Shown here: one piece after another, positions 1-64,000 of the stretch
How the letters are laid out: the number at the start of each line of letters is the position of its first letter
Numbering within the stretch: the first letter of the stretch is position 1
Assembly (NCBI GenBank): GCA_035505655.1
Contig: DATJQP010000085.1
Coordinates: forward strand, 6,395 to 70,394
DNA from: Bacteroidota bacterium
GTDB taxonomy: Bacteria; Bacteroidota; Ignavibacteria; UBA10030; UBA8401
Length of the DNA stretch: 64,000 bases
Reading direction: 5' to 3'
Notes under the pieces: model-generated
Seen by the model: only the letters and a program-made list of their open reading frames with translations
What the model was told of the DNA's origin: nothing
Databases searched by the model: none
Position numbers and translations under genes: made by a program

Positions 1-3000
1 GAGCCGTCGACCTCCAGCGAGGCCGGCTGGACCCTTGACGGTGAGGCGGATCCGGTCTTGACAAGGGGGAGCACAATTTCGAATTTTGTTCCCCGCTCTT
101 TTGTGCTGTCGATTCGTATCCCTCCATGATGTCCCCGCGTGATGCCGAGTACCGCGGCGAGCCCAAGCCCGCGTCCGGTGAATTTTGTCGTAAAGAACGG
201 GTCGAAGATCCGCGCAAGGATTTCGGGTCTCATCCCGTGCCCTGTATCCTCAACCTGCAGGGAGGCATACTCTCCGGGTGGGAGGGGGCTGTTGGTGTAG
301 CGCCAGAATTCGGCGTCGCCTTCGGCGATTGCAACCTTTCCGGTGCGGACAGTGACGGTGCCGGGAGCCGCGTCAATCGCCTCCCCGGCGTTGATGATGA
401 GGTTCATGATGACCTGTTGAATCTGCCCGATGTCTCCGTGGACGATGAGGGGGCAGGATGTCAAATCATACTTCATCTCCGTCGTTTTTGGAACCGAGAG
501 ACCGAGAAACTGGGTGTTCTCCTCGACAAGCCGGTTGAGATCGAAGTCCTCCGACACGAACTTGCCTTTGCCGGAGTAGGCAAGAAGCTGGCGCGTGAGA
601 TCCGTCGCCCGCTCGGCGGCTTTGAGGGCTTTCGTGATGCTGTTCCCGGCGATGCTTTCCTTCGGCAGCTTCGCGAGAGCGAGGGAAGACTGGCCCATGA
701 TGACGTTGAGGAGGTTGTTGAAATCGTGGGCAATGCCTCCCGCGAGTGTTCCGATACTCTCGAGCTTCTGAGCGTGCCGCAGCGCTTCTTCCGATCTCTT
801 CCGTTCAGTGATGTCCTCTTTCACGGCCACAAAATTCGTTACGACTCCGTTCAAGTTCTGGACCGGGAAGATTGACGCGCTTTCCCAGTAAAGCTCGCCG
901 TTCTTTCTTTTGTTATGGAATTCTCCCTGCCAGTGACGTCCCGCCGTGATCGTTTCCCAGAGCTTCCGGTACTCTTCCTGCGTGGTTTCACCCGACTTTA
1001 CGATGTTCGGGTTCTTCCCCCTGGCCTCCTCGAAGGAGTAACCGCTGACGCGCATGAACTTGGGGTTGACATACTCGATAGAGCCTTTGGTGTCGGTGAT
1101 GACAATCGATGCGGGGCTCTGCTCGACGGCAAGGGAGAGTTTTCTCAGCTCCTCCTCCGCGCGACTGCGCTCGGTGATGTCGTGGATAATTGAAAAGAGG
1201 GCTTTCGATCCTTCGACGGTGATGGGAGATGAATGGACTTCCACCCTCCGCAACTCTCCGTTCGCGAGCCGGTGGGTGAAGAGGAAGTACGCTTGTTCTC
1301 CCGTGACGGCGCGGGCCCGCTCGCGATCGACTTCGTCGGTGTTGCCGGCATTGAGGGCATGAATCGCCATCGTGCGGAGCGCTTCCTGAGTGTAGCCATA
1401 GAACTTCTCCGCGGCTTTGTTGGCGTCCCTGATCCGTCCGGTGACCGGATCGATGAGGAGCATGACCGCATCATGCATCTCAAACATGTGATGGAATTGC
1501 TCTTCGCTTTGCCGGAGGGCTTCTTCGGCCTTCTTGTGCTCGGTGATATCCTGGACCATCCCCTGAACATACCGTTGTCCCCCGATTTCAAGCGAGGAGC
1601 CGGTCACGAGGGCAATGAATGTACTGCCGTTTTTCCGCACCAGGGTTTGTTCGCGATACGCGGGTCCCTCGGCAACTGCCACTCGCCGAAAAAGGTCCGG
1701 TGTCACGCGTGGGGGGAGGAGATCGGTGAGCCGCATGGTAAGGAGCTCTTCCTTTGAGTAACCCGTCATACGGCACAAGGCGGGATTCACCATGATGTAC
1801 CGGCCTTCAAGATCGGCGATGCCGATCCCTTCGTTGCTCTGTTCGACAGCGGCGCTGTAGCGAAGCTCGGTCTCCTTGAGCGCAGCCTGCGCGGCCTTCT
1901 TCTCTGTAATATCGCGGACGACAAGTTGAACGCCCGGATCTCTGCCGAAGGTTACACGCTGCGCTGTTACCTCCACGTCGACCACGGATCCGTCGAGGCG
2001 CACAAATTTCTCCTCCAGCATCGGAAGGGTAGCGCCCGTCCCGGAAATGTCTTTCATGCGTCCTGTTACCAGCTGGCGATAATCAGGATGCACGAATTCG
2101 ATGACAGATTTCCCGATCAATTGATCGGCGCTCGTTCCACGCATTAACTCCAGACACGCGCTGTTGGCGAAGACGATCTTTCCCTCGACGTAGATAGCGA
2201 TTGCCTCGGGGAATCCCTCGACAAGCTGCCGGTATTTGCTTTCGCTCTCGTGGAGGGCTTCCTCGGCCCGCTTTCTCTCGGTAATGTCCTGGATAAGTCC
2301 GTCATACGCCGTAATGACATCGTGGGCATTGCGATGAAGAACGAAAGTATTCCGCACCCATTTCACGGCGCCGTTCCTGTGCCTGATCCGGTGCTCGAGG
2401 GGAGGCGGGTTCTTGGCGGCCAGGATCTCTCGCGCCTGTTCCTCGACGGCGCCTCTGTCTTCCGGAAGGACCATCGTAAACCATAGAAATGCATCGCTCG
2501 CAAATTCCTCAGGATTGTATCCGGTGATGGCAAAACAACCGGGGCCATGGATCGTTTGGACCGCGCGTCCGTTTTCGACCCGAACAGTGTAGATGTAGTC
2601 GGTGATGGCTTCGGTGATCCGTTGATACCGCTCTTCGCTCTCCCGCAGGGCATTTTCCGCCCGCCATTGCTCGGTAATATCCCGGAGGATGACAAGATAG
2701 TGGAACTTTCCGCCCATCTCGAAACTCGTTAGCCTCACGTCCATATCAAACTCGGAGCCGTCTGCGCGCAATCCCCGGGCAATGTAGTGATCGGGTGATT
2801 CCATATGCCCGAGACGCCGGTTGACATACTCTCGAATTCGCGCGCGATCAGCGGGAGCGATGACGTTCGCGATCGGGGAGCCGATGAGGTCCGACGTGGA
2901 TTGGACACCAAAAAGCCGAACCGCCGCGGGATTACACATCTCCCACTTGCCATCGACATGCACGCCGATTGCATCGTGACTGTTTTCGAGGACTGCGCGG

Positions 3001-4709
3001 AGCTTGGCCTCCTGTTCCTTCAACGCCTCTTCGGCCTTCTTCCGTTCGGTGATGTCCGTGATGAAGCCGACGATCGCAGGTCCATCCTCCAGTTCGACGG
3101 TCGCGACCGCGACGTGGGCGGGGAATTCGGTCCCGTCGGCGCGAACCCCTCTCATCTCGTACTGAGGTTCTACGGTGAGGCCGAGCGACCTGCGTTCCGT
3201 TCTCTTCGCGCGATCCTCACGGGAGCTTTCGGCGAAGTAATCGTAGATCGATCGCCCCACTGCCTCCTCGGGACTCCGGAGCTTGAGCATCTCGGCGAAC
3301 TTCTTATTGGCGAACATTCCGACCTCCGCCCGCGAGACGATGATCGCGATGGGCGCATGCTCGATAAGAGTGCGGAACCGCGATTCGCTGCGTCGGAGGA
3401 GTTCCTCCGTCTTTCGCCGTTCCGTGATGTCGCGGATCGTCCCGCAGACGATGTCGATGTCGCGTTCATCGTCGTGCTGGAGCCTGGCGGATATCGCGCA
3501 TTCGATCTCCCCTCCGTCACTGTTCTTCAGTACGAGATCGTAGTCCGAGACACTGCCGGAGCGGCGCAGCGTGTCCAGAAGAAGCGCCCGATGGGAAGGA
3601 TCTGAGTAGAAGCCGGTGATCGACCGTCCGAGAACAGATTGCCGCGAGTATTTCCCCCTCGAGAGAGACTCGACCGAGGGGCTCATTTCAAGAATCGTTC
3701 CATCGAGGGCAGTTTCGAAGTAGACATCGTGGACGTTTTCGAAAATAGTCCTGAATTTCGCCTCGCTCTTTCTCAGCGCCTCGTGTCCGCGTTTGGTTTC
3801 GGTGACATTGCGGACGTGTGTGATAAAATAGAGCGGAAGATTGTCCTCGCCTCGGATGAGCGAGCTGGAGACTTCGGCCCATACGACCTCCCCCGTTTTG
3901 CTGACATACCTCTTTTCGAGGGTGATCTTGTCGGAGCCGAACCCCTGCTGTCTGAAGATCGAGTCGCTGCTGAGCTCTCTGTCGTCGCTATGAGTGATGT
4001 CGAACAACGTGACCCCCTCGAGCTCCCCCCGGGTATATCCCAGCATCTCTGCCAATGCGCGATTGACTTTGATCAAATGACCGTCGAGGCTGGTGATGGA
4101 CATGCCGATGTTGGCATTCTCAAAGGCGAGCCGAAAACGTTCTTCGCTGCCGTACAAGGCGGTGGGGAGGAGTCTAAACGATGTGACATATGCCGTGGAA
4201 ACTCCTCCGACGACGACTACGACCAGAATCCACGCGATGGGCGATCGGATGTACGAGACCGGATCGACGGCGGGGCTGAGAATACCCTTGCATGATAAGA
4301 ATCCCACAAGGGAAAGATAGACCACCAGCCCTCCCAGTGCCACGTATGATGCTTTCCGTCTCCCCAGGATCATCAGATAGAGAGGTATCATTGGGGCGAG
4401 GATGAGGCTCGCGGAGAGGAGCCCAAGCGTCGTGACCCCTGCGATAAACAAAAGTGCGAGGCCGCCGACCATGAGAAGCGCTGACGGTCCGGGGCCAATT
4501 CTCCCCTTGTTGAGCTGAAGGACGAGCGCGGCCCCGAAGAGAAATATATGTACCACCATCATGGGCTGGAACCCCATGCTCGGAATCCTTGCTAGCGAGA
4601 AGATCAGGTTGATGAGGAGGAGGGTGAGAAAGAGCGGGATGAGCCGGGAGGTAATCCTCTCCCTCAATGACTCGACCGAGATGCGCAATTCATGGGAATC
4701 GTTGGTCAC
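1..4709 (-). CDS. Multi-PAS/PAC membrane sensor histidine kinase, partial (C-terminus continues beyond the window start). It has N-terminal transmembrane segments, about nine PAS/PAC repeats, and HisKA + HATPase_c domains.
   Basis: Manual minus-strand translation gives a continuous frame. The N-terminus (GTG at 4709 or TTG at 4686) is hydrophobic (LIPLFLTLLLINLIFSLA..., LMVGGLALLFIAGVTT...). Repeated PAS linker motifs 'DITERKRAEEALRESEE(R/K)Y' recur about every 360-400 nt from ~4090 down to ~830. These are followed by the HisKA H-box 'GTLAGGIAHDFNNLL' and an HATPase region (NLIINAGEAI...DTGHGM...GRGLGLA). The frame is still open at position 1, which is why it is absent from the provided ORF track. 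The plus-strand ORFs 126-875, 2805-3605 and 3639-4295 are low-complexity antisense artefacts. Confidence 0.85.
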   Translation of the reverse strand, partial: MTNDSHELRISVESLRERITSRLIPLFLTLLLINLIFSLARIPSMGFQPMMVVHIFLFGAALVLQLNKGRIGPGPSALLMVGGLALLFIAGVTTLGLLSASLILAPMIPLYLMILGRRKASYVALGGLVVYLSLVGFLSCKGILSPAVDPVSYIRSPIAWILVVVVVGGVSTAYVTSFRLLPTALYGSEERFRLAFENANIGMSITSLDGHLIKVNRALAEMLGYTRGELEGVTLFDITHSDDRELSSDSIFRQQGFGSDKITLEKRYVSKTGEVVWAEVSSSLIRGEDNLPLYFITHVRNVTETKRGHEALRKSEAKFRTIFENVHDVYFETALDGTILEMSPSVESLSRGKYSRQSVLGRSITGFYSDPSHRALLLDTLRRSGSVSDYDLVLKNSDGGEIECAISARLQHDDERDIDIVCGTIRDITERRKTEELLRRSESRFRTLIEHAPIAIIVSRAEVGMFANKKFAEMLKLRSPEEAVGRSIYDYFAESSREDRAKRTERRSLGLTVEPQYEMRGVRADGTEFPAHVAVATVELEDGPAIVGFITDITERKKAEEALKEQEAKLRAVLENSHDAIGVHVDGKWEMCNPAAVRLFGVQSTSDLIGSPIANVIAPADRARIREYVNRRLGHMESPDHYIARGLRADGSEFDMDVRLTSFEMGGKFHYLVILRDITEQWRAENALRESEERYQRITEAITDYIYTVRVENGRAVQTIHGPGCFAITGYNPEEFASDAFLWFTMVLPEDRGAVEEQAREILAAKNPPPLEHRIRHRNGAVKWVRNTFVLHRNAHDVITAYDGLIQDITERKRAEEALHESESKYRQLVEGFPEAIAIYVEGKIVFANSACLELMRGTSADQLIGKSVIEFVHPDYRQLVTGRMKDISGTGATLPMLEEKFVRLDGSVVDVEVTAQRVTFGRDPGVQLVVRDITEKKAAQAALKETELRYSAAVEQSNEGIGIADLEGRYIMVNPALCRMTGYSKEELLTMRLTDLLPPRVTPDLFRRVAVAEGPAYREQTLVRKNGSTFIALVTGSSLEIGGQRYVQGMVQDITEHKKAEEALRQSEEQFHHMFEMHDAVMLLIDPVTGRIRDANKAAEKFYGYTQEALRTMAIHALNAGNTDEVDRERARAVTGEQAYFLFTHRLANGELRRVEVHSSPITVEGSKALFSIIHDITERSRAEEELRKLSLAVEQSPASIVITDTKGSIEYVNPKFMRVSGYSFEEARGKNPNIVKSGETTQEEYRKLWETITAGRHWQGEFHNKRKNGELYWESASIFPVQNLNGVVTNFVAVKEDITERKRSEEALRHAQKLESIGTLAGGIAHDFNNLLNVIMGQSSLALAKLPKESIAGNSITKALKAAERATDLTRQLLAYSGKGKFVSEDFDLNRLVEENTQFLGLSVPKTTEMKYDLTSCPLIVHGDIGQIQQVIMNLIINAGEAIDAAPGTVTVRTGKVAIAEGDAEFWRYTNSPLPPGEYASLQVEDTGHGMRPEILARIFDPFFTTKFTGRGLGLAAVLGITRGHHGGIRIDSTKERGTKFEIVLPLVKTGSASPSRVQPASLEVDG

Positions 4710-4912
4710 GCCGTTGCTCCTGGTTTGGTTTTTCGCTGATCAATCGCCCGTCTAAGGCCGCCCTTGCCGGTCAATTGCAGGAGATCATCCGACGCGCATG
4801 GCGCAGATGATTCCCGGGACACTCGCCGGAACTCCGCTTGAAAGGATTCTCCAATACGTATATCGGCAGTGCGATGAAACAAACTTAGCCGGTCTGCCAA
4901 GTCCTGGAAGGG

Positions 4913-4949
4913 CAAAAAAATAGCCTCCGTTACCGATCGCTTTGGAGGC
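4913..4949 (-). terminator. Intrinsic-terminator-like hairpin read on the minus strand: GCCTCC-N15-GGAGGC followed by UAUUUUUUUG. On the plus strand it is preceded by an A7 run, so it could act bidirectionally.
   Basis: The inverted repeat gcctcc (4923-4928) / ggaggc (4944-4949) is flanked by A7 (4914-4920). The reverse complement is GCCGCCTCCAAAGCGATCGGTAACGGAGGCTATTTTTTTG. It lies in a ~490-bp ORF-free region upstream of the histidine-kinase start. Confidence 0.35.
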
Positions 4950-5240
4950 GGCCAAATCCCCCCAGAGTCGTCCCGTCAGGAACCGTCCGCAACCTGAGGC
5001 CGGCCAATAGGAGTGCTTTGGGTGATGACTTTGTTGCAATAATTGTGCCTCATAAGTGGCCAATTTACCGAGATTTCCTGCCATCTCGTTACTGGAATTG
5101 AGAAGAGGAGCAGGTCCATTCTACCAGATGGCAAGATTGCAGACCTGAGGGAGTTGCACTTTCTCGCCTGACCGGAGTTCGAAGCGGAAAGTCGCCGAGG
5201 ATTGGTCTTTGATTCGAGAAGGGGGATTCATACCTTTCGA

Positions 5241-5711
5241 ATGACAAGCATGCAAAGACGACCTCTTTTGATTGTGGTATTTCTCACGGTTTGCTCCTTC
5301 GAGGTCATTCCAGGATCCGTACGAACACAGGACCGTTCCCCTTGGACAGAGTACGAAGGGAACTGGAGTTTCGCGTTCGCCGGTGCATTATCGGGAAGCG
5401 GGTCGATGGAGATCTCGCCGGAGGGGAGGATGAGCATTCACGTATCGTTTGGGAAGTACGACAAACTCTTTTCAAACCCGATCACACTTCAAATCTCCGG
5501 AGAGGGAAAACTGGAGGGGAGCATCACACTTCTCCATATCCCGATCGGGCAGGTCGTAGGGACCATTTCACCCTCGGGGACTCTTGTCGGGCGAGTGACG
5601 ACGCCTCTTTTCACCGTCGGGACGGTGAGCGGTGCGCTGACAGCGGATGCGGGTTCCGGCACATATCAGTCGGTTGCCGGCGCCGGAACATGGAGTTCCC
5701 GAAAGCAATGA
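5241..5711 (+). CDS. Hypothetical small secreted protein (Gly/Ser/Thr-rich, predicted beta-rich).
   Basis: The ORF 5202-5711 has a TTG start. The ATG at 5241/5250 gives a signal-peptide-like N-terminus MQRRPLLIVVFLTVCSFEVIPGS. No recognisable family. Confidence 0.35.
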   Translation: MTSMQRRPLLIVVFLTVCSFEVIPGSVRTQDRSPWTEYEGNWSFAFAGALSGSGSMEISPEGRMSIHVSFGKYDKLFSNPITLQISGEGKLEGSITLLHIPIGQVVGTISPSGTLVGRVTTPLFTVGTVSGALTADAGSGTYQSVAGAGTWSSRKQ

Positions 5712-5862
5712 TAGTCTGGCTGAATCGCCAATTCGTACGGGCAGAGGCTCCCTCGGCGACGTTTGCGCTCCCGGTGCAATCGGTAGGCGTTGCATCGTGT
5801 GCACCTGACCACTATATTATTCCGACAGATAAGTATTGCCACCCTCACATCTCCGGACGACT

Positions 5863-8800
5863 ATGACACGCACCTCACACCGCGGCCCGATGGGTCTGCT
5901 CATCCTGTTGCTCATTGTGCTGCCGTCGATCTCCAGTTCGGCGGCCCGGACCCACGGTACGAACTTTCTCCCGAGATATAGGCCGGGTATCCTCTTCGTA
6001 AAGTTCAAACCGACGGTGATCTCTTCCGGGGCGTCATCGATTCAGTCGACCAGCGCCTTTGCCCGCATCATGCAGAGATATTCGGTTCAAAAAACGGAAC
6101 AGCCTTTTCTCAAGGGAAATCCGGCCGGCGTCCCCGAGGAGTTTGCACGGATCTTCCAGCTGACCATTCCCCCATACTACAACATTGAAACGGCGCTGCG
6201 TGAGCTGAGGAGTGATCCCTCCATTGAATATGCGGAGCCCGACTACATCCGTCACGTCACAGACTTCACTCCGAACGACCCCCAATACTCAAATCAGGGG
6301 TATTTGTCGACCATTCAGGCGCAGAAGGCCTGGGATATCAGCAAAGGGGACACGACCGTCGTCATCGGAATCGTCGACACGGGGACCGACTACAATCACG
6401 AGGATCTTGCCGCAAACATCTGGACGAACCCGGGGGAGACCGGCCTTGACGCCCAGGGGCACGACAAACGGTTCAACGGTATCGATGATGATGGCAACGG
6501 TTTTGTCGACGATTGGCACGGATGGGATTTTGTGGGTGCGTCGACAACCGGCACCCCCGACAATGATCCGGCTCCCAAGGATGGTAATCCTCACGGGACA
6601 CATACCGCCGGGATCGCATCGGCGGCGACGAATAACGGGAAAGGGATCGCAAGCATCGGATTCAAGACGAAGATCATGATCACGAAGCATGGGGTCGATA
6701 CACCCGGGGACGACAACGTCTATTCCGCCTCGCTCGGGATTCTCTACTGCGTCAACAACGGGGCGAACATCGTGAGCTGCAGTTTCGGGGGTTCCGGCTG
6801 GTCAAACTTCGATCAGGATGTCATCAAATACGCCCTCGAGAAAAACGTGCTCGTCATTGCGGCGGCGGGGAACGGAGATTCGAACGAGCTCGGACTCAAC
6901 AACGACGTCGTGGCCAACTTTCCGTCGAACTATCCAGGTGTTCTTGCGGTGGGCGCAACGACGAACCAGGACAAGATCACGACCTACTCGAACTATGCCG
7001 CCCCCCCCACGGTGGGGGTCTTTGCCCCGGGGAACGACATTCTCAGTACCCTTCCGAATTCCACATACGGCTATTTTTCCGGAACCTCGATGTCGACGCC
7101 AATGGTTGCTGGACTCGCGGCACTCGTGAAGGCAAAGAATCCTGCATCGACTCCCTGGCAGATCATCACGCAACTCTGCGGCACCGCCGATCCGATCGAT
7201 GCCCTGAATCCCAGCCTCTCCGGGAAACTCGGGTATGGACGGATCAACGCCTACCGGGCGCTGACCGAGACGCCCGGAGCGCTTTCGCCGAGACTCACCC
7301 TTGCCTCGGTGGCGGTCGACGATGCATCCGGCGGGAACGGCAACAAGAAACTCGATCCGGGAGAGACGGTAAAGATCGTCGTCGGAATCGCGAATACGTG
7401 GGGGGATGCCGCCAATGTCAGCGCGACACTGTCGACCTCCCACTGGACTACCAGCGTCACCCAGTCCTCGGCGAGTTTCGGCACGATACCGGGTCTCTCG
7501 AACGTCGACGGATCGGTAGTGACGAATCAATCCGCCCCATTTCAGATATCGGTCTCGGCCGACGCTGTTCCCGCGATCGTTCCATTCTCCCTCACCGTCA
7601 CCGCGTCAGGAGGATATACGAAGACATTCTCCTTCAACCTGGCGATCAGCGGAACCGTCCTTGTGGTCGACGATGATGACGGCATCAACAATGTCGAGGG
7701 ATATACGACGAGCGCTCTTGATGCCATCGGCCTTTCTTGTGACGTGTGGGATCACTCAAAGTACGGGTCACCGAGCGCGGCGCTCATGAGCAGCTACAAC
7801 CTCGTCACCTGGTCGACCGAGTGGACCGTTCCGACGCTTGACTCGACCGACCGGGCCGCCGTGACGCAGTATCTCAATTCTGGGGGAAAGCTGTTCCTCT
7901 CCGGAGAGGAAAATGGCTGGGACCTCAACGCTCCCGACGGTCCCGAGTATGTCTCATCGGGAGGTGCGTCGAAAGTCTTCTATGAAACTTATCTCAGGTC
8001 GAAGTTTGTCGCGGATGACGCGCAGACCGCGAACATCGCCGGAGTGGTGAACGACTCGATCGGCGGCGGCCTCGCCTTCACAAGGAATCAGCCGGGGAGA
8101 GGCGACGGTCAGAATCCGGACGTTATCGACACACTCGGTGGATCGAAAGCCATCTTTCTCTATCCTGACGGACCATACGCCGGGCATGCGGCCGGTATTC
8201 GATATGCCGGATCGTACCGCCTGGTGAGCCTTTCGTTCGGCGGATTCGAGTCGATCACCGATTCTCTTTCGCGGGTGACAGTGATGGATCGCGTGGTGAG
8301 ATTTCTCACCCCATACTCTCTTGTCGTGGACAAACTCGGGGACACAGAAAACACGACCCTCCCTTACACCGTGACGGCGACGGCATCCTCCACACAAACG
8401 ATCCAGTCGGTCGACCTCTACTGGTATGCCAATGGGGTAACGCCGTACAAGAAGGTCCCGATGAGCGCGCAGGGAGGAGGGAAATACACTGCGTCGATTC
8501 CTGCACAGGTGGCGAATACGAACCTCTCCTATTTCGTCCTTGTTAAGACCGTGGGAGGGTTCCTGCCTCATCTTAACTATTCATTCCACGTTGGCCCGGA
8601 CCTTATCCCGCCGGTCATCACTCTACTGGATTCAATCCCTAATTCCCTCAATGCCACGGGACCGTTCCCCATTTCAGCGACGGTGGTTGATAATATCGGG
8701 GTCGACACCAACACCGTATTACTCAACTACGCCGTCAACGGCGGAACGGCTTCCACGATGAAGCTGAACCGGGTATCTGCGACGTCGGCCTTTTCGGGGT

Positions 8801-9690
8801 CGCTGACCTTCGCGAAGCCTCTCTTGAGCGGAGATGTCGTCACCTATTTCATCACTGCGGCCGACATTTCGGCGGCAAAAAATCAGGGACGGTATCCCGC
8901 CTCGGGGGCGCTGAGTTTCCAGGTGGGGAAGGAACTGCTGGACGATTTTGAGCACGGGTTGAATTCCAATTGGTCGTACGGTTCGTGGGGATTAAGCAGT
9001 TTCTACCACGCGACGGGGGAGCGGCACTCGATTACGGACAGCCCTTCGGGGCTCTATTCGCCGAACACCGACAACATCCTCGAGCGTCTGACGACGTACG
9101 ATCTCTCGACGAACTCAAAGGCCGAGCTTCAGTTCACCCTGAAGAAACTCATCGATCCCTCCGACACGCTTTACATCGAGGCCTCGAAAGACGGATCCTC
9201 GTGGGGGGCGGTTGCCGCAATGACCGGACTGGACCCGGCCGGAACCCCGGTTGCGCAATTCGTGAGACTGAATGGATTCGTCGGACCCGGGTCCCAGGCG
9301 ATCCATGTCCGTTTCAGAATGCACAGCGACGGCTCAGCCCAGGCGGACGGAGTCTATCTGGATGATATTACGATTGCGACCGACGGTCTCACTTCGGGCG
9401 TCCCCCAGGCAGAGACGGGCATTCCCACCGCCTACTCTCTCTCTCAGAATTTTCCGAATCCATTCAATCCTGGCACGACGGTCGAATATGCTCTTCCGAA
9501 GGCTTCGCCGGTGCGTCTGGTTCTGTATGACATTCTCGGCAGGAAGGTGAGGGTGTACGACGAGGGTTCACGTCCGCCCGGCCTCTATCATGTAGAGATC
9601 GACGGATCGGACCTTAGCTCGGGGATCTATTATTACACCCTGGTCGCCGGAAACTTTGTCGACACGAAGAAGATGATTCTATTGAAGTAA
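5863..9690 (+). CDS. Subtilisin-like serine protease (peptidase S8) with a large C-terminal extension and a T9SS C-terminal sorting domain.
   Basis: Signal peptide MTRTSHRGPMGLLILLLIVLP. S8 catalytic motifs are present: D 'GIVDTGTDYNHEDL', H 'HGTHTAGIASA', S 'GTSMSTPMVAGLAAL'. The C-terminus has the T9SS CTD 'LSQNFPNPFNPGTTVEYALP...LVLYDILGRKV...GIYYYTLVAGNFVDTKKMILLK'. The ATG at 5863 is preferred over the TTG at 5836. Confidence 0.9.
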   Translation: MTRTSHRGPMGLLILLLIVLPSISSSAARTHGTNFLPRYRPGILFVKFKPTVISSGASSIQSTSAFARIMQRYSVQKTEQPFLKGNPAGVPEEFARIFQLTIPPYYNIETALRELRSDPSIEYAEPDYIRHVTDFTPNDPQYSNQGYLSTIQAQKAWDISKGDTTVVIGIVDTGTDYNHEDLAANIWTNPGETGLDAQGHDKRFNGIDDDGNGFVDDWHGWDFVGASTTGTPDNDPAPKDGNPHGTHTAGIASAATNNGKGIASIGFKTKIMITKHGVDTPGDDNVYSASLGILYCVNNGANIVSCSFGGSGWSNFDQDVIKYALEKNVLVIAAAGNGDSNELGLNNDVVANFPSNYPGVLAVGATTNQDKITTYSNYAAPPTVGVFAPGNDILSTLPNSTYGYFSGTSMSTPMVAGLAALVKAKNPASTPWQIITQLCGTADPIDALNPSLSGKLGYGRINAYRALTETPGALSPRLTLASVAVDDASGGNGNKKLDPGETVKIVVGIANTWGDAANVSATLSTSHWTTSVTQSSASFGTIPGLSNVDGSVVTNQSAPFQISVSADAVPAIVPFSLTVTASGGYTKTFSFNLAISGTVLVVDDDDGINNVEGYTTSALDAIGLSCDVWDHSKYGSPSAALMSSYNLVTWSTEWTVPTLDSTDRAAVTQYLNSGGKLFLSGEENGWDLNAPDGPEYVSSGGASKVFYETYLRSKFVADDAQTANIAGVVNDSIGGGLAFTRNQPGRGDGQNPDVIDTLGGSKAIFLYPDGPYAGHAAGIRYAGSYRLVSLSFGGFESITDSLSRVTVMDRVVRFLTPYSLVVDKLGDTENTTLPYTVTATASSTQTIQSVDLYWYANGVTPYKKVPMSAQGGGKYTASIPAQVANTNLSYFVLVKTVGGFLPHLNYSFHVGPDLIPPVITLLDSIPNSLNATGPFPISATVVDNIGVDTNTVLLNYAVNGGTASTMKLNRVSATSAFSGSLTFAKPLLSGDVVTYFITAADISAAKNQGRYPASGALSFQVGKELLDDFEHGLNSNWSYGSWGLSSFYHATGERHSITDSPSGLYSPNTDNILERLTTYDLSTNSKAELQFTLKKLIDPSDTLYIEASKDGSSWGAVAAMTGLDPAGTPVAQFVRLNGFVGPGSQAIHVRFRMHSDGSAQADGVYLDDITIATDGLTSGVPQAETGIPTAYSLSQNFPNPFNPGTTVEYALPKASPVRLVLYDILGRKVRVYDEGSRPPGLYHVEIDGSDLSSGIYYYTLVAGNFVDTKKMILLK

Positions 9691-9702
9691 GAGTAGGTGC
9701 CC

Positions 9703-9742
9703 GGCCCGACGGAATAGGAAGCCTCTCCCTTTCCGTCGGGCC
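9703..9742. terminator. Bidirectional stem-loop between convergent genes: a 12-bp perfect stem GGCCCGACGGAA/TTCCGTCGGGCC with a 16-nt loop.
   Basis: Perfect inverted repeat 9703-9714 / 9731-9742, located between the S8 protease stop (9690) and the convergent minus-strand gene stop (9781). There is no clear U-tract. Confidence 0.5.
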
Positions 9743-9780
9743 GATCTGTCTTCGATCCTCAGCTCATTCCAACTTACTCC

Positions 9781-10464
9781 TCATTGAATCAATTCGCTCA
9801 CGGTATGCGTCTCCGGCTGTTCTATTCTCATGACTCTGCGGCGATCTCCCTTTTCCATCCAGTAGATTGACTTTCCTTCAAAGTCGACGACCTCCACCCG
9901 GACGCACTGCACCGTCCCGATCGCCCCATCCCCGATGACGCTGAGCGTCATGGAGGCGAGGGTGTTCGTCCGCGGACTGATTGTTGGAAATGTTGCGATG
10001 CTTCCGGAGTCAAGAGGAATAGCCCGGACGAGGAGGGGAGATTCGGCATAGTCCCAAAGGGGGTCAGGAGAGTTGAGGGTGTTCGCAAGGGTTCGATTGT
10101 ATGGGAACATCCGGGTGCTGATCGTCGCGCTGTTCCTGCCGTACTCGCACGAGGTCGCCATCGCAACCTGATCGTTCACGACGATCGTTGCGCGTGAGAA
10201 GACCGGAGAGAGGTCGTCTTTCATCGACGTTGCCACGATCTTGGAGAATCCGGGCGAAATGATGGAGATGGAGAGTTCGAGAAGAGAGTCGCTCCGGAAG
10301 AGACACACCTGATAAAGGCCCTCTCCATGATCACCGTGGGATCGATACGTCAACACCTCGGGCTTCGGGGAGATCCAGCCGAGGTTCAGAGTTGTGGGTG
10401 AACCGGCGCTGAGCGAGAGGGTTATGATCGGAAAAAGCAGAAGGATACGACGGAGATATTTCAT
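9781..10464 (-). CDS. Hypothetical secreted protein.
   Basis: 227-aa ORF with the signal peptide MKYLRRILLLFPIITLSLSAGS. No recognisable family. Confidence 0.5.
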   Translation of the reverse strand: MKYLRRILLLFPIITLSLSAGSPTTLNLGWISPKPEVLTYRSHGDHGEGLYQVCLFRSDSLLELSISIISPGFSKIVATSMKDDLSPVFSRATIVVNDQVAMATSCEYGRNSATISTRMFPYNRTLANTLNSPDPLWDYAESPLLVRAIPLDSGSIATFPTISPRTNTLASMTLSVIGDGAIGTVQCVRVEVVDFEGKSIYWMEKGDRRRVMRIEQPETHTVSELIQ

Positions 10465-10558
10465 GAAAGTCTCCTTTCTGAAGAATGAGGTTTGACGGAT
10501 GGTGAAGATCGACGCGCTGCTTTGAAAACGCAGGGTCGTGAGTGATGAGAGCCGCCCC

Positions 10559-10966
10559 CTAGATGTTTCCCGCCCTCCGCTTGATGCCGAAATAGATTCC
10601 CCAGAAGAGAAGACCGATCGCTCCGTAGACTGCCGCAGCAGTGGGGGACTCGGAAATGAGCGAGTAGAATTGTCCGTGGACGTACGCGAAGGAGAATGGG
10701 GCGACCGTGAAGAAGATCGCCAGAGCCATGACGGAGGAGCGAACCCTCAGACGGCGGCGCGTGGCGAGGAGGACGCGCAGTTCATCTCCGGCTTCCATGC
10801 GGCCAGGCAATGTAGCATTTATGAGTCGCTTGTCGGCCGGTGAAGGAAGGCTTACCCCCGGATTGGCCGTGAGGTACTCCTCCACGAGCGCCTTAGTGTC
10901 GCTACTGCACTCCCCCGAAGAATAGAGTGGGAGGAGATCGTTGATGACGTCGGATGTGATCTTCAT
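10559..10966 (-). CDS. Putative anti-sigma factor: small, with an N-terminal cytoplasmic zf-HC2-like region and a C-terminal transmembrane helix.
   Basis: 135 aa. The N-terminus 'DVINDLLPLYSSGECSSDTKALVEEYLTANP' resembles anti-sigma N-domains. The C-terminal hydrophobic segment is 'VMALAIFFTVAPFSFAYVHGQFYSLI...IGLLFWGIYFGI'. There is a 4-nt overlap with the upstream ECF sigma gene (translational coupling). Confidence 0.6.
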   Translation of the reverse strand: MKITSDVINDLLPLYSSGECSSDTKALVEEYLTANPGVSLPSPADKRLINATLPGRMEAGDELRVLLATRRRLRVRSSVMALAIFFTVAPFSFAYVHGQFYSLISESPTAAAVYGAIGLLFWGIYFGIKRRAGNI

Positions 10967-11466
10967 GGTGTAGCTCCTTTGTGGATTCCTGTAAGGGCGC
11001 TGAGCCTCTGTCTTGCCCGAAAGATCTTCACTTTGATGGCGGGAACGCCCAACCCTGTCGCCTGAGAGATCTCGGCGTATGAGAGTCCCTCCTCGGCTTT
11101 CATGAGAAGGATGCTCCGATCGAGTTCCGGGAGCTTGCCAAGTGCCTTGACGGTGGCGTCGAGTTCTATCCGTTCTCCAGCGAGGGCGTCGGGGAGAGGC
11201 GAAGGATCGGGAGCCTCAACGTCGAGGGTTCCTTTCTTGCGGGCTCGCCGTATTTCATGGAGATAGAGATTCCTCGCGATCGCGAGGAGGTATGCCTTGA
11301 CCGTCTCAAACCTGATCGGCGCCTCCGAAGTCCATGCCCGCACAAAGGTCTCCGATGCGATGTCCTTGGCGAGGGAACTATCCCCGCAGAGCCAGAACGA
11401 AAACCTGTAGACATCCGCTGAATACTTTTCGAAGAGTTCTTTAAAATCGGTCGACCTATTCTCCAT
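10963..11466 (-). CDS. ECF-type RNA polymerase sigma-70 factor.
   Basis: Region-2 motifs 'FKELFEKYSADVYRFSFWLCGD...AKDIASETFVRAW' are present. Region 4 has the helix-turn-helix 'LGKLPELDRSILLMKAEEGLSYAEISQATGLGVPAIKVKIFRARQRL'. The ATG at 11466 (MENRST...) is preferred over the longer ORF starting at 11559. Confidence 0.85.
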   Translation of the reverse strand: MENRSTDFKELFEKYSADVYRFSFWLCGDSSLAKDIASETFVRAWTSEAPIRFETVKAYLLAIARNLYLHEIRRARKKGTLDVEAPDPSPLPDALAGERIELDATVKALGKLPELDRSILLMKAEEGLSYAEISQATGLGVPAIKVKIFRARQRLSALTGIHKGATP

Positions 11467-11614
11467 GAGGATAATATCCGTGAAAGAGGGAAAAGTTACA
11501 CCAGAAAAGAGTGCCCGCAGCCGATCATGATGGAGACGTGGAAAGGAAAAAAGGATCAAATTCTAAAAAAGGACTTGACATCAAATGAAAACTTTTGTAT
11601 CCTTTCCCTGAAAG

Positions 11615-11635
11615 TTATCGGTAAAGTAAACGATA
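11615..11635 (+). promoter_or_regulatory. Conserved motif copy A (AAAGTTATCGGTAAAGTAAACGATA) upstream of the GH28 gene. It contains the near-palindrome TTAYCGGTAA.
   Basis: It matches the motifs at 34840-34860 and 37214-37234 (22/23 identical core). It lies in the divergent intergenic region between the ECF sigma gene and GH28. Confidence 0.35.
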
Positions 11636-11905
11636 AAGTTCAGGACGCCCAGAATTCTCATTGATCGTCTATTTATCCCCCAAATCTCTCAGAAACGCCA
11701 GGTTTTTTCCTTCACATCGCAGTTGCTCACTCGCTATACCCTTTAACTTCGGACCCGGATGGGTTCTCTCACATCCTGACCAGTTCAAAATCGTCGCCTC
11801 CGCTCCGGCTTCCGGCACTCCTCGGGAGGTTCAAAATAGAATTGCATTCTATAGATGAACTTTGCTACAACCTCTGAGTCGCCATTCATGTTGATTTCCG
11901 GCCTC

Positions 11906-13495
11906 ATGAGAAGGATCCTATCCCTCCTCCTTGGCGTCGTTCTATGCTCCAGTCCTGCTTTCTCGCAGGGTGGAGGAGCGAACTCCCCGGGAATTTCCCC
12001 GCAGATCCTTCCGATCGATGCTCCCTTCCCGTTGGCTCAGTTTATCAAACCCTCCTTTCCCGAAAAACGATTTTTGATCACTGACTTTGGCGCAGTCGCT
12101 CGCCCCGGAATCAAGAACACCGCCGCCATCCAACGCACGATCGATACCGCCGCCTTTGCGGGTGGCGGATGCGTCGTCGTTCCTCCGGGAGAATGGCTCA
12201 CAGGAGCAATCCGCCTGAAGAGCAACATCGATCTGGTCCTTGAAAAAGGGTCCGTTCTCCTTTTCAGCCAGGATCCTGCCGATTACCTCCCGGTCGTTTT
12301 TGCCAGGCATGAAGATATCGAATGCTACAAGTACTCCTCTTTCATCTACGCCGATCATTGCTCGAACATCGCCATCACGGGCGAGGGAACGCTCAACGGC
12401 CAGGGAAAGCCATGGTGGGAATGGAAAACGTCGAAGAGGTCGTGCGAGGAAGAGCTTGAGGCGATGGGAGCGAAGGGTGTCCCCGTGACCGAGCGGGTCT
12501 TCGACGGAAGCAATGGCCGCGTCCTTCGGCCGGCATTCTTCCAGCCGATGAATTGCACCAATGTTCTTGTCGAAGGGGTGACCTTTCTCTATGGCGCCTT
12601 CTGGACGATCACACCCACGTACTGCGACAAGGTCATCATCCGGGGAGTCACCGTCAGGACAGAGGGCTCGTACGGCCATACGCCGAACGGAGACGGCATC
12701 GATCCCTCCTCCTCGACAAATGTTCTCATCGAAGAGTGCACGTTTGACACCGGCGACGATTGCATCGCCATCAAGTCGGGGAGGGACGCGGACGGGCTGC
12801 GGGTTCATGCACCGACTGCGAATGTCGTCATCCGTCATTGCGTCGGGCTTGCCGGTCATGGAGGGATTGTCGTCGGGAGCGAAACGTCCGGGGGAATCCG
12901 TAATGTCTATGCAACAGATTGTACCTTCCACGGCACCGAGAGGATCGTGCGGATAAAGACGGCTCGTGGCCGTGGCGGAGCGATCGAACATATGTGGTTT
13001 CGAAACCTTACAGCCGATACGATCACCCAGGAAGTCATCCACATCAACATGCTCTATACCGGCAATCGCCTTCCTGCCGAGAAGGTAACGCCGACAACGC
13101 CGACGATCAGCGACCTTCACTTCGCGAAGATATCGTGCGGCTGGGGAAAAAGGAGCGCGATACAGATTACCGGGATTCCTGAGATGCCGGTTTCACACAT
13201 CACCTTCGATTCCATAACGATCGGTTCGGCAGAAGGAGTTGTCTGCAGCGACGCGGACAACATCACGTTCAGAGATCTGTCCGTTCACCCTCAGTCGGGT
13301 CCGCTTCTTTCTTTTGTCGATTGCGTAAAAGTGACCGTCACCCGGATCGTCATTCCGGAAGGTCACGAATCAATTGTGCTTGCCGAGGGTCCAAAGACGG
13401 GAGCGGTGACGATCTCTCCAGCCGGGGGAACGGGAAGGAATATCGCTGTGCACTATGGCCCCGACGCTTCTCATGATGCCGTGAAAATCGAATGA
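11906..13495 (+). CDS. Glycoside hydrolase family 28 (polygalacturonase-like).
   Basis: Signal peptide MRRILSLLLGVVLCSSPAFSQ. GH28 beta-helix motifs: 'GEGTLNGQGKPWWEW', 'NGDGIDPSSSTNVLIEECTFDTGDDCIAIKSGRD', 'GHGGIVVGSETSGGIRNV', 'RIKTARGRGGAIE'. The 11855 ATG is an alternative start. Confidence 0.85.
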   Translation: MRRILSLLLGVVLCSSPAFSQGGGANSPGISPQILPIDAPFPLAQFIKPSFPEKRFLITDFGAVARPGIKNTAAIQRTIDTAAFAGGGCVVVPPGEWLTGAIRLKSNIDLVLEKGSVLLFSQDPADYLPVVFARHEDIECYKYSSFIYADHCSNIAITGEGTLNGQGKPWWEWKTSKRSCEEELEAMGAKGVPVTERVFDGSNGRVLRPAFFQPMNCTNVLVEGVTFLYGAFWTITPTYCDKVIIRGVTVRTEGSYGHTPNGDGIDPSSSTNVLIEECTFDTGDDCIAIKSGRDADGLRVHAPTANVVIRHCVGLAGHGGIVVGSETSGGIRNVYATDCTFHGTERIVRIKTARGRGGAIEHMWFRNLTADTITQEVIHINMLYTGNRLPAEKVTPTTPTISDLHFAKISCGWGKRSAIQITGIPEMPVSHITFDSITIGSAEGVVCSDADNITFRDLSVHPQSGPLLSFVDCVKVTVTRIVIPEGHESIVLAEGPKTGAVTISPAGGTGRNIAVHYGPDASHDAVKIE

Positions 13496-16464
13496 GCTCA
13501 CGCCCGACAGACCGGAAGAATGACTTTCGACGCCAGGGCGCATCGGCAACTGTGGTCGATGTGAGGGCATACGAAGGGGAGACGCTTCGCGCGATTCTGA
13601 TCTTAGTTGCGGTCATTCTGTTTTTCGTGAATGCCGGGCCTCTGGTTGGTCAGACCATGGGGAAGGTCTCCGGGACGATCGTCGACAGGGACACCAAGGA
13701 ACCGCTTGTCGGATGCAACGTCGTCATCCTCGGAACAAGGCTTGGAGCGACGACCGACATCGACGGCTCGTTCTTCATTCTCAACGTCCTCCCCGGCGAG
13801 TACAACCTTGAAGCATCGATGATCGGCTACCAGAAGGTGATGCTCGAAGAGGTGATCGTCAATTCAGGAAGGACGACGACGGCGAACTTCGTCCTGACGT
13901 CGACAACCCTTGTGCAGGGGGAGGTGGAGGTCGTGGCGAAAAGGCCCGATGTTCAGCCGGAGAAAACCTCGACGAGCGAAATTGTCAGATCGGACGACGT
14001 GAAGATGGTCGCGGGGATGCGGGATGTCACCGATGTCATCTCTCTTGCGGCCGACGTCACCGACGGTCACTTCCGCGGCGGTCGGACGGGGGAGGAGCTC
14101 TATACGCTCCAGGGGATGGGGATCGTGAATCCCCTCGACGCGACGAGCGCTTTCGTTCCGATCCTCAGCGCCGTCGAGGAAGTCGAGGTGTCAACGAGCG
14201 GGTTTGGAGCGCAATACGGGAACGCCCAGTCTGGTGTTGTTAACATCACCATGAAGGAGGGGAAGTCGGATAAATGGAACACGAGCTTCGATGCACGCCT
14301 CCGGCTGCCCGGGAGAAAGACCTTTGGACCGAGTGTCTACGATCCGACCGCGAATCCGTACCTGGCGAAGCTCCTGAACATAAATTTCTGGCTCACGGGA
14401 GATGCCGAAACGAGCAATCAGCCCCTCTATTCAAGCATGGGTTCGGGCCTCTCCAACAGGTACGGGGGCGACACCGCAGTGATCCAACAGGTCGCCTACA
14501 CCTTGTGGAGGATGCAGACGAAGAGGGATCTCGACCTGAGCTACGGCAAGAGCATCGACTATGCCGTCGAAGGGGGAACGGGGGGACCGATCAACGATAT
14601 GATGAGGATGTTCGTCGCATTGCGGTCGAACGTCGTCAACCCGGAGTTTCCGACGCAGGATCCTGACGTCGACCGCCAGCTCATGGCGAATGTCGCGACC
14701 GACTTCGGGAAGGGGGCGACGCTCCTCGTCAGCGGCGGATATTCACAGAGCTTCTCCAACGTCTTTCCGAGCTCCGACGGCCTCGGATTCTACAAATGGC
14801 TCTGGGACAGAAACCTGGACATCGAGTATCAGAACACCATCAACGCGGAGTTCGGCGCGAGGTTTTCCAAAGCTCTCAGCGCGAGCACCTTCTACGAGGT
14901 GAAGCTCAACGCCCTGTCGACAAAGCTGAACCTCGGCTCCTCTCCGTGGCCGAGCGCTCTCCCCGATTCGCTCATCATCAAGCCCGAAAACACCAACACC
15001 GTTCTTACCGCGCCGGTCACCGGTCCCGATCTCTTCACCTACCTGGCCGGCAACGACGATTTCAGGCTCGAGAAGACTCTCACCGTTTCGTTCGAGGCGT
15101 CGATGACGAGCCAGGTGACCAAATCCCATCTCATCAACGGCGGCGTCCAGGTCAACGGTTATCAGATCGAGTCGGACGATGAGCTGAGCACAAGCGGCAC
15201 GGTCCAGACCCGCGACTACACCGCAAAGCCGATCGAGGCGGGATTCTACCTTCAGGACAAAATGGAATTCGAAGGGATGATCGCGAACGTCGGACTTCGG
15301 CTCGACCTGTGGAATTCCAACAAGGACTATTACGTCAACACCTTCGACCCGTTCGCGGTCATCAACGACTCGGGAAAAGTCGTTCGGAGCATCGCGTCGG
15401 CCGAATACGCGCGGACTCCGCTCATCGGCCGGTTACAGCCGAGGGCGGGAATTTCCTTCCCGGTTTCCGTGAACACGGTCTTCCATCTCAACTACGGCGC
15501 GTACATGCAGCGGCCGTCGTTCCAGTACATCGTGACGACGAGCGTTCAGCCCCAGTACAACGAACCGGTGACGCTCGGCAACCCGCGCCTCGAGCCGGAG
15601 ACGACGAACAGCTACGACGTGGGGATCATGCAGGGACTCGGAGAGGGGATGACGCTTGACATCAGCGGATACTACAAGGATGTGAAGAACCTTATCGAAC
15701 AGGCGACCTTCACCGATGTCGTCAGTGCAGTGACCTACAACACCTACTACAACAGAGACTACGCCGACATCCGGGGTTTCAGAGCGACCCTTGCCAAACG
15801 GAGCGGAGAGATCGCGGCCTCGATCAGCTACCAGTACAGCGTGGCGACGGGGAAGAGTGCGACCGTTTCCGAAGCGCCGCCGCTCTTCAGGCGGGATTCG
15901 ACGGGGACGGTGACGACGGATCTCGGAGGCGTGCCGAACAGGGATATTCTCCTTGACTTCGACCGGACGCACAACCTCGTCATCACGCTTGCCTATTCCA
16001 CCCCGAAGGAATTCGGTCCGATGATTGCCGAGGCGTATCCGCTGGAGAACTTCACCTTCTCGGTGAACGCGTTTGCGAGAAGCGGGCGTCCCTACACTTC
16101 CTCGAAAGATCCGACGAACATCAATGCTGCCCGCACTCCCGCGGAATACAACACGAATATCCGTCTGACGAGAACATTCGACGACCTTGCAGGGGTTAAG
16201 ACGTCAGTCTACGCCGAGGTGTTCAACCTCTTCAACAACAAGATTTTGAACTATACGTACCTGTTTGCCGCGACGACCGCGAACCAGGCCAATCCCAACA
16301 TCCAGCCGTACGAGAACTACGCGTTCAACGACCCGCAGCGTGGAGTTCTTTACTGGAATACTTCGAACTCGGCGAGGCCGATTGCGTTCCCGGTCGACCA
16401 GTCGTTCCTCATTTACGACAACCAGCCACGATCGTATAACGTCGGAGTCAGCGTTGAATTCTAG
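13492..16464 (+). CDS. TonB-dependent outer-membrane receptor with an N-terminal CarboxypepD_reg-like domain (SusC/RagA-like architecture).
   Basis: CarboxypepD_reg region 'GKVSGTIVDRDTKEPLVGCNVVILGTRLGATTDIDGSFFILNVLPGEYNLEASMIGYQKV'. A plug region follows ('RSDDVKMVAGMRDVTDVISL...'), then a long beta-barrel with a C-terminal aromatic-rich end. The start overlaps the GH28 stop (ATGA); the exact start is uncertain. Confidence 0.85.
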   Translation: MSSRPTDRKNDFRRQGASATVVDVRAYEGETLRAILILVAVILFFVNAGPLVGQTMGKVSGTIVDRDTKEPLVGCNVVILGTRLGATTDIDGSFFILNVLPGEYNLEASMIGYQKVMLEEVIVNSGRTTTANFVLTSTTLVQGEVEVVAKRPDVQPEKTSTSEIVRSDDVKMVAGMRDVTDVISLAADVTDGHFRGGRTGEELYTLQGMGIVNPLDATSAFVPILSAVEEVEVSTSGFGAQYGNAQSGVVNITMKEGKSDKWNTSFDARLRLPGRKTFGPSVYDPTANPYLAKLLNINFWLTGDAETSNQPLYSSMGSGLSNRYGGDTAVIQQVAYTLWRMQTKRDLDLSYGKSIDYAVEGGTGGPINDMMRMFVALRSNVVNPEFPTQDPDVDRQLMANVATDFGKGATLLVSGGYSQSFSNVFPSSDGLGFYKWLWDRNLDIEYQNTINAEFGARFSKALSASTFYEVKLNALSTKLNLGSSPWPSALPDSLIIKPENTNTVLTAPVTGPDLFTYLAGNDDFRLEKTLTVSFEASMTSQVTKSHLINGGVQVNGYQIESDDELSTSGTVQTRDYTAKPIEAGFYLQDKMEFEGMIANVGLRLDLWNSNKDYYVNTFDPFAVINDSGKVVRSIASAEYARTPLIGRLQPRAGISFPVSVNTVFHLNYGAYMQRPSFQYIVTTSVQPQYNEPVTLGNPRLEPETTNSYDVGIMQGLGEGMTLDISGYYKDVKNLIEQATFTDVVSAVTYNTYYNRDYADIRGFRATLAKRSGEIAASISYQYSVATGKSATVSEAPPLFRRDSTGTVTTDLGGVPNRDILLDFDRTHNLVITLAYSTPKEFGPMIAEAYPLENFTFSVNAFARSGRPYTSSKDPTNINAARTPAEYNTNIRLTRTFDDLAGVKTSVYAEVFNLFNNKILNYTYLFAATTANQANPNIQPYENYAFNDPQRGVLYWNTSNSARPIAFPVDQSFLIYDNQPRSYNVGVSVEF

Positions 16465-16474
16465 AAGGTTTGCC

Positions 16475-18697
16475 ATGCGCATCGCACGGTTCGTAGTGAG
16501 AGGAGCTTCGACGGAATTGCTCCTCTGCTGCATGCTCTTCGCCTTCTCAACTGCGCAGACGCGGGCGCCGCAGACCCACACGAGGGGGATGCTTCACCAG
16601 ACGGTCTATAATACGGGAGAGCTCGGCCGCGCGTTCGACGGCGGGCAGACCGGGATGACGGCGGGGTACTCGTCGATGGAGTGGCCGCCGAACTCTCACA
16701 TCATTCTCGACGGCAGGGACTACCCCGGACAGCACAACTCGATGGGAGGCGGAGTCTACCTTGCGGGGGTGCTCAACGGGACGCGCCAGACCGTTGCCTG
16801 CGGCGCCATCGCGACGGCGGGAAATGGTCAGACGGTTCCCATAGAAGGTGTCTACAGTTTCCCGATATCAAACTCCCGGACCGAGAACTACCCCGTGTTG
16901 AGCAACGGAGATCTCAACCCGTCATACAATCCCAACGAAGCCGAGGAGACGATTGTTGCGACATGGAACACGCCGCTCAACATCACCGTCACGCGAACGA
17001 GCCGCGCGTGGAGTTACCCGGGTTACAATTGCTTCATCATCTACGAGTACGATTTCGTCAACGCAAACCCAACCCCCATTACCGATGCGTTTGTCGGATG
17101 GGGATACGGGCTCTGTCCCTCGATGTTCGGCTACCAGCGGTTGTACAACGAGTGGTCCGAGAGCGCCGATATGCGCTCGAAGGACATGTATGCGCGTTTT
17201 GACCTCAAGCGCTGGATGTCGTACAACCAGGAGCGCATCGGCAAACCGGACGCGACGTACTTCGACTATTGGTCGGGCCCCGGGGACAGAGGAGGGCTCG
17301 ATTCGCCGCAAGCCGTGGGTTTCCTTCCTCTCTATTATGATCACGACCACCTCGCCGTGAAGGGACAGACGAATTACCCTGTTGCCTCAGACAGCGCCTA
17401 CGTCTGGGACGAAACGAACAGGATCAAACAGCCCTACACGAACCGGTACGAAAACAGGAACGTCGACATCACGAAAATCCAAAGCTGGACCGATATCACG
17501 ACACGAAAGACCCAGGCTTTCGGCGGGTCGTCCGACTCGACAAGTTTCCTTGCAACAAACGCGGGAGACTGGGCCTATTGGAAGGGAAGGGCAAAGCCGA
17601 CGTCGAACCTTGGATGGAAGCAGCCGGTGGTGCACGGGTACGTGTTCGGACCGTATACGTTCCCTCCAAACGAGCATGTCCGATTTTCGATCGCTGAAGT
17701 TGTCGGGTACGGCGCCGGCGACGCAGGCGACACGGTCTATGACGACCTCGGTGGCGGAATCGAGACGACCGGGAATGTCTTTCATCAGGTCGACAGCTGG
17801 TACAACGAACTCCACTATTCGACCGCCGGAGGTTCACCGTCCGCAATCGGAAGCTCGTATCTCCGGACCCACGAGCTTCCGTGGTACGTGACGCCCGGCG
17901 TAGTATCGATACGCGACGTTGCCGACAGAGCCATCCAGATGTACACCGGTGCGGCGGCTCCCATCAAACACGATTCGGTGCAATTCGATCCCCGATACAC
18001 CCCCCAGACCGGAAATTACGCCAACACGATCCCGATCCCTATTCCGGCGCCGGTCTTCACCGTCCAGAACACAAGCGCGGGGGTGAATCAAATTACCTGG
18101 GGTTCGCAGGTGGAGTCGTTCTCGACGCCGAGGCTCCATGCCCCGTTCAGCTACTACATGGCGTACCGATCGACGAGCGCGCTCGGACCATGGAAGCTCA
18201 TGGACAGCATCGGGAAGGAAGACCCCCGGTACTGGCGCGATACCTCCTACGTCCTCTACGATCACGACAGCAACGCGGGCGAGGATGCGTACTATATCAT
18301 CTACTCGGTCGACGGGCTCGGCATGAGGAGTGGCGTCACCAACCTTACGGCGCACAACACGCAGGCGCCGGCCTCCCTGACGCTTAACAAGGTCTGGGTA
18401 GTGCCGAATCCGTTCATCGTGTCGTATGGCGGGAACGCGACGTCGACGGCCGGGGACGTGACGGACAAGATCGGCTTTTTCGGACTTACGAAGAAATGCA
18501 CGATCCGGATCTTTTCCTACAGCGGTGCGCTCGTCCAGACCATCGATCACGATACTCCGCCGACCTCCGGCTACTCGCAGGAGTGGTTCCAGATCTCCCG
18601 GAACAATCAACTGATGGCCTCCGGGGTCTACTTCTTCACGGTGGACGATGCCGCGACCGGAAAACGGGTCACGGGAAAGTTTGTCGTTATTCATTGA
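16475..18697 (+). CDS. Hypothetical secreted protein (740 aa) in the position of the TBDR partner. Its C-terminal beta-sandwich resembles a T9SS CTD / FlgD-Ig-like domain.
   Basis: Signal-like N-terminus MRIARFVVRGASTELLLCCMLFAFSTAQT. C-terminus 'VVPNPF...CTIRIFSYSGALVQTIDHD...GVYFFTVDDAATGKRVTGKFVVIH'. No SusD/TPR features. The start is 11 nt after the TBDR stop. Confidence 0.6.
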   Translation: MRIARFVVRGASTELLLCCMLFAFSTAQTRAPQTHTRGMLHQTVYNTGELGRAFDGGQTGMTAGYSSMEWPPNSHIILDGRDYPGQHNSMGGGVYLAGVLNGTRQTVACGAIATAGNGQTVPIEGVYSFPISNSRTENYPVLSNGDLNPSYNPNEAEETIVATWNTPLNITVTRTSRAWSYPGYNCFIIYEYDFVNANPTPITDAFVGWGYGLCPSMFGYQRLYNEWSESADMRSKDMYARFDLKRWMSYNQERIGKPDATYFDYWSGPGDRGGLDSPQAVGFLPLYYDHDHLAVKGQTNYPVASDSAYVWDETNRIKQPYTNRYENRNVDITKIQSWTDITTRKTQAFGGSSDSTSFLATNAGDWAYWKGRAKPTSNLGWKQPVVHGYVFGPYTFPPNEHVRFSIAEVVGYGAGDAGDTVYDDLGGGIETTGNVFHQVDSWYNELHYSTAGGSPSAIGSSYLRTHELPWYVTPGVVSIRDVADRAIQMYTGAAAPIKHDSVQFDPRYTPQTGNYANTIPIPIPAPVFTVQNTSAGVNQITWGSQVESFSTPRLHAPFSYYMAYRSTSALGPWKLMDSIGKEDPRYWRDTSYVLYDHDSNAGEDAYYIIYSVDGLGMRSGVTNLTAHNTQAPASLTLNKVWVVPNPFIVSYGGNATSTAGDVTDKIGFFGLTKKCTIRIFSYSGALVQTIDHDTPPTSGYSQEWFQISRNNQLMASGVYFFTVDDAATGKRVTGKFVVIH

Positions 18698-18713
18698 GCG
18701 AGAGATCGATTCC

Positions 18714-19742
18714 ATGAACATGACGAGGCGATTTGGAGTCTTCCTGGCGGCGATGATGCTGGCCTCCGTAAGCGCGGATGCGCAGAAGGTCGGAAGCACG
18801 TCGATGGAATTCCTCGAGGTGATGCCGGTCGCCCGGGCGACCGCCCTCGGCGACGCCTACAGCGTCTGGGCGACGGGTGCGGACGCCGTTTTCTGGAACC
18901 CGAGCGGGCTCGCCGTCATAGAGCATCAGGAGCTCTCCTCGACCTTCGTGAAATGGATCTTCGATACGCGACAGGGAGCTCTTTCGTACGCCACACCGCT
19001 CGGGGCACTCGGCGCCGTCGGCCTTCAGATCCAGTATGTCGACTACGGCGAATTTGAGGAAGCTGTTGCGACCCGGCCGTATATCGACCAGATTGAGAAC
19101 CAGGGACTCACGGGAAACACCTTCCATCCATTCAGCTATCTCGTCGGACTCAGTTACGCCCGGAGCCTGACGGACAAGTTTTCGACGGGGCTTTCGGTGA
19201 AGTTTGCTCACGAGTCGCTCTACAACGGTCAGATGGTCCTTGCGCAGGTGAGTCCGATCGCGACGGAGGAAGTGAAGACATGGGCGAGTGGGGTGATGTT
19301 CGATTTCGGGATGCGCTACAACACCGGCTATCACACGGTCCAGATCGGAGCATCGGTGCAGAATTTTGGACCCAATGTGACCTACGCAATTCAGTCGAGC
19401 CCGGTGCCGTTGTTGTTCCGATGGGGCATCGCCGCGGATGTCATCGGAAAGGATGCTCTCCTTCTCGAGGACGGCGAGAACCGCGTGGGCATCGCCTTCG
19501 ATCTCTACCAGCCGAACGACTACGCACAACAGGAACATCTGGGTGTTGAGTATGAGTACGCGGGGGTGCTCGCCCTCCGGGTCGGGTACAAGTTTAACTA
19601 CGACTATGAGGGGCTCACCCTCGGAGCGGGAGTTCAGCAACCGATCGGGTCCGTGCTCCTTGCTTTTGACTACAGTTACGGTTCAATCGGTCCTTACCTC
19701 GGCAATGTTCAGCGAATAAGCCTCGGAGCGAGAATTCAATGA
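18714..19742 (+). CDS. PorV/PorQ-like (UPF0164-like) outer-membrane beta-barrel protein.
   Basis: Signal MNMTRRFGVFLAAMMLASVSADAQ. The N-terminal motif 'KVGSTSMEFLEVMPVARATALGDAYSVWATGADAVFWNPSGLAV' matches the PorV-family signature (G-T-S-x-x-FL-x-I-x-x-x-AR-A-x-A-x-G-x-A...DA-x-A-x-(Y/F)-WNP-(A/S)-GLA). Alternating amphipathic beta strands; the protein ends '...ISLGARIQ'. Confidence 0.55.
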   Translation: MNMTRRFGVFLAAMMLASVSADAQKVGSTSMEFLEVMPVARATALGDAYSVWATGADAVFWNPSGLAVIEHQELSSTFVKWIFDTRQGALSYATPLGALGAVGLQIQYVDYGEFEEAVATRPYIDQIENQGLTGNTFHPFSYLVGLSYARSLTDKFSTGLSVKFAHESLYNGQMVLAQVSPIATEEVKTWASGVMFDFGMRYNTGYHTVQIGASVQNFGPNVTYAIQSSPVPLLFRWGIAADVIGKDALLLEDGENRVGIAFDLYQPNDYAQQEHLGVEYEYAGVLALRVGYKFNYDYEGLTLGAGVQQPIGSVLLAFDYSYGSIGPYLGNVQRISLGARIQ

Positions 19743-21223
19743 AACCATTGACGGCTATTCTTGCTCTTCTCACGACCGCGGCGCTGCTCGGGGACGAAGC
19801 GCGGGGGCAGGGCTTTGGCAGACCGTTGACGACCCAGGGGATTGACCAGGCCTCATCTCAGTCGGTTCGGTCGGCGGGTGAAGGAAATATTTTTGTCGGG
19901 CTGGACGGGGATCCCAGTCTCATGTTCGAGAATCCGGCATCCCTGCAATCGATCAAAGAGATCGAGGTGACGCTCAACGGACAATCGCTGAGAAGCTCGT
20001 TCAATCAGACTCAGCAGTATGCGCCGCTGAAGTACTACTCAAATTTCAGCCTCCTCATGGAGGGGCTTACCGGATACATCGGCAATCCGGATACGAACAT
20101 TGCCGGCGTGAAGCTCACGAACGCCGGCGACACTGTTCAGCGACCCTACGACAATTACACGCCGGGTTGGACCCACTCTTCGACGAAAGGGAAGCCTGTC
20201 CAGGGCTATCTTGCCGTGCCGTTCAGGGTGAACGACATGGCGTGTGCGATCGGCATCGGTTCGGTCGAGTACGCAAACCTCGACTGGTATTTTGAAAACA
20301 ACAACGTGCTCTCTCCGTCGATCCTTTCGGTGAAGCAATCGACGATCACGATCCCGGCGAACAACACCGATTCGCTCGCGATCCCGGTCCAATGGTATCT
20401 CTCCTCTCAGTCACGGCTCGGGACGCTCTACGGATATGGGGCGGCCTTCTCGGCGGGAGTTTCGGACAACATCGCCCTCGGCGTCAGCGCGCTCATCCTG
20501 AGCGGGAGAAGCGACGACTTTGAATCGCGGATCGACCGCGGGAAGCTTCTTTTCTATAATTCCTTTTTCAGGCTCGACTCGGTCTACAACAGGATCTCGG
20601 CCTATGGCACGTCGAATTACAGCGGAGCAGAGCTGAACCTCAGCGGCTCATACAGAGGGCGTTACGTTGCGCTCGGCTTCTCGGTAAAACCTCCGACGAC
20701 TATCACGCGAAAATTCACTACGAACTCCGCGATTGACACCACCGGCCTCTTCTCGACGAGCTCGGTCAGCGGAGAGGACAAGACGATGCTTCCATGGCGG
20801 GGAACGGTCGGGCTCTCGCTCTCCCTGCGACCGAACCTCCGGCTGGGGCTTTCCTACGAGATGCGCCCCTACGTGTCGACAAAATTTACCGCTTCCGACG
20901 GCTCCGTCTCCTACCCGTGGCTCTCGGCAAATTTGTTTCACATCGGCGCTGAGTTCATTCCGGCTCCGTGGCTGGCACTTCGGGCGGGGGCTAGGCAGGA
21001 GGCGGAGGTATTCGAACCAGTCGACAACCCCCTTGAAGGAACGCCGGTTGGATTTACGGTCTATTCGCTCGGAGTCGGGTTTGTCGTAGAGGAGATGACG
21101 GTGGATGTCGCCTACGAGTATTCCTCCTACAAGTACAGCGACACGTGGGCCGATGCGGTAAGTATCAACGGCGCCATCCGCCACTCGGTTATGGCCGATG
21201 TTTCGTACCGGATCCCGTGGTAA
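19739..21223 (+). CDS. Second PorV/FadL-like outer-membrane beta-barrel paralog.
   Basis: Overlaps the previous stop (ATGA). Signal MKPLTAILALLTTAALLGDEARGQ. Degenerate PorV-like N-motif 'SSQSVRSAGEGNIFVGLDGDPSLMFENPASLQ'. The C-terminal outer-membrane barrel signature ends '...VSYRIPW'. Confidence 0.45.
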   Translation: MKPLTAILALLTTAALLGDEARGQGFGRPLTTQGIDQASSQSVRSAGEGNIFVGLDGDPSLMFENPASLQSIKEIEVTLNGQSLRSSFNQTQQYAPLKYYSNFSLLMEGLTGYIGNPDTNIAGVKLTNAGDTVQRPYDNYTPGWTHSSTKGKPVQGYLAVPFRVNDMACAIGIGSVEYANLDWYFENNNVLSPSILSVKQSTITIPANNTDSLAIPVQWYLSSQSRLGTLYGYGAAFSAGVSDNIALGVSALILSGRSDDFESRIDRGKLLFYNSFFRLDSVYNRISAYGTSNYSGAELNLSGSYRGRYVALGFSVKPPTTITRKFTTNSAIDTTGLFSTSSVSGEDKTMLPWRGTVGLSLSLRPNLRLGLSYEMRPYVSTKFTASDGSVSYPWLSANLFHIGAEFIPAPWLALRAGARQEAEVFEPVDNPLEGTPVGFTVYSLGVGFVVEEMTVDVAYEYSSYKYSDTWADAVSINGAIRHSVMADVSYRIPW

Positions 21224-21298
21224 GCCCGCCTGCTTTGCGAGCGCGATGAATATATCAACACCAATTGTTTTATCCAATTCTACGGAAGGAGATTGACC

Positions 21299-22831
21299 AT
21301 GAGACGGATGTACATACTTGTCGGGATCATCCTGATCGCGGGATGGCTTGGCGTTCAGGCTCAGACGAGCAACGGGACGGGAGGTGGGAAGTGGAGTGCT
21401 TCTGCCACCTGGCAGGGAGGGAACGTGCCGACCGGGTCCGGGACCATCGTCATTCAGGCCGCCGACTCGGTCTACATCGATGTTCCCGTCACGATCACTG
21501 GGACCCTTCGATCGTTCAGCGGAAAGATTGGCGTCTATGATTCGACGAAGATCGTCTTCGGGAACGGAGGAATCTACGAGCACGACATCAACGGCGGAAT
21601 GCTGCCGAAAGCGGTGTGGAATGCCGGCTCGACATGTCTCATCGACAGTCTCGTAGGGAATGCACCGGCGAACGGGAACCAAAACTTCTACAACCTTACG
21701 TGGAATTGCCCCCGTCAAAGCGCCGGTCTCAACCTTGCCATGAATGGCAACACGATCGGCGGCACTGTGCGGGTGATACAATCAAACCTCCAGGCGTTCC
21801 GATTGACTGCGAGCGGGGTGTCGACGACGCGAAAGACGGTCTCAATCAACGGGGACGTCATCATCGATGACTCGACGGGTTTTTTCACCGCGACGGGGTC
21901 AAGCGGTGTCGACACGATCACCGTCAACCTCAAGGGGAGCCTCACCTCGTACGGAAAATTCCAGCTTGCGAACGGGAGCGGGGCATCGTGCACCTGGCGA
22001 GTGGGAGGAGACGTCAAGGCGCTGGGTGGAACCTTTACAACCCACTCCGACTCGACGAAACCCGATTCTCTTATCTTTGTGGGAACCACCAAGCAGTCGC
22101 TCGTGAAGGCGGGAACGGTCGGCTCAATGTCGAACATCTACTTCGCGGTTCAAAGCGGCTCGACGCTCGATCTTGACACCAATGAGCTCGGTGCCACCGC
22201 GACGATCAAGTTCAGTCTCCAGCCGGGAGCGACGCTCTTCACAGGCCATCCGAACGGCTTCGAAGGGAACCTCAACAATACCGGCACCATCCTCCTGAGT
22301 CCCGCCGCCAATTATGGTTTCGACGGAAAAGTCGCGCAAACAACCGGCTTCCTCATGCCGGGCACGGTGAACAACCTCACCATCAACAACGCGAGCGGCG
22401 TAACGCTGGCGCAGTCGACAACGATCAACGGAGTGCTGACGCTCACGGCGGGGTTGTTCGACAACACGATCCCATTCACGCTGGGGCCCGGTGGTTCCAT
22501 TGTCAATGGTGGAGGGACGCTCAAGATTCCCGTGACCCTCGTCCCGAAAGAATCGTCCGGTGTTCCGCGCAAGTTTTTTGTCGAGCAGAACTATCCCAAT
22601 CCGTTCAACCCGACGACGCTGATCTCCTATGGAATTCCGAAGGATGAATATGTTTCAGTGAAGGTCTTCAACATCCTCGGTCAGGAGGTGAGGACGATCG
22701 TGGCGGAGAAACAGAGCGCCGGCGTCTATTCGTTCTCGTTCGACGGCTCCGGGCTCAGCTCGGGCGTCTATCTTTACAGGATTCAGGCCGGCAGTTCGGT
22801 TGATATCAAACGAATGATGCTCCTCAAGTAG
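21299..22831 (+). CDS. Secreted beta-helix/adhesin-like repeat protein with a T9SS CTD. Member of the 'GxW...TW / NGNQNFYN(L/V)TW(N/D)C' paralog family.
   Basis: RBS GGAAGGAG 7 nt upstream of the ATG at 21299. N-module 'GKWSASATWQGGNVPTGSGTIVI...NGNQNFYNLTWNCP'. C-terminal CTD 'EQNYPNPFNPTTLISYGIP...VKVFNILGQEV...GVYLYRIQAGSSVDIKRMMLLK'. Confidence 0.7.
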   Translation: MRRMYILVGIILIAGWLGVQAQTSNGTGGGKWSASATWQGGNVPTGSGTIVIQAADSVYIDVPVTITGTLRSFSGKIGVYDSTKIVFGNGGIYEHDINGGMLPKAVWNAGSTCLIDSLVGNAPANGNQNFYNLTWNCPRQSAGLNLAMNGNTIGGTVRVIQSNLQAFRLTASGVSTTRKTVSINGDVIIDDSTGFFTATGSSGVDTITVNLKGSLTSYGKFQLANGSGASCTWRVGGDVKALGGTFTTHSDSTKPDSLIFVGTTKQSLVKAGTVGSMSNIYFAVQSGSTLDLDTNELGATATIKFSLQPGATLFTGHPNGFEGNLNNTGTILLSPAANYGFDGKVAQTTGFLMPGTVNNLTINNASGVTLAQSTTINGVLTLTAGLFDNTIPFTLGPGGSIVNGGGTLKIPVTLVPKESSGVPRKFFVEQNYPNPFNPTTLISYGIPKDEYVSVKVFNILGQEVRTIVAEKQSAGVYSFSFDGSGLSSGVYLYRIQAGSSVDIKRMMLLK

Positions 22832-22893
22832 TTTGCCGCACGAAGAACAGGCCGGGGACGCAGACCGACTGCGGCCCTGAAGGGAAGGATTTC

Positions 22894-24612
22894 ATGCGTA
22901 GAAGATCGATTTCGATGACACTCTGGTTCTTGCTCTCTGCCGCACTCCCGGCCTCGGTACCTGGTCAGCAGCTTGCTTTTCCGGGAGCCGAAGGAGGGGG
23001 GATGTACACGTGGGGTGGACGCGGCGGTAAGGTGATCGAGGTGACGAACCTCAACGACGACGGTCTGCAAGGAAGTCTCCGGTACGCGATCAATCAGACG
23101 GGGGCCAGAACCGTCATCTTCCGGGTTTCGGGGACGATCAATCTCGTCCAGCCGCTGAAGATCACCAAAGACTCGATTACCATCGCCGGCCAGACTGCGC
23201 CGGGGGACGGCATCTGTCTCCGGAATTTTACCTTCAACGTGAGCGCGAACCAGGTCATCATCAGGTTCATCCGGTCGAGGTTTGGCGACCAGGGAGCCGG
23301 CAAGCCGGTGGACGACGCAATGAACGGATACAGCAGTACGCCCCACGCAAAAAAGAACATCATCGTGGACCATTGCTCGGCGAGCTGGAGCCTCGACGAA
23401 TCGCTCTCATTCTACGGGTATGACAGTCTCACGATCCAATGGTGCCTCGTAAGCGAGAGCCTCTACAACAGCTACGACCCGAAAGGGACGCATGGCTATG
23501 GCGGCATCTGGGGAGGATTCAATTCCACATTTCACCATAACCTTCTCGCGCACCACTCGAGCAGAAATCCCCGATTCTCCGGCCCGACTCCGGCCGGATC
23601 CGGGACGACCTACTCGCAGAACCTCGACTTCCGGAACAACGTGATCTACAACTGGGGATTCAACAGCTCCTACGGCGGAGAAGAGAGCGAGATCAACATC
23701 GTCAACAACTACTACAAGTACGGGCCCGCGACAAAGTCGAGCGTGAAGAACAGGATCTTCAACCCGTACGGAGCCGGCGACTCGACCGGAACGTTCTATA
23801 TCTCCGGCAATTATATGGACGGCGATACGTCGGTGACGAACAACAACTGGAAAGGGGTTGTCCCCGAGTATTCAGGGTTCAGGATGAGCAGCGCGATTGC
23901 GTTGACTCCATTCCCGTTCCCGGATGTCACCACGGACACTCCGCAGGATGCGTATACGAAGGTGCTCGCCGGTGCGGGGGCCACGCTGCCGAGGCGCGAC
24001 ACCGTAGATAGCCGCATCCTCTACGAGGTGGCGCACCGCACGGCCACGTATAAAGGACACACCGACCTCTTCGAAAGGACATACGGACTCGATACGACGG
24101 TCCCCCACGGCATCATCGATTCTCAGAACGATGTCGGAGGATGGCCTGCGCTTGCGTCGGTGCCGGCTCCGGCGGATTCAGACCACGACGGGATGCCGGA
24201 TGCGTGGGAGATCGCCCACGGGCTGAATCCTTACGACCCGTCCGACCGGAACGTCGTCGATGCGAGCGGGTACACCAAACTCGAAGAGTATCTGAACGAG
24301 TTGGCCGGCACGCCGACTTCCGTCCCCCAAAGCCGGGCTTTGGCTCCGAGTTCCCTCGAGCTTTCGCAGAACTATCCCAATCCTTTCAATCCTTCGACGA
24401 CGATACGATTCCGACTCCCTGCGAGGCTCCATGCGATCCTCACGATTTCCGATATGGCCGGAAGAAGAGTCGCGGTACTGGACGAGGGAACGCGTGAAGC
24501 GGGAGAGTATTCCGTGGTCATCGACGCTTCGCATTGGGCGAGCGGCGTTTATCTTTGCGCCCTTCGTGCCGGATACCAGGTGCGGACGATCAAGCTTCTG
24601 CTCGTCAGATAA
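22894..24612 (+). CDS. Pectate lyase (PL1 family) with a TSP3-like Ca-binding motif and a T9SS CTD.
   Basis: 'AFPGAEGGGMYTWGGRGGKVIEVTNLNDDGLQGSLRYAI', 'NIIVDHCSASWSLDESLSF', 'WCLVSESLYN', 'HHNLLAHHSSRNPRFSG'. The motif 'DSDHDGMPDAWEIAHGLNPYDPSDRN' is present. C-terminal CTD 'SQNYPNPFNPSTTIRFRLP...GVYLCALRAGYQVRTIKLLLVR'. Confidence 0.85.
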   Translation: MRRRSISMTLWFLLSAALPASVPGQQLAFPGAEGGGMYTWGGRGGKVIEVTNLNDDGLQGSLRYAINQTGARTVIFRVSGTINLVQPLKITKDSITIAGQTAPGDGICLRNFTFNVSANQVIIRFIRSRFGDQGAGKPVDDAMNGYSSTPHAKKNIIVDHCSASWSLDESLSFYGYDSLTIQWCLVSESLYNSYDPKGTHGYGGIWGGFNSTFHHNLLAHHSSRNPRFSGPTPAGSGTTYSQNLDFRNNVIYNWGFNSSYGGEESEINIVNNYYKYGPATKSSVKNRIFNPYGAGDSTGTFYISGNYMDGDTSVTNNNWKGVVPEYSGFRMSSAIALTPFPFPDVTTDTPQDAYTKVLAGAGATLPRRDTVDSRILYEVAHRTATYKGHTDLFERTYGLDTTVPHGIIDSQNDVGGWPALASVPAPADSDHDGMPDAWEIAHGLNPYDPSDRNVVDASGYTKLEEYLNELAGTPTSVPQSRALAPSSLELSQNYPNPFNPSTTIRFRLPARLHAILTISDMAGRRVAVLDEGTREAGEYSVVIDASHWASGVYLCALRAGYQVRTIKLLLVR

Positions 24613-24618
24613 ATCTGC

Positions 24619-25833
24619 TTGACAACTTTGAAGAACAGATTTCTCCTCATATTCTTGCTCCTGCCGCTCTTCGTCGCGGCCGCCGGTGCGGGAGCGCCCG
24701 GGGAAGTGAGTCAGTGGTCGGCAAGGATGGCGGGAACATTCCTGAAACGTCATCCCGGCGGAGTGACCTTTGACTCACTCTCCCCAAGTCAGAAATGGAA
24801 CTACGAGCAGGGATTAATGCTGGAGGCACTCCATCAGATGTGGGTTTGTAGCGGAGATCCGAAATATCTCGACTTCATCAAGGCCAACATCGACCGGTAT
24901 GTCGGGGAAGACGGTCGCATCCGGACCTACGCTTACGATGAATTCACCCTCGACAATATCGCGCCGGGTCGCGCGCTCCTTTTCCTTTACGATCAGACTC
25001 ACGATCGGCGCTATATGATCGCCGCCGACACATTGAGGAGCCAATTAAGACATCAGCCCCGGACCGCCGAAAGGGGATTCTGGCACAAGAAGATCTATCC
25101 GAACCAGATGTGGCTGGACGGACTCTACATGGCGGAGCCGTTCTATGCGCAATACGCCCGCGAAACGGGTGAGCAGGCGGATTTCGCAGATATCATCGAT
25201 CAGTTTGTTCTCATCGCAAGGCACACGACCGATTCGGTCACCGGCCTCCTATATCATGGATGGGACGCGACCCGGACACAGCAGTGGGCCGACCCGGAGA
25301 CCGGATGCTCACCATGTTTCTGGGGAAGAGCGATGGGATGGTACTCCATGGGACTTGTGGACGTGCTTGGTATAATCCCGGACGGCTATCCTCGGAGAGA
25401 CACGCTGGTGACAATCCTCCGGAATCTCACCGCGGCCCTCCTGAAGCGCCGCGATCCTGCCACGGGACTCTGGTATCAGATTGTCGATCAGAGGGGGAAG
25501 GATGGAAATTACCTTGAGGCGTCTGCTTCGTGCATGTTCACGTACACATTGGCCAAGGGCGCCTCGCGGGGTTATCTTCCCCGCGAAGACTTGGCAGCGG
25601 CTGAATCGACCTTTGCATCGATCACGCGGCAGTTCGTCGTCGCAGACGACAAGGGGGACGTCAACTTGTTGCACACGTGTCAAAGTGCGGGGCTGGGAGG
25701 GCATCCTTATCGGGATGGAAGCTTTGACTATTACATCAGGGAACCGCAGCGAACGAACGACCTGAAAGGACTCGGATCCTTTTTGCTCGCTGCCATCGAA
25801 ATCGAACAAGGAAGGGCGGGGACGATCCGCTAG
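24619..25833 (+). CDS. Glycoside hydrolase family 105 (unsaturated rhamnogalacturonyl/galacturonyl hydrolase, YteR/YesR-like).
   Basis: TTG start. Signal/TM region 'FLLIFLLLPLFVAAAGAGA'. GH105 motifs 'WNYEQGLMLEAL', 'MWLDGLYMAEPFYAQYA', 'HGWDATRTQQWADPETGCSPCFWGRAMGWYSMGLVDVL', 'GLWYQIVDQ'. Confidence 0.85.
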   Translation: MTTLKNRFLLIFLLLPLFVAAAGAGAPGEVSQWSARMAGTFLKRHPGGVTFDSLSPSQKWNYEQGLMLEALHQMWVCSGDPKYLDFIKANIDRYVGEDGRIRTYAYDEFTLDNIAPGRALLFLYDQTHDRRYMIAADTLRSQLRHQPRTAERGFWHKKIYPNQMWLDGLYMAEPFYAQYARETGEQADFADIIDQFVLIARHTTDSVTGLLYHGWDATRTQQWADPETGCSPCFWGRAMGWYSMGLVDVLGIIPDGYPRRDTLVTILRNLTAALLKRRDPATGLWYQIVDQRGKDGNYLEASASCMFTYTLAKGASRGYLPREDLAAAESTFASITRQFVVADDKGDVNLLHTCQSAGLGGHPYRDGSFDYYIREPQRTNDLKGLGSFLLAAIEIEQGRAGTIR

Positions 25834-25854
25834 TATCCCGCGGAAGTCGGAGCG

Positions 25855-26952
25855 ATGGGAGAAAATTTCGAACGGAGGTCTGCAGTGAAACATACCAGTC
25901 ATGTAACGCTCGAGGACATAGCGAAGAAGCTCCGTGTCTCCAGGGTAACGGTATCAAAGGCGCTGCGCGGGCACAGCGATATCTCGGATGAGACGGCACG
26001 CAAGGTCAGGAGAGTGGCGAAAGAGCTCGGGTACAGCCCGAACTATATGGCGCGAAACCTCTCCTCTCGCCGGTCGAACATGCTCGGGTTCGTGGTGCCG
26101 AAGATTGCCCACTTCTTCTTCGGCTCGATGATCGAGGCGGTCTACAACACCGCGTTCGAAAACAACTACGAGACGATCCTCACGGTTTCACAGGAGAATG
26201 AAGAGCGCGAGCGGAAGCATATCGAAACCCTCATCTCGATGCGCGTTGATGGGATCATCATCTCGATCTCGCAGGAGACTCGAAACCTGGAGATCTTCCA
26301 GTGGGTGAAAAAGATGGGGGTTCCTCTCCTCTTCGTCGACCGGACGCCGGAACCTCTCCTCCCAGGCTTCAGCACCGTCCTCATCGACGACCGCCAGGGG
26401 ACCCGGAACGCCGTCGAGCACGCGATCGTCAACGCCGGGCATACCAAGCTCGGCTTCATCGGCGGCGGGAATCCCTGGATCAACATCGGAAAGAACAGGC
26501 TCCTTGGGTTTCAGGAGGCTCTGAAGGCTCACGGCGTCACCATCAATCCCGAATGGATCGTTCCCGGAGGATTTGGTACGAAAGACGGGTACGAAGGATT
26601 CATGCAACTCCAGAAGAAAGGGCCGCTCCCGGAATTCATCTTTGCCGCAACCTACCCGGTCGCACTCGGCGTCTACGAAGCCGTCAAGAAACTCGGATTG
26701 CGAATCCCGGACAACATCGACCTGATGTGTTTCGGGGACAGCGACATGGCACACCTCCTATCTCCATCACTGAGCTGCGTGAATCAGCCGACGCGCGAAT
26801 TGGGCATGACGGCGGTGCACACGATCCTTGATGTGATCAAGAGTCATGAAAAACAGCGGGAGCGTCATATCATCATCCCTGCAGGGCTCACGTTGAGGGA
26901 AACCTGCCGGGCGCGTCCATCGGTGAAGAAGACAACGTTGGAGGCAGTGTAG
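25855..26952 (+). CDS. LacI/GalR-family transcriptional regulator.
   Basis: Helix-turn-helix 'VTLEDIAKKLRVSRVTVSKALRGHSDISDETARKVRRVAKELGYSPNYMARNL', followed by a periplasmic-binding-protein-like sugar-binding domain. A possible alternative GTG start lies a few codons downstream. Confidence 0.85.
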   Translation: MGENFERRSAVKHTSHVTLEDIAKKLRVSRVTVSKALRGHSDISDETARKVRRVAKELGYSPNYMARNLSSRRSNMLGFVVPKIAHFFFGSMIEAVYNTAFENNYETILTVSQENEERERKHIETLISMRVDGIIISISQETRNLEIFQWVKKMGVPLLFVDRTPEPLLPGFSTVLIDDRQGTRNAVEHAIVNAGHTKLGFIGGGNPWINIGKNRLLGFQEALKAHGVTINPEWIVPGGFGTKDGYEGFMQLQKKGPLPEFIFAATYPVALGVYEAVKKLGLRIPDNIDLMCFGDSDMAHLLSPSLSCVNQPTRELGMTAVHTILDVIKSHEKQRERHIIIPAGLTLRETCRARPSVKKTTLEAV

Positions 26953-26954
26953 GA

Positions 26955-27875
26955 ATGCGAACGCGATCGCTGAAGAGCGGATTGATGAAGGTTGGAATGA
27001 CGTACCTTCGCCGGAGAGGCACCATCGGCCTGGTCGCTTTTCTTGCGTTCTTCGGCGCTGTGCTCCCCGATCGGGGAGTCGCACATGCGCCGATCGGGAA
27101 GGGAGCGGCAGGTGACGCCGACACCGGGGTGATCCAAACGAAGGTTGTCTTGCTCGACTACTATTTCAATAACGAGTGGAAAGCGGGCCCAGGCGGCCGT
27201 CCTGTGCGCTACCATTATGTCTGGGAAGACACTGCGAACTCGGGATACTCGGAGTTCGGAATTTCAATCAGGTCACTCGGGGCGGTGACCGATAGCTCGC
27301 CGGTCGCACCCACTGAGGAGAACCTTGCCGGGGCAAGCATCTATATTATTGTCGATCCCGACACACCCCTGGAATCGCCGCATCCGAACTACATCGACAG
27401 CGCATCGACGGAAGCGATCGTCAACTGGGTGGGGAGGGGAGGGATTCTCCTCCTCTTTGGGAACGACAAGGGGAACGCGGAGTTCAAACACCTCAACATG
27501 CTTGCCGAAAGATTCGGAATCCACTTCAATGAGGATAGCAGAAACCGTGTCGAAGGCAATCGCTTCGAGATGGGAGCATTCAGCAACCTTCCCTTCCACC
27601 CTCTTTTCGAGGGGGTGAAGAAGATCTACTTGAAGGAGATTTCGACGCTTAGACTTTCGTACCCGGCCTCCCCGGTACTGACCGACAGGGGAGATGTCAT
27701 CATGGCGTATTCGAAATACGGAAACGGAAGTGTCTTTGCGGTCGGGGATCCCTGGTTCTACAATGAGTACTTCGATAACAGAAAACTTCCCGAGGAGTTT
27801 GAGAATTTCAAAGCGGCGAAGAACCTCTTGCGATGGCTCTTGCCCCGGGCAACGAGTGTGGAGCGACACCAATGA
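26955..27875 (+). CDS. Hypothetical secreted protein. Possibly a ThuA/class-I glutamine-amidotransferase-like fold; the assignment is unconfirmed.
   Basis: Signal 'LVAFLAFFGAVLP'. The segment 'GASIYIIVDPDTPLESPHPNYIDSASTEAIVNWVGRGGILLLFGNDKGNAEF' resembles DUF4350/ThuA-like proteins seen in polysaccharide loci. The domain call is weak. Confidence 0.5.
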   Translation: MRTRSLKSGLMKVGMTYLRRRGTIGLVAFLAFFGAVLPDRGVAHAPIGKGAAGDADTGVIQTKVVLLDYYFNNEWKAGPGGRPVRYHYVWEDTANSGYSEFGISIRSLGAVTDSSPVAPTEENLAGASIYIIVDPDTPLESPHPNYIDSASTEAIVNWVGRGGILLLFGNDKGNAEFKHLNMLAERFGIHFNEDSRNRVEGNRFEMGAFSNLPFHPLFEGVKKIYLKEISTLRLSYPASPVLTDRGDVIMAYSKYGNGSVFAVGDPWFYNEYFDNRKLPEEFENFKAAKNLLRWLLPRATSVERHQ

Positions 27876-29623
27876 AAATGACGTTCATGGCCGTAGATCT
27901 GGGATTTAACTGCAGACCTGCGCACGCAGCCTGGTGTTGGCGAACGAGAAAAGGTCGGATGTGGACGGTCGTCTTTGCGCTCCTCGTTCTGATTGCAGCT
28001 AAATCACGCGGGGGGACCGACCCTTCGCTCCTGGCCTACACAAGTCATCTCCCCTTTGCCATGGGGGAGGTGGAGATTCCCAACATCCCTTCAAAGCAAA
28101 TCTCGATCGCTGAGTTCGGCGCAATAGGCGACGGAACTACGGACAATTCAAGCGCATTTTCAGCCGCAATCCGTCGGTGCGCTGAAAACGGCGGAGGCGT
28201 CGTCGAGGTCCCTCCGGGTCTCTGGATGACTGGTCCGATCAGGCTCGAGAGTAGGACGGAGCTCCGACTGGACAGCGGGGCGGTCGTTATTTTCAGCAGG
28301 CGCTTCGAAGATTATCCGATGTTCGCCCGTCCCAAAAGCGGTGTGAAGTGCATGCCGATGATTTATGGGAGCAGTCTCACCGATGTAGCGATCACCGGCA
28401 AGGGGATGTTTGATGGAAACGGTCAGTACTGGCGGCCGGTGAAAAAGGAAAAGACGACTGAGAAGCAATGGAAGCAGCTCCTCGCGTCGGGGGGCGCGGT
28501 TTCGCCGGACGGAAAGATCTGGTGGCCCTCGAAGGAAGCGATGAATGGACAGGAGTTCATCAAGGAGTTGAGGAAGACCGCGAAGAAGCCTTCGCCCGCG
28601 CTCTATGCGGGGGCGAGGGAATTCCTGAGACCCGTCATGCTTGCTCTCGACGATTGCCGGCGCGTTCTTCTTGACGGCCCGACCTTTGCCAATGCCCCGG
28701 GCTGGACCTTGGCGCCGACTCGCTGTGAAGAGGTCGTGATCAGGAATGTTACGGTGAACAATCCGTGGTGGGGGCAGAACACCGACGGTCTCGACATCAA
28801 TTCGTGCAGAGACCTCGTTCTCTATAATAGCGTGCTGAGTGACGGCGACGACGGTATCTGCATCAAGCCTGGGAAACCGGGCGATGGTCATCCCGGAGAG
28901 CCGGCCTGCGAGAATATTGTTGTCGCCAATTGCACCGTCTACAGCGCCCACGGAGGGTTTGTCATCGGTTCGGAGTCGTACGGAGGGGCAAGAAATATCT
29001 CGGTCCGGAACTGCACCTTTGTCGGGACCGATATCGGCCTTCGGTTCAAGTCGGCAAAAGATCGGGGTGGCGTCATCGAAAAGGTCTATGTTGACGGAAT
29101 CCGGATGAAGGACATCGCGAACGAAGCGATCCTTTTCGACATGTCTTATGATAACAGTCTTGAGACAGAGGCCGGGTCCGACCTTCTGCCACAATACAGG
29201 GATTTTCACATTGAAAACGTCGCCTGCGACGGAGCCTCGGATGCGCTTGTCATTCGCGGGCTTCCGGAAATGCCGGTGAAGGATATCCACCTCAAGAATC
29301 TCTCGATCACTGCGGCCCGGGCGTGCACAATAGAGGATGCGGAGCAGATCGAGGTTGTGGGAATGAGAGTGACGATGCAGTCGGGACCCGTCTGGTCGAT
29401 AACGAACTCAAACTCGATCACTCTGCGAGGAATTGTAGTTCCGTCCGACGCTGAGGTATACGCGAAGGTTTCCGGATCAAAAAGCGGGCAGATCGTTGTG
29501 GATCGCCGGGACTACCCGGCGGCAGGGCGGGGTATCGAGCTTCTCGACGGAGCCGCAGCCAGCTCGGTGGTCGTTGATTCAACAACGGCGACTGAGCCGG
29601 GGAGATCCGGAGGCGTCCGGTGA
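27872..29623 (+). CDS. Glycoside hydrolase family 28 (polygalacturonase / rhamnogalacturonan hydrolase-like).
   Basis: 'IAEFGAIGDGTTDNSSAFSAAI', 'GKGMFDGNGQYWRP', 'NTDGLDINSCRDLVLYNSVLSDGDDGICIKPG', 'AHGGFVIGSESYGGARNISV', 'RFKSAKDRGGVIE'. The start is either the ATG at 27872 (ATGA overlap) or 27959 (MWTVVFALLVLIAA). Confidence 0.85.
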   Translation: MKMTFMAVDLGFNCRPAHAAWCWRTRKGRMWTVVFALLVLIAAKSRGGTDPSLLAYTSHLPFAMGEVEIPNIPSKQISIAEFGAIGDGTTDNSSAFSAAIRRCAENGGGVVEVPPGLWMTGPIRLESRTELRLDSGAVVIFSRRFEDYPMFARPKSGVKCMPMIYGSSLTDVAITGKGMFDGNGQYWRPVKKEKTTEKQWKQLLASGGAVSPDGKIWWPSKEAMNGQEFIKELRKTAKKPSPALYAGAREFLRPVMLALDDCRRVLLDGPTFANAPGWTLAPTRCEEVVIRNVTVNNPWWGQNTDGLDINSCRDLVLYNSVLSDGDDGICIKPGKPGDGHPGEPACENIVVANCTVYSAHGGFVIGSESYGGARNISVRNCTFVGTDIGLRFKSAKDRGGVIEKVYVDGIRMKDIANEAILFDMSYDNSLETEAGSDLLPQYRDFHIENVACDGASDALVIRGLPEMPVKDIHLKNLSITAARACTIEDAEQIEVVGMRVTMQSGPVWSITNSNSITLRGIVVPSDAEVYAKVSGSKSGQIVVDRRDYPAAGRGIELLDGAAASSVVVDSTTATEPGRSGGVR

Positions 29624-30879
29624 AAAGATGGACGTTGGTTTCGCTCTCTTTGGTCTTTGGAATCTCGGCGCTCATTGCCGCCGGGCCCCTCGAACTGACA
29701 GTTGCTCAGGATGGAAGCGGCCAGTACCGGACGATCCAGGCAGCGCTCGATGCGATTCCGGCGGGGGGCCATGGAAGAGTGACTATTCTGATCAAGAACG
29801 GTTTATATCACGAGAAACTGCTGGTGACGAAAAGCAATGTGGCTCTCGTCGGAGAGAGCCGCGACAGCACGCGCATCGTCTTCGCCGAGTTGCGTGAAAT
29901 CTGGCGAAAGGCCCACAACAACAGCGACTGGGGTTCGGCCGTCATCAACATCGACTCTGCGGTCACAGATCTCACGATCGCCAATCTGACGGTCTACAAT
30001 AATTACGGTACACTCTACGGCTCTCACGAGCATCAATATGCGGTCTGGGGAACCGGCACACGTATTATCATCATCGATTGCAACATCCTCGGAGACGGTG
30101 GAGATACGCTCAGCCTGTGGAACAAGACCGACGGAATGTACTACCACTCGAACTGCTATTTTGAAGGATGGGTCGACTTCGTCTGCCCCAGGGGATGGTG
30201 CTACATCACGGACAGTCGTTTCTACGGTCATAATCTGAGCGCGAGCATCTGGCATGACGGCAGTTCGAGCAAAGACGAGAAGTTCGTCATGCGCTATTGC
30301 CGATTCGACGGAGTTCCGGGATTTCCTCTTGGCCGCCATCATCGGGATGCACAATTCTATTTGCTGGATTGTATCTTCTCGAGGGAGATGGCCGATCGTC
30401 CGATCTACGCACCGCTCAATTCGCCGAACCTCGTTCCATGGGCATGGGGCGTGCGACATTATTTCTACAATTGTCATCGTGAAGGGGGAGACTACGGCTG
30501 GTTTGCGGACAACCTCTCAAGTGCTGAAGGATCTCCCGCCCCCTCGAACGTAGACGCGGCCTGGACCTTTGGCGGACGATGGGATCCTGAAACAGCGATG
30601 CCACCCGTCCTCCCGACAGTCTCTTTGCCTCATCCGAGGGATGCTGCCTACGGTATTCGGGCCGGAGAGCTTACATTGCATTGGTTGCCGGCAAGAAAAG
30701 CGGTCGCGCATCTGATATACTTCGGGAAGGATGAAGAACCGGCGCTTATGAAGAGTCAGCCCGAAGCGGCGGTGCAGGTGAAGGGACTTGATGCGAAGAC
30801 GATATACTACTGGAGGGTTGACGAAATTGCAGGATCCGACACTCTCCGGGGACCGATTTGGCATTTCACGACAGAGTAG
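29620..30879 (+). CDS. Pectinesterase (carbohydrate esterase family 8).
   Basis: Signal MKRWTLVSLSLVFGISALIAA. 'LTVAQDGSGQYRTIQAALDAIPAG', 'QYAVW..GTRIIIIDCNILGDGGDTL', 'YFEGWVDFVCPRGW'. The start overlaps the upstream stop (GTGA). Confidence 0.85.
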   Translation: MKRWTLVSLSLVFGISALIAAGPLELTVAQDGSGQYRTIQAALDAIPAGGHGRVTILIKNGLYHEKLLVTKSNVALVGESRDSTRIVFAELREIWRKAHNNSDWGSAVINIDSAVTDLTIANLTVYNNYGTLYGSHEHQYAVWGTGTRIIIIDCNILGDGGDTLSLWNKTDGMYYHSNCYFEGWVDFVCPRGWCYITDSRFYGHNLSASIWHDGSSSKDEKFVMRYCRFDGVPGFPLGRHHRDAQFYLLDCIFSREMADRPIYAPLNSPNLVPWAWGVRHYFYNCHREGGDYGWFADNLSSAEGSPAPSNVDAAWTFGGRWDPETAMPPVLPTVSLPHPRDAAYGIRAGELTLHWLPARKAVAHLIYFGKDEEPALMKSQPEAAVQVKGLDAKTIYYWRVDEIAGSDTLRGPIWHFTTE

Positions 30880-30964
30880 CCGGCGGCTCCAGCATGGAGC
30901 GCCGAATACTGAGAAGACGAATCTCTTTTTGAGTACACCTCGACAGACGATACGGAGGATCGAG

Positions 30965-33900
30965 ATGAGAACGAAATTCTACACGGCAATCTCTCTAACC
31001 CTGATGATGCTGTTGTTTGGCGTTCAATTTCTCTCAGCCCAGGCAGCAGGAGACTATATGTCGGCCGGGAGCGGTAACTGGGGTGACGCCACCACGTGGC
31101 AGACATACAACGGCACGCAGTGGGTTCCGGCTTCAACCCCTCCCCCCGATACGTCGGGAACCGTCACCATTCATGCCGGCAACACAGTGACAATAGCCGC
31201 CGGCAACCCCGATACGATCAAAGGGGCGGCTATCGTCGTCAACGGCTACCTTAAGGATCAGGCCTATCTCAATTTCGTTTCGGGCACAATGACCGTGAAC
31301 AACGGAGCGACGTACGAGATGGCTCATCCCTCGAATTCAGGTCAAGGCATACCGACGGCGACATGGAACACCGGATCGACGTGTCTGCTCACGGGGCTCA
31401 CCGGTTCGACAACGGGAATTAATGCCGGTCAGGCGTTTTACAATCTGACGATTAATTGCCCATCGATGACCTCCAACCTCAATCTTGGCTGGAACAGCGG
31501 TACGCAGAACATCGGGGGGAACGTTACAGTTCAGGGGACAGGGGCTTCGTCGAGGCTCTATTTCTGCGCTCCGACTGCAGGGGGCTCGGATACAGTGAAC
31601 ATTGCCGGGAACCTCATCGTCGACGGAAGCGCAACCACCTCTTCATCCCAGATCGCCTTCTCATCGAACGGATCGGGAAACGGAGGCACGACGATTATCA
31701 TCAACATCGGCGGAAACGTCACGGTGACGGGGAACGCGGCGAATAACGCATACACGAATTTTTCGGTCTCGCGCGGAAGTCAGGGAGGCAGCGGAACGAC
31801 ACTCTGGAACCTCTACGGCAACTTCACGATGACGAATGCCACCACGCAGAACTCGAACACAGGAGGAATAGCCAGGTTTGTCTTTTCGAAAGCGGGGAGG
31901 CAGGCGTTGAGCTTCTCGGGAGTGAATTTTGCCGGCGGATGTCCGATCGAAGTCAAGAACGGTTCCACGCTCAGCATGGGGACGAGCGTCCTTGGCAGTT
32001 CCGGGATCTTCATGGTCGATTCGGGGGCGACGCTCGAATGCGGACTCTTTGCTGGGCTTGATAGCGCCCTCTCGAACAGCGGGACGAAGACTCTTAGCAG
32101 CCAGGCGAGCTACACCTTCAATGCCACGTCGGCTCAGGTAACCGGATCCCTTTTGCCGACGACGGTTAACAACCTGACCATCGATAACCCGGCCGGTGTC
32201 ACGATCGGGAAGGCAGACACCGTTACCGGCACTCTTACGCTGACGAACGGTGTGTTGAAGATCGGGTCGAAGACGATCATTGCGAACTCAGCGGCGGGGG
32301 GGGCTGCGACGAGTTATGTCGCGACAGACAGCGGCGGAACACTTCGGATAAACGGCGTAGGCTCCACACAAAAGATCTTTCCGATCGGAATCACCGGCGC
32401 CTATGCCCCGGTCTGGATCACGAACAGCGGCAGCGTCGACACGATGACCGCCTTCGTAGTTTCGGATACGATGGGGGGAACGAAGAATCAGGGGGGGAGG
32501 GTGAAATTGAAATGGACGATCGCGGAAAATACGCCCGGCGGGAGCAACGCGATTCTCCAATTCGGATGGGTAGCACCTTCAGAAGATCCCATCTTCTCAG
32601 TGAACCGCGCCGGGAATGCAAAGATCTTCAACCTGTCGGACACCGCTCAGGCAGGAAGCGGATCCTACACCTCCCAACTCTTCAACGCACCTTTTACGAT
32701 TTCGCGCGGGGGAATCTCCTCGTTCGGAACCTTCGCGGTCGGCAATTTTACGGGGTTCGTGGCGGGGGATGGAGACTACCGTTCCCATCAATCGGGCCCA
32801 TGGTCAAACGTGAACACGTGGGAAAGGAACAACGGAACGACCTGGATTTACCCTGCTCCGTCGGCTCCAACGACGACAGACAGCACCATCGCGATTCAAA
32901 CCGGGCATATCGTTGAAGTCACCGACAGCGCGGCCGTGGATCAGGTGACTGTCAATGCCGGCGCGACGCTCAAGATCGATTCCGCAAAGACCCTCGTCCT
33001 GGCCGACGGCACCGGAACCGACCTGACCGTACTCGGCACCTTCGTCAACGGCGGCAACATCACCGTGAACACTGGAGCGAGCATCGTCGTTGCGAGCGGC
33101 GGTGTTTACGAGCATGCTCTCAACGGAGGGACCCTCCCGACAGTTTCCTGGAGCGCCGGATCCGTATGCCGGATTACCGGCATCACGAATGCAACATCCT
33201 TCAACGGAGGAACAAAACAGAATTTCAGCAATTTTGAGTGGAATAGTCCCGCTCAAACCGCGAACACCGTTTTCGGGTTCTCCGGCGACACCCTCTCGGG
33301 ATACCTCAAGATCGTCAGCACAAACACCGGTCAGCTCTCGATGTTCGGCGATCTCAACGGTTCGGCCGTGATCAACGGAGACCTGATACTGCAAGGCGGC
33401 ATGTTCAGTGTTCAAGGGACCAGCTCCGCGACGGTGGACACCGTTTATCACAACGGAAATATTTCGGTGACCGGCGGCACTCTTGCCGTCAGCCGCGGAA
33501 GCCAGGCCGGCTCGGGGAAAACAGTCTGGTACCTTTCTTCGGGGAACATGTCGGTTGTCAACGCGACGGCAATGAACGGAACGACGACGACCCATGGCGG
33601 AGCGGCGAAATTTGTATTCGCCAAAGCGGGAATCCAGTCACTCACTCTCTCCGGCGTGACCTACGGGACCGGCGGCCTGCCGATCGAGGTTTCCCCGGGA
33701 ACGACTCTTGCCATGGGGACGAACAGGATCGGAGGAGCCGGAACCTTCGCACTCTTGCCGGGTGCCACGTTGGAGTCGGCCAACGTCTACGGTCTCGACA
33801 GCTCGATCGCCCCGACGGTTGCGCGATCCTTCAGCAACGGCGCAAATTACACCTTCGACGCGCTCACTCCTCAAGTGACGGGTGCGACTCTTCCCGACAC

Positions 33901-34792
33901 AGTCAACAACCTGACACTGGCCGACACGCTTGGAGCGAGGCTTTCTTCCAACACCTCGGTGAAAGGAGTGCTGGCCCTTCTTGCCGGGAAGCTTTCGATA
34001 GGGTCGAAGCACCTCACGGCCGCCGGGATCACCGGGGTCGCGTCGTCACGGTATCTCGTCACCGATAGCGGGGGTACGGTGAGCCGGTTCGGGGTCGGTG
34101 CCGTTCAGACCCTCTTCCCGGTGGGGACCCCCTCCGCGTACTCGCCGCTTTGGATTACGAACGCGGGGACCGTTGACACATTTTCAGTCGGGGTGGCGCC
34201 GGATAGCGGCGGGACGAGGAAGGGGAATGGTCGTGTGAAACTCAAGTGGGCTGTCACTGAGCAGACTCCGGGAGGAAGTCTGGCGACGCTTCAGTTTGGA
34301 TGGTTGGCTGGACAGGAAGACTCCGCCTTTGCGGCGAGCCGCAATACGAACGACCTCATCGTCCATCTCCCCGACACGGCGCAGGTGGGAACAGGAGCCT
34401 ACACGACTCAGTTCAGCACACAGCCGTATACGCTCTCGCGCGGAGGGATCACCGCATTCGGAACTTTCACCGTCGGGAAGCTCGGCGCACTGACGGGAGT
34501 TGATAACGAGCGCTCGGATCTACCCAAAGTGTACAGCCTCAGTCAAAACTATCCCAATCCTTTCAACCCGACAACGCGGATCGCCTACGACCTTCCGAAA
34601 GATGGTCAGGTGACTCTCATTGTTTACAACGTGCTCGGACAGCAAGTGGTGACTTTGGTGGACAGGGTTCAGGAAGCTGGGAGCTACACCGTGACATTTT
34701 CCTCCGAACATGGGATCGCCTCCGGGGTCTATTTCTACGTTCTCCGGGCAGGCGATTTCGTTTCCGTCAAGAAGATGATGCTTATCAAATAG
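30965..34792 (+). CDS. Giant secreted beta-helix/adhesin-like protein (1275 aa) with an internal tandem duplication of a ~600-aa module and a T9SS CTD.
   Basis: SD GGAGG upstream. Signal MRTKFYTAISLTLMMLLFGVQFLSAQA. Module 1 begins 'AGDYMSAGSGNWGDATTWQTYNGTQW'. Module 2 begins 'GDGDYRSHQSGPWSNVNTWERNNGTTW'. Each module ends with 'GVG(S/A)(T/V)Q(K/T)(I/L)FP(I/V)G...Y(A/S)P(V/L)WITN(S/A)G(S/T)VDT...GRVKLKW...QFGW(V/L)A'. C-terminal CTD 'SQNYPNPFNPTTRIAYDLP...LIVYNVLGQQV...GVYFYVLRAGDFVSVKKMMLIK'. Confidence 0.7.
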   Translation: MRTKFYTAISLTLMMLLFGVQFLSAQAAGDYMSAGSGNWGDATTWQTYNGTQWVPASTPPPDTSGTVTIHAGNTVTIAAGNPDTIKGAAIVVNGYLKDQAYLNFVSGTMTVNNGATYEMAHPSNSGQGIPTATWNTGSTCLLTGLTGSTTGINAGQAFYNLTINCPSMTSNLNLGWNSGTQNIGGNVTVQGTGASSRLYFCAPTAGGSDTVNIAGNLIVDGSATTSSSQIAFSSNGSGNGGTTIIINIGGNVTVTGNAANNAYTNFSVSRGSQGGSGTTLWNLYGNFTMTNATTQNSNTGGIARFVFSKAGRQALSFSGVNFAGGCPIEVKNGSTLSMGTSVLGSSGIFMVDSGATLECGLFAGLDSALSNSGTKTLSSQASYTFNATSAQVTGSLLPTTVNNLTIDNPAGVTIGKADTVTGTLTLTNGVLKIGSKTIIANSAAGGAATSYVATDSGGTLRINGVGSTQKIFPIGITGAYAPVWITNSGSVDTMTAFVVSDTMGGTKNQGGRVKLKWTIAENTPGGSNAILQFGWVAPSEDPIFSVNRAGNAKIFNLSDTAQAGSGSYTSQLFNAPFTISRGGISSFGTFAVGNFTGFVAGDGDYRSHQSGPWSNVNTWERNNGTTWIYPAPSAPTTTDSTIAIQTGHIVEVTDSAAVDQVTVNAGATLKIDSAKTLVLADGTGTDLTVLGTFVNGGNITVNTGASIVVASGGVYEHALNGGTLPTVSWSAGSVCRITGITNATSFNGGTKQNFSNFEWNSPAQTANTVFGFSGDTLSGYLKIVSTNTGQLSMFGDLNGSAVINGDLILQGGMFSVQGTSSATVDTVYHNGNISVTGGTLAVSRGSQAGSGKTVWYLSSGNMSVVNATAMNGTTTTHGGAAKFVFAKAGIQSLTLSGVTYGTGGLPIEVSPGTTLAMGTNRIGGAGTFALLPGATLESANVYGLDSSIAPTVARSFSNGANYTFDALTPQVTGATLPDTVNNLTLADTLGARLSSNTSVKGVLALLAGKLSIGSKHLTAAGITGVASSRYLVTDSGGTVSRFGVGAVQTLFPVGTPSAYSPLWITNAGTVDTFSVGVAPDSGGTRKGNGRVKLKWAVTEQTPGGSLATLQFGWLAGQEDSAFAASRNTNDLIVHLPDTAQVGTGAYTTQFSTQPYTLSRGGITAFGTFTVGKLGALTGVDNERSDLPKVYSLSQNYPNPFNPTTRIAYDLPKDGQVTLIVYNVLGQQVVTLVDRVQEAGSYTVTFSSEHGIASGVYFYVLRAGDFVSVKKMMLIK

Positions 34793-34797
34793 GGCAC

Positions 34798-34840
34798 TCC
34801 TCGCAGAGCGCCGAAAGGGGGTTCTGCGAGGATTTTACTT
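34798..34840 (+). terminator. Rho-independent terminator-like hairpin after the giant CTD protein gene.
   Basis: Stem TCCTCGCAGA (34798-34807) / TCTGCGAGGA (34823-34832) with a 15-nt loop, followed by TTTTACTTT. Confidence 0.45.
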
Positions 34841-34860
34841 TACCGGTAAAGTAAACGGTT
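34840..34860 (+). promoter_or_regulatory. Conserved motif copy B: TTACCGGTAAAGTAAACGGTT (perfect 10-bp palindrome TTACCGGTAA), ~90 bp upstream of the ATG at 34950.
   Basis: Identical to copy C and 19/21 to copy A. Confidence 0.4.
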
Positions 34861-34949
34861 AGAACAAAACTACGGCAGATTTTGGCAAGACCAATAAACA
34901 ACAATTCTCCAGGCATGCGCCATGGAGCAAACTCATCCTTGGAGGTACT

Positions 34950-37088
34950 ATGAAGACAATATTGCGCTCGCTCGCTTGCGCGCTCTCTTTGGTGGGGATT
35001 CAAATCTTTGCGCAAAACACGGGGGACTACCAGACGGCTCAATCCGGCAACTGGAACGATGTGACCACGTGGCAAGAATACAACGGTGGTTGGGGAGTCG
35101 CCGCGACGGTCCCCGATTCCAGCTCCGGCAAGGTAAGCATTCTCAGCGGCCACACCGTGACGATCACGGCAGACGCGGTGGTCGACTCGGTCTTCGTCCT
35201 CTCCGGCGGCTCGCTCATCGTGAACTCCGGCGTGACGGTCACGGTCGGCCCGCCGTACCTCCCGGCTCAGGCGGGAATCGTCGTGAGCGGATCGATGACG
35301 GTCAACGGAACGTATAAGCACGCCAGGGACGGCGGAGCGATCCCGACTGCGACATGGGGGACCGGATCGACTCTCCTCATCACGGGCACAGTCGGCACGG
35401 CTCCTTCGAACGGGAACCAGAACTTTTACAACGTCACGTGGGATTGCACCGGGCAGACGACGTCTGTGAACCTCGGGTGGAGCGGAATCACGATCGGCGG
35501 CAATCTCATCTGCAACAATACCGGTACATCTCAATTTCGATTCACAAACAACAATGCCAACAGCGGAAGCCCTGTCACCATCGGGATCAACGGAGATGTG
35601 ACGGTGAACAACGCTGCCATCGTCTCGCCGACTTCTTCCGGAGCGGCGCTGGTGTACACGATCAACCAGAACGGGAATATTGTTGTCAACGGAACGGCCC
35701 AGCTCTACGTTTGCGGCACGAGCAACACCGGTGCGTACGTCACCTGGAACGTGAAAGGCAACTTCACCGCCTCGTCGACGGCACAGGTAAGATCTTCGAA
35801 TTCAATCTCCCGTTGGACATTTAACTCGGGCGCGACGCAGTCGGTCAATGTCGGGGCAAGCGCTGTTGTGGTGGCCAACGTCATCATGGAAGTGGCTGCG
35901 GGTACGAACGTTCAGCTTAGTGCGCCGCTCACCGTCAACAGGCTCGTCCTCACGAGCGGCAAGATCACCTCGACATCGACGAACAAACTGACTGTCGGGG
36001 CAGTCAACTCGATCACAGGTGGAAGCTCGACAGCCTTTGTCGAAGGGCCTATGACTCACCAGTATAACGTCGCGGCTGCACAGTCATTCTTCTTCCCGAT
36101 CGCGAAGGGGGGGATCTACCGGCCCGTCACCCTTTCGCTGACCCAAAGTGCCACGACAACCTCGAACTACACGGCGGAGATGTTCAACAGCGCACCGGCG
36201 GCGAATAACCTTCCAGGTACCCTCTCCGGAGTGTCGACGGCTCGCTCCTTCACCATTGCGGAAGCTGGAGGTGGTTCGGCCTTTACCGCGGGGACGGTCA
36301 CGCTCAATTATGACAGCGACGACGGCGTTACTGACAACGGCAATCTTCGGGTCGCGAAGAACGATGGATCCGGCAACTGGGTGGACCTCGGCGGAACCGG
36401 ATCCGCGGCAACGACGGGGAGCATTACCTCCGCGACGGCGTTCACCGATCTCACGAGCGGCACGACCTTCACACTCGCGAACAACGTCGGGGGGACCAAT
36501 CCTCTGCCTGTTGAGCTGACGAGCTTCGCAGGGAGTGCTGACCGGCTCAACGCGACTCTCACGTGGACGACAGCGACAGAGGTCAACAACCGAGGCTTTG
36601 ATATCGAGCGAAAGCCCTCCGTTGCAGCTTCACAGACGCCGGCTTCGTGGACTAAGGTCGGGAGCGTGGATGGATCCGGAACAAGCAATGTGGCTCACGG
36701 CTATTCCTTCACGGACCGCAACCTGACGGCCGGGATCTATTCGTACCGCCTGAAGCAGATTGACAGAGACGGCGGCGTCAGGTACTCCGAAAGCATTGAG
36801 GTCGAGGTAGGGATGGTTGCGAAAGCGCTTAGTCTCTCCGGCAACTATCCGAACCCGTTCAATCCTACGACGACTATCGAGTTCTCGATCGCCAAGGACG
36901 GGAGGGCTGCGGTGAAGGTCTATAACACCCTCGGTCAGGAAGTCGCGCAGCTCTTCAACGAAACCGCGCAGGCTGGGAGGCTTTATCAGGTCACCTTCAA
37001 CGGGGATCGTCTCCCGTCGGGCGTCTACTTCAGCGTTCTCGAAGCAGGCGGCCAGAAACTGGTGAAGAAAATGCTCATGGTGAAGTAA
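34950..37088 (+). CDS. Secreted beta-helix/adhesin-like family protein with a 'LPVELTSF...NNRGFDIER' domain and a T9SS CTD.
   Basis: SD GGAGG. Signal MKTILRSLACALSLVGIQIFAQ. N-module 'TGDYQTAQSGNWNDVTTWQEYNGGW...NGNQNFYNVTWDCTGQ'. 'PLPVELTSFAGSADRLNATLTWTTATEVNNRGFDIERK'. CTD 'SGNYPNPFNPTTTIEFSIAKDGRAAVKVYNTLGQEV...GVYFSVLEAGGQKLVKKMLMVK'. Confidence 0.7.
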   Translation: MKTILRSLACALSLVGIQIFAQNTGDYQTAQSGNWNDVTTWQEYNGGWGVAATVPDSSSGKVSILSGHTVTITADAVVDSVFVLSGGSLIVNSGVTVTVGPPYLPAQAGIVVSGSMTVNGTYKHARDGGAIPTATWGTGSTLLITGTVGTAPSNGNQNFYNVTWDCTGQTTSVNLGWSGITIGGNLICNNTGTSQFRFTNNNANSGSPVTIGINGDVTVNNAAIVSPTSSGAALVYTINQNGNIVVNGTAQLYVCGTSNTGAYVTWNVKGNFTASSTAQVRSSNSISRWTFNSGATQSVNVGASAVVVANVIMEVAAGTNVQLSAPLTVNRLVLTSGKITSTSTNKLTVGAVNSITGGSSTAFVEGPMTHQYNVAAAQSFFFPIAKGGIYRPVTLSLTQSATTTSNYTAEMFNSAPAANNLPGTLSGVSTARSFTIAEAGGGSAFTAGTVTLNYDSDDGVTDNGNLRVAKNDGSGNWVDLGGTGSAATTGSITSATAFTDLTSGTTFTLANNVGGTNPLPVELTSFAGSADRLNATLTWTTATEVNNRGFDIERKPSVAASQTPASWTKVGSVDGSGTSNVAHGYSFTDRNLTAGIYSYRLKQIDRDGGVRYSESIEVEVGMVAKALSLSGNYPNPFNPTTTIEFSIAKDGRAAVKVYNTLGQEVAQLFNETAQAGRLYQVTFNGDRLPSGVYFSVLEAGGQKLVKKMLMVK

Positions 37089-37099
37089 CCGGGCTCACT

Positions 37100-37140
37100 C
37101 CTCTCCCTTCTTCCTGCAAGGAGGGAGAGGGTTCGGTCTT
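37100..37140 (+). terminator. Terminator-like hairpin: CCTCTCCC-loop-GGGAGAGG followed by a T-rich segment.
   Basis: Stem 37100-37107 / 37123-37130. Downstream is 'gttcggtcttt' and a T7 run at ~37193. Confidence 0.4.
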
Positions 37141-37213
37141 TCATCGACAGATGTTTGCGGCCGGTCCGGAGGGGAATGTGGCTATCAGTGCGGTTTTTTT
37201 GTTGCATTGAAAG

Positions 37214-37234
37214 TTACCGGTAAAGTAAACGGTT
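37214..37234 (+). promoter_or_regulatory. Conserved motif copy C: TTACCGGTAAAGTAAACGGTT, ~95 bp upstream of the ATG at 37329.
   Basis: Perfect palindrome TTACCGGTAA plus AGTAAACGGTT; identical to copy B. Confidence 0.4.
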
Positions 37235-37328
37235 GCGGGCTAATGCTTGGACGGAGAAAAGGGGACGGATTCCTCCGCATGAATAGCAATCGGTCAACGA
37301 CATGATCTTCTACGAAGCGAGGTTCAGT

Positions 37329-40300
37329 ATGAAAAACTCATTCTGCTTATGCCTGGCGGTATTTCTCGGATTGTCAACCGCGATGATTGCTCAGAACACA
37401 GGTGATTTTCGCAGTTATCAGAGCGGAAATTGGAGCGCCGCTAGTACCTGGAACTATTATGACGGCGCCAACTGGGTTAACCCCGCGCCCAATTTTCCTA
37501 CCTCCTCCGACGGCGCTGTTGAAATCCTCTCCGGGCATACGATCAACCTCGACACTTCCATCTCTGTGGACCAGACGACGATCGATGCCGGCGGCAGCGT
37601 CATCGTCGGAGTCAACAAGACATTGACTGTCGCGGATGGGGCGGACAGCGTTGATCTTGTCGTCAACGGCACATTCAATAATTTCGGGACACTTACCGTC
37701 GCCGGGAGGATGAGTTTCGAAAACGGCGGGCTGTATATCCACAGCACTCCGGCGGGCGCCGGGTCACTCCCCACGATCACCTGGCGGATTGGCGCCACCT
37801 GCCGCATCGACAGCTCCTCCGGATCGAATCCATCAAACATCAATCTTCAGAGTTTTGCCAACTTCATATGGAATGCGACAAACCAAGGGGCGAATGGAGG
37901 TCCGAATTTTTCGGACGGCGCGATTATAGCAGGCGATCTGACCGTGATGAGCTCCAAGGGGCTCCAATTCCGGTTGACGAACCTGAACGGCGGCCAGACT
38001 AAAAATGTCTACATCCGCGGCAGCGTTTATGTCAACGGGTCGACCGCGGTTCTCACTTCGACGGGGAGCGGCGCGGACACTGCCGCAAAAGCGGTGATCA
38101 ACGTTGACGGCAATGTCGCGGTCACTGCCGGACAATTGAGCCTCAACAACAGCGGCAGCGCCTACGCCGAATGGAAGATCAAGGGGAACCTGAGCGTCAC
38201 GGGGGGCACACTCCAGAGCGGCGCGAGCGGTTGGTACGGACGACGTGCTCTAAATTTCTGTGGTGGAGGCACCCAGACCCTGACGGTGAATTCCCCCGGC
38301 ACGATCGGTTCGGCGACGACTCTTTTCAAAGTCACCAAAGGCACGACGCTGCAATTGATGTCACCCCTCACTCTCATGAACAGCGGTGCCCTGAGCCTCC
38401 AGGATTCCGGGACTGTAGTCACCACATCGACAAATCTTCTGACCATCCCGGCGTCAGCCGCCATTCTTGGCGGATCGGCTTCGAGCTACGTCAACGGACC
38501 TCTTGCAGAAGTTGTTGCCGCATTGACGGCAACAAAGACATTCCCCGTCGGAAAGGGGGTCTTGTACCGGCCCCTCACGTTCTCACTCAATCATGACGCA
38601 GCGACCGCCACGACCTATACCGCGGAGGTATTCAATACCGCTCCTGCCTCCCGGACTCTTCCCTCCACGCTGAACAGCGTCTCGTCGGTCCGCTACTATC
38701 ATGTGACCAAAGGGAGCGGGGCCAATCTCTCCGGGACTCTCGGTGGAACCGTTCAGATTTCCTACGGGACCGATGACCTTGTGTCGGATTCCTCCGTCGT
38801 GAGGGTTGCCGAGGATTCAGCGGCAAATAATTGGATCAATCTGGGGGGAAGCGGGACGGCGAGCGGCGTCGGAACGATAACATCGAATGCATTCTTCTCA
38901 CTCTCCTCCGATGATTTCGTTCTGGCGACGGCGAATACCGGGGCATCGGCATCGCTGGCGATCCTGACGACTACCGCCGTCACAAGGATCTCCACGACGA
39001 GCGCACGATCCGGAGGGAATGTCACGAACGACGGCGGGGGAGCGATCACCGAAAGGGGAGTCTGCTGGAACACCGGAGGCGCCCCTACCATCGCCGATAC
39101 AAAACTGGCATCCGGCGCGGGGACCGGAATGTACACGAGTTCGCTCACGGGCCTGACGCCCGGAGTGGCATACCATCTTCGGGCCTACGCGACAAATCCG
39201 GCGGGAACAGCATACGGGAATGAAGTAACCTTTTCGACGTTCGCGTCAATCGTACCGCCGACGGTGACGACGACTTCCATCTCGAATATCCAGGTTACCA
39301 CGGCGATCAGCGGAGGAGCGGTGACTGATTGGGGCGGCGACACCGTTATCGCGCGTGGAGTTTGCTGGAATACGTCCGGAGCGGCGACGGTCAGCGGAAG
39401 TCACTCGGTCGACGGAAGTGATACCGGCTCGTACGCCAGCGGTCTTGCGCCCTTGTCCGGGAATACCACGTACTATGTCAGGGCATACGCGACAAACAGC
39501 TCGGGGACAGGCTACGGCAATGAGCTCTCGTTCACGACGCAGACCCCACAGCCCGATTCGACAGTGGTCGTCGCCGCGGACGGAAGCGGCAACTTCACGA
39601 CCGTCCAGGCGGCGTTTCGAGCCGTTCCCACCAACTACACGGGAAACTGGAGGATCTTCGTGAAGAAGGGGACATACTATGAAAAGGATACGCTCGCGAG
39701 CGGCAAGATCAACGTTACGCTCGAGGGTGAGGATCGCGACAGCACCATCATCACGTACGACGACTACGGGGACAAATACGGTGGGAACGGATCGGGAAAC
39801 CCGGGCACGAGCGGTTCATTTACGATCGCCATTGATGCGAGCGATTTCACCGCGAAGAATATCACCTTCCGGAACACCTATGCTCCCCAGGCCGGGGTAA
39901 GCGGGACTCAGGCGGTGGCGCTGAGAGCCCAGGGAGACCGGCACCAATACATCAACTGCAAACTCCTCGGGTATCAGGATACATACTACACCTGGGGCGG
40001 CAGCGGAACCGGACGTCTCTACCACAAGAATTGCTTCATTGAAGGGAGCGTCGATTTTATCTTCGGACGGGACATTGCCGTTTTTGACAGTTGCACGATC
40101 CATGAGATCCGTAACGGGGGAACGATCACGGCCGCGAGCACGGACGCAACCTCAAAGTACGGGTATGTTTTCCGGAACTGCACGATTGAAGCGGACTCTC
40201 TCGGCTACGATGGCGTTGTGAATTCCGCCTTCTATTTTGGCCGGCCGTGGCAGGCGAGTCCGCGAACGGTCTTTCTCAACTGCTACGTCCCGTCAAACCT

Positions 40301-41117
40301 GAGTCCTGCCGGGTGGGAATCCTGGAACGTGAGCCCGGCGCTCTACGGCGAGTACCACAGCTACGGTCCCGGATCATCGACGGCGGGGCGGGTCGCATGG
40401 TCGTCTCAGCTCTCCGGCTCTGATGCCGGCAACTACACTCTCGCAAACATTTTCTCCAAGAACTCGGCCGCATCAAGCCTGATTCTCTACGACTGGATGC
40501 CGTCTGCCGGGACCTCTTCGGACGCCCTGCCGCTCCCCATCGAGCTGATCTCATTCAGCGGAACATCGAGTAACCTGGACGCTTCGTTGCAATGGAAGAC
40601 CGCCACTGAAACCCAAAACCTCGGTTTCGAAGTTGACCGCAGCCCCGCGAACGGAAAAGAGGTTGGCTCGGGCGATTGGACGAAGCTCGGCTTTGTCCAG
40701 GGAAGCGGGACGAGTTCGGTTCCCCGCGAATACGGATATGTCGACAAGAATGTCCCGGCCGGAAACTACATGTACAGGTTGAAACAAATCAACAGGGACG
40801 GAACGTTCAGCTACTCCGCTTCCGTCGAAGTTGCCGTCGGCTCGGCTCCGAAGGCCTTCACGCTGAGCTCGAACTATCCGAACCCGTTCAATCCGGCGAC
40901 GACGATCGAGTTCACGCTTCGGGAAGACGGACGCGCCGCCTTGAAGGTCTACAACATTGTCGGACAGCTCGTGGCTGTACTCTTTGACGGTGAGGCTGAA
41001 GCCGGGAGGATCTACACAACGACGTTTGACGCTTCCCGGCTCGCTTCGGGGATTTACTTCAGCGTGCTCCAGGCGGGGAATCAGCGCCTTGTGCGGAAGA
41101 TGTCGCTCTTGAAATGA
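37329..41117 (+). CDS. Multidomain pectin methylesterase. It comprises the N-terminal beta-helix/adhesin-like module, two Ig/FN3-like 'CWNT...RAYATN' repeats, a CE8 pectinesterase catalytic domain, the 'LPIELISF...NLGFEVDRS' domain, and a T9SS CTD.
   Basis: Signal MKNSFCLCLAVFLGLSTAMIAQ. N-module 'TGDFRSYQSGNWSAASTWNYYDGANW'. Two repeats 'ERGVCWNTGGAPTIAD...LTGLTPGVAYHLRAYATNPAGTAYGNEVTF' and 'ARGVCWNTSGAATVSGS...YYVRAYATNSSGTGYGNELSF'. CE8 motifs 'VVAADGSGNFTTVQAAF', 'QAVALRAQGDR', 'LLGYQDTYY', 'GSVDFIFG', 'FGRPWQ'. CTD 'SSNYPNPFNPATTIEFTLREDGRAALKVYNIVGQLV...GIYFSVLQAGNQRLVRKMSLLK'. Confidence 0.8.
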   Translation: MKNSFCLCLAVFLGLSTAMIAQNTGDFRSYQSGNWSAASTWNYYDGANWVNPAPNFPTSSDGAVEILSGHTINLDTSISVDQTTIDAGGSVIVGVNKTLTVADGADSVDLVVNGTFNNFGTLTVAGRMSFENGGLYIHSTPAGAGSLPTITWRIGATCRIDSSSGSNPSNINLQSFANFIWNATNQGANGGPNFSDGAIIAGDLTVMSSKGLQFRLTNLNGGQTKNVYIRGSVYVNGSTAVLTSTGSGADTAAKAVINVDGNVAVTAGQLSLNNSGSAYAEWKIKGNLSVTGGTLQSGASGWYGRRALNFCGGGTQTLTVNSPGTIGSATTLFKVTKGTTLQLMSPLTLMNSGALSLQDSGTVVTTSTNLLTIPASAAILGGSASSYVNGPLAEVVAALTATKTFPVGKGVLYRPLTFSLNHDAATATTYTAEVFNTAPASRTLPSTLNSVSSVRYYHVTKGSGANLSGTLGGTVQISYGTDDLVSDSSVVRVAEDSAANNWINLGGSGTASGVGTITSNAFFSLSSDDFVLATANTGASASLAILTTTAVTRISTTSARSGGNVTNDGGGAITERGVCWNTGGAPTIADTKLASGAGTGMYTSSLTGLTPGVAYHLRAYATNPAGTAYGNEVTFSTFASIVPPTVTTTSISNIQVTTAISGGAVTDWGGDTVIARGVCWNTSGAATVSGSHSVDGSDTGSYASGLAPLSGNTTYYVRAYATNSSGTGYGNELSFTTQTPQPDSTVVVAADGSGNFTTVQAAFRAVPTNYTGNWRIFVKKGTYYEKDTLASGKINVTLEGEDRDSTIITYDDYGDKYGGNGSGNPGTSGSFTIAIDASDFTAKNITFRNTYAPQAGVSGTQAVALRAQGDRHQYINCKLLGYQDTYYTWGGSGTGRLYHKNCFIEGSVDFIFGRDIAVFDSCTIHEIRNGGTITAASTDATSKYGYVFRNCTIEADSLGYDGVVNSAFYFGRPWQASPRTVFLNCYVPSNLSPAGWESWNVSPALYGEYHSYGPGSSTAGRVAWSSQLSGSDAGNYTLANIFSKNSAASSLILYDWMPSAGTSSDALPLPIELISFSGTSSNLDASLQWKTATETQNLGFEVDRSPANGKEVGSGDWTKLGFVQGSGTSSVPREYGYVDKNVPAGNYMYRLKQINRDGTFSYSASVEVAVGSAPKAFTLSSNYPNPFNPATTIEFTLREDGRAALKVYNIVGQLVAVLFDGEAEAGRIYTTTFDASRLASGIYFSVLQAGNQRLVRKMSLLK

Positions 41118-41178
41118 GAGGCAGAGAATTGTCATGACAGGAATCGAGGAGGCGGGAAACGTGGAAGTGATTAAAAGA

Positions 41179-42717
41179 ATGAGCAACAAGAGACTGATCC
41201 TGTTGGGCGTTCTGTTCCTGGCCCTTTTGCTTTCGGGAGGATCGGCAAATGGCCAGATCTACGTCTCGACGACCGGCAGCGATACAAGCGCCGGGACCAT
41301 CGATGCGCCGCTGAAGACGATCAGCAAGGCGCTGTCGCTGGTCGTCGCGGGAGACACTGTCTACGTCCGTGGAGGACACTATCAGCTCACCTCGACGATC
41401 AGCACGTCGAAGAACGGCACCAGCTCAGCGATGATCTGTCTCTTCGCCTACCCCGGCGAACGCCCCTTCCTCGATTTCAGCGCCATGACGATTTCCGGAA
41501 GTAACAGGGGGATCAACCTGAGCAAGAACTACTGGCACATCAGGGGGTTCGATGTGTGGAAGGCCGGCGACAATGGAATGATCATCTCCGGCTCGAACAA
41601 CATCGTCGAGAATTGTTCTTTCAGCGAGAACAGCGACACGGGTCTGCAACTCGGGGGTGGGGCTTCGAACAACCGGATCATCAACTGCGATTCGTACTTC
41701 AACGTCGACCCAAGCCAGGGGAATGCCGATGGATTCTCCCCGAAGCTCGACGTTGGAACCGGCAACTATTTCTTCGGATGCCGCTCGTGGCAGAATTCGG
41801 ACGACGGATTCGACGGTTATCTCCGTCCGTCGGACAGCGTCACAACGACCCTTGAACAATGCTGGACCTTCCACAACGGGTACCTCAAGAGTGGTGCCAC
41901 GAGCAGCGGGAACGGCAACGGCTTCAAAATGGGGGGAGGGGACAATTCGAACGCGGACAGTCTCCGGCACAACATGATCCTGAAGAATTGTCTCTCGTTT
42001 GACAACAGGGTAAAAGGGTACGATCAGAACAACAACCGCGGGTCGATGACGCTGCTCAACTGCACGGCATTCAGGAACGGGACGAACTTCAATATCAGCG
42101 CGGGGCTGAAGACGGGTTCGGTGCTCACGGTGAAAAACTGCATTTCCGCAGGGACGGGCGCGGTATTGCTCCTTCCCTCCGCAATCGTTGCGACAAACAG
42201 CTGGATGCCTCCGTTCGCGGAATCGTCGGCGGATTTCCTGAGCGTCGATACCGCGGGGGTGACGGGGCCCCGCCAGCCGGACGGAAGCCTGCCGGTTGTT
42301 TCGTTCATGCATCTCGCCCAGGGGAGCGAATTCATAGACGCTGGGACCGATGTGGGGCTTCCCTATAACGGGCGCGCTCCGGACCTGGGTGCGTTTGAGA
42401 GCGACTTCACCACTGCCGTTCCGGGGACGGTGCGGTCGGCGGTGCCGCGATCGCCTGCGCTGCTGCAGAATTTCCCCAATCCATTCAACCCCTCGACAAG
42501 GATCGTCTATCAACTTCCCTCCGCCGGAAGTGTATCGCTCCGCGTTTTTAACGAGCTGGGGGAAGAAGTGGAAACGCTGGTGAACGGAGTTCAATCGGTG
42601 GGGATGCACGAGGTCCAGTTTCCCGGAACCTCCCGGCAGTATGCCGCCGGGGTCTTTTTCTATCAATTGCGCACGGAAGGGATCACCCTCACGCGGGCGA
42701 TGATGCTGGTGAAGTGA
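41179..42717 (+). CDS. Right-handed parallel beta-helix protein, probable pectate/pectin lyase (PL9-like), with a T9SS CTD.
   Basis: Signal MSNKRLILLGVLFLALLLSGGSANGQ. 'IYVSTTGSDTSAGTIDAPLKTISKALSLVVAGDTVYVRGGHY' followed by repeated beta-helix coils (NRGINLS..., NGMIISGSNNIVENCSFSENSDTGLQL..., NRIINCDSYFN...). CTD 'LQNFPNPFNPSTRIVYQLP...LRVFNELGEEV...GVFFYQLRTEGITLTRAMMLVK'. The exact lyase family is not resolvable without alignment. Confidence 0.6.
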   Translation: MSNKRLILLGVLFLALLLSGGSANGQIYVSTTGSDTSAGTIDAPLKTISKALSLVVAGDTVYVRGGHYQLTSTISTSKNGTSSAMICLFAYPGERPFLDFSAMTISGSNRGINLSKNYWHIRGFDVWKAGDNGMIISGSNNIVENCSFSENSDTGLQLGGGASNNRIINCDSYFNVDPSQGNADGFSPKLDVGTGNYFFGCRSWQNSDDGFDGYLRPSDSVTTTLEQCWTFHNGYLKSGATSSGNGNGFKMGGGDNSNADSLRHNMILKNCLSFDNRVKGYDQNNNRGSMTLLNCTAFRNGTNFNISAGLKTGSVLTVKNCISAGTGAVLLLPSAIVATNSWMPPFAESSADFLSVDTAGVTGPRQPDGSLPVVSFMHLAQGSEFIDAGTDVGLPYNGRAPDLGAFESDFTTAVPGTVRSAVPRSPALLQNFPNPFNPSTRIVYQLPSAGSVSLRVFNELGEEVETLVNGVQSVGMHEVQFPGTSRQYAAGVFFYQLRTEGITLTRAMMLVK

Positions 42718-42794
42718 GAGGGAATGGCGGGAGAGGTTGAAGCGCCGATGTGTCGTTCAATCTGCAAACACAATGAAACATTCACCAACCACTT

Positions 42795-45700
42795 ATGCGG
42801 AGTAGCGTCATGAACTTCCGACTACTGATCCGATCAGTGTGCTTCGCGGTTATCGCCCTCCCTGCCGTGTCGTTCGGACAGGCGACCCTTCATGGGGTCG
42901 TCTCCGACTCCCTTACCGGGGAGAATCTCATCGGGATCAACGTCACCCTCGAGGGGACCTCTCTCGGCTCGGCGACGAACATCGAAGGGGAGTACCGGAT
43001 CACGGCAATCCCGAGGCGTGCGTTCGTCGTCAAGGTATCGTGTATCGGGTACGAGACAAAGAGAATCGACGTCGATTTCACTGACAAGACCGAGGTTCAG
43101 CTCAATATTCGGCTCAAGCAAACGATCCTTCAGGGCGAGGCCGTCGTCATCACGGCCCAGATGAGAGGCCAGGTGGCGGCGATCAACCAGCAGGTGACGT
43201 CGAAGACGATCGTCAATGTCGTCTCCGAGGAAAAGATCAAGGAGCTCCCCGATGCCAATGCTGCGGAATCGATCGGAAGACTGCCAGGCGTTTCCATCAT
43301 CAGGTCGGGAGGCGAAGCGTCGAAGATCGTTCTCCGCGGGCTCAGTTCCAAGTTCAGCAACATCACCGTCGACGGAGTGAAGATCGCTTCGACGGACTCC
43401 ACGTCGCGCGACGTCGACCTGAGCACGATCTCACAAGGGGAGCTTGCGGGCATTGAGCTCAGCAAAGCGATCACCTCCAACCAGGACGGCGACGCGATCG
43501 CCGGATCGGTGAACCTCGTGACACGTAAAGCCCCGACGGAACGGACGGTTGTCTTTGACTTTCTCGGCGACTACAACGCTCTTATGAAGTCGGGAAAACA
43601 GTACAACATCACCGGGCGGTACGGTGAGCGGTTCTTTGACAATCTCCTTGGTGTGCAGCTTCAAGGGAATGTGGAGGACAAAATCCGCAGCAAAGAGGAT
43701 ATCACATACAGCTACTATTATTTGCACCCTCAAAGCGGCAATGACCCGACTGACATCGATTACAGGATGGCCCCTTTCACGGTCGACTTCACCGATGAAG
43801 ATAGGACAAGAGAAGGGGGGCAGGTGATCTTTGACGTGAACACGCCCGACAGCGGATCCGTCAAGCTCTCCGGCCTCTACAGCAGCACCGGACGGAACAC
43901 GATGCTGTACGATCGGGTCTACCCGGGTATCGGTGCAGGCGGGGGATCGTGGGACTATAATTACCGGTACACCCAAACGACGACGAGCATCGAAAACAGT
44001 TCCCTCCAGGGGAAGAATTATCTCGCCGGTTTCGACGTCGATTGGAGCGCATCGTACGCCCAGTCGCGAGTCGACAACCCGTATGATTTCGCGATGAAGT
44101 TCACGGAGAGTCCTGGCACGAACAGCGTGGTCCCCTCGGGCCGATCCAACCCGGATATCAACATCATTCCCTACGCCGCAAACAACTTCCTGGCGGCTCC
44201 CTGCTCAACCTCGATCTATTCCCAAAGGAACAACTACGACAGGGAGCGTACCGCGTACCTCGATGCCGAGAAGTCGTACAGACTGCTCGATGCGCTTTCA
44301 GGAGAGGTTCAGGTTGGTGGAAAATACCGCGACCGCACGCGGTGGATGAACAGTGAAGAACTCGACGATAACAATTACCTCCACGGGTTCTCTCCGATCG
44401 GGGTCGATACCGTCGCGATGGAAAACAGCCGATTCGCCGACTACTATTACCACCGCGGTATCAGCTCTCCATCCCTTTCGGATTTCGTGGATTTCCCCGC
44501 CAAATCCCGCGACCTCCTCGGTCTCTACCGGATGACGCCCCTCATCAGCGTCGATGCGCTGAAACAATGGTACCAGCTTGTCAAGGATGCCACCGCCAAC
44601 GGATCTGCTGAGTTCGGGTCGAGCGCCCGTGCTGAGCTGACCGATTACAGCGTCCACGAAAGAGTGAGCGCGGCGTACCTGGCGAACACGTTCAACATTG
44701 GCCAGGCGGCGTCTGTGTACACCGGCGTACGGATGGAAAAGGAATCGGACGATTACGGCGCCAAGCTTACCGACGGAGCCATCTCGACCATCGGCATCCG
44801 GGAAAGCACGCCGAACCCGATCAGGGATTCCACGATCAATTATGGCGAGACGATCTGGCTGCCGAACTTTCAGCTCTCGGTGAAGCCCACCGACTACCTG
44901 ACAGTGAGGGCTGTCGCGTACAAAGCCCTTGCCCGTCCAGACTATAACTTGCGTCTCCCGTCGTTCGAAATTTCCGGAAACGGGGGGGAGACGTTCAACC
45001 TCGGGAACCCGGCACTCAAAGACACGAAAGCGTGGAACTATGAGCTCAACACGCAGATCTACAACACGACGATCGGTCTCATTTCCGTCTCCGGCTTCTA
45101 CAAAGTCATCGACGACCTCTATCATGAGATGAGCAATGTGAGCGTCGATAACGTCGACTCTCTCTTCGCCGCACAAGGCATGACGTGGCAGAATGCAGCC
45201 CCGTTCTCGAATATCATTCATCAGCGTTCCCTTCACTTCCTGAACGTGCCGTACAATTCGGACAAGAAGTCGTACGTTTGGGGCTTTGAGTTCGAGCACC
45301 AGATGGCGTTCGGTTTTCTGCCTGGCTATCTGAGCAATATCACGTTGTCATACAATCTGTCGATTACCCGTTCGGAGACGTGGATCATCGGCAGTCAGGT
45401 CACGACGTCATCGGAGACAACGCTCGTTCACAATAAGCCGATCGTTACGACCGTGTTCCATCATTTGCCCGTAGAGCTCAAGCGCGAATCGGAGGGACAG
45501 CCGAACCTCTACGGCAACCTTGCAGTCGGGTACGACATCGGCGGTTTCTCTGCCCGGGTCTCGTGCTTCATGCAAGCCCAGTACGTCCAGCAGTACTCCC
45601 AGGACGGGCAGTCGGATGTCTATGTCGACCCCTTCACCAAATGGGATCTTGCGCTGAAGCAGAAGCTCACCGATACCTTCTCGCTGCTTCTCAATGTCAA

Positions 45701-45821
45701 CAACCTGACGAATCGCCAGGAAAAAACATCGGTGAAGAACAATGTCGTCGCATGGCAGATCCCGAAGACGGCGGAACTCTACGGAACTACCGTCGACTTT
45801 GGCGTTCGAGTAACCCTGTAA
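42795..45821 (+). CDS. TonB-dependent outer-membrane receptor with an N-terminal CarboxypepD_reg-like domain (SusC-like architecture).
   Basis: Signal 'FRLLIRSVCFAVIALPAVSFGQ'. 'TLHGVVSDSLTGENLIGINVTLEGTSLGSATNIEGEYRITAIPRRAFVVKVSCIGYETKRIDV'. Plug 'VVSEEKIKELPDANAAESIGRLPGVSIIRSGGEASKIVLRGLSSKFSNITVDGVKIAST'. A ~800-aa barrel follows. Confidence 0.85.
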   Translation: MRSSVMNFRLLIRSVCFAVIALPAVSFGQATLHGVVSDSLTGENLIGINVTLEGTSLGSATNIEGEYRITAIPRRAFVVKVSCIGYETKRIDVDFTDKTEVQLNIRLKQTILQGEAVVITAQMRGQVAAINQQVTSKTIVNVVSEEKIKELPDANAAESIGRLPGVSIIRSGGEASKIVLRGLSSKFSNITVDGVKIASTDSTSRDVDLSTISQGELAGIELSKAITSNQDGDAIAGSVNLVTRKAPTERTVVFDFLGDYNALMKSGKQYNITGRYGERFFDNLLGVQLQGNVEDKIRSKEDITYSYYYLHPQSGNDPTDIDYRMAPFTVDFTDEDRTREGGQVIFDVNTPDSGSVKLSGLYSSTGRNTMLYDRVYPGIGAGGGSWDYNYRYTQTTTSIENSSLQGKNYLAGFDVDWSASYAQSRVDNPYDFAMKFTESPGTNSVVPSGRSNPDINIIPYAANNFLAAPCSTSIYSQRNNYDRERTAYLDAEKSYRLLDALSGEVQVGGKYRDRTRWMNSEELDDNNYLHGFSPIGVDTVAMENSRFADYYYHRGISSPSLSDFVDFPAKSRDLLGLYRMTPLISVDALKQWYQLVKDATANGSAEFGSSARAELTDYSVHERVSAAYLANTFNIGQAASVYTGVRMEKESDDYGAKLTDGAISTIGIRESTPNPIRDSTINYGETIWLPNFQLSVKPTDYLTVRAVAYKALARPDYNLRLPSFEISGNGGETFNLGNPALKDTKAWNYELNTQIYNTTIGLISVSGFYKVIDDLYHEMSNVSVDNVDSLFAAQGMTWQNAAPFSNIIHQRSLHFLNVPYNSDKKSYVWGFEFEHQMAFGFLPGYLSNITLSYNLSITRSETWIIGSQVTTSSETTLVHNKPIVTTVFHHLPVELKRESEGQPNLYGNLAVGYDIGGFSARVSCFMQAQYVQQYSQDGQSDVYVDPFTKWDLALKQKLTDTFSLLLNVNNLTNRQEKTSVKNNVVAWQIPKTAELYGTTVDFGVRVTL

Positions 45822-45963
45822 AAGCAATTGTGCAATAATAAATCATACGAATTGACAACGTACTGAAAGGGGGTGAGCCCTCAAAAACCATCACATTGGT
45901 TCCATCGCAATTCGCAGTGCCACAATTCACCGTTGGTTTTTTCAATTCAAGAAGGAGGATCAC

Positions 45964-47985
45964 ATGTTTAGATTCAGGTTTCTTGTTCTCCTGCTCTTCG
46001 TTTTAGTACTGCCGTTGATCGGGCTGGGACAGGATCTTGTGATACCGGATTACGCCACCTCGGGCAACCAGTACCTCAACACGCTAATTTTCCAGGACAC
46101 TTCGAGCGCTGCCTTCCAGGCCGGCACGAGGGTATACGTCCTCCAAAAGGACGGGGTCTATCTTCTCAACACTGTCCTTGCGTTTACGGGCAAAACGCTG
46201 AAGTTCCGCGCTGAATACGGCGGGACGGGTCACTACGATCCTTTCGTGTATCTCTATCCCGGGACAACTGGCAACCCTCCGGGGTATTTCGCGAACCTCG
46301 CCGGTGGCTCGGTCAGCCTCACTCACATCGTTCTCTCCGGATACTATGAGCCGGTCGATTCGAACCTCGATCATCTTCAGGGCGGATTGATCGAGCTCAA
46401 CGCTTCCGGGAGTAACGGGAGCGTCTACGTCGACAGTTGTATACTGAAGTCGGTGAACGGAAACGCGATCAGGACTGACGGCAAGCCCCACGTTGTGAAG
46501 GTGACGAACACGATCTTCGGAGATCTCGGGTTTGAAGGGACTTCGAACTTCGGAGCGGGGAAGGGAATCGACCTGAGGAACAACGAGGTCGACACATGCG
46601 ATATCGAAAACTGCACGTTTGTCAACCTCCAGGACAGGGTGGTCCGGCATTACCAAGCGACCCTCGGTCCGATTCACAACTTCATCTTCAACCACAACAC
46701 CGTTGTCAACTCCATCTCGTACCACGGATTCCTCTCTCTCGGGAGGGTTGACTCATCCGGGAGCTCGACGCTGCAGATCACGAACAATGTTTTCGTCGAT
46801 CATTTCGCGCTCGGTGCGGATACCGCCGCCATCCGGCAGGTTGAGTTCAGCGATCCCGGGGAACTCGACTCCGTCAACCTCCAGCCGAGGATGGCGTGGG
46901 TTCTCACAAACAAAAACCTTGCAGCGAAGTGGAACATCTCGAACAATTATTACGCCGTGTCAGATTCGGGACAGGCGATGCTCAACATGGCGGCCCCTTA
47001 CGGACCGTACTACCACAGTGAGGGACCGGCTCTCACCTGGAACATGAACACGGTGCTTGCGGGGCAGGGCAAGGACACCGTCAATGATTTCAAACAGGTG
47101 GCGGTAAAACTCAATAATACGCCCCCGTTGATGACGAAGATGATCCGGTGGATCTATGCGCCGCGCTCGAGCGGCGGCGACGGCAAGCAGAAGAACGGAA
47201 ATGACCCGAACTTCACGAAGGCCTCTCCGGGTCATTGGACTTACGATTATAACCGTAAGATTGCCGAGTACTATTTCGACACGCTGAACTGCAACTATGC
47301 CGGAACGGCTGCCGTGCTCGCGAGCATGACGACCACGGATGGCATCGTTGCGGGCGACCCACGATGGGGAGCCCCGGTGCTTACGACGACCCCGGTGACG
47401 GTCTCCGGACACACGCTCCAGTTCGGGACGGTAAACCTCACATCGTCGAAGTCTGACAGCATCCAGCTCACCAATGTTGGCCCGAACGCGGTTCACTTCA
47501 CTATCACCTCGACGAACGCGGTCTTTACAGCCTCTGGCTCAGTGACGGTGAATGCAGGGGCAAGCAAGTACCTTGTCGTCACTTTCACTCCGGCGGACAC
47601 GAACAGCCAGACGGGCTACGTGAAGCTCGTGTGGGATGCTCTTGGATCCCCCGACTCCATCGCCGTGAGCGGGAAGGGACACAAAGTAACGGGTGTCGAG
47701 GAGCTCCAATCCGGGCTCCCGACGGAGTTCGCTCTGGCCCAGAACTACCCGAATCCGTTCAACCCCTCGACCCAGATTACGTACGCGGTACCAAAAGCGA
47801 CGAAGCTTACGCTCGAGGTGTACGACATCCTGGGCAGGAAGGTCGCAACGCTGGTGAACGGCTTTGTTCAGCCCGGCTACTTCTCGGCTGAGTTCAATGC
47901 CTCGGGGTTGGCATCGGGAATTTACATCTACCGATTGTCATCGCCGGTTGTTACCTTTACGAGGAAGATGATGCTTCTGAAGTAA
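45964..47985 (+). CDS. Hypothetical secreted beta-rich protein with a T9SS CTD, immediately downstream of the TBDR. Possibly a polysaccharide-binding or lyase-like beta-helix.
   Basis: SD AGGAGG 7 nt upstream. Signal MFRFRFLVLLLFVLVLPLIGLGQ. CTD 'AQNYPNPFNPSTQITYAVPKATKLTLEVYDILGRKV...GIYIYRLSSPVVTFTRKMMLLK'. Confidence 0.6.
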   Translation: MFRFRFLVLLLFVLVLPLIGLGQDLVIPDYATSGNQYLNTLIFQDTSSAAFQAGTRVYVLQKDGVYLLNTVLAFTGKTLKFRAEYGGTGHYDPFVYLYPGTTGNPPGYFANLAGGSVSLTHIVLSGYYEPVDSNLDHLQGGLIELNASGSNGSVYVDSCILKSVNGNAIRTDGKPHVVKVTNTIFGDLGFEGTSNFGAGKGIDLRNNEVDTCDIENCTFVNLQDRVVRHYQATLGPIHNFIFNHNTVVNSISYHGFLSLGRVDSSGSSTLQITNNVFVDHFALGADTAAIRQVEFSDPGELDSVNLQPRMAWVLTNKNLAAKWNISNNYYAVSDSGQAMLNMAAPYGPYYHSEGPALTWNMNTVLAGQGKDTVNDFKQVAVKLNNTPPLMTKMIRWIYAPRSSGGDGKQKNGNDPNFTKASPGHWTYDYNRKIAEYYFDTLNCNYAGTAAVLASMTTTDGIVAGDPRWGAPVLTTTPVTVSGHTLQFGTVNLTSSKSDSIQLTNVGPNAVHFTITSTNAVFTASGSVTVNAGASKYLVVTFTPADTNSQTGYVKLVWDALGSPDSIAVSGKGHKVTGVEELQSGLPTEFALAQNYPNPFNPSTQITYAVPKATKLTLEVYDILGRKVATLVNGFVQPGYFSAEFNASGLASGIYIYRLSSPVVTFTRKMMLLK

Positions 47986-48121
47986 GCGGTCGGAGCCATT
48001 GTTGCCGATCGGTGATACTGATTCGTTCTCGTGGTGCCGGAAAGGGGCCGAAGAGGCCCCTCCGGCGCCGGGGAGCGTCACGCAAGGCATTCCTGATGGG
48101 CGCGAGCCCGGAGTTGATCGC

Positions 48122-49396
48122 ATGAGCCTTCGAATGTTGACAGCCCTCGGATTCCTCTTTGGAATCTCGGTCCTTCCCATGGCGGCCGGCACCGGGGCCG
48201 CGAAAGTCGATTCGATCGTCTTCACCGCCTCGAACCCCCTCGACCTGGCGCGACCGGACGAAGCTATTTCTATTCCGCTCTCGGTCCTCGCGAAACTCAG
48301 ACCCGGCTTCGACGCCGCGACATACGGAGTGTACGCCGGTCAGACCGAAATACCGAGCCAGCTCGACGACACGAACAGGGATGGTGCACCCGACCTGCTC
48401 ACCTTCGTTACCGACTTCGCTCCGCGGGAACGGAAAGAGCTTGTTCTCAGATGGGGTGGAATACCGGGTCCACAAAAGAGTTTTACGAAGCGCACACAAG
48501 CCGATCTCTCAATGAAAGAGGGCTACACTTTCGTGGATGGAAAATACACAAAGGGATACTATACGCGCATCGATTCGGTGAGAGTCCCGTCGGTGCACGT
48601 CGATCACGACGCCCTTTTTCAGCATGAAGGACCCGCATGGGAATCGGATCGGGTAGGATACAGGTTTTATCTCGACGCACGGAACCGAACGGACATCTAC
48701 GGCAAGAAGGTTCCGGAGATGGTTCTTCAGAGCGCAGGTGTCCACGACCTTGTCGCGGACAATAATGAGTCGTACGAGTCGATGCTTCCGTGGGGAATGG
48801 ACAATTTCAAGGTTGGCACGTCGCTCGGTATCGGATCGGTGGCTATGATGACATCAAAGGGGGTGGAGACCGTCTCTTGGGTGGACAGCGAATATTGTGT
48901 TATTGCCTCGAACGGTCCGGTTCGTTCCGAAGTGCAGGCCCGGTATTATGGATGGAAGGCCGGCGGCGGTACTTACGATCTTTTCTCGAGCTACTCCATC
49001 ACCGCGGGGAGCAGGCTCACGATGTGCGTAGAATCGGTAACGCCGTCTCCGTCAAACCTTTGCACCGGGATCGCCAAGCACGAGGATACCGACCTCATCG
49101 AGCCGCGTGATACCTCCGGAAAGGGGTGGAAGTACCTTGCACTTTACGGCAAGCAATCGCGCGCGGGGGACGATATGGGAATCGCGGTATTCTACAGAGG
49201 GACCGACAAGCTCAGCAGAGGAGCCGACAGCGTCAGCGAGTTCGTGACCCTTCGTCCGGAGAACGGAAGAGTACGCTATTACTTTGCCTCGACGTGGGTT
49301 CAGGAACTTCACGGTATTACTTCAGAGGGAGAGTTTCGCGCGTACCTCGATGAAGTGACAAGAAGGCTCGATGCCCCGATATCGCTCGGATTTTGA
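48122..49396 (+). CDS. DUF4861-like secreted protein (a family often adjacent to kduI/kduD in pectin loci).
   Basis: Signal MSLRMLTALGFLFGISVLPMAAG. The assignment rests on length (~425 aa), composition and position upstream of uxaC-kduI; the family call is from memory of DUF4861 features, not from an alignment. Confidence 0.4.
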   Translation: MSLRMLTALGFLFGISVLPMAAGTGAAKVDSIVFTASNPLDLARPDEAISIPLSVLAKLRPGFDAATYGVYAGQTEIPSQLDDTNRDGAPDLLTFVTDFAPRERKELVLRWGGIPGPQKSFTKRTQADLSMKEGYTFVDGKYTKGYYTRIDSVRVPSVHVDHDALFQHEGPAWESDRVGYRFYLDARNRTDIYGKKVPEMVLQSAGVHDLVADNNESYESMLPWGMDNFKVGTSLGIGSVAMMTSKGVETVSWVDSEYCVIASNGPVRSEVQARYYGWKAGGGTYDLFSSYSITAGSRLTMCVESVTPSPSNLCTGIAKHEDTDLIEPRDTSGKGWKYLALYGKQSRAGDDMGIAVFYRGTDKLSRGADSVSEFVTLRPENGRVRYYFASTWVQELHGITSEGEFRAYLDEVTRRLDAPISLGF

Positions 49397-49429
49397 TACA
49401 CTACTCTCATTCCACACAAGAGAACTGTC

Positions 49430-50836
49430 ATGAAGAAGGAATTTGCTCACAAGAACTTTCTCCTGGGCTCGAAGCGCGCCGAGACCTTGTATCACGATTA
49501 TGCCGAATCGCTGCCGATCATCGACTATCATAACCATCTTCCCGCCAAGGAAGTGGCGGAGAATCGCACCTTTGAAAACCTGACACAGGTCTGGCTCGCC
49601 GGTGATCACTATAAATGGAGGGCGATGAGAACTTGCGGTGTCGATGAGCGGTATATTACTGGCGCTGCCGACGATTGGGAAAAATTCGCGAAGTGGGCGG
49701 AGACCGTCCCGAAGACGCTGAGGAATCCCCTCTATCATTGGACGCACCTTGAGTTGAAGAACCCGTTTGGCATTACCGACCGGCTCCTTAACCCTGCGAC
49801 CGCGAAAGGGATCTGGGAGGAATGCAACGCGCTTCTGCGGTTGCCTCAGTACGCCGCACGCGGTATCCTTGAAAAGATGAATGTGGAGGTCATCTGCACC
49901 ACTGACGACCCCGTCGACACGCTCGAATATCATACCGCCCTCGCTAATTCCGCCTCACGGGTCCGGATGTACCCGGCTTTCCGGCCCGATAAGGCCATTG
50001 CCGTCGAGAATCCGGAGGCATTCGTCCGATACGTCAAGACGCTGGCCCAAGCTTCAGACGTCCACATCACAACGTTTGACCGTTACCTCGAAGCCCTCCA
50101 TCGGCGGGCACAGTATTTCGCCGAGCATGGATGCAGGGTTTCCGACCACGCGCTGGTGACGATGGTGGCCGAAGAGTACACGGCGGCGAAGGTAAGGACG
50201 ATTTTTGCGAAGCTCCTCCGGAAGAAGGAAGTGAGCGCCGAGGAGGCTGCCGTTTTCAAGTCTGCGATGATGCATGAGCTCGCGACCATCAACTGGGAAC
50301 ACAAGTGGGTTCAGCAGTTTCACGTGGGCGCGCTGCGAAACGTCAACACCCGGATGCTTCAACTCCTGGGACCGGATACCGGTTACGATTCGATAGGGGA
50401 TGAACCGGTTGCCCGTCCGATGGCGAAGTTTCTTGACGGCCTCGAACGGAAGCAGAAGCTTACGAAGACAATCCTCTACAACCTCAATCCACGCGACAAC
50501 GAGCTCTACGCGACGATGATCGGCAATTTCCAGGACGGGGTCGCGCCGGGAAAGATGCAGTATGGCGCCGCATGGTGGTTCCTCGACCAAAGGGATGGGA
50601 TGACAAAGCAGCTCGAGGCACTTTCAAGCATGGGACTCCTCGGTCAGTTTGTGGGCATGCTCACCGATTCGCGAAGCTTCCTTTCATTTCCCCGGCATGA
50701 ATACTTCCGCCGCCTCATCTGCAACATTCTCGGGAACGAAATGGAACAGGGCATCCTCCCGGACGACATTGAGCTCGTCGGGGGTTTGGTGAAAGATGTT
50801 TGCTACTACAATGCGAAGAGATATTTTGAATTCTGA
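49430..50836 (+). CDS. uxaC: Uronate (glucuronate/galacturonate) isomerase.
   Basis: Close match to UxaC along the whole length: 'FLLGSKRAETLYHDYAESLPIIDYHNHLPAKEVAENRTFENLTQVWLAGDHYKWRAMRTCGV...'. 468 aa. Confidence 0.92.
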   Translation: MKKEFAHKNFLLGSKRAETLYHDYAESLPIIDYHNHLPAKEVAENRTFENLTQVWLAGDHYKWRAMRTCGVDERYITGAADDWEKFAKWAETVPKTLRNPLYHWTHLELKNPFGITDRLLNPATAKGIWEECNALLRLPQYAARGILEKMNVEVICTTDDPVDTLEYHTALANSASRVRMYPAFRPDKAIAVENPEAFVRYVKTLAQASDVHITTFDRYLEALHRRAQYFAEHGCRVSDHALVTMVAEEYTAAKVRTIFAKLLRKKEVSAEEAAVFKSAMMHELATINWEHKWVQQFHVGALRNVNTRMLQLLGPDTGYDSIGDEPVARPMAKFLDGLERKQKLTKTILYNLNPRDNELYATMIGNFQDGVAPGKMQYGAAWWFLDQRDGMTKQLEALSSMGLLGQFVGMLTDSRSFLSFPRHEYFRRLICNILGNEMEQGILPDDIELVGGLVKDVCYYNAKRYFEF

Positions 50837-50897
50837 CCCGATGTTCAGTGCGAGCAGCTCTCGTTCAATCGTAACACCTTCTCGGCAATCTGCTGGC

Positions 50898-50931
50898 ACG
50901 GAATCTGTCGAGCAGAGAAGTCCGTTTTTTC
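50898..50931 (+). terminator. Weak intrinsic-terminator-like element after uxaC: ACGGA-N18-TCCGT followed by T6.
   Basis: Stem 50898-50902 / 50921-50925, then TTTTTT 50925-50930. Confidence 0.3.
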
Positions 50932-51003
50932 GTACCTTACAGGTTCGCCGCTCATTTCACATGACCTCGTGAGCGGCCAAAAAGAAGAAAGCTTGAGATA
51001 ACA

Positions 51004-51837
51004 ATGGAAGTCAGATACGCCCCCAACGATGAATCATACCAGCGGATGACGACGGCGGAGCTTCGCCGGGCGTTTGTCATCGATACTCTTTTCACCCCCG
51101 ATCGTGTGACGATGGTCTACTCGGATGTCGACCGAGTCATCGTCGGTTCGGCGGTTCCGACCGGGAAGCCATTGCTTCTCGAAGCATCCAGAAAAGAGAT
51201 GGCAGCCGACTTTTTCGCGGAGCGTCGCGAAGTCGGCATCATCAACATCGGAGAGGCGGGAAGCGTAAGCGTGGACGGGACAAAGTACGCCATGGCGTTC
51301 AAGGACGTTCTCTACGTCGGGAGGGGGGCGAAAAAGATCGAATGTGCCAGTGCCTCAAAGAAAGCTCCTGCGACCTTCTATTTTGTCTCGTACCCGTCTC
51401 ATGCATCTCATCCCGTGACTCACGCCTCGTTCGACCGGGCGCTGAAATCTCCCCTCGGCTCCTCTCACAACGCCAACGAGAGGACGATCTGCAAGTACAT
51501 TCACTCCGAAGGGATCAAAAGCAGCCAACTTGTCATGGGGCTCACAGAGTTGAAAGAGGGATCGGTCTGGAATACGATGCCGAGCCACACCCATCAGCGG
51601 CGGATGGAAGTCTATCTCTACATCGGCCTCGACGAAGATTCAATCGTCGTCCACCTTATGGGGAAACCGACCGAGACGCGGTCACTTGTCCTCAGGAACC
51701 GGCAAGCGGTGATCTCCCCCCCATGGTCGATTCATTCCGCCGCGGGAACAAGGAACTACACCTTCATCTGGGCGATGGGGGGAGAAAATCAGGAGTTTGG
51801 GGATATGGACCCGGTCTCAATGAAGGAACTCCTCTGA
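51004..51837 (+). CDS. kduI: 5-dehydro-4-deoxy-D-glucuronate isomerase.
   Basis: 'MEVRYAPNDESYQRMTTAELRRAFVIDTLFTPDRVTMVYSDVDRVIVGSAVP' parallels the KduI N-terminus. Cupin motifs are present. 277 aa. Confidence 0.9.
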   Translation: MEVRYAPNDESYQRMTTAELRRAFVIDTLFTPDRVTMVYSDVDRVIVGSAVPTGKPLLLEASRKEMAADFFAERREVGIINIGEAGSVSVDGTKYAMAFKDVLYVGRGAKKIECASASKKAPATFYFVSYPSHASHPVTHASFDRALKSPLGSSHNANERTICKYIHSEGIKSSQLVMGLTELKEGSVWNTMPSHTHQRRMEVYLYIGLDEDSIVVHLMGKPTETRSLVLRNRQAVISPPWSIHSAAGTRNYTFIWAMGGENQEFGDMDPVSMKELL

Positions 51838-51889
51838 CACGCCAAGGCCGGATTTTCGTTCTCTCTACCATCGAAACGAGACAGACACT

Positions 51890-53173
51890 ATGACCACAGA
51901 GACAACCGCCGCGGGACCCATATCCGGAAAAGTGGGTAACTACCGATGGACGATCTGTGCCCTCCTCTTTCTGGCTACGACCATCAACTACCTCGATCGG
52001 TCCGTCCTCGGAATTCTGGCGCCGACCCTCCAGAAGGAAATAGGGTGGACGCCGATTGAGTACGGCTACATCGGGACCGTGTTCACGGGAGCGTACGCGA
52101 TCGGTCTGGTGCTCTTCGGCCGTTTCGTGGACCGCTATGGGACAAAGCTCGGATATATTGTCTCGCTGACAGGCTGGAGCATCGCCGCGATGGGGCACGC
52201 ACTGGCCGCAAGCGTTGTGGGATTTGCGGTTGCGAGGGGATTCCTCGGCCTCAGCGAGGCCGGCAATTTTCCCACAGCGATCAAGGCAGTGGCGGAGTGG
52301 TTCCCGAAAAAGGAGCGCGCCCTCGCCACCGGAATCTTCAACTCGGGGGCGAATATCGGGGCAGTGGTCGCACCCGCGGTCGTTCCCTGGTTGACCCTGA
52401 CATACGGCTGGCAGTCCGCGTTCATTGCGACAGGAGCGATCGGTTTGTTGTGGTTGTTTCTCTGGTCGGCATTATATGAACTGCCGGAGAACTCTAAGAA
52501 GGTTTCACCGGCAGAACTCGCCCACATCCTCAGCGACCCCGACACTTCGACACCCGTCAAAGTTCCCTGGCTGGTACTGCTTCGCTACCGGCAGACGTGG
52601 GCGTTTGTGATCGGGAAGTTCCTGACCGATCCGGTCTGGTGGTTCTATATTTACTGGCTCGGCCTCTTCCTCAACAACAATTTCGGCGTAAGCCTGGGCC
52701 AGATCGGCGCCCCACTTATCGTTATCTACACCATAACGAGCATCGGAAGCATCGGCGGCGGCTACCTCTCAGGGGCGCTGATCAATCGGGGCATGCCGGT
52801 CGACCGGGCGAGACGGATAACGATGCTAGTCTTCGCGATTCTGGTCGTCCCGGTGGTCACAGCAGGGGGGATCGGAAATATGTGGATGGCCGTGGGGATC
52901 ATCGGGCTGGCGACCGCCGCGCATCAAGGTTGGTCGGCGAACATCTTCACGATCGTCTCCGATATGTTCCCAAAGAAAGTAGTCGGATCGGTGACGGGGC
53001 TCGGAGCGTTTGCGGGCGCGCTGGGAGGGATGATCTTCCTGGCGCTGGCAGGTTACATTGTCGAGGCGACCGGCTCCTATATTATGCTCTTCGCCATTTG
53101 CGGGTCGGCGTACCTCATTGCGTTGGCTCTCATGACGCTCCTCACCGCAAAAGCAAAACCGGTGAATTTGTAG
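51890..53173 (+). CDS. exuT: MFS transporter, hexuronate transporter ExuT-like.
   Basis: 12 predicted transmembrane segments. 'NYRWTICALLFLATTINYLDRSVLGILAPTLQKEIGWTPIEYGYI...GRFVDRYGTKLGYIVSL...AEWFPKKERALATGIFNSGANIGAVVAP' resembles ExuT/ACS-family MFS transporters. Confidence 0.8.
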   Translation: MTTETTAAGPISGKVGNYRWTICALLFLATTINYLDRSVLGILAPTLQKEIGWTPIEYGYIGTVFTGAYAIGLVLFGRFVDRYGTKLGYIVSLTGWSIAAMGHALAASVVGFAVARGFLGLSEAGNFPTAIKAVAEWFPKKERALATGIFNSGANIGAVVAPAVVPWLTLTYGWQSAFIATGAIGLLWLFLWSALYELPENSKKVSPAELAHILSDPDTSTPVKVPWLVLLRYRQTWAFVIGKFLTDPVWWFYIYWLGLFLNNNFGVSLGQIGAPLIVIYTITSIGSIGGGYLSGALINRGMPVDRARRITMLVFAILVVPVVTAGGIGNMWMAVGIIGLATAAHQGWSANIFTIVSDMFPKKVVGSVTGLGAFAGALGGMIFLALAGYIVEATGSYIMLFAICGSAYLIALALMTLLTAKAKPVNL

Positions 53174-53222
53174 CGGAAAGATTTCGAAGAACCACGACAG
53201 ACCCAGAACGGAAGAAGATACA

Positions 53223-54005
53223 ATGTCATACATCGAAAACCTCTTTGGACTAAAAGGAAAAGTGGCCGTTGTGATCGGCGGAAGCGGCGTCCTCGGCGGG
53301 AGCATGGCTCGTGCTCTTGCGGATGCGGGGGCGAAGGTTGCCGTCGGCTACCATCACAATTCCGCGGGCGCGGCGAATGTCGTTGAAGCAATAGCGGCGT
53401 CTGGAGGTATCGGGAAGGAGGTCCATGTGGACACGTCGTCGTCTTCCGCCGTCGAACAGGGTAAAGACGAGATTGTTTCCCTCTGGGGAAAGGTCGATAT
53501 CGTCGTCAACGCTCCGGGGGTCAATTCCCCCACTCCTGTCTTTGACATCCCCGACGAAGAGTGGGATCGAATCCTTGACACCAACCTCAAAGGCGTCTTC
53601 TCATCCTGCCGCGTTTTTGCGAAGCAGATGATCGCCCAGAAGAGCGGCGGGAGCATCATCAACATCTCTTCCGTCTCCTCGGAGCTGCCGCTTTCGAAGG
53701 TCTTCACTTATTCAATTTCCAAGGCGGGCGTCAACAATATGACCCGTTTCCTTGCGAAAGAGTGGGCTCCCCAGAACATCAGGGTCAACGCGATCATGCC
53801 CGGCTTCTTTCCCGCCGAGCAGAACAGGAAAATTCTCACCGAGGAGCGACGAAAATCGATCTTCGCCCATACTCCCATGGGACGCTACGGCGAACCGCAG
53901 GAGCTTTCGGGGGCGCTGCTTTGGCTCGCCTCGGATCGTGCCTCGTCCTTCGTCACCGGGGCAGTCGTCGCCGTGGACGGCGGATTCACCTCGATGACAA
54001 TATGA
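53223..54005 (+). CDS. SDR-family oxidoreductase, a candidate fructuronate/tagaturonate reductase (short-chain-type UxuB/UxaB analogue). The substrate is not determinable from sequence.
   Basis: Rossmann motif 'GKVAVVIGGSGVLGGSMARALADAGAKV', 'NAPG', and catalytic 'SSVSS...YSISKAGVNNMTRFLAKEW' (S-Y-K). It is distinct from the kduD ortholog at 61629. Confidence 0.7.
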   Translation: MSYIENLFGLKGKVAVVIGGSGVLGGSMARALADAGAKVAVGYHHNSAGAANVVEAIAASGGIGKEVHVDTSSSSAVEQGKDEIVSLWGKVDIVVNAPGVNSPTPVFDIPDEEWDRILDTNLKGVFSSCRVFAKQMIAQKSGGSIINISSVSSELPLSKVFTYSISKAGVNNMTRFLAKEWAPQNIRVNAIMPGFFPAEQNRKILTEERRKSIFAHTPMGRYGEPQELSGALLWLASDRASSFVTGAVVAVDGGFTSMTI

Positions 54006-54063
54006 TGCGGCTATATTGCGAGTGACCCGGCAAAGGAAGTAAAGAACGGATGGTAGAATCGTA

Positions 54064-55224
54064 ATGCGTGTCGTTGTCGACAAGAAGAATCCCCTGGTGG
54101 CCGAAGCCTTTCGCCAGTTTGGAGAAGTCCGTGAATGCGCCACGCGCGATATCACTCGTGAGACGGTGCAGGATGCCGACATCATCATCATCCGGTCGGA
54201 GACAAAGGTCACGAAAGAGCTTCTCGACGGAACTTCGGTAAAGTTCGTCGGGACCGCGACGATTGGCACCGACCACGTGGACCTCGAGTATCTCCAGTCT
54301 CATGGTATCGGCTTCGCAAGCGCGCCGGGGTCGAACGCCAACTCGGTGGCGGAGTACATTGTTTCGGCGATTCTTACGCTCACCTGCCGCAAGGGCCTCC
54401 GGCTTTCCGACCTGACACTCGGTGTTGTCGGTGTGGGCAACGTGGGGAGCAAGGTTGTCCGGAATGCAAGAGCGCTTGGAATGAAGGTATTACAGAATGA
54501 CCCTCCGCTCGCGCGCACTACCGGAGATTCCGGGTTTCTTCCCCTTGAGAGACTTCTCGATGCCGACATCCTCACGCTCCACGTTCCGCTGACAAAGAAG
54601 GGAACCGACCCGACGTATCACCTCATCGGGCGTGAGTTCCTCTCGAAGTTGAAGAGCACCGCCGTCGTCATCAACACCTCCCGCGGACCGGTCGTCGATG
54701 GAGCCGCATTGAAGGAGGCGCTTGGCGAACGGCGTCTCGGTGGTGCAGTCCTCGACGTGTGGGAAGGGGAGCCGGTGATTGACGCCGAACTCCTTGCGAA
54801 GGTTGACATCGGCACGCCTCATATCGCCGGATACTCGTACGACGGCAAGCTCGCTGCGGTGAGGATGACATACGAAGCTGCATGCGGACATTTCGGACAG
54901 AAGAAGTCGTGGACTCCCGGAAGTTCCCAGCCCGCCCCCGCAGTCGGACGGATCAGTCTCCGGAGGGAAGAACGATCGACGGAGGAGACGCTCAAGAGTG
55001 TCGTCGCCCGGTGTTACGATATCCTCCGCGACGACGCCGGCTTGCGCCCGCTCATCCAAACGCCGGCTGAAGAGCGCCGCACATTCTTTGCGCGGCTCCG
55101 TTCGGAGTACGGCATACGACGGGAATTCCATAACACGGTTGTGGAACTCCCGATTGCGATGGAAGTCCTGGGTGAACAGCTTCGCGTGATAGGTTTCCAA
55201 ATAGCATGGAAGGATGGAGAGTAG
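54064..55224 (+). CDS. D-isomer-specific 2-hydroxyacid dehydrogenase, PdxB-like (erythronate-4-phosphate dehydrogenase family).
   Basis: N-terminus 'MRVVVDKKNPLVAEAFRQFGEVRECATRDITRETVQDADIIIIRSETKVTKELLDGTSVKFVGTATIGTDHVDLEYLQSHGIGFASAPGSNANSVAEY' is co-linear with E. coli PdxB ('MKILVDENMPYA...GEV...VRSVTKV...LL.G..IKFVGTATAGTDHVD...GIGFSAAPGCNA'). NAD motif 'GVVGVGNVGSKV'. It has a C-terminal extension typical of PdxB. Confidence 0.7.
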   Translation: MRVVVDKKNPLVAEAFRQFGEVRECATRDITRETVQDADIIIIRSETKVTKELLDGTSVKFVGTATIGTDHVDLEYLQSHGIGFASAPGSNANSVAEYIVSAILTLTCRKGLRLSDLTLGVVGVGNVGSKVVRNARALGMKVLQNDPPLARTTGDSGFLPLERLLDADILTLHVPLTKKGTDPTYHLIGREFLSKLKSTAVVINTSRGPVVDGAALKEALGERRLGGAVLDVWEGEPVIDAELLAKVDIGTPHIAGYSYDGKLAAVRMTYEAACGHFGQKKSWTPGSSQPAPAVGRISLRREERSTEETLKSVVARCYDILRDDAGLRPLIQTPAEERRTFFARLRSEYGIRREFHNTVVELPIAMEVLGEQLRVIGFQIAWKDGE

Positions 55225-55229
55225 GGAGC

Positions 55230-56477
55230 ATGGTCATCGGCAACGGAGCAATTTCGCGCGAAAGAACGGAAGAAGAGGTCTATGCGTTGAGCGAACGGGC
55301 ATTGGCGCAACTCCCGCTCGCGGGAAAACGGGTTCTTGTCATCATACCTGATACGACTCGCCATGCCGAGTTGCCCCTCTTCTTCAAGACGCTGGCCCGT
55401 ATCCTCGGCGGGAAAGTAGCGGCCCTCGATTATCTCGTCGCGACCGGCACTCACCACCCCCTTGGCATCGATGTCCTGTTGAAGCACGTGGGGATCACGG
55501 AGGAAGAGTACAAATCCCGACACACCCGAACGAAGTTCTTCAATCACCTCCACACGGACCGGAGCCAGCTCCGCACGATCGGCAGGATCCCGGCACGGGA
55601 GATTTCTGAGATCTCGCAGGGACTCTACGCCGAAGACGTCGATGTAACGATCAACAAACTCATCTTCGAGTACGACCAGCTAATCCTCGTGAGCCCGGTC
55701 GTCCCCCACGAAACGGTCGGCTTCGCGGGCGGGAACAAGTATTTCTTCCCCGGAATCGGCGGCGAAGAGATCATCCAGACATTTCACTGGATCGGCGCTT
55801 TGCTCACCAACCCGGTGGTCAACGGCGTGAAGGATACCCTCGTGAGGCGGGTGATCAACAGAGGGGCCACCTTCATCACCGTCCCAAGGATCTGCTTTGC
55901 GTTTGTCGTTGACGACCACAAAGTCTCATCCCTCTACATCGGATCTCCGGAAGAGGCGTGGGAGAAGGCGGCGGATGACTCTGCGAAAGTCCACATCAAA
56001 TACCTCGACCACCCGGTGAAGACCGTCCTGGGGATCGCGCCGTCGATCTACGAAGATATCTGGGTTGCCGGGAAGGTAATGTACAAGCACGAGCCAGTCA
56101 TCGCGGATGGCGGTGAGGTGATCATCTACGCGCCGCATATTGACGAGATTTCCTACTCGCACGGGAAGGAGATCCGCAAGGTCGGATACCACGTGCGCGA
56201 CTATTTCGTGCGCCAATGGAAGAAATTCGAGGGGACGTCGAGGCTCATCCTTGCCCATTCGACGAACGTACGGGGAATCGGGAGTTTTGAAAACGGAGTC
56301 GAGAAGCCGCGGATCAACGTAACGCTTGCAACGGCAATCCCGGAGTCCGAGTGCCGCGCGGTGAACCTCGGTTACCGCGACTACAGGACGATAGACATTG
56401 AGGAGTGGAAGTCACGGCAGAACGGTGATCTCCTCGTCGTCGAAAATGCCGGACAGCTTCTCTACCGTCTTCGTTGA
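55230..56477 (+). CDS. LarA-family (DUF2088) nickel-pincer-nucleotide-dependent alpha-hydroxyacid racemase/epimerase homolog.
   Basis: Key LarA motifs are conserved and co-linear with L. plantarum LarA: 'VLVIIPDTTRHAELP' (LarA 'IVIISSDHTRPVP'), 'YLVATGTHHP' (LarA 'ILVATGFHRP'), and 'HETVGFAGGNKYFFPGIG' (LarA 'ESHFFAGFSGGRKSVLPGIA', where K is the NPN-tethering Lys184). SD GGGAG upstream of the ATG at 55230; the upstream ATG at 55206 overlaps the previous gene. Confidence 0.75.
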   Translation: MVIGNGAISRERTEEEVYALSERALAQLPLAGKRVLVIIPDTTRHAELPLFFKTLARILGGKVAALDYLVATGTHHPLGIDVLLKHVGITEEEYKSRHTRTKFFNHLHTDRSQLRTIGRIPAREISEISQGLYAEDVDVTINKLIFEYDQLILVSPVVPHETVGFAGGNKYFFPGIGGEEIIQTFHWIGALLTNPVVNGVKDTLVRRVINRGATFITVPRICFAFVVDDHKVSSLYIGSPEEAWEKAADDSAKVHIKYLDHPVKTVLGIAPSIYEDIWVAGKVMYKHEPVIADGGEVIIYAPHIDEISYSHGKEIRKVGYHVRDYFVRQWKKFEGTSRLILAHSTNVRGIGSFENGVEKPRINVTLATAIPESECRAVNLGYRDYRTIDIEEWKSRQNGDLLVVENAGQLLYRLR

Positions 56478-56521
56478 AGCCCGTGCGCTGAGTTCTGAAA
56501 TCTCTCACGATCGAACAAACT

Positions 56522-57607
56522 ATGGCACTGAAATTCAAGACCGCTCAGGAAACTGAATTCGACCTTCTCGCCCTCGGTGAGTGCATGATCCGCCTCAGCC
56601 CTCCCGGCCATCAGCGCATCGAGCTGACTCCGGTGTTCGAGGCGTATGCCGGCGGAGGCGAGTACAATGTCGCCTATGCGCTCTCCCGGTACGGGATGAG
56701 GACAGCGTGGGTCTCACGGCTTGTCGACAATCCTCTCGGCGCATTCATCCGGAATCATGCCCGGGCGAGCGGCATGGACATCAGCGAGGTCGTACGGGTT
56801 CCGTATGACGGTTCCGGGCGTTCGGACAGGATCGGTCTCAACTTTACGGAGGTTGGCATCGGCGTCCGCGCGAGCGTGACAATGTACGACAGGGGGCATA
56901 CGGCAATCGCCCATATGACTCCTTCGGATGTCGATTGGAAGCGGCTCTTTTCCGAACGGAAGACTCGCTGGTTCCACACTGGCGGGATTTTTACGGCTCT
57001 CAGCGACGGTTGCGCCGAGGTGGCCTTCGAGTCGATGAAGGCTGCCCACGAAGCCGGGACGGTTGTCAGCTACGACCTTAACTTCCGGAGCAAGCTCTGG
57101 TCGAGCACAAAAGCCATCGAAGTGACGAAACGGCTTGTACCGTTCATCGACGTCCTCATCGGCAACGAAGAGGACTTTCAGAAGGTCCTCGGGTTTGAGG
57201 TTGAAGGGACGGACGATAAGCTCGTATCGCTCCCGATCGAAGGCTACAAGAAGATGGTGAAGCGGGTCGTCGAGACGTTCCCGAATGTCAAGGCGGTCGG
57301 TACGACGCTCCGGGAGGTCGTCAGCGGCCTCGTCAACAACTGGTCCGCAATCATGTATTACGACGGCGTCTTTTACGAGTCGAGGAAGTTCGCGAACCTT
57401 GAGATCGAAGACCGGGTAGGAGGCGGGGACGGTTTCTGCAGCGGCTTCGTCTACGGCCTCCTCCACGGGATGCCTCCGCAGGAGTGCGTTGAAATGGGGG
57501 CTGCCCATGGAGCGCTCCTTCAAAGCACGCGCGGAGATACGAGCATGGTTACGATGGAGGAGATCCGCCACGTCATGAAAGGCGGCAGTGCGAGGATCAA
57601 ACGATAG
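56522..57607 (+). CDS. kdgK: PfkB-family sugar-acid kinase, probable 2-dehydro-3-deoxygluconokinase.
   Basis: Ribokinase-like fold. 'GGGEYNVAYALSRYG', di-Gly switch, and C-terminal 'DRVGGGDGFCSGFVYGLL' anion-hole/ATP motif. Located in the KDG operon context. Confidence 0.75.
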   Translation: MALKFKTAQETEFDLLALGECMIRLSPPGHQRIELTPVFEAYAGGGEYNVAYALSRYGMRTAWVSRLVDNPLGAFIRNHARASGMDISEVVRVPYDGSGRSDRIGLNFTEVGIGVRASVTMYDRGHTAIAHMTPSDVDWKRLFSERKTRWFHTGGIFTALSDGCAEVAFESMKAAHEAGTVVSYDLNFRSKLWSSTKAIEVTKRLVPFIDVLIGNEEDFQKVLGFEVEGTDDKLVSLPIEGYKKMVKRVVETFPNVKAVGTTLREVVSGLVNNWSAIMYYDGVFYESRKFANLEIEDRVGGGDGFCSGFVYGLLHGMPPQECVEMGAAHGALLQSTRGDTSMVTMEEIRHVMKGGSARIKR

Positions 57608-57697
57608 GATCCTCCTCGAACGACCCGGAGGGCAATGGATAGCGCCGAGCCCGGGATGTGTTGAAAGGGCTATCCATTAACAGGAAGATAGGGTAGA

Positions 57698-58951
57698 ATG
57701 AAGATAGAAAAATACTCGATCGGTATTGGAGATCGGTTTGGTCACCAGGGTGTCGCTCAGCTCGATGCATTTGTCAAGGCGCGGAAACTCGGCGTCGATG
57801 TTGTCCCGGTGTGGAACAAATCCAACCGCGAGCACATTCTCATCGGGACCCAGGCTCGGGACACGAGGCACGAAGCGGACGGAGCAGTGAAAAAACTCGG
57901 CTGGAGCTCATTGTACTACGTCGATGCCGATCACATCGGACTCAAGACCGTTGACAGTTTCATCGAACCGAGCGACTATTTCACGCTCGACGTCGCCGAT
58001 TTCATCGGGATGGATCCGGACCCGGGGGACCTCTCGGAATTCGTGAAGTTCTGCGCGAAGTATGTCGGAACTCTCAGTATCCCGGGCGTTGCAGGAGGGA
58101 TCGAGGTGGGGAAGGAGACAATTTCCGCCGTGGGCCGAAAATACCTTACCGCGGCGAAAGAGGCGGGAAAGATCTACCGCCACATCGCTTCGGTGAAGGG
58201 AAAGGAAGGGTTTGTCACGGAGGTTTCGACGGACGAGACGAACACTCCGCAGACTCCTGTGGAGCTCCTCTTCGTCCTCGCCGCGCTTGCGATGGAAAAG
58301 GTGCCGCTCCAGACCGTGGCACCGAAGTTCACTGGGCAATTTCTCAAGGGGGTTGACTACGTCGGCGACCTTGGGCAGTTCGCGAAGGAGTTTGATGAGG
58401 ATCTCGCCGTCATCAGGTATGCCGTGGCCGAGTTCGGGCTTCCACAGACCCTGAAGATCAGCGTTCATTCGGGAAGCGACAAGTTCTCGATTTATCCGAT
58501 CATCCATAAATCGATGAAGAAACTGGATGCGGGCATTCATCTGAAGACGGCCGGTACCACCTGGCTCGAAGAAGTGATCGGTCTTGCGAAATCCGGCGGA
58601 GAAGGACTCCGGATCGCAAAGGAGATCTACGCCCAATCGTACCTCCGCATTGAAGAGCTCTCGAAGCCCTATCTCACCGTCATCGACATTCGTGAGACGG
58701 AGCTGCCGAAGCCCGCGGAAGTCAACAAGTGGGGAAGCGCCGAGTATGTCCGCGCCCTCAAACACGACCGGAACGATCTCCTCTACAACCGGTCGTTTCG
58801 TCAGCTCGTTCACATCGGCTTTAAGGTAGCGGCGGAGATGGGAGAGCGGTATCTCGAGGCTCTCGAGAAGTTTGCGCCGGCGATTGCCGAGGGGGTGACG
58901 GAAAACATCTATGAACGACACCTGCGACCGATATTCCTCGGAAGCGACTGA
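57698..58951 (+). CDS. GatZ/KbaZ-like TIM-barrel protein, a candidate tagaturonate/fructuronate epimerase (UxaE-like).
   Basis: 417 aa, no signal peptide. 'YYVDADHIGLKTVD' aligns with the GatZ 'LILGGDHLGPN' metal-binding region. Sits between two kdgK paralogs in the hexuronate operon. Assignment is by weak motif resemblance and context only. Confidence 0.4.
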   Translation: MKIEKYSIGIGDRFGHQGVAQLDAFVKARKLGVDVVPVWNKSNREHILIGTQARDTRHEADGAVKKLGWSSLYYVDADHIGLKTVDSFIEPSDYFTLDVADFIGMDPDPGDLSEFVKFCAKYVGTLSIPGVAGGIEVGKETISAVGRKYLTAAKEAGKIYRHIASVKGKEGFVTEVSTDETNTPQTPVELLFVLAALAMEKVPLQTVAPKFTGQFLKGVDYVGDLGQFAKEFDEDLAVIRYAVAEFGLPQTLKISVHSGSDKFSIYPIIHKSMKKLDAGIHLKTAGTTWLEEVIGLAKSGGEGLRIAKEIYAQSYLRIEELSKPYLTVIDIRETELPKPAEVNKWGSAEYVRALKHDRNDLLYNRSFRQLVHIGFKVAAEMGERYLEALEKFAPAIAEGVTENIYERHLRPIFLGSD

Positions 58952-59003
58952 TTCCGCGGGAGCCGGTTCGGGTTATCACACTGATTATGCGAAGGAGTAC
59001 TCG

Positions 59004-60086
59004 ATGAGCAACGCGTTGAAGATTCAACCCTCCGGGGCGCTTGACCTGGTTTCGCTCGGAGCCCTGGTGCACAGGCTGGATCCGGGAATTATCCCATTCA
59101 GGAAGGCAACAGAATGTCACATCCACGTCAGCGGCGGCGAGTTCAATGTGGCGGCAAATCTTGCCGATTGTTTCCGGCTCAACACCGGAATCGCTTCCGC
59201 GATGGTCGACTACCCGATCGGCGATCTCATTGCCGAGAGAGTGAGGGCGATGGGAGTGAAACCATTCTACAAACGATTCAAGCACAACGGTGTCAACGGT
59301 CCGAACATGGCAACTGTCTACAGCGACCGGGGCCAGGGGATGAGAGCCCCCGTTGTCTTTTACAATCGTTCGAATGAAGCGGCCGCCCAGTTGAAACCCG
59401 GAGATTTCGACTGGGGTGCAATCTTTGCGGGAGGAGTACGATGGTTCCACAGCGGCGGGATCTTCGCGGCGCTTTCACAAACGACGGGCGAAGTCATCAT
59501 CGAGGGGATGAAGGCCGCGAAGAAGGCGGGAGCGATCGTCAGCTTTGATCTCAACTTTCGCGAGAAGCTCTGGAATATCTGGGGAGGCGAGAAGAAGGCG
59601 GTGGAGGTCATCGCGAGGATTGTCGAAAACGCGGACGTCCTCGTCGGCAACGAGGAGGATCTTCAGAAAGGCCTGGGGATTCCCGGACCCGAGGTTGCGG
59701 CAAAATCAAAGCTCGACCCGAGCGCGTTCTTTGGGATGATCGACAAGGTCGTTGCGAAACATCCGCAGGTGAAGGTTGTGGCGACGACACTGAGGGAAGT
59801 CCGCTCCACGAACCACCACAGTTGGAGCGCGGTGGCCTGGATCGACGGAAAAACGTACGTCGCTCCGACCGCTGAACTTGACGTTCTCGACAGGGTCGGA
59901 GGGGGTGATGGGTTCGCGAGCGGCTTCTTTTACGGTCTCCTGACGGGCGAGCAGCCCGAGGAGGCCGTGAAGCTCGGATGGGCTCACGGTGCACTTCTCA
60001 CGACATTCCCGGGCGATACAACCATGGCGACGGTCGAGCAGGTTCGCGCTTTTGCCAGGGGCGGATCCGCGCGCATTCAGCGGTAA
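59004..60086 (+). CDS. Second PfkB-family sugar-acid kinase (a paralog of 56522-57607; both end in 'GGSARI(K/Q)R'). KDG kinase or another sugar-acid kinase.
   Basis: SD GAAGGAG upstream of the ATG at 59004. 'DLVSLGALVHRLDP...GGEFNVAANLA', 'DRVGGGDGFASGFFYGLL'. About 35-40% identity to the first kinase by eye. Confidence 0.75.
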   Translation: MSNALKIQPSGALDLVSLGALVHRLDPGIIPFRKATECHIHVSGGEFNVAANLADCFRLNTGIASAMVDYPIGDLIAERVRAMGVKPFYKRFKHNGVNGPNMATVYSDRGQGMRAPVVFYNRSNEAAAQLKPGDFDWGAIFAGGVRWFHSGGIFAALSQTTGEVIIEGMKAAKKAGAIVSFDLNFREKLWNIWGGEKKAVEVIARIVENADVLVGNEEDLQKGLGIPGPEVAAKSKLDPSAFFGMIDKVVAKHPQVKVVATTLREVRSTNHHSWSAVAWIDGKTYVAPTAELDVLDRVGGGDGFASGFFYGLLTGEQPEEAVKLGWAHGALLTTFPGDTTMATVEQVRAFARGGSARIQR

Positions 60087-60137
60087 ACTTCTGTCCACTT
60101 ATCATCCGAAAAACAACAGCAAGAGAAAGTTATCAGC

Positions 60138-61592
60138 ATGAATCAGAAAGCAGATATGGGGCTTGTGGGACTCGCCGTCATGGGAGAGAATCTGGTCCTT
60201 AATGTTGAGAGCCGCGGGTTCAGCGTCGCGGTGTTCAACCGAACGGTCGAAAAAGTCGACAATTTCGTCAACGGCAGGGCGAAGGGGAAGAAGATCATCG
60301 GCACGCATTCGATTGCGGAGCTCGCCGGGGCGCTGAAAACACCCCGGAAGATTATGCTCATGGTCAAGGCCGGCAAACCGGTCGATGAATTCATCGAGCA
60401 GATCATTCCCCACCTCGAGAAAGGGGATATCATCATTGACGGAGGGAACTCGCATTTCCCCGACACTATTCGAAGAACAAAGTATCTCGAATCGAAAGGA
60501 CTCCTCTACATCGGAACAGGCGTCTCGGGAGGAGAAGAAGGGGCGCTCAAGGGACCGTCGATCATGCCCGGCGGTTCTCCGGCGGCGTGGCCGCACGTGA
60601 AGCCCATCTTCCAGTCGATCGCCGCAAAGGTCGCCGACGGTACGCCCTGCTGCGATTGGGTCGGAGAGAACGGGGCCGGACATTTCGTGAAAATGGTCCA
60701 CAACGGGATCGAGTACGGTGACATGCAGCTCATCTGCGAAGTCTACCAGATTATGAAGGAGCTTCTCGGCATGTCTGCCCCCGAGATGCACAAGGTTTTC
60801 GAGGAGTGGAATCGCGGCGAGCTCGACAGCTACCTCATTGAAATCACGAGGGACATCCTCGCTTTCAAGGATGCGGATGGGGCGCCGCTCGTGGACAAGA
60901 TCCTCGACACGGCGGGACAGAAAGGGACGGGGAAGTGGACGAGTGTAGCCTCCCTTGACCTCGGGATCCCCCTCACCATGATCAGCGAGGCGGTCTACGG
61001 GCGATGTCTTTCCGCGGCCAAGGAAGACAGAGTCGAGGCCTCGAAGATTCTCAGAGGCCCCCAGCCGAAATTTACGGGAGACCGCAAGGCGTTCCTTGCC
61101 GACCTCGAAAAAGCGCTCTATGCTTCGAAGATCGTCTCCTACGCGCAGGGTTATGTGCTTCTTAGGGCTGCCGCGGAGGAGTTCAAATGGAATCTGAACT
61201 ACGGCGGCATTGCTCTCCTCTGGCGCGGCGGATGCATCATCCGATCCAGGTTCCTTGGGAGGATCAAAGAAGCCTTCGACAAGAATCCATCGCTCTCTAA
61301 CCTGCTTCTCGACCCCTTCTTCAAGGACACAGTCGAAGGATCACAGGAGGCATGGCGTCGCGTCCTCTCGACAGCGATTCTCAACGGAGTCTGGGTCCCG
61401 GCAATGGCGACGGCTCTCAATTATTTCGACGGCTACCGGAATGCACGCCTTCCGGCCAATCTTCTCCAGGCCCAGCGCGATTTCTTTGGGGCGCACATGT
61501 ACGAGCGGGTCGACAAGCCGCGGGGAGAGTTCTTCCATACGAACTGGACGGGACGCGGGGGTCATACCGCTTCTTCGACCTACGTCGTCTGA
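60138..61592 (+). CDS. gnd: 6-phosphogluconate dehydrogenase (decarboxylating).
   Basis: Near full-length co-linearity with Gnd: 'GLVGLAVMGENLVLNVESRGFSVAVFNRT', 'IIDGGNSHFPDTIRR', 'GTGVSGGEEGALKGPSIMPGG', 'HFVKMVHNGIEYGDMQLI', 'LLWRGGCIIRSRFL', 'QAQRDFFGAHMYERVDKPRGEFFHTNW'. Confidence 0.92.
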   Translation: MNQKADMGLVGLAVMGENLVLNVESRGFSVAVFNRTVEKVDNFVNGRAKGKKIIGTHSIAELAGALKTPRKIMLMVKAGKPVDEFIEQIIPHLEKGDIIIDGGNSHFPDTIRRTKYLESKGLLYIGTGVSGGEEGALKGPSIMPGGSPAAWPHVKPIFQSIAAKVADGTPCCDWVGENGAGHFVKMVHNGIEYGDMQLICEVYQIMKELLGMSAPEMHKVFEEWNRGELDSYLIEITRDILAFKDADGAPLVDKILDTAGQKGTGKWTSVASLDLGIPLTMISEAVYGRCLSAAKEDRVEASKILRGPQPKFTGDRKAFLADLEKALYASKIVSYAQGYVLLRAAAEEFKWNLNYGGIALLWRGGCIIRSRFLGRIKEAFDKNPSLSNLLLDPFFKDTVEGSQEAWRRVLSTAILNGVWVPAMATALNYFDGYRNARLPANLLQAQRDFFGAHMYERVDKPRGEFFHTNWTGRGGHTASSTYVV

Positions 61593-61628
61593 GGAACTTT
61601 GCCCGGACGCTATCCATAAAATATACAT

Positions 61629-62402
61629 TTGTTCAATGAGGATGTCGTGAGCAACTTATTCAATATCACAGGCAAGACTGCGATTGTCACGGGAGGGAGT
61701 ACCGGGCTCGGGGCAGGGATGGCGCTTGCTCTCGCGGAGGCGGGAGCCGATCTCGTCCTCGTCGACCGGACCGGCTGCGAAGAAACAGCTGACAAAGTCC
61801 GCGCATTCGGTCGGAAGGCGATCAACATCGTCGCCGACCTCTCGACGATCGACCCGATCGAAAGAATTATGCGGCAGACCATCCAGGAGTACGGGAAGGT
61901 CGACATCCTCGTGAACAACGCGGGGATCATCCGACGGACTCCGGCGGCCGATTTCTCTGAAAAGGATTGGGACGAGGTCATGGCGATCAATTCCAAGACC
62001 GTCTTTTTCCTTTGCCAGGCTGCCGGGAGGGATATGTTGAAGCGAAAGTACGGGAAGATCGTCAACATCTCATCCCTCCTTGCCTTTCAGGGGGGAATCC
62101 TTGTCCCGTCGTACGCCGCTAGCAAAGCTGCGGTGGCACAGGTGACCAAAGCGCTCGCGAACGAGTGGGCGAGCCACGGTATCACGATCAACGCGATCGC
62201 TCCCGGCTATATGGCGACGAACAATACGAAGCCTCTCCGGGAGGATGCCGCCCGATCGAAATCGATTCTCGACCGTATTCCGGCCGGAAGATGGGGATTG
62301 CCCTCAGATCTGGGCGGAGCCGTTGTCTTCCTCGCGTCGCCGGCGTCGGACTATGTGAACGGCCACGTGCTCGTCGTGGACGGTGGCTGGCTGGCCCGGT
62401 AG
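61629..62402 (+). CDS. kduD: 2-dehydro-3-deoxy-D-gluconate 5-dehydrogenase.
   Basis: Very close to E. coli KduD over the full length: 'VNNAGIIRR...DFSEKDWDEVMAIN...NISSLLAFQGGILVPSYAASKAAV...LANEWA...ITINAIAPGYMATNNT...ILDRIPAGRWGLPSDL...VFLAS.ASDYVNGH...VDGGWLAR'. A possible GTG start lies at 61648. Confidence 0.9.
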   Translation: MFNEDVVSNLFNITGKTAIVTGGSTGLGAGMALALAEAGADLVLVDRTGCEETADKVRAFGRKAINIVADLSTIDPIERIMRQTIQEYGKVDILVNNAGIIRRTPAADFSEKDWDEVMAINSKTVFFLCQAAGRDMLKRKYGKIVNISSLLAFQGGILVPSYAASKAAVAQVTKALANEWASHGITINAIAPGYMATNNTKPLREDAARSKSILDRIPAGRWGLPSDLGGAVVFLASPASDYVNGHVLVVDGGWLAR

Positions 62403-62494
62403 CTTTCGCCTCGGGTCTCGGCGTTTCCATCGCACGGACCGGTGCATCATGGCCCGATGCAGCGATTCTCAACCAGGAACTTTGAAGGATCTCT

Positions 62495-63151
62495 ATGTCA
62501 AGGAAAGAAGTCCTCGCGCGAATTCTCGAAACCGGCGCCGTTGCCGTTATCAGGATGAAGGATCCGAAGCGGCTTTCGAAGGTTGTCGAGGCGATAAGAG
62601 CGGGGGGAGTGAAATCGATCGAGATTACGATGACGGTTCCCGGAGCGGTCGAGATCATTCGCGAGATGGCACGATCCGCCCCACCGGATATTCTTATTGG
62701 TGCAGGGACGGTGACGGAGAAATCGGGAGCGATTGCGGTGATCGAGGCCGGGGCGAACTTTGTCGTCGGGCCGGCCCTCAATCTCGACATCCTCGCCGTC
62801 TGCCGCGAAAGAGATGTTGTCTGCATGCCCGGTTGCTTCTCACCGACTGAAATCCTCACCGGATGGAATGCCGGGGCCGACGTCATCAAGGTGTTTCCGG
62901 CCACTTCGCTGGGCCCCAGGTATTTCAAAGACATCGCGGGGCCATTTCCTCAGATCCGTCTCATGCCCACCGGCGGCGTAACCGTGGACAACGTCGGCGA
63001 GTGGGTGGCAGCGGGGGCGGTTGCGGTTGGAATCGGAAGCGACCTGCTCGACAAGAAGGCGATCGAGGAAGAGAATTATGCCCTCCTTACCGAACGGGCA
63101 GCGCGTCTTTCGAAAAACTTCCTCGATGCCAGGTCGAAGGTAAAGAAATAG
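62495..63151 (+). CDS. eda: 2-dehydro-3-deoxy-phosphogluconate (KDPG) / KHG aldolase.
   Basis: 'LETGAVAVIRMKDPKRLSKVVEAIRAGGVKSIEITMTVPGAVEIIREM...IGAGTV...AIEAGANFVVGPALN...MPGCFSPTEI..AGADVIKVFPA...PTGGV'. The Schiff-base Lys context is conserved (GADVIKVFP). Confidence 0.88.
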   Translation: MSRKEVLARILETGAVAVIRMKDPKRLSKVVEAIRAGGVKSIEITMTVPGAVEIIREMARSAPPDILIGAGTVTEKSGAIAVIEAGANFVVGPALNLDILAVCRERDVVCMPGCFSPTEILTGWNAGADVIKVFPATSLGPRYFKDIAGPFPQIRLMPTGGVTVDNVGEWVAAGAVAVGIGSDLLDKKAIEEENYALLTERAARLSKNFLDARSKVKK

Positions 63152-63182
63152 TGCGCCTCTCCACGGACGATCCCGCGGCTGG

Positions 63183-64000
63183 TCACTCTGTTCCTTTTGT
63201 TGGTCCGATATAAGTAAGCCGAAGCCCCCAGTCGTTTGCGTCCGGAAGATCGGGGAGCTGAACGATTCCGATTTTGCTTGCCGCAAGAATTCCCGCATCC
63301 AGCCAGCTCCCGCTTCGGGGATCGAACCACTTTGCTTCATACCTGCTGTTGAGCTTCGCCCCTCGTATTTGCGCTTTCGGACATCCCCGCTCAAAATAGG
63401 CCAGGAAGATTTCCTTGTCGGCGGTTCGCGCACAGTACGCCCACCCCTCGTACCCAAGCGTCAGGCTCGTCTTGTTTGGCGAGACGAGATCGGCGAGAGG
63501 AACGAGATCCTGATATCGCCGGCCGATCGAGAAGGCAAAGGTCCGGAGAAATTGCATCTGCGCACCGGAGTTCCAGCGAAATGCTTCCCACATGTGGACC
63601 GGTGCGCTCGGCTCGATGTCCGCTCCCCAAATCCCTTCGGCACCGTAGACGTGTCCCGCGAATCCTCCCGAAAGAAAACTTCCGTACATCCCGGAGCGAA
63701 CAAAAGCATCATCCAGAAATGTTCCTCCGGTCGCTCCGCGCGTGTAGTTTCCCCCTCCGGGACCCCGCGCATCCCGATATCCCGCGTAGTACGGCTCACC
63801 GTTGAGCGCGGGGAGAGGACTCTTCAGATTGAAAATCTCGGTGAGATACCAATAGTTGTCGTGTTCCCTCATGTTGCCGATTTGCTGAAGGGTGACCCAC
63901 GATCCTTCCCCCCAATTTTCGAGGGTTGAGGGATTTGCGTTGGCGGAGAGGAGCGTGCCGAACGGAGGGGGGCCGAATTTCGACTTCACCATGGCGATGG
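63183..64000 (-). CDS. Hypothetical protein, a C-terminal fragment (the N-terminus lies beyond the window end). Possible glycoside-hydrolase-associated beta-sandwich domain.
   Basis: The minus-strand ORF is open to the window edge. 'NGEPYYAGYRDARGPGGGNYTRGATGGTFLDDAFVRSGMYGSFLSGGFAGHVYGAEGIWGADIEPSAPVHMWEAFRWNSGAQMQFL'. Convergent with eda. Family unknown. Confidence 0.35.
   Translation of the reverse strand, partial: IAMVKSKFGPPPFGTLLSANANPSTLENWGEGSWVTLQQIGNMREHDNYWYLTEIFNLKSPLPALNGEPYYAGYRDARGPGGGNYTRGATGGTFLDDAFVRSGMYGSFLSGGFAGHVYGAEGIWGADIEPSAPVHMWEAFRWNSGAQMQFLRTFAFSIGRRYQDLVPLADLVSPNKTSLTLGYEGWAYCARTADKEIFLAYFERGCPKAQIRGAKLNSRYEAKWFDPRSGSWLDAGILAASKIGIVQLPDLPDANDWGLRLTYIGPTKGTE

Follow-up and report, generated by a model that had tools for sequence, protein, structure and literature searches.

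A pectin-utilisation operon of a Bacteroidota bacterium that probably leads galacturonate through a nickel-dependent epimerase and gluconate into the pentose-phosphate pathway

The Ashwell isomerase pathway consists of the enzymes UxaC-UxaB-UxaA and UxuB-UxuA-KdgK-Eda, and the kgu operon of Pseudomonas combines a PfkB kinase, KguK, with KguD, a 2-keto-6-phosphogluconate reductase of the D-2-hydroxyacid dehydrogenase family. For Thermotoga maritima a network of UxaC, UxaE, an SDR reductase, GntE (TM0442), GntK and Gnd was proposed by Rodionova et al. 2012 (as given in PMC6978723 and PMC7583248), and for the isomerase/phosphoketolase hybrid pathway of Lactobacillus suebicus a version in which the kinase acts first was demonstrated in extracts (Valk et al. 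2020, PMC6978723). Group 18 of the LarA family has been designated 'putative hexonate epimerase' (Desguin et al. 2020; NF052594), and its reported context of SDR, 6PGDH, ribokinase-family kinase, MFS, UxaC and KduI matches the operon described here.

This operon of twelve co-directional genes (49430-63151, plus strand, as are all coordinates given below) makes up the cytoplasmic part of a large locus for pectin utilisation, carried by a Bacteroidota MAG; the window, i.e. the whole stretch of DNA analysed, is 64 kb long. The gene order is UxaC-KduI-MFS-SDR1-PdxB-like-LarA-PfkB1-UxaE-PfkB2-Gnd-KduD-Eda, and curated model cutoffs are passed by UxaC, KduI, Gnd, KduD and Eda. An earlier note on this DNA had named UxaC, KduI, KduD, a UxaE-like protein, two PfkB kinases and an SDR, all of which we find on the plus strand, but had overlooked the PdxB-like (54064-55224), LarA-like (55230-56477) and Gnd (60138-61592) genes. 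As a consequence its hexuronate reading, sound in proposing a variant pathway with UxaE and SDR, contained no path from mannonate to central metabolism; with these three genes in place, the gap left by the absent canonical enzymes can be explained.

Galacturonate, a sugar of pectin, is probably catabolised by this cluster via a little-studied side route, in which a nickel-dependent epimerase leads to gluconate and the pentose-phosphate pathway. In the first of two branches, saturated galacturonate or glucuronate would be isomerised by UxaC to tagaturonate or fructuronate, tagaturonate would be converted to fructuronate by the UxaE-family epimerase, and SDR1 would reduce fructuronate to D-mannonate. 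A LarA-family, GntE-type nickel-pincer epimerase would then invert C2 to give D-gluconate, which PfkB2 would phosphorylate to 6-phosphogluconate for decarboxylation to ribulose-5-P by Gnd. This branch, which would be redox-neutral, would stand in for the steps of altronate and mannonate dehydratase. In the second branch, 4,5-unsaturated uronate released by lyase and GH88/105 would pass through KduI and KduD to KDG, through PfkB1 (KdgK) to KDPG and through Eda to pyruvate and GAP. Judged from sequence and gene context, we regard the full scheme of UxaC/UxaE/SDR1/LarA/PfkB2/Gnd plus KduI/KduD/PfkB1/Eda as likely. Gene neighborhoods compared over about 170 loci of many phyla support it: PfkB2 is found by Gnd and never by Eda, and PfkB1 with Eda where both kinases occur.

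Routes of this kind are known: one was predicted for Thermotoga, and part of one has been demonstrated in L. suebicus. As in Thermotoga, an isomerase, UxaE and an SDR would lead to mannonate and a LarA-family 2-epimerase to gluconate, followed by a kinase and Gnd; as in L. suebicus, galacturonate would reach Gnd via mannonate and 6-phosphogluconate without dehydratases, with redox-neutral entry into the pentose-phosphate pathway. In the operon described here a PfkB-type kinase occupies the position of the gluconate kinase, and a PdxB-like enzyme is almost always located beside the LarA homolog. Unlike Thermotoga, the host is a Bacteroidota pectin degrader with a T9SS and a TonB receptor. Entry through UxaC and the handling of unsaturated uronates by KduI-KduD-KdgK-Eda are shared with the Ashwell pathway, whereas its long-chain reductases and both of its dehydratases are missing from the locus.

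The absence of dehydratases and long-chain reductases, which the earlier note had claimed, was borne out: Pfam scans of the tested large ORFs from all of the 64 kb window detected no UxaA, UxuA or mannitol-dehydrogenase-type UxaB/UxuB. The same note had considered that canonical dehydratase genes might lie just past the window, and the 10 kb downstream of Eda, available in a second assembly (L086), contain no uxaA, uxuA or uxaB. Thermotoga presumably also carries UxuA; dehydratase genes are, in contrast, not seen alongside the operon described here. The window further contains no larB, larC or larE, which are needed for the LarA cofactor. Since the view is that of one contig of a MAG, and the absence of uxaA, uxuA and uxaB holds for this contig's stretch, the locus might be a mosaic with no special pathway, in which LarA, PdxB-like and Gnd just happen to lie together and belong to other metabolism, the canonical dehydratases and reductases having their genes elsewhere. 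LarA homologs of the same clade do occur outside uronate settings, in Hydrogenedentota together with PPi-PFK, HAD and Gnd (L060) and next to a T6SS locus (L180). We nevertheless consider such a mosaic very improbable, as the gene set recurs in shuffled order together with UxaC, UxaE, KduI and MFS in many MAGs (Bacteroidota, Ignavibacteria, Myxococcota-like, Chloroflexota and others), the gaps between the genes of the operon are only 5-167 nt with terminator signals not above chance, and a non-orthologous LarA protein of group 18 (NF052594, about 650 bits) takes the place of the window-type LarA in otherwise equivalent operons elsewhere (SDR-PfkB2-LarA-Gnd). If dehydratase genes are present elsewhere in the genome, the LarA route would be parallel to them and not a replacement.

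UxaC (49430-50836; PF02614 676 bits, NF002794 624 bits vs cutoff 387) is a glucuronate/galacturonate isomerase. Its upstream neighbor at a distance of 33 nt is a DUF4861 protein (47999-49396; PF16153, 288 bits); this family, a recurring, uncharacterised member of these uronate operons, separates LarA from PfkB2 in L170 and L173 and is close to PfkB2 in L088, L089, L149 and L163. The MFS transporter (51890-53173; PF07690, 216 bits) belongs to the sugar-acid (D-galactonate transporter) subfamily, scoring 244 bits with TIGR00893, below the cutoff of 395, and is probably a hexuronate importer with an ExuT-like role. Neither this gene nor Eda (62495-63151) appeared in the earlier gene list, both lying inside its coordinates.

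The suggestion that the product of 57698-58951 is a UxaE-type tagaturonate/fructuronate epimerase held up well (PF16257, 172.8 bits, E 1.4e-50; PDB matches 9lhu and 6il9). The protein covers profile positions 79-431 of 475 and is shorter by ~90 residues at the N-terminus than the crystallised enzymes; the absence of this N-terminal domain also sets it apart from the Thermotoga system. Its E45 and D78, invariant in the family, align with the catalytic Glu126 and Asp159 of ClUxaE (PMC11194214). SDR1 (53223-54005), proposed earlier as a replacement for the missing long-chain reductases, is indeed a likely keto-uronate reductase: the top NCBIfam match is D-mannonate oxidoreductase (NF006132, 265 bits, below the cutoff of 281), and KduD models score far under their cutoffs. 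The second-best PDB match is 1vl8, which we take to be Thermotoga TM0441, the SDR adjoining GntE. SDR1 would accordingly reduce fructuronate (or tagaturonate) to D-mannonate. Family memberships, catalytic residues and synteny are observed directly, and from these we infer the substrates, the order in which epimerase and kinase act and the branch to which each kinase belongs.

The LarA homolog (55230-56477; PF09861) belongs to the GntE (D-gluconate 2-epimerase) branch of the nickel-pincer-nucleotide epimerases and is 100% identical to a protein from a Bacteroidota MAG (P0001). All equivalents of LarA D72, R75, H108, H174, K184, H200 and K298, which serve NPN binding and catalysis, are kept. The top PDB match is 4nar from Thermotoga (E 7e-67, or 300 bits when a family profile is used), presumably GntE2. 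GntE2 epimerises D-mannonate to D-gluconate (PMC7583248), and the homolog would carry out the same conversion. Membership in group 18 was rejected, with 167 bits vs a cutoff of 500 (NF052594) and only ~30% identity to true members; the protein falls in a sister clade of group 18 that is closer to GntE2. Across 40 species-level loci that were anchored on LarA and are fully flanked, the neighbors within 7 kb are SDR (32/40), Gnd (22/40), UxaE (17/40), UxaC (13/40) and PfkB (12/40). The 12-gene order is retained in L006 and L008, and a minimal operon in L004, UxaC-SDR-PdxBl-LarA-UxaE-PfkB2-Gnd, has neither KduI, KduD, Eda nor PfkB1. Three pairs of neighbors return from locus to locus: PfkB2 and Gnd, PfkB1 and Eda, and PdxB-like and LarA. 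The arrangement kinase-epimerase-kinase, to which the earlier note had attached meaning, is not conserved: L004 reads LarA-UxaE-PfkB2-Gnd, L170 and L173 PfkB2-Gnd-PfkB1-Eda.

The two kinases, PfkB1 (56522-57607; PF00294) and PfkB2 (59004-60086, 360 aa), share 43% identity and are old paralogs in two clean orthogroups, not the recent tandem duplicates that the earlier note had weighed against its own reading. The start of PfkB2, placed earlier at 58911, was revised to ATG 59004, which removes the overlap with the UxaE-like gene. PfkB1 scores higher than PfkB2 with Thermotoga KdgK 2afb (234 vs 160 bits) and with the KDPG-aldolase/kinase fusion model (339 vs 245 bits), is located immediately upstream of Eda in L170, L173 and L021, and stands next to a classical GntK in L178 (GntK-PfkB1...Eda); these features point to a 2-keto-3-deoxygluconate kinase (KdgK). 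The PfkB2 orthogroup maintains 65-90% identity across phyla, and its immediate neighbors in 94 orthologs include Gnd in 39 cases, LarA in 18 and Eda in none, which suggests a D-gluconate (hexonate) 6-kinase feeding Gnd (60138-61592), a decarboxylating NADP-dependent 6-phosphogluconate dehydrogenase (TIGR00873 762 bits vs cutoff 427; PF00393 and PF03446). Most likely the two kinases serve separate branches and not one. The split is not clean, since in the single-kinase loci L002, L011 and L047 it is PfkB1 that follows LarA and Gnd. In the group-20 context of Thermotoga the place of the PfkB kinase is taken by a sugar kinase of the FGGY type (COG1070), and PfkB-type gluconate kinases have not been described in the literature searched.

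In L. suebicus phosphorylation comes first and a 6-phosphomannonate 2-epimerase acts second; the kinases that are candidates in that organism are homologous to known gluconate kinase genes. The same order applied here would have the PfkB kinase phosphorylate D-mannonate, the LarA homolog act as 6-phosphomannonate 2-epimerase and the PdxB-like enzyme, whose design suits a phosphorylated D-2-hydroxy acid, work on the phosphorylated pool, e.g. interconverting 6-phosphogluconate and 2-keto-6-phosphogluconate or salvaging a leaked keto-intermediate. This would agree with the abundance of a LarA homolog in the L. suebicus proteome (PMC6978723), the high Km of characterised GntEs on free mannonate (17 and 120 mM, PMC7583248), a 2024 LarA-superfamily survey in which the term 'phospho' does not occur (PMC11770544) and the phosphate-binding residues of the LarA-linked PdxB-like protein. 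However, GntE2 turns over free mannonate at 197 s-1, the PdxB-like gene is missing in 25/40 fully flanked LarA loci, and Gnd-PfkB2 pairs are frequent on contigs without a LarA gene within 5-10 kb (L094, L107, L110, L120, L126, L144, L162), as would be expected if the kinase itself yields 6-phosphogluconate. We therefore judge the kinase-first order unlikely here; synteny favours that of epimerase, then kinase.

The PdxB-like D-2-hydroxyacid dehydrogenase (54064-55224) carries a DUF3410 dimerisation domain and scores 426 bits with the PdxB model NF001309, below the cutoff of 434. It directly adjoins LarA in 21/21 loci in which it occurs, the pairing being reciprocal, and its stop codon precedes the LarA start (ATG 55230) by 5 nt, a linkage that Thermotoga does not share. 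Conserved alongside the LarA homolog, it is linked to LarA more tightly than any other neighbor; it is missing in about 60% of LarA loci, and our scheme assigns no role to it. The Pseudomonas kgu operon likewise places a sugar-acid kinase of the PfkB family and an enzyme of the D-2-hydroxyacid dehydrogenase family upstream of 6-phosphogluconate; here, in contrast, the dehydrogenase is of the PdxB subfamily and linked to the LarA epimerase instead of the kinase, and no 2-ketogluconate is predicted to be made. The enzyme could be a genuine 4-phosphoerythronate dehydrogenase that proofreads metabolites by removing the Gnd inhibitor 4-phosphoerythronate (4PE), which accumulates when carbon enters via gluconate and the pentose-phosphate pathway, with a product that also feeds PLP synthesis. 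Its 283 bits to Salmonella PdxB (3oet) are about what is expected for a Bacteroidota ortholog, the substrate-binding residues are all kept, including those described as phosphate-binding (Arg44-Ser45, the Asp-Pro-Pro loop, the HIAGY Tyr and the RRE Arg; PMC6303947), and a clade-B partner in L088 exceeds the NCBIfam PdxB cutoff (464 vs 434). 4PE inhibits GndA/GntZ, and B. subtilis without the 4PE phosphatase is poisoned by gluconate (PMC6449344); HAD-type phosphatases are common neighbors as well (26/80 LarA loci). The tight linkage is to LarA and not to Gnd, however: Gnd does not predict the PdxB-like gene (Fisher p = 0.33), L180 and L181 have the PdxB-like-LarA pair by itself, with no Gnd, and only 1/80 PfkB2-Gnd loci contain PdxB-like, so that we hold this role to be possible but doubtful.

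The genes of the unsaturated-uronate branch are KduI (51004-51837; 5-dehydro-4-deoxy-D-glucuronate isomerase, NF002091 408 bits vs cutoff 250), KduD (61647-62402; 2-dehydro-3-deoxy-D-gluconate 5-dehydrogenase, TIGR01832 373 bits vs cutoff 339) and, as the last gene of the cluster, the KDPG/KHG aldolase Eda (62495-63151; PF01081 160 bits, TIGR01182 186 bits vs cutoff 156), beyond which lies an apiosidase-like gene in convergent orientation. The second SDR of the operon is KduD, whose ORF opens at 61629 with a probable GTG start at 61647. If the two-branch scheme is true, saturated uronates would exit via 6-phosphogluconate and their carboxyl carbon would be lost as CO2.

The 64 kb window holds a pectin-utilisation locus, oriented along the plus strand almost throughout, with two GH28 enzymes, a GH88/105-type hydrolase, two pectinesterases, a PL9-like lyase, TonB-dependent receptors, a LacI-family regulator and numerous proteins bearing a type-IX secretion tail. 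At its end lies a run of twelve co-directional plus-strand genes (49430-63151) separated by gaps of 5-167 nt. In order they encode UxaC (49430-50836; NCBIfam cutoff passed with 624 vs 387 bits), KduI (51004-51837; likewise passed, 408 vs 250 bits), a sugar-acid MFS transporter (51890-53173), the reductase SDR1 (53223-54005; top model D-mannonate oxidoreductase, 265 vs a cutoff of 281), a PdxB-like dehydrogenase (54064-55224), a LarA-family protein (55230-56477), the kinase PfkB1 (56522-57607), a UxaE-family protein (57698-58951), a second kinase, PfkB2 (59004-60086; start revised), the 6-phosphogluconate dehydrogenase Gnd (60138-61592; TIGR00873 equivalog, 762 vs a cutoff of 427 bits), KduD (61647-62402; 373 vs a cutoff of 339) and Eda (62495-63151; 186 vs a cutoff of 156). 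The earlier note, made from the sequence alone, had described a hexuronate operon with a non-canonical enzyme set, and this was borne out, with UxaC, KduI and KduD all passing curated cutoffs. The absence of uxaA, uxuA and uxaB that it had remarked on also holds: neither UxaA, UxuA nor a long-chain UxaB/UxuB was found among the scanned large ORFs of the window, and in a second assembly (L086) the 10 kb past Eda carry an apiosidase-like gene and, beyond it, genes of lipid synthesis, with no canonical dehydratases. Its proposal of a variant pathway was right as to a variant route with a UxaE epimerase, and missed key enzymes; the gap it had observed makes sense because of three genes that it overlooked.

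Several further features of the locus were noted. Directly upstream of uxaC lies a DUF4861 gene (PF16153; 47999-49396), a recurrent uncharacterised member of such uronate operons that is found between LarA and PfkB2 in other genomes (L170:3960-5258, L173:3223-4371). Outer-membrane genes upstream of the catabolic genes (13492-16464, 16265-18697 and 18648-21223) belong to an unusual uptake set replacing a SusC/SusD pair, which comprises an outer-membrane protein that has a CarboxypepD_reg domain but no TonB barrel that could be recognised, an 810-aa protein without Pfam match, and PorV-like and FadL-like proteins. At the left end (1-4300 and 9781-10464), five ORFs 170-270 aa long have no Pfam match. 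A promoter and terminator scan of 47.5-64 kb gave counts close to the shuffled expectation and no informative site, with a sigma-70 model that is unsuited to Bacteroidota.

With this gene set saturated uronates would pass through UxaC, UxaE and SDR1 to D-mannonate, which would be epimerised to D-gluconate by the LarA homolog, phosphorylated to 6-phosphogluconate by PfkB2 and oxidised by Gnd to ribulose-5-phosphate and CO2. Unsaturated uronates released by lyases and GH88/105 enzymes would be routed through KduI and KduD to KDG, then by PfkB1 to KDPG, which Eda would split into pyruvate and glyceraldehyde-3-phosphate. The CO2 of the Gnd route would stem from the uronate's original carboxyl carbon, which the canonical route leaves as C1 of pyruvate. 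The saturated-uronate branch corresponds to the route proposed for Thermotoga (PMC6978723, PMC7583248), and the pathway type is already in the literature. The literature searched yielded nothing relevant that joins hexuronate, LarA and 6-phosphogluconate dehydrogenase in one paper. Notable here are the PfkB-type kinase that takes the gluconate-kinase position, the PdxB-like/LarA pair and the spread in uncultured phyla.

When one genome was scanned per species, the LarA homolog gave at least 581 relatives. We annotated 80 genome-anchored LarA loci, no two of them from one GTDB species, using the window proteins as queries against their ORFs; contigs from metagenomes are without taxonomy. The phyla represented include Bacteroidota, Ignavibacteria, Fidelibacterota, KSB1, Gemmatimonadota, Myxococcota-like genomes, Chloroflexota, Acidobacteriota, Planctomycetota, Hydrogenedentota, Nitrospirota and Verrucomicrobiota. 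The order of the twelve window genes is repeated in two loci (L006 and L008), and a minimal operon UxaC-SDR-PdxB-like-LarA-UxaE-PfkB2-Gnd, without KduI, KduD, PfkB1 and Eda, is present in L004/L007. In the 40 loci that extend 5 kb or more to each side, LarA has within 7 kb an SDR in 32 cases, Gnd in 22, UxaE in 17, a HAD-like hydrolase in 16, PdxB-like in 15, UxaC in 13 and PfkB in 12. The order kinase-epimerase-kinase, which the earlier note had taken for a telling unit, was over-read and could be ruled out as a meaningful arrangement, since gene orders vary among the relatives.

A separate arrangement, SDR-HAD-like hydrolase-PdxB-like-LarA-PPi-phosphofructokinase-like (PRK14072)-glycosyltransferase-like-Gnd, without UxaC or UxaE, was seen in a Hydrogenedentota MAG (L060:6098-15162) and again in L032, L056, L068, L070 and others, from Hydrogenedentota, Nitrospirota and other MAGs, always with a LarA of the window's clade. 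Apparently this is a separate sugar-acid or sugar-phosphate module, so far undescribed; a HAD-like neighbour occurs in 26 and a PFK-like neighbour in 19 of the 80 LarA loci. In a KSB1 MAG a PhdYeFM/PIN toxin-antitoxin pair (L002:7781-8418) sits between the SDR and Gnd of an SDR-Gnd-LarA-PfkB1-HAD cluster.

The LarA homolog carries the Lar_N domain (PF09861, 73 bits), and its nearest solved relative is 4nar (E 7e-67 over residues 40-422; family profile 300 bits), which we take to be Thermotoga GntE2. Seven residues (D41, R44, H75, H160, K170, H186 and K282) are invariant across 13 family members and align with the LarA motifs SDHTRP, ATGxH, HxxxGFSGGxK, ...H and ...K, so that the equivalents of LarA D72, R75, H108, H174, K184, H200 and K298 are all kept in the window protein. 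In L. plantarum LarA numbering Lys184 is the NPN tether and His200 the nickel ligand, His108 and His174 are catalytic, and Arg75 and Lys298 bind the carboxylate. Hexonate-type groups 18-20 are marked by a Trp in helix alpha-11 and a Glu in the loop that follows the catalytic His (PMC7583248), and both are present (PHE(T/A)VGF and D-I-W-V-A-G-K, compared with PHESTGF and EVWTAGK in 4nar). Epimerisation of D-mannonate and D-gluconate at C2 is a property of the closest characterised homolog, Desguin et al. having shown Thermotoga GntE2 to be an NPN-dependent D-mannonate/D-gluconate 2-epimerase (PMC7583248). We infer that the window protein belongs to the GntE (D-gluconate 2-epimerase) branch, defined in a 2024 survey of the LarA superfamily in which the term 'phospho' is absent (PMC11770544), with a predicted D-mannonate/D-gluconate activity. 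No larB, larC or larE for NPN cofactor biosynthesis was found within the 64 kb window. Assignment to the group 18 hexonate epimerases of NCBIfam (NF052594) was rejected at 167.5 bits vs a cutoff of 500; true group-18 proteins in L149, L088 and L152 score 647-662 bits, are about 30% identical to the window LarA and form a different clade, in which the LarA homologs of L167 and L176 are also placed by identity and context. In other contigs a group-18 LarA substitutes in otherwise equivalent operons. This is non-orthologous displacement, which argues strongly that operon context sets function.

The comparison with UxaE to which the earlier note had pointed for 57698-58951 was positive, the protein passing PF16257 with 172.8 bits (cutoff 27.1; E 1.4e-50). 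In a profile of 12 orthologs aligned with C. laeviribosi UxaE, E45 and D78 are invariant and fall on Glu126 and Asp159, the catalytic residues of that enzyme (PMC11194214); after a one-residue numbering offset they align with RE and DgDH of 6il9. The motifs HSGSDKF, KTAGT and EVSxDE are conserved as well. At 417 aa vs 490-507 the protein lacks an N-terminal segment of ~90 residues that the crystallised enzymes have, and the match runs from profile position 79, chain residue 93 or 112.

The earlier note had allowed that the two kinases might be recent tandem duplicates, which they are not: PfkB1 and PfkB2 are 43% identical and fall into two clean orthogroups, scoring 540-770 bits between members of one type and about 250-280 between the types. 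Conservation is striking in both: the PfkB2 orthologs that were aligned share, across phyla, 65-90% identity with the window kinase, and PfkB1 relatives 83-90%. PfkB1 has the PfkB fold (PF00294) and scores 202 with the curated KdgK model NF041332 (cutoff 440) and 27 with NF052444 (cutoff 400). Thermotoga KdgK 2afb, its best PDB match, gives 234 bits with PfkB1 vs 160 with PfkB2, and the kinase half of KDPG-aldolase fusions 339 vs 245 bits. PfkB1 lies directly upstream of Eda in six loci (L170, L171, L173-175 and L021). The pairing is not universal, being absent in L002, L011 and L047, where PfkB1 is the sole kinase next to LarA and Gnd. A metagenome scan anchored on PfkB2 added 80 further loci; counting all 94 PfkB2 genes, the gene next to PfkB2 on its strand is Gnd 39 times, a LarA homolog 18 times, an SDR 9 times and never Eda. 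Gnd-PfkB2 without LarA was found in several contigs with 5-10 kb of flank, some of them also with transketolase. Loci anchored on PfkB1 show TRAP-SDR-LarA-DUF4861-PfkB2-Gnd-PfkB1-Eda (L170, L173-175) or, with a classical GntK, the order GntK-PfkB1-...-Eda (L178).

Most likely, then, PfkB2 forms 6-phosphogluconate directly and is a gluconate kinase on a PfkB scaffold, while PfkB1 is KdgK; the division of roles is not perfect, as L002, L011 and L047 deviate. The PfkB/ribokinase fold of PfkB2 lies outside both known gluconokinase folds (GntK P-loop/SKI and FGGY), and nothing relevant on a PfkB-type gluconokinase was found in the literature searched. In L. suebicus extracts phosphorylation of mannonate comes before epimerisation, which acts on 6-phosphomannonate; neither step has an assigned gene, and the redox neutrality of that route, which matters for fermenters, has been stressed (PMC6978723). 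PfkB2 could be the missing mannonate kinase, acting before the epimerase; we down-weighted this assignment, as PfkB2-Gnd pairs are common without LarA nearby. Because such pairs are frequent, the order epimerase then kinase is favoured for the window operon, in contrast to L. suebicus, and the reverse order is less favoured.

In five contigs (L094, L120, L126, L133 and L144) the Gnd-PfkB2 pair is directly followed, about 1 kb past PfkB2, by a ~180-225 aa hydrolase that by eye resembles KdsC-type HAD phosphatases, and a transketolase follows the pair in six other metagenome contigs. Since these genes follow it, Gnd-PfkB2 may be suggested to form a pentose-phosphate-linked module in its own right. 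In L167:2289-14322 and L176:1333-13348 a membrane H+-pyrophosphatase (PF03030) and two proteins without Pfam match lie between PfkB2 and PfkB1 of an operon that is equivalent in other respects, in the order UxaC-MFS-SDR-PfkB2-x-x-H+PPase-PfkB1-LarA(group 18)-PdxB-like-Gnd-UxaE.

The PdxB-like protein matches Salmonella PdxB 3oet with 283 bits, narrowly misses the curated PdxB model NF001309 (426 bits, cutoff 434) and contains the DUF3410 dimerisation domain (PF11890, 42 bits); a clade-B homolog in L088 passes NF001309 with 464 bits. The PdxB residues that bind the substrate phosphate, namely the Arg44-Ser motif, the Asp-Pro-Pro loop, Tyr258 and Arg346 (PMC6303947), all have an equivalent in the window protein, which shows IIIRSETKV, NDPPLA, PHIAGYS and IRREF in the 3oet alignment. 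Its gene context is catabolic and LarA-linked. In the window 5 nt separate it from LarA, and in 21/21 LarA-anchored loci having the gene it directly adjoins LarA in the same direction, 19 times upstream and twice downstream. The link also holds in the other direction: two PdxB-like homologs of about 55% identity, picked only for their long contigs, again adjoin a LarA of the window's clade. Of these, L182 reads GntR-MFS-UxaC-SDR-Gnd-PdxB-like-LarA, and L180/181 carries the pair by itself. A second PdxB-like clade occurs alongside group-18 LarA (L088, L167, L176). One exception, L172, has KduD-like-PdxB-like-PfkB1 and no LarA. On a LarA-PdxB link the literature searched held nothing relevant.

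As a rival explanation the PdxB-like enzyme might serve in metabolite proofreading and guard Gnd against 4-phosphoerythronate, a potent Gnd inhibitor whose accumulation makes gluconate toxic if it is not cleared (PMC6449344). Among the LarA-anchored loci, however, Gnd presence does not predict that of the PdxB-like gene (Fisher p = 0.33), whereas adjacency to LarA is without exception, and the PdxB-like/LarA pair is also found alone, without Gnd, in L180 and L181; we keep proofreading only as a rival that fits poorly. In the latter two contigs (L180:7001-9469, L181:4046-6820) the PdxB-like gene, an 87-aa ORF and the LarA homolog are grouped as an isolated trio, away from any sugar-acid genes and adjoined by a type VI secretion locus; the LarA call in L180 is shorter, has a weak F_bP_aldolase match and may be disrupted or mis-called. 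Instead of proofreading, the enzyme might act on 6-phospho-hexonates or on the LarA reaction's keto-intermediate, an attractive candidate role. The stronger proposal, that the PdxB-like protein and GntE-type LarA form an obligate, co-evolving two-enzyme unit acting on phosphorylated hexonates, we regard as speculative and rather improbable. If it were true, this PdxB clade would have a new job, either as a 6-phospho-hexonate/2-keto-6-phosphogluconate oxidoreductase or as a helper sustaining a hidden redox cycle of the nickel-pincer enzyme, and would be widely mis-annotated as vitamin-B6 biosynthesis.

The locus gives candidate genes for a PfkB-type gluconate or mannonate kinase, for the L. suebicus kinase and epimerase activities without assigned genes, and for a PdxB-like partner of nickel-pincer epimerases. 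A redox-neutral conversion of galacturonate to pentose phosphates would also be of interest for engineering the fermentation of pectin-rich waste. Uronic-acid polymers, pectin among them, are a major source of carbon in soils, sediments and guts, and MAG reconstructions score hexuronate use via UxaA, UxaB and UxuA. Together with over 150 related loci, the window locus points to a wide occurrence, in many phyla, of a dehydratase-free, redox-neutral gluconate/6-phosphogluconate route; organisms with this route would be mis-scored as pathway-negative, and their kinases are annotated as 'KDG kinase' or 'sugar kinase'.

Follow-up and report, generated by a model that had tools for sequence, protein, structure and literature searches.

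The hexuronate gene cluster in the window, the whole 64,000-nucleotide stretch of DNA analysed here, probably encodes two converging routes for pectin uronates: the classical KDG route and a GntE-type epimerase shunt (Table 1). In the classical route, KduI and KduD would turn unsaturated uronate (5-keto-4-deoxyuronate) into KDG, from which PfkB1 (KdgK) would form KDPG for cleavage by Eda to pyruvate and glyceraldehyde-3-phosphate. In the shunt, UxaC would convert galacturonate to tagaturonate, UxaE would convert tagaturonate to fructuronate and the SDR would yield D-mannonate, which the LarA homologue would epimerise at C2 to D-gluconate. Phosphorylation by PfkB2 would then give 6-phosphogluconate, and Gnd would release ribulose-5-phosphate and CO2. 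All of these enzyme activities are predicted from sequence. If the prediction is true, pectin sugars of a pectin-degrading soil bacterium enter the pentose phosphate pathway via a nickel-cofactor epimerase.

Table 1. Genes of the hexuronate cluster, with the evidence for each assignment.
Product	Position	Strand	Evidence
DUF4861 protein, opening the co-directional hexuronate block	47999..49396	+	Pfam DUF4861, 288 bits
UxaC uronate isomerase (galacturonate to tagaturonate; glucuronate to fructuronate)	49430..50836	+	Pfam UxaC, 676 bits, full length
KduI, 5-keto-4-deoxyuronate isomerase, KDG branch	51004..51837	+	Pfam KduI, 83 bits
ExuT-like MFS acid-sugar transporter	51890..53173	+	MFS_1, 216 bits
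SDR, probable fructuronate reductase / D-mannonate oxidoreductase (Thermotoga maritima UxaD counterpart)	53223..54005	+	NF006132, 265 bits vs 281 cut-off
PdxB-type D-2-hydroxyacid dehydrogenase (4-phosphoerythronate dehydrogenase by sequence)	54064..55224	+	NF001309, 426 bits vs 434 cut-off; DUF3410
LarA-superfamily GntE-type NPN-dependent hexonate 2-epimerase (predicted D-mannonate to D-gluconate)	55230..56477	+	Lar_N, 73 bits; 4NAR homology
PfkB1, probable KDG kinase (KdgK)	56522..57607	+	Match to KdgK 2AFB of T. maritima, 234 bits
UxaE tagaturonate/fructuronate epimerase, short form	57698..58951	+	Pfam UxaE, 173 bits vs 27 cut-off
PfkB2, KdgK paralogue and probable kinase of the shunt (6-kinase for gluconate or possibly mannonate), 360 aa	59004..60086	+	Paralogy, gene context
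Gnd, NADP-dependent decarboxylating 6-phosphogluconate dehydrogenase	60138..61592	+	TIGR00873, 762 bits vs 427 cut-off
KduD, 2-dehydro-3-deoxy-D-gluconate 5-dehydrogenase, KDG branch	61629..62402	+	TIGR01832, 373 bits vs 339 cut-off
Eda, KDPG/KHG aldolase, KDG branch	62495..63151	+	TIGR01182, 186 bits vs 156 cut-off

The homology, residues, fold and conserved context of the LarA homologue are direct observations. An earlier note on this DNA had read LarA-family motifs in this 415-residue protein, including the NPN-tethering GGxK lysine, and the reading holds: the Lar_N score exceeds its 23.3-bit cut-off, and D41-T-T-R44, H75, H160, G167-G-N-K170 (K170 being the tethering lysine) and H186 (nickel ligand) are present, so that neither catalytic histidine, whose loss the note had named as an objection, is missing. 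Residues D41, R44, H75, H160, K170 and H186 are invariant across 80 orthologues (80 species in about ten phyla, 49–80% identity), as are the counterparts of LarA residues D72, R75, H108, H174, K184, H200 and K298. The closest solved relative is T. maritima TM0442/GntE2 (4NAR; E=7e-67, full length, 36.8% identity), with which the AlphaFold2 model (pLDDT 88) agrees at TM 0.88 and rmsd 2.4 Å. For GntE2, D-mannonate/D-gluconate 2-epimerase activity is proven (PMC7583248). The specificity signature published for GntE enzymes (PMC11770544) consists of E, V/S, A and H; the window protein carries E161, T162, A342 and H343, of which E161, A342 and H343 are each found in 80/80 orthologues, with T, A or V at position 162. 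Because of the GntE2 homology, the signature residues and the conserved gene context, the protein is most likely a GntE-type epimerase that flips C2 of mannonate to give gluconate. Against this reading counts that its subfamily is known here by sequence, the protein sharing 37% identity with GntE2 and 29% with an NF052594 family member.

The epimerase would act like LarA and GntE2, with NPN tethered to K170 and nickel held by H186. The hydride at C2 would pass to NPN and the hydroxyl proton to H75 or H160, generating bound 2-keto-gluconate, to whose opposite face the hydride would then be delivered back. No Pfam match to LarB, LarC or LarE was detected among the scanned ORFs of the window, as the note had stated, nor in the 10 kb downstream, and these genes were likewise not found near the 80 orthologous loci; NPN would come from larBCE genes elsewhere in the genome.

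The supply of mannonate is suggested by the combination of UxaE, UxaC and an SDR of the mannonate oxidoreductase type. The uxaE gene, which the earlier gene list had overlooked, lies between the two PfkB kinase genes, and its product matches the solved UxaE structures 9LHU and 6ILA (E about 1e-24). Its presence points to mannonate, rather than altronate, as the hexonate, and so narrows the earlier proposal of 'mannonate or altronate' to the former. For the SDR, D-mannonate oxidoreductase is the best NCBIfam match, below the cut-off, which the orthologue in locus L060 passes at 361 bits. The ExuT-like transporter has its top NCBIfam match, also under the cut-off, in the D-galactonate transporter subfamily (244 bits), and a DUF4861 gene also heads the orthologous loci L003, L004 and L007. 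The gnd, kduD and eda genes had been correctly identified, all three exceeding curated NCBIfam cut-offs. Mannonate/altronate dehydratases (UxuA, UxaA) and UxaB gave no Pfam match among the scanned window ORFs or in the 10 kb downstream; this agrees with the earlier claim that the operon has no dehydratase genes, and the uxuA, uxaA or uxaB genes that might have lain just outside the window were not found over that distance. This leaves no rival route nearby, which favours the two-route reading.

A GntE-type shunt to 6-phosphogluconate would account for two features of this pectin operon, the presence of gnd and that of a second PfkB kinase gene. The start of the second kinase gene, previously placed at 58911, is corrected here to that in Table 1. 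PfkB2 is 43% identical to PfkB1, scores only 160 bits to KdgK 2AFB and forms a clean orthogroup distinct from the KdgK-like PfkB1, whose separate orthogroup usually occurs in loci that also contain Eda. In Myxococcota-labelled loci lacking Eda and Kdu genes, PfkB2 lies downstream of the LarA homologue and Gnd, and in locus L088 an orthologue of 80% identity adjoins a different LarA subfamily and Gnd; PfkB2 therefore co-occurs with Gnd alongside either of two LarA subfamilies. From these patterns, the shunt kinase is probably this KdgK paralogue and not an FGGY gluconokinase. Counting against that reading, we know of no characterised precedent for a PfkB-family gluconate kinase.

Gene neighbours were counted in 42 fully flanked species loci of the LarA homologue, drawn from about ten phyla: 35 have an SDR of the D-mannonate oxidoreductase type, 28 have Gnd, 23 UxaE and 18 UxaC. 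The SDR, LarA homologue, kinase and Gnd recur as a group across the orthologous loci. Most members of the subfamily belong to uncultured lineages, whose labels include Bacteroidota, Ignavibacteria, Myxococcota, Chloroflexota and Acidobacteriota.

The epimerase shunt itself is not new. For T. maritima, a uxaE-uxaD-gntE-gntK-gnd shunt was proposed by Rodionova et al. (2012; cited in PMC3750489 and PMC6978723) and tested biochemically in 2020, when GntE2 activity was shown (PMC7583248). The earlier proposal of a C2-epimerisation shunt through gluconate and 6-phosphogluconate to Gnd is therefore supported by GntE2 homology, signature and context, but describes a route already published. The observation behind it is confirmed, its core inference is well supported and its interpretation, supported in part, is largely right. 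What departs locally from the known shunt is the KdgK-paralogue kinase PfkB2 and the attached pdxB-like gene.

The tight packing of the PdxB-type gene against the LarA homologue, described previously, is evident from its TAG stop codon (55222–55224), which is separated by 5 nt from the ATG at 55230, with GGAG just upstream of this ATG. Its product comprises the Pfam domains 2-Hacid_dh, 2-Hacid_dh_C and DUF3410, falls 8 bits short of the PdxB equivalog cut-off and matches Salmonella PdxB (3OET) with 283 bits. It retains all the PdxB-specific phosphate-binding and catalytic residues R44-S45, D146-P-P, R207, E236, H253, Y257 and R346. Most simply, then, the gene appears to encode a genuine 4-phosphoerythronate dehydrogenase. 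4-Phosphoerythronate inhibits Gnd and, if uncleared, makes gluconate toxic (PMC6449344). It would arise as flux enters the pentose phosphate pathway, and our tentative best guess is that the co-expressed PdxB-type enzyme clears it. Against this guess, Gnd is not significantly commoner in those of the 42 fully flanked loci that have a pdxB-like gene (13/16 versus 15/26 without, p=0.18), and gnd was not adjacent to pdxB in two sampled stand-alone PdxB contexts. The dehydrogenase might instead join the C2 chemistry in a KguD-like role, reducing 2-keto-gluconate or 2-keto-6-phosphogluconate escaping from the epimerase. Pseudomonas KguK/KguD pairs a PfkB kinase with a 2-hydroxyacid dehydrogenase, and the substrate of both enzymes considered here would be a D-2-hydroxy acid or the corresponding 2-keto compound. 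In addition, 25 of the 71 evaluable loci, in several phyla, have a pdxB-like gene as the immediate upstream neighbour of the LarA homologue, and such a gene accompanies the second LarA subfamily too. However, about two thirds of the orthologous loci lack it, and R44, Y257 and R346, which position the phosphate of the four-carbon PdxB substrate, are kept without indels. Only one of 386 alignment columns splits 31 LarA-linked sequences from five stand-alone or solved PdxBs, and the linked sequences are as close to stand-alone PdxBs (49–55% identity in a sampled comparison) as to the window copy (44–52% across phyla). A C2 role is thus improbable, and the 2-ketogluconate-type reductase suggested earlier finds no sign in a protein indistinguishable from stand-alone PdxBs.

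The order of kinase and epimerase is likewise a prediction, and a phosphorylated route, in which PfkB2 would serve as mannonate 6-kinase and the LarA homologue as 6-phosphomannonate 2-epimerase, giving 6-phosphogluconate directly, is unlikely. Extracts of Lactobacillus suebicus convert mannonate only with ATP, make 6-phosphomannonate and interconvert it with 6-phosphogluconate (PMC6978723). Published GntE KM values for free mannonate are high (9–120 mM), so that the physiological substrate could be a related compound; PfkB2 has diverged from KdgK, and the PdxB-type enzyme encoded in the same operon is of a kind that takes a phosphorylated aldonate. On the other hand, the turnover of free mannonate by GntE2, the nearest relative with a characterised activity, is 197 per second (PMC7583248), and the PdxB-like protein resembles an ordinary PdxB, not an enzyme tied to a hexonate phosphate. 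It is very unlikely that the epimerase acts one step earlier, on D-fructuronate (5-keto-D-mannonate) to give 5-keto-D-gluconate, with the SDR as gluconate 5-dehydrogenase. This activity is the runner-up NCBIfam match of the SDR (216 bits), and, on chemical grounds, fructuronate too is a 2-hydroxy acid, with C2 as its sole difference from 5-ketogluconate; but the first-ranked match is D-mannonate oxidoreductase, whose cut-off orthologues pass, and GntE2 accepts mannonate itself. Least probable is a lactate racemase, a racemase of another small 2-hydroxy acid or an inactive, cofactor-less remnant, despite public annotations that read 'lactate racemase (domain-containing protein)' and the lack of larBCE in the window or near orthologous loci. 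The protein does not group with lactate racemases, an outcome the earlier note had set as a test: it scores 50 bits against the LarA equivalog model (cut-off 460) and its specificity residues contrast with the F/F/W/(E/Q) typical of lactate racemases. The gene context is hexuronate, not lactate, metabolism, and invariance of the catalytic and cofactor residues across the 80 species argues against decay.

The predicted GntE-type shunt most resembles the T. maritima pectin locus, whose parts include gnd along with uxaE, uxaD, gntE and gntK (PMC3750489), and shares its pathway logic of UxaC, UxaE, SDR reductase, epimerase, kinase and Gnd. GntE2 (LarAH20) and the window protein share superfamily, fold, catalytic and NPN residues and GntE signature, but their low identity sets the latter in a separate subfamily. 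The kinase is an FGGY GntK in T. maritima and a PfkB KdgK paralogue here, where UxaE is of the short form and a PdxB-type gene is added.

The same function is predicted for NF052594, the 'nickel-dependent putative hexonate epimerase', which from the model's name appears to be LarAH group 18 of Desguin et al. (2020); that group has the same predicted function and neighbours an SDR, Gnd, a ribokinase-family kinase, MFS, UxaC and KduI. The LarA-type protein in L088 is a true NF052594 member (659 bits) and also adjoins a PdxB-like gene. The window protein, at 167 bits against a cut-off of 500 and 29% identity to the L088 member, is by sequence a parallel subfamily and not a member.

Lactiplantibacillus plantarum LarA (5HUQ) shares Lar_N, the NPN-tethering lysine, the nickel-binding histidine, two catalytic histidines and the same presumed proton-coupled hydride-transfer mechanism, whereas the window protein is about 18% identical to it, has other specificity residues and lies in a hexuronate context without adjacent larBCE. 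The Lactobacillus suebicus route similarly takes galacturonate-derived mannonate to 6-phosphogluconate and Gnd and is redox-neutral, but places the kinase first, with the epimerase acting on the phosphate ester, and is known from extracts. Solved PdxBs (3OET, 2O4C, 5DT9) share 39–45% identity, the DUF3410 dimerisation domain, the D-P-P loop, the catalytic Arg/Glu/His and the R44/Y257/R346 anchors with the window copy, which differs in residing within a catabolic hexuronate operon, immediately upstream of an NPN epimerase gene.

The 415-residue LarA homologue contains the Lar_N domain (PF09861, DUF2088), scoring 73 bits against a Pfam cut-off of 23.3. Its best match among solved structures is 4NAR, the Thermotoga maritima protein TM0442 or GntE2 (229 bits, E=7e-67, residues 32–414; 36.8% identity); lactate racemases come next, with no more than 36 bits. 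An AlphaFold2 model of the homologue (pLDDT 88.3, pTM 0.88) superimposes on 4NAR with a TM score of 0.88 and an rmsd of 2.4 Å, compared with TM scores of 0.67–0.77 for lactate racemases. Residues D41 and R44 correspond to D72 and R75 of LarA, H75 to H108, H160 to H174 and K282 to K298. Lys170, in the motif GGNK, is the counterpart of K184, to which the cofactor, nickel-pincer nucleotide (NPN), is tethered, and H186 that of the nickel ligand H200; the 16-residue spacing between K170 and H186 is the same as in LarA. All seven residues are the same in every one of 80 orthologues, the best 80 of at least 582 stretches encoding relatives, and the earlier note's recognition of a LarA-like gene with diagnostic motifs is borne out.

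According to a 2024 survey of the LarA superfamily, GntE enzymes usually have E, V, A and H at LarA positions 175, 176, 358 and 359 (PMC11770544), and a 2020 paper gives E-V/S for the GntE loop (PMC7583248). The LarA homologue has E161, T162, A342 and H343 at these signature sites. Among the 80 orthologues, E161, A342 and H343 never vary; position 162 holds V in 54, A in 14 and T in 12. Clustering with bona fide lactate racemases, or a lack of the catalytic histidines, had been named in the earlier note as refuting its proposal. Both histidines (H75 and H160) are present, and lactate racemase identity is rejected on the signature residues, the gene context and a score of 50 bits against the equivalog cut-off of 460 for NF033504 (lactate racemase LarA sensu stricto).

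Membership of NF052594, a putative hexonate epimerase family, is likewise rejected. The LarA homologue scores 167 bits against an equivalog cut-off of 500, other members of its family 156–195 bits and GntE2 180 bits, whereas a true member, encoded at locus L088 of another genome, reaches 659 bits and is merely 29% identical to the LarA homologue. No curated NCBIfam model passes its cut-off for the subfamily. Similarity to GntE2, the signature residues and the failed lactate racemase and NF052594 cut-offs together place the LarA homologue, as judged from sequence, within the GntE branch of the LarA superfamily as a separate subfamily. Its closest characterised relative is a proven GntE: GntE2 interconverts D-mannonate and D-gluconate with a KM of 17 mM and a kcat of 197 per second (PMC7583248), and the same pair is the predicted substrate of the LarA homologue. 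The public labels 'lactate racemase' and 'DUF2088' carried by these genes are corrected accordingly.

In LarA and GntE2, the C2 hydride passes to the lysine-tethered NPN as one histidine takes the proton from the hydroxyl; the 2-keto acid remains bound and the hydride is returned to its other face (PMC7583248). LarB, LarC and LarE domains are absent from the scanned ORFs of the window, in agreement with the earlier note, and from the 10 kb downstream. Nothing related to NPN synthesis was found among the ORFs of the first 11.8 kb of the window. A search for larBCE, nickel transporters, UxuA and P-loop GntK among the window ORFs and 146 unannotated neighbour ORFs of the 80 orthologous loci returned no family in more than three loci, and larBCE were not among the families common to at least two of the 146. 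The cofactor would have to be supplied by genes elsewhere in the genome.

The LarA homologue lies within a catabolic block that follows the pectin-degradation genes of a large, co-directional pectin-utilisation locus. The gene boundaries of this block agree with independent gene calls on metagenome contigs encoding an identical LarA homologue; the protein that is 100% identical in NCBI is labelled 'MAG TPA: Bacteroidota bacterium'. The genes listed in the earlier note were correct, but uxaE, between the two kinase genes, had been overlooked. UxuA, UxaA and UxaB were not found among the scanned ORFs of the window or in the 10 kb downstream, in line with the absence of mannonate and altronate dehydratase genes stated in the earlier note.

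Genes of the catabolic block and their basis of assignment
Feature	Coordinates	Strand	Basis
DUF4861 protein	47999-49396	+	domain/family profile matches
UxaC	49430-50836	+	domain/family profile matches
KduI	51004-51837	+	domain/family profile matches
ExuT-like MFS transporter	51890-53173	+	domain/family profile matches
SDR	53223-54005	+	domain/family profile matches
PdxB-like dehydrogenase	54064-55224	+	domain/family profile matches
LarA homologue	55230-56477	+	domain/family profile matches
PfkB1	56522-57607	+	domain/family profile matches
UxaE	57698-58951	+	domain/family profile matches; gene lies between PfkB1 and PfkB2
PfkB2	59004-60086	+	domain/family profile matches
Gnd	60138-61592	+	domain/family profile matches
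KduD	61629-62402	+	domain/family profile matches
Eda	62495-63151	+	domain/family profile matches

The gap between the PdxB-like stop codon and the start of the LarA homologue is 5 nt, with GGAG upstream. Terminator-like sites in the 47–64 kb region are no commoner than in shuffled sequence, so the promoter and terminator scan says nothing on operon limits; neither the Rfam nor the tRNA search of the window gave a match. The region from 11.8 to 48 kb encodes two GH28 enzymes, pectinesterases, a Pel9A-like lyase, a GH88 enzyme, a LacI regulator, a TonB-dependent receptor and several type-IX-secreted proteins. Three large ORFs in the pectin locus (30788-34792, 16265-18697 and 19739-21223; 1334, 810 and 494 residues) have no Pfam match at E<=1e-5; type-IX secretion tails occur on their neighbours, and they may be uncharacterised secreted or surface proteins. 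Positions 1-11800 include several ORFs of 135–266 residues without a Pfam match, a 1284-residue type-IX-secreted subtilase (5836-9690) and, on the minus strand, an ECF-type sigma factor (10963-11559). The UxaE of the window is a short form of 417 residues that matches the Pfam UxaE profile with 173 bits over positions 79–431 of 475. This short form is kept in loci of Bacteroidota, Ignavibacteria and Myxococcota, and a canonical UxaE of ~520 residues (494 bits) is found in loci labelled Chloroflexota and Acidobacteriota.

A survey of one genome per species recovered the at least 582 stretches, which span about ten phyla and come mostly from uncultured soil and sediment bacteria. The best 80, with LarA homologues 49–80% identical to that of the window, carry record titles from Bacteroidota, Ignavibacteria, Fidelibacterota, Myxococcota, Chloroflexota, Acidobacteriota, Planctomycetota, Verrucomicrobiota, Hydrogenedentota, Nitrospirota and WOR-3. 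Their ORFs were annotated with the window proteins as queries and the remaining ORFs were clustered. The recurring module comprises the SDR, an optional HAD protein, an optional PdxB-like protein, the LarA homologue, a kinase and Gnd, often with UxaC and UxaE nearby. Of the 42 fully flanked loci, which extend at least 4 kb on either side of the LarA homologue, 35 encode the SDR, 28 Gnd, 23 UxaE and 18 UxaC. Orthologues of the SDR pass the D-mannonate oxidoreductase model (361 bits; cut-off 281), and the window SDR falls just short at 265 bits. Predicted enzymes for mannonate supply and for the use of gluconate and 6-phosphogluconate are both encoded in the window (UxaC, UxaE, SDR, kinase and Gnd), in an arrangement conserved across phyla. 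The one step missing between the SDR product and the Gnd substrate is C2-epimerisation of mannonate to gluconate, so the context independently predicts the GntE reaction. In T. maritima, gntE lies between the genes for fructuronate reductase and gluconate kinase (PMC6978723).

A ~700-residue protein that resembles molybdopterin oxidoreductases by eye follows the LarA homologue in seven loci (L035, L042, L051, L057, L061, L066 and L073), five of which are labelled Blastocatellia or Acidobacteria. In four of the seven it is followed by a ~290-residue membrane protein.

The two PfkB kinases are 43% identical and form separate, clean orthogroups (600–770 bits within a group, ~260 bits between groups). 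In comparison with T. maritima KdgK (2AFB), PfkB1 reaches 234 bits and PfkB2 160 bits, and both fall below every NCBIfam cut-off. PfkB1 usually co-occurs with Eda. In Myxococcota-labelled loci without Eda and Kdu genes, PfkB2 comes directly after the LarA homologue and Gnd, and at L088 a PfkB2 with 80% identity stands beside Gnd and the LarA homologue of the NF052594 subfamily. PfkB2 thus accompanies Gnd and either LarA subfamily, also where Eda and Kdu are absent, which indicates that it tracks the shunt and not 2-keto-3-deoxygluconate (KDG) metabolism. PfkB2 is probably the shunt kinase, in support of the earlier proposal that one of the paralogues has this role, and it is nominated as a new PfkB-family gluconate or mannonate kinase.

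The order of the two reactions may be either of two: PfkB2 could phosphorylate gluconate after epimerisation, or mannonate before it. The mannonate-first order has been measured in extracts of L. suebicus, where the genes are unidentified (PMC6978723). PfkB2 and the LarA homologue are accordingly candidates for two activities of that organism, its mannonate kinase and its 6-phosphomannonate epimerase. A PfkB- or FGGY-type sugar-acid kinase of any kind is encoded in 17 of the 42 fully flanked loci, and in three loci of other lineages an FGGY gluconokinase-like gene occupies the kinase slot. In 15 of the 80 loci (for example, L021:11256-12557), none of which has a PfkB kinase, a PFK-family gene stands next to the LarA homologue or Gnd. 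This gene was considered as the missing gluconate kinase and rejected, because it passes the PPi-dependent phosphofructokinase cut-off (NF010675, 380 against 273 bits). Such an enzyme may link the pentose-phosphate output to glycolysis.

The PdxB-like product differs from a generic 2-hydroxyacid dehydrogenase. It scores 426 bits against the cut-off of 434 for the PdxB equivalog NF001309 and 42 bits for the dimerisation domain DUF3410, and is 39–45% identical to three solved PdxBs. All PdxB-specific features that the 2HADH knowledgebase names (PMC6303947) are present without indels: R44-S45, the D146-P147-P148 cofactor loop, R207/E236/H253, Y257 and R346. Among these, R207, E236 and H253 correspond to the catalytic Arg208/Glu/His254 of the P. 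aeruginosa numbering, and R44, Y257 and R346 to the phosphate anchors Arg44, Tyr258 and Arg346; they are kept in 31–32 of 32 aligned sequences, LarA-linked homologues included. The NCBI annotation pipeline also gives the name 4-phosphoerythronate dehydrogenase to close LarA-linked homologues. In 25 of 71 evaluable loci the gene is the direct upstream neighbour of the LarA homologue, an arrangement spread over at least three separate regions of the tree of LarA homologues. Conversely, when the neighbours of seven PdxB homologues (53–66% identity) were inspected, four directly preceded a LarA homologue of the window family, three of these coming right after Gnd; one followed Gnd beside the other LarA subfamily, and two were stand-alone. 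Gnd was not significantly enriched in fully flanked loci with a PdxB-like gene (p=0.18). At locus L083 (6001-8469), a stand-alone PdxB 57% identical to that of the window is followed by an 87-residue ORF and a 321-residue class-II-aldolase-like protein with a weak precomputed Lar_N match.

A specialised, neofunctionalised PdxB subfamily would be one account of this linkage, and it is rejected on two grounds. A single alignment column separates 31 linked sequences from five stand-alone or solved PdxBs, and linked sequences of distant phyla are no less similar to a stand-alone PdxB (49–55% identity) than to the window copy (44–52%). On the simplest reading of the sequences, the product is a true 4-phosphoerythronate dehydrogenase whose gene recurs in this operon. 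Such a reading, with all PdxB-specific features kept and one discriminating column, argues against the suggestion in the earlier note that the enzyme acts on the same C2 position as the epimerase.

4-Phosphoerythronate is an inhibitor of Gnd, and in Bacillus subtilis it makes gluconate toxic unless it is cleared (PMC6449344); an operon sending all carbon through Gnd might gain from a co-expressed enzyme that consumes this metabolite. It is tentatively proposed, as a possible though rather doubtful explanation, that the recurrent pdxB, or a HAD-type hydrolase in the same slot elsewhere, is a metabolite-proofreading part of the shunt. All uronate carbon would have to pass through Gnd and the non-oxidative pentose phosphate pathway; erythrose-4-phosphate would be oxidised in a side reaction, giving 4-phosphoerythronate, which would block Gnd, and a co-expressed 4-phosphoerythronate dehydrogenase would keep the shunt open. 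If so, a vitamin-B6 biosynthetic enzyme would serve for damage control within a catabolic operon. No publication linking pdxB to hexuronate operons was found; the recurrent link between pdxB and the shunt seems to be unreported and may reflect control of 4-phosphoerythronate toxicity.

In 15 of the 80 species loci (L049:8723-9625 and 14 others, e.g. L041, L065, L071, L080 and L086), a HAD-superfamily protein of ~300 residues has its gene immediately upstream of that for the LarA homologue or for the PdxB-like protein. Its only match was a weak one to HAD_2; no NCBIfam family fitted it, and sequence comparison gave no solved relative. The protein may be a shunt-linked phosphatase, which would fit a phosphatase answer to the 4-phosphoerythronate problem.

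The cluster at L088 (1121-7599) encodes UxuA, PfkB2, the NF052594 LarA homologue, Gnd, a PdxB-like protein and UxaC, so that the kinase, Gnd and pdxB partners are common to two epimerase subfamilies. The GntE shunt, which leads from pectin and glucuronate to pentose phosphates and is redox-neutral, was proposed in 2012 (Rodionova et al., as cited in PMC3750489 and PMC6978723), and its epimerase was demonstrated in 2020 (PMC7583248). The central claim, that of a GntE-type shunt, is a rediscovery; the present analysis extends the shunt from Thermotogae to the predicted epimerases of a large, widespread LarA subfamily, with a probable PfkB-type shunt kinase and a conserved pdxB partner as local variations. 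Like the window, LarAH group 18 of Desguin et al. (2020), already predicted there to be a hexonate epimerase, has a neighbourhood of SDR, Gnd, a ribokinase-family kinase, UxaC and KduI.
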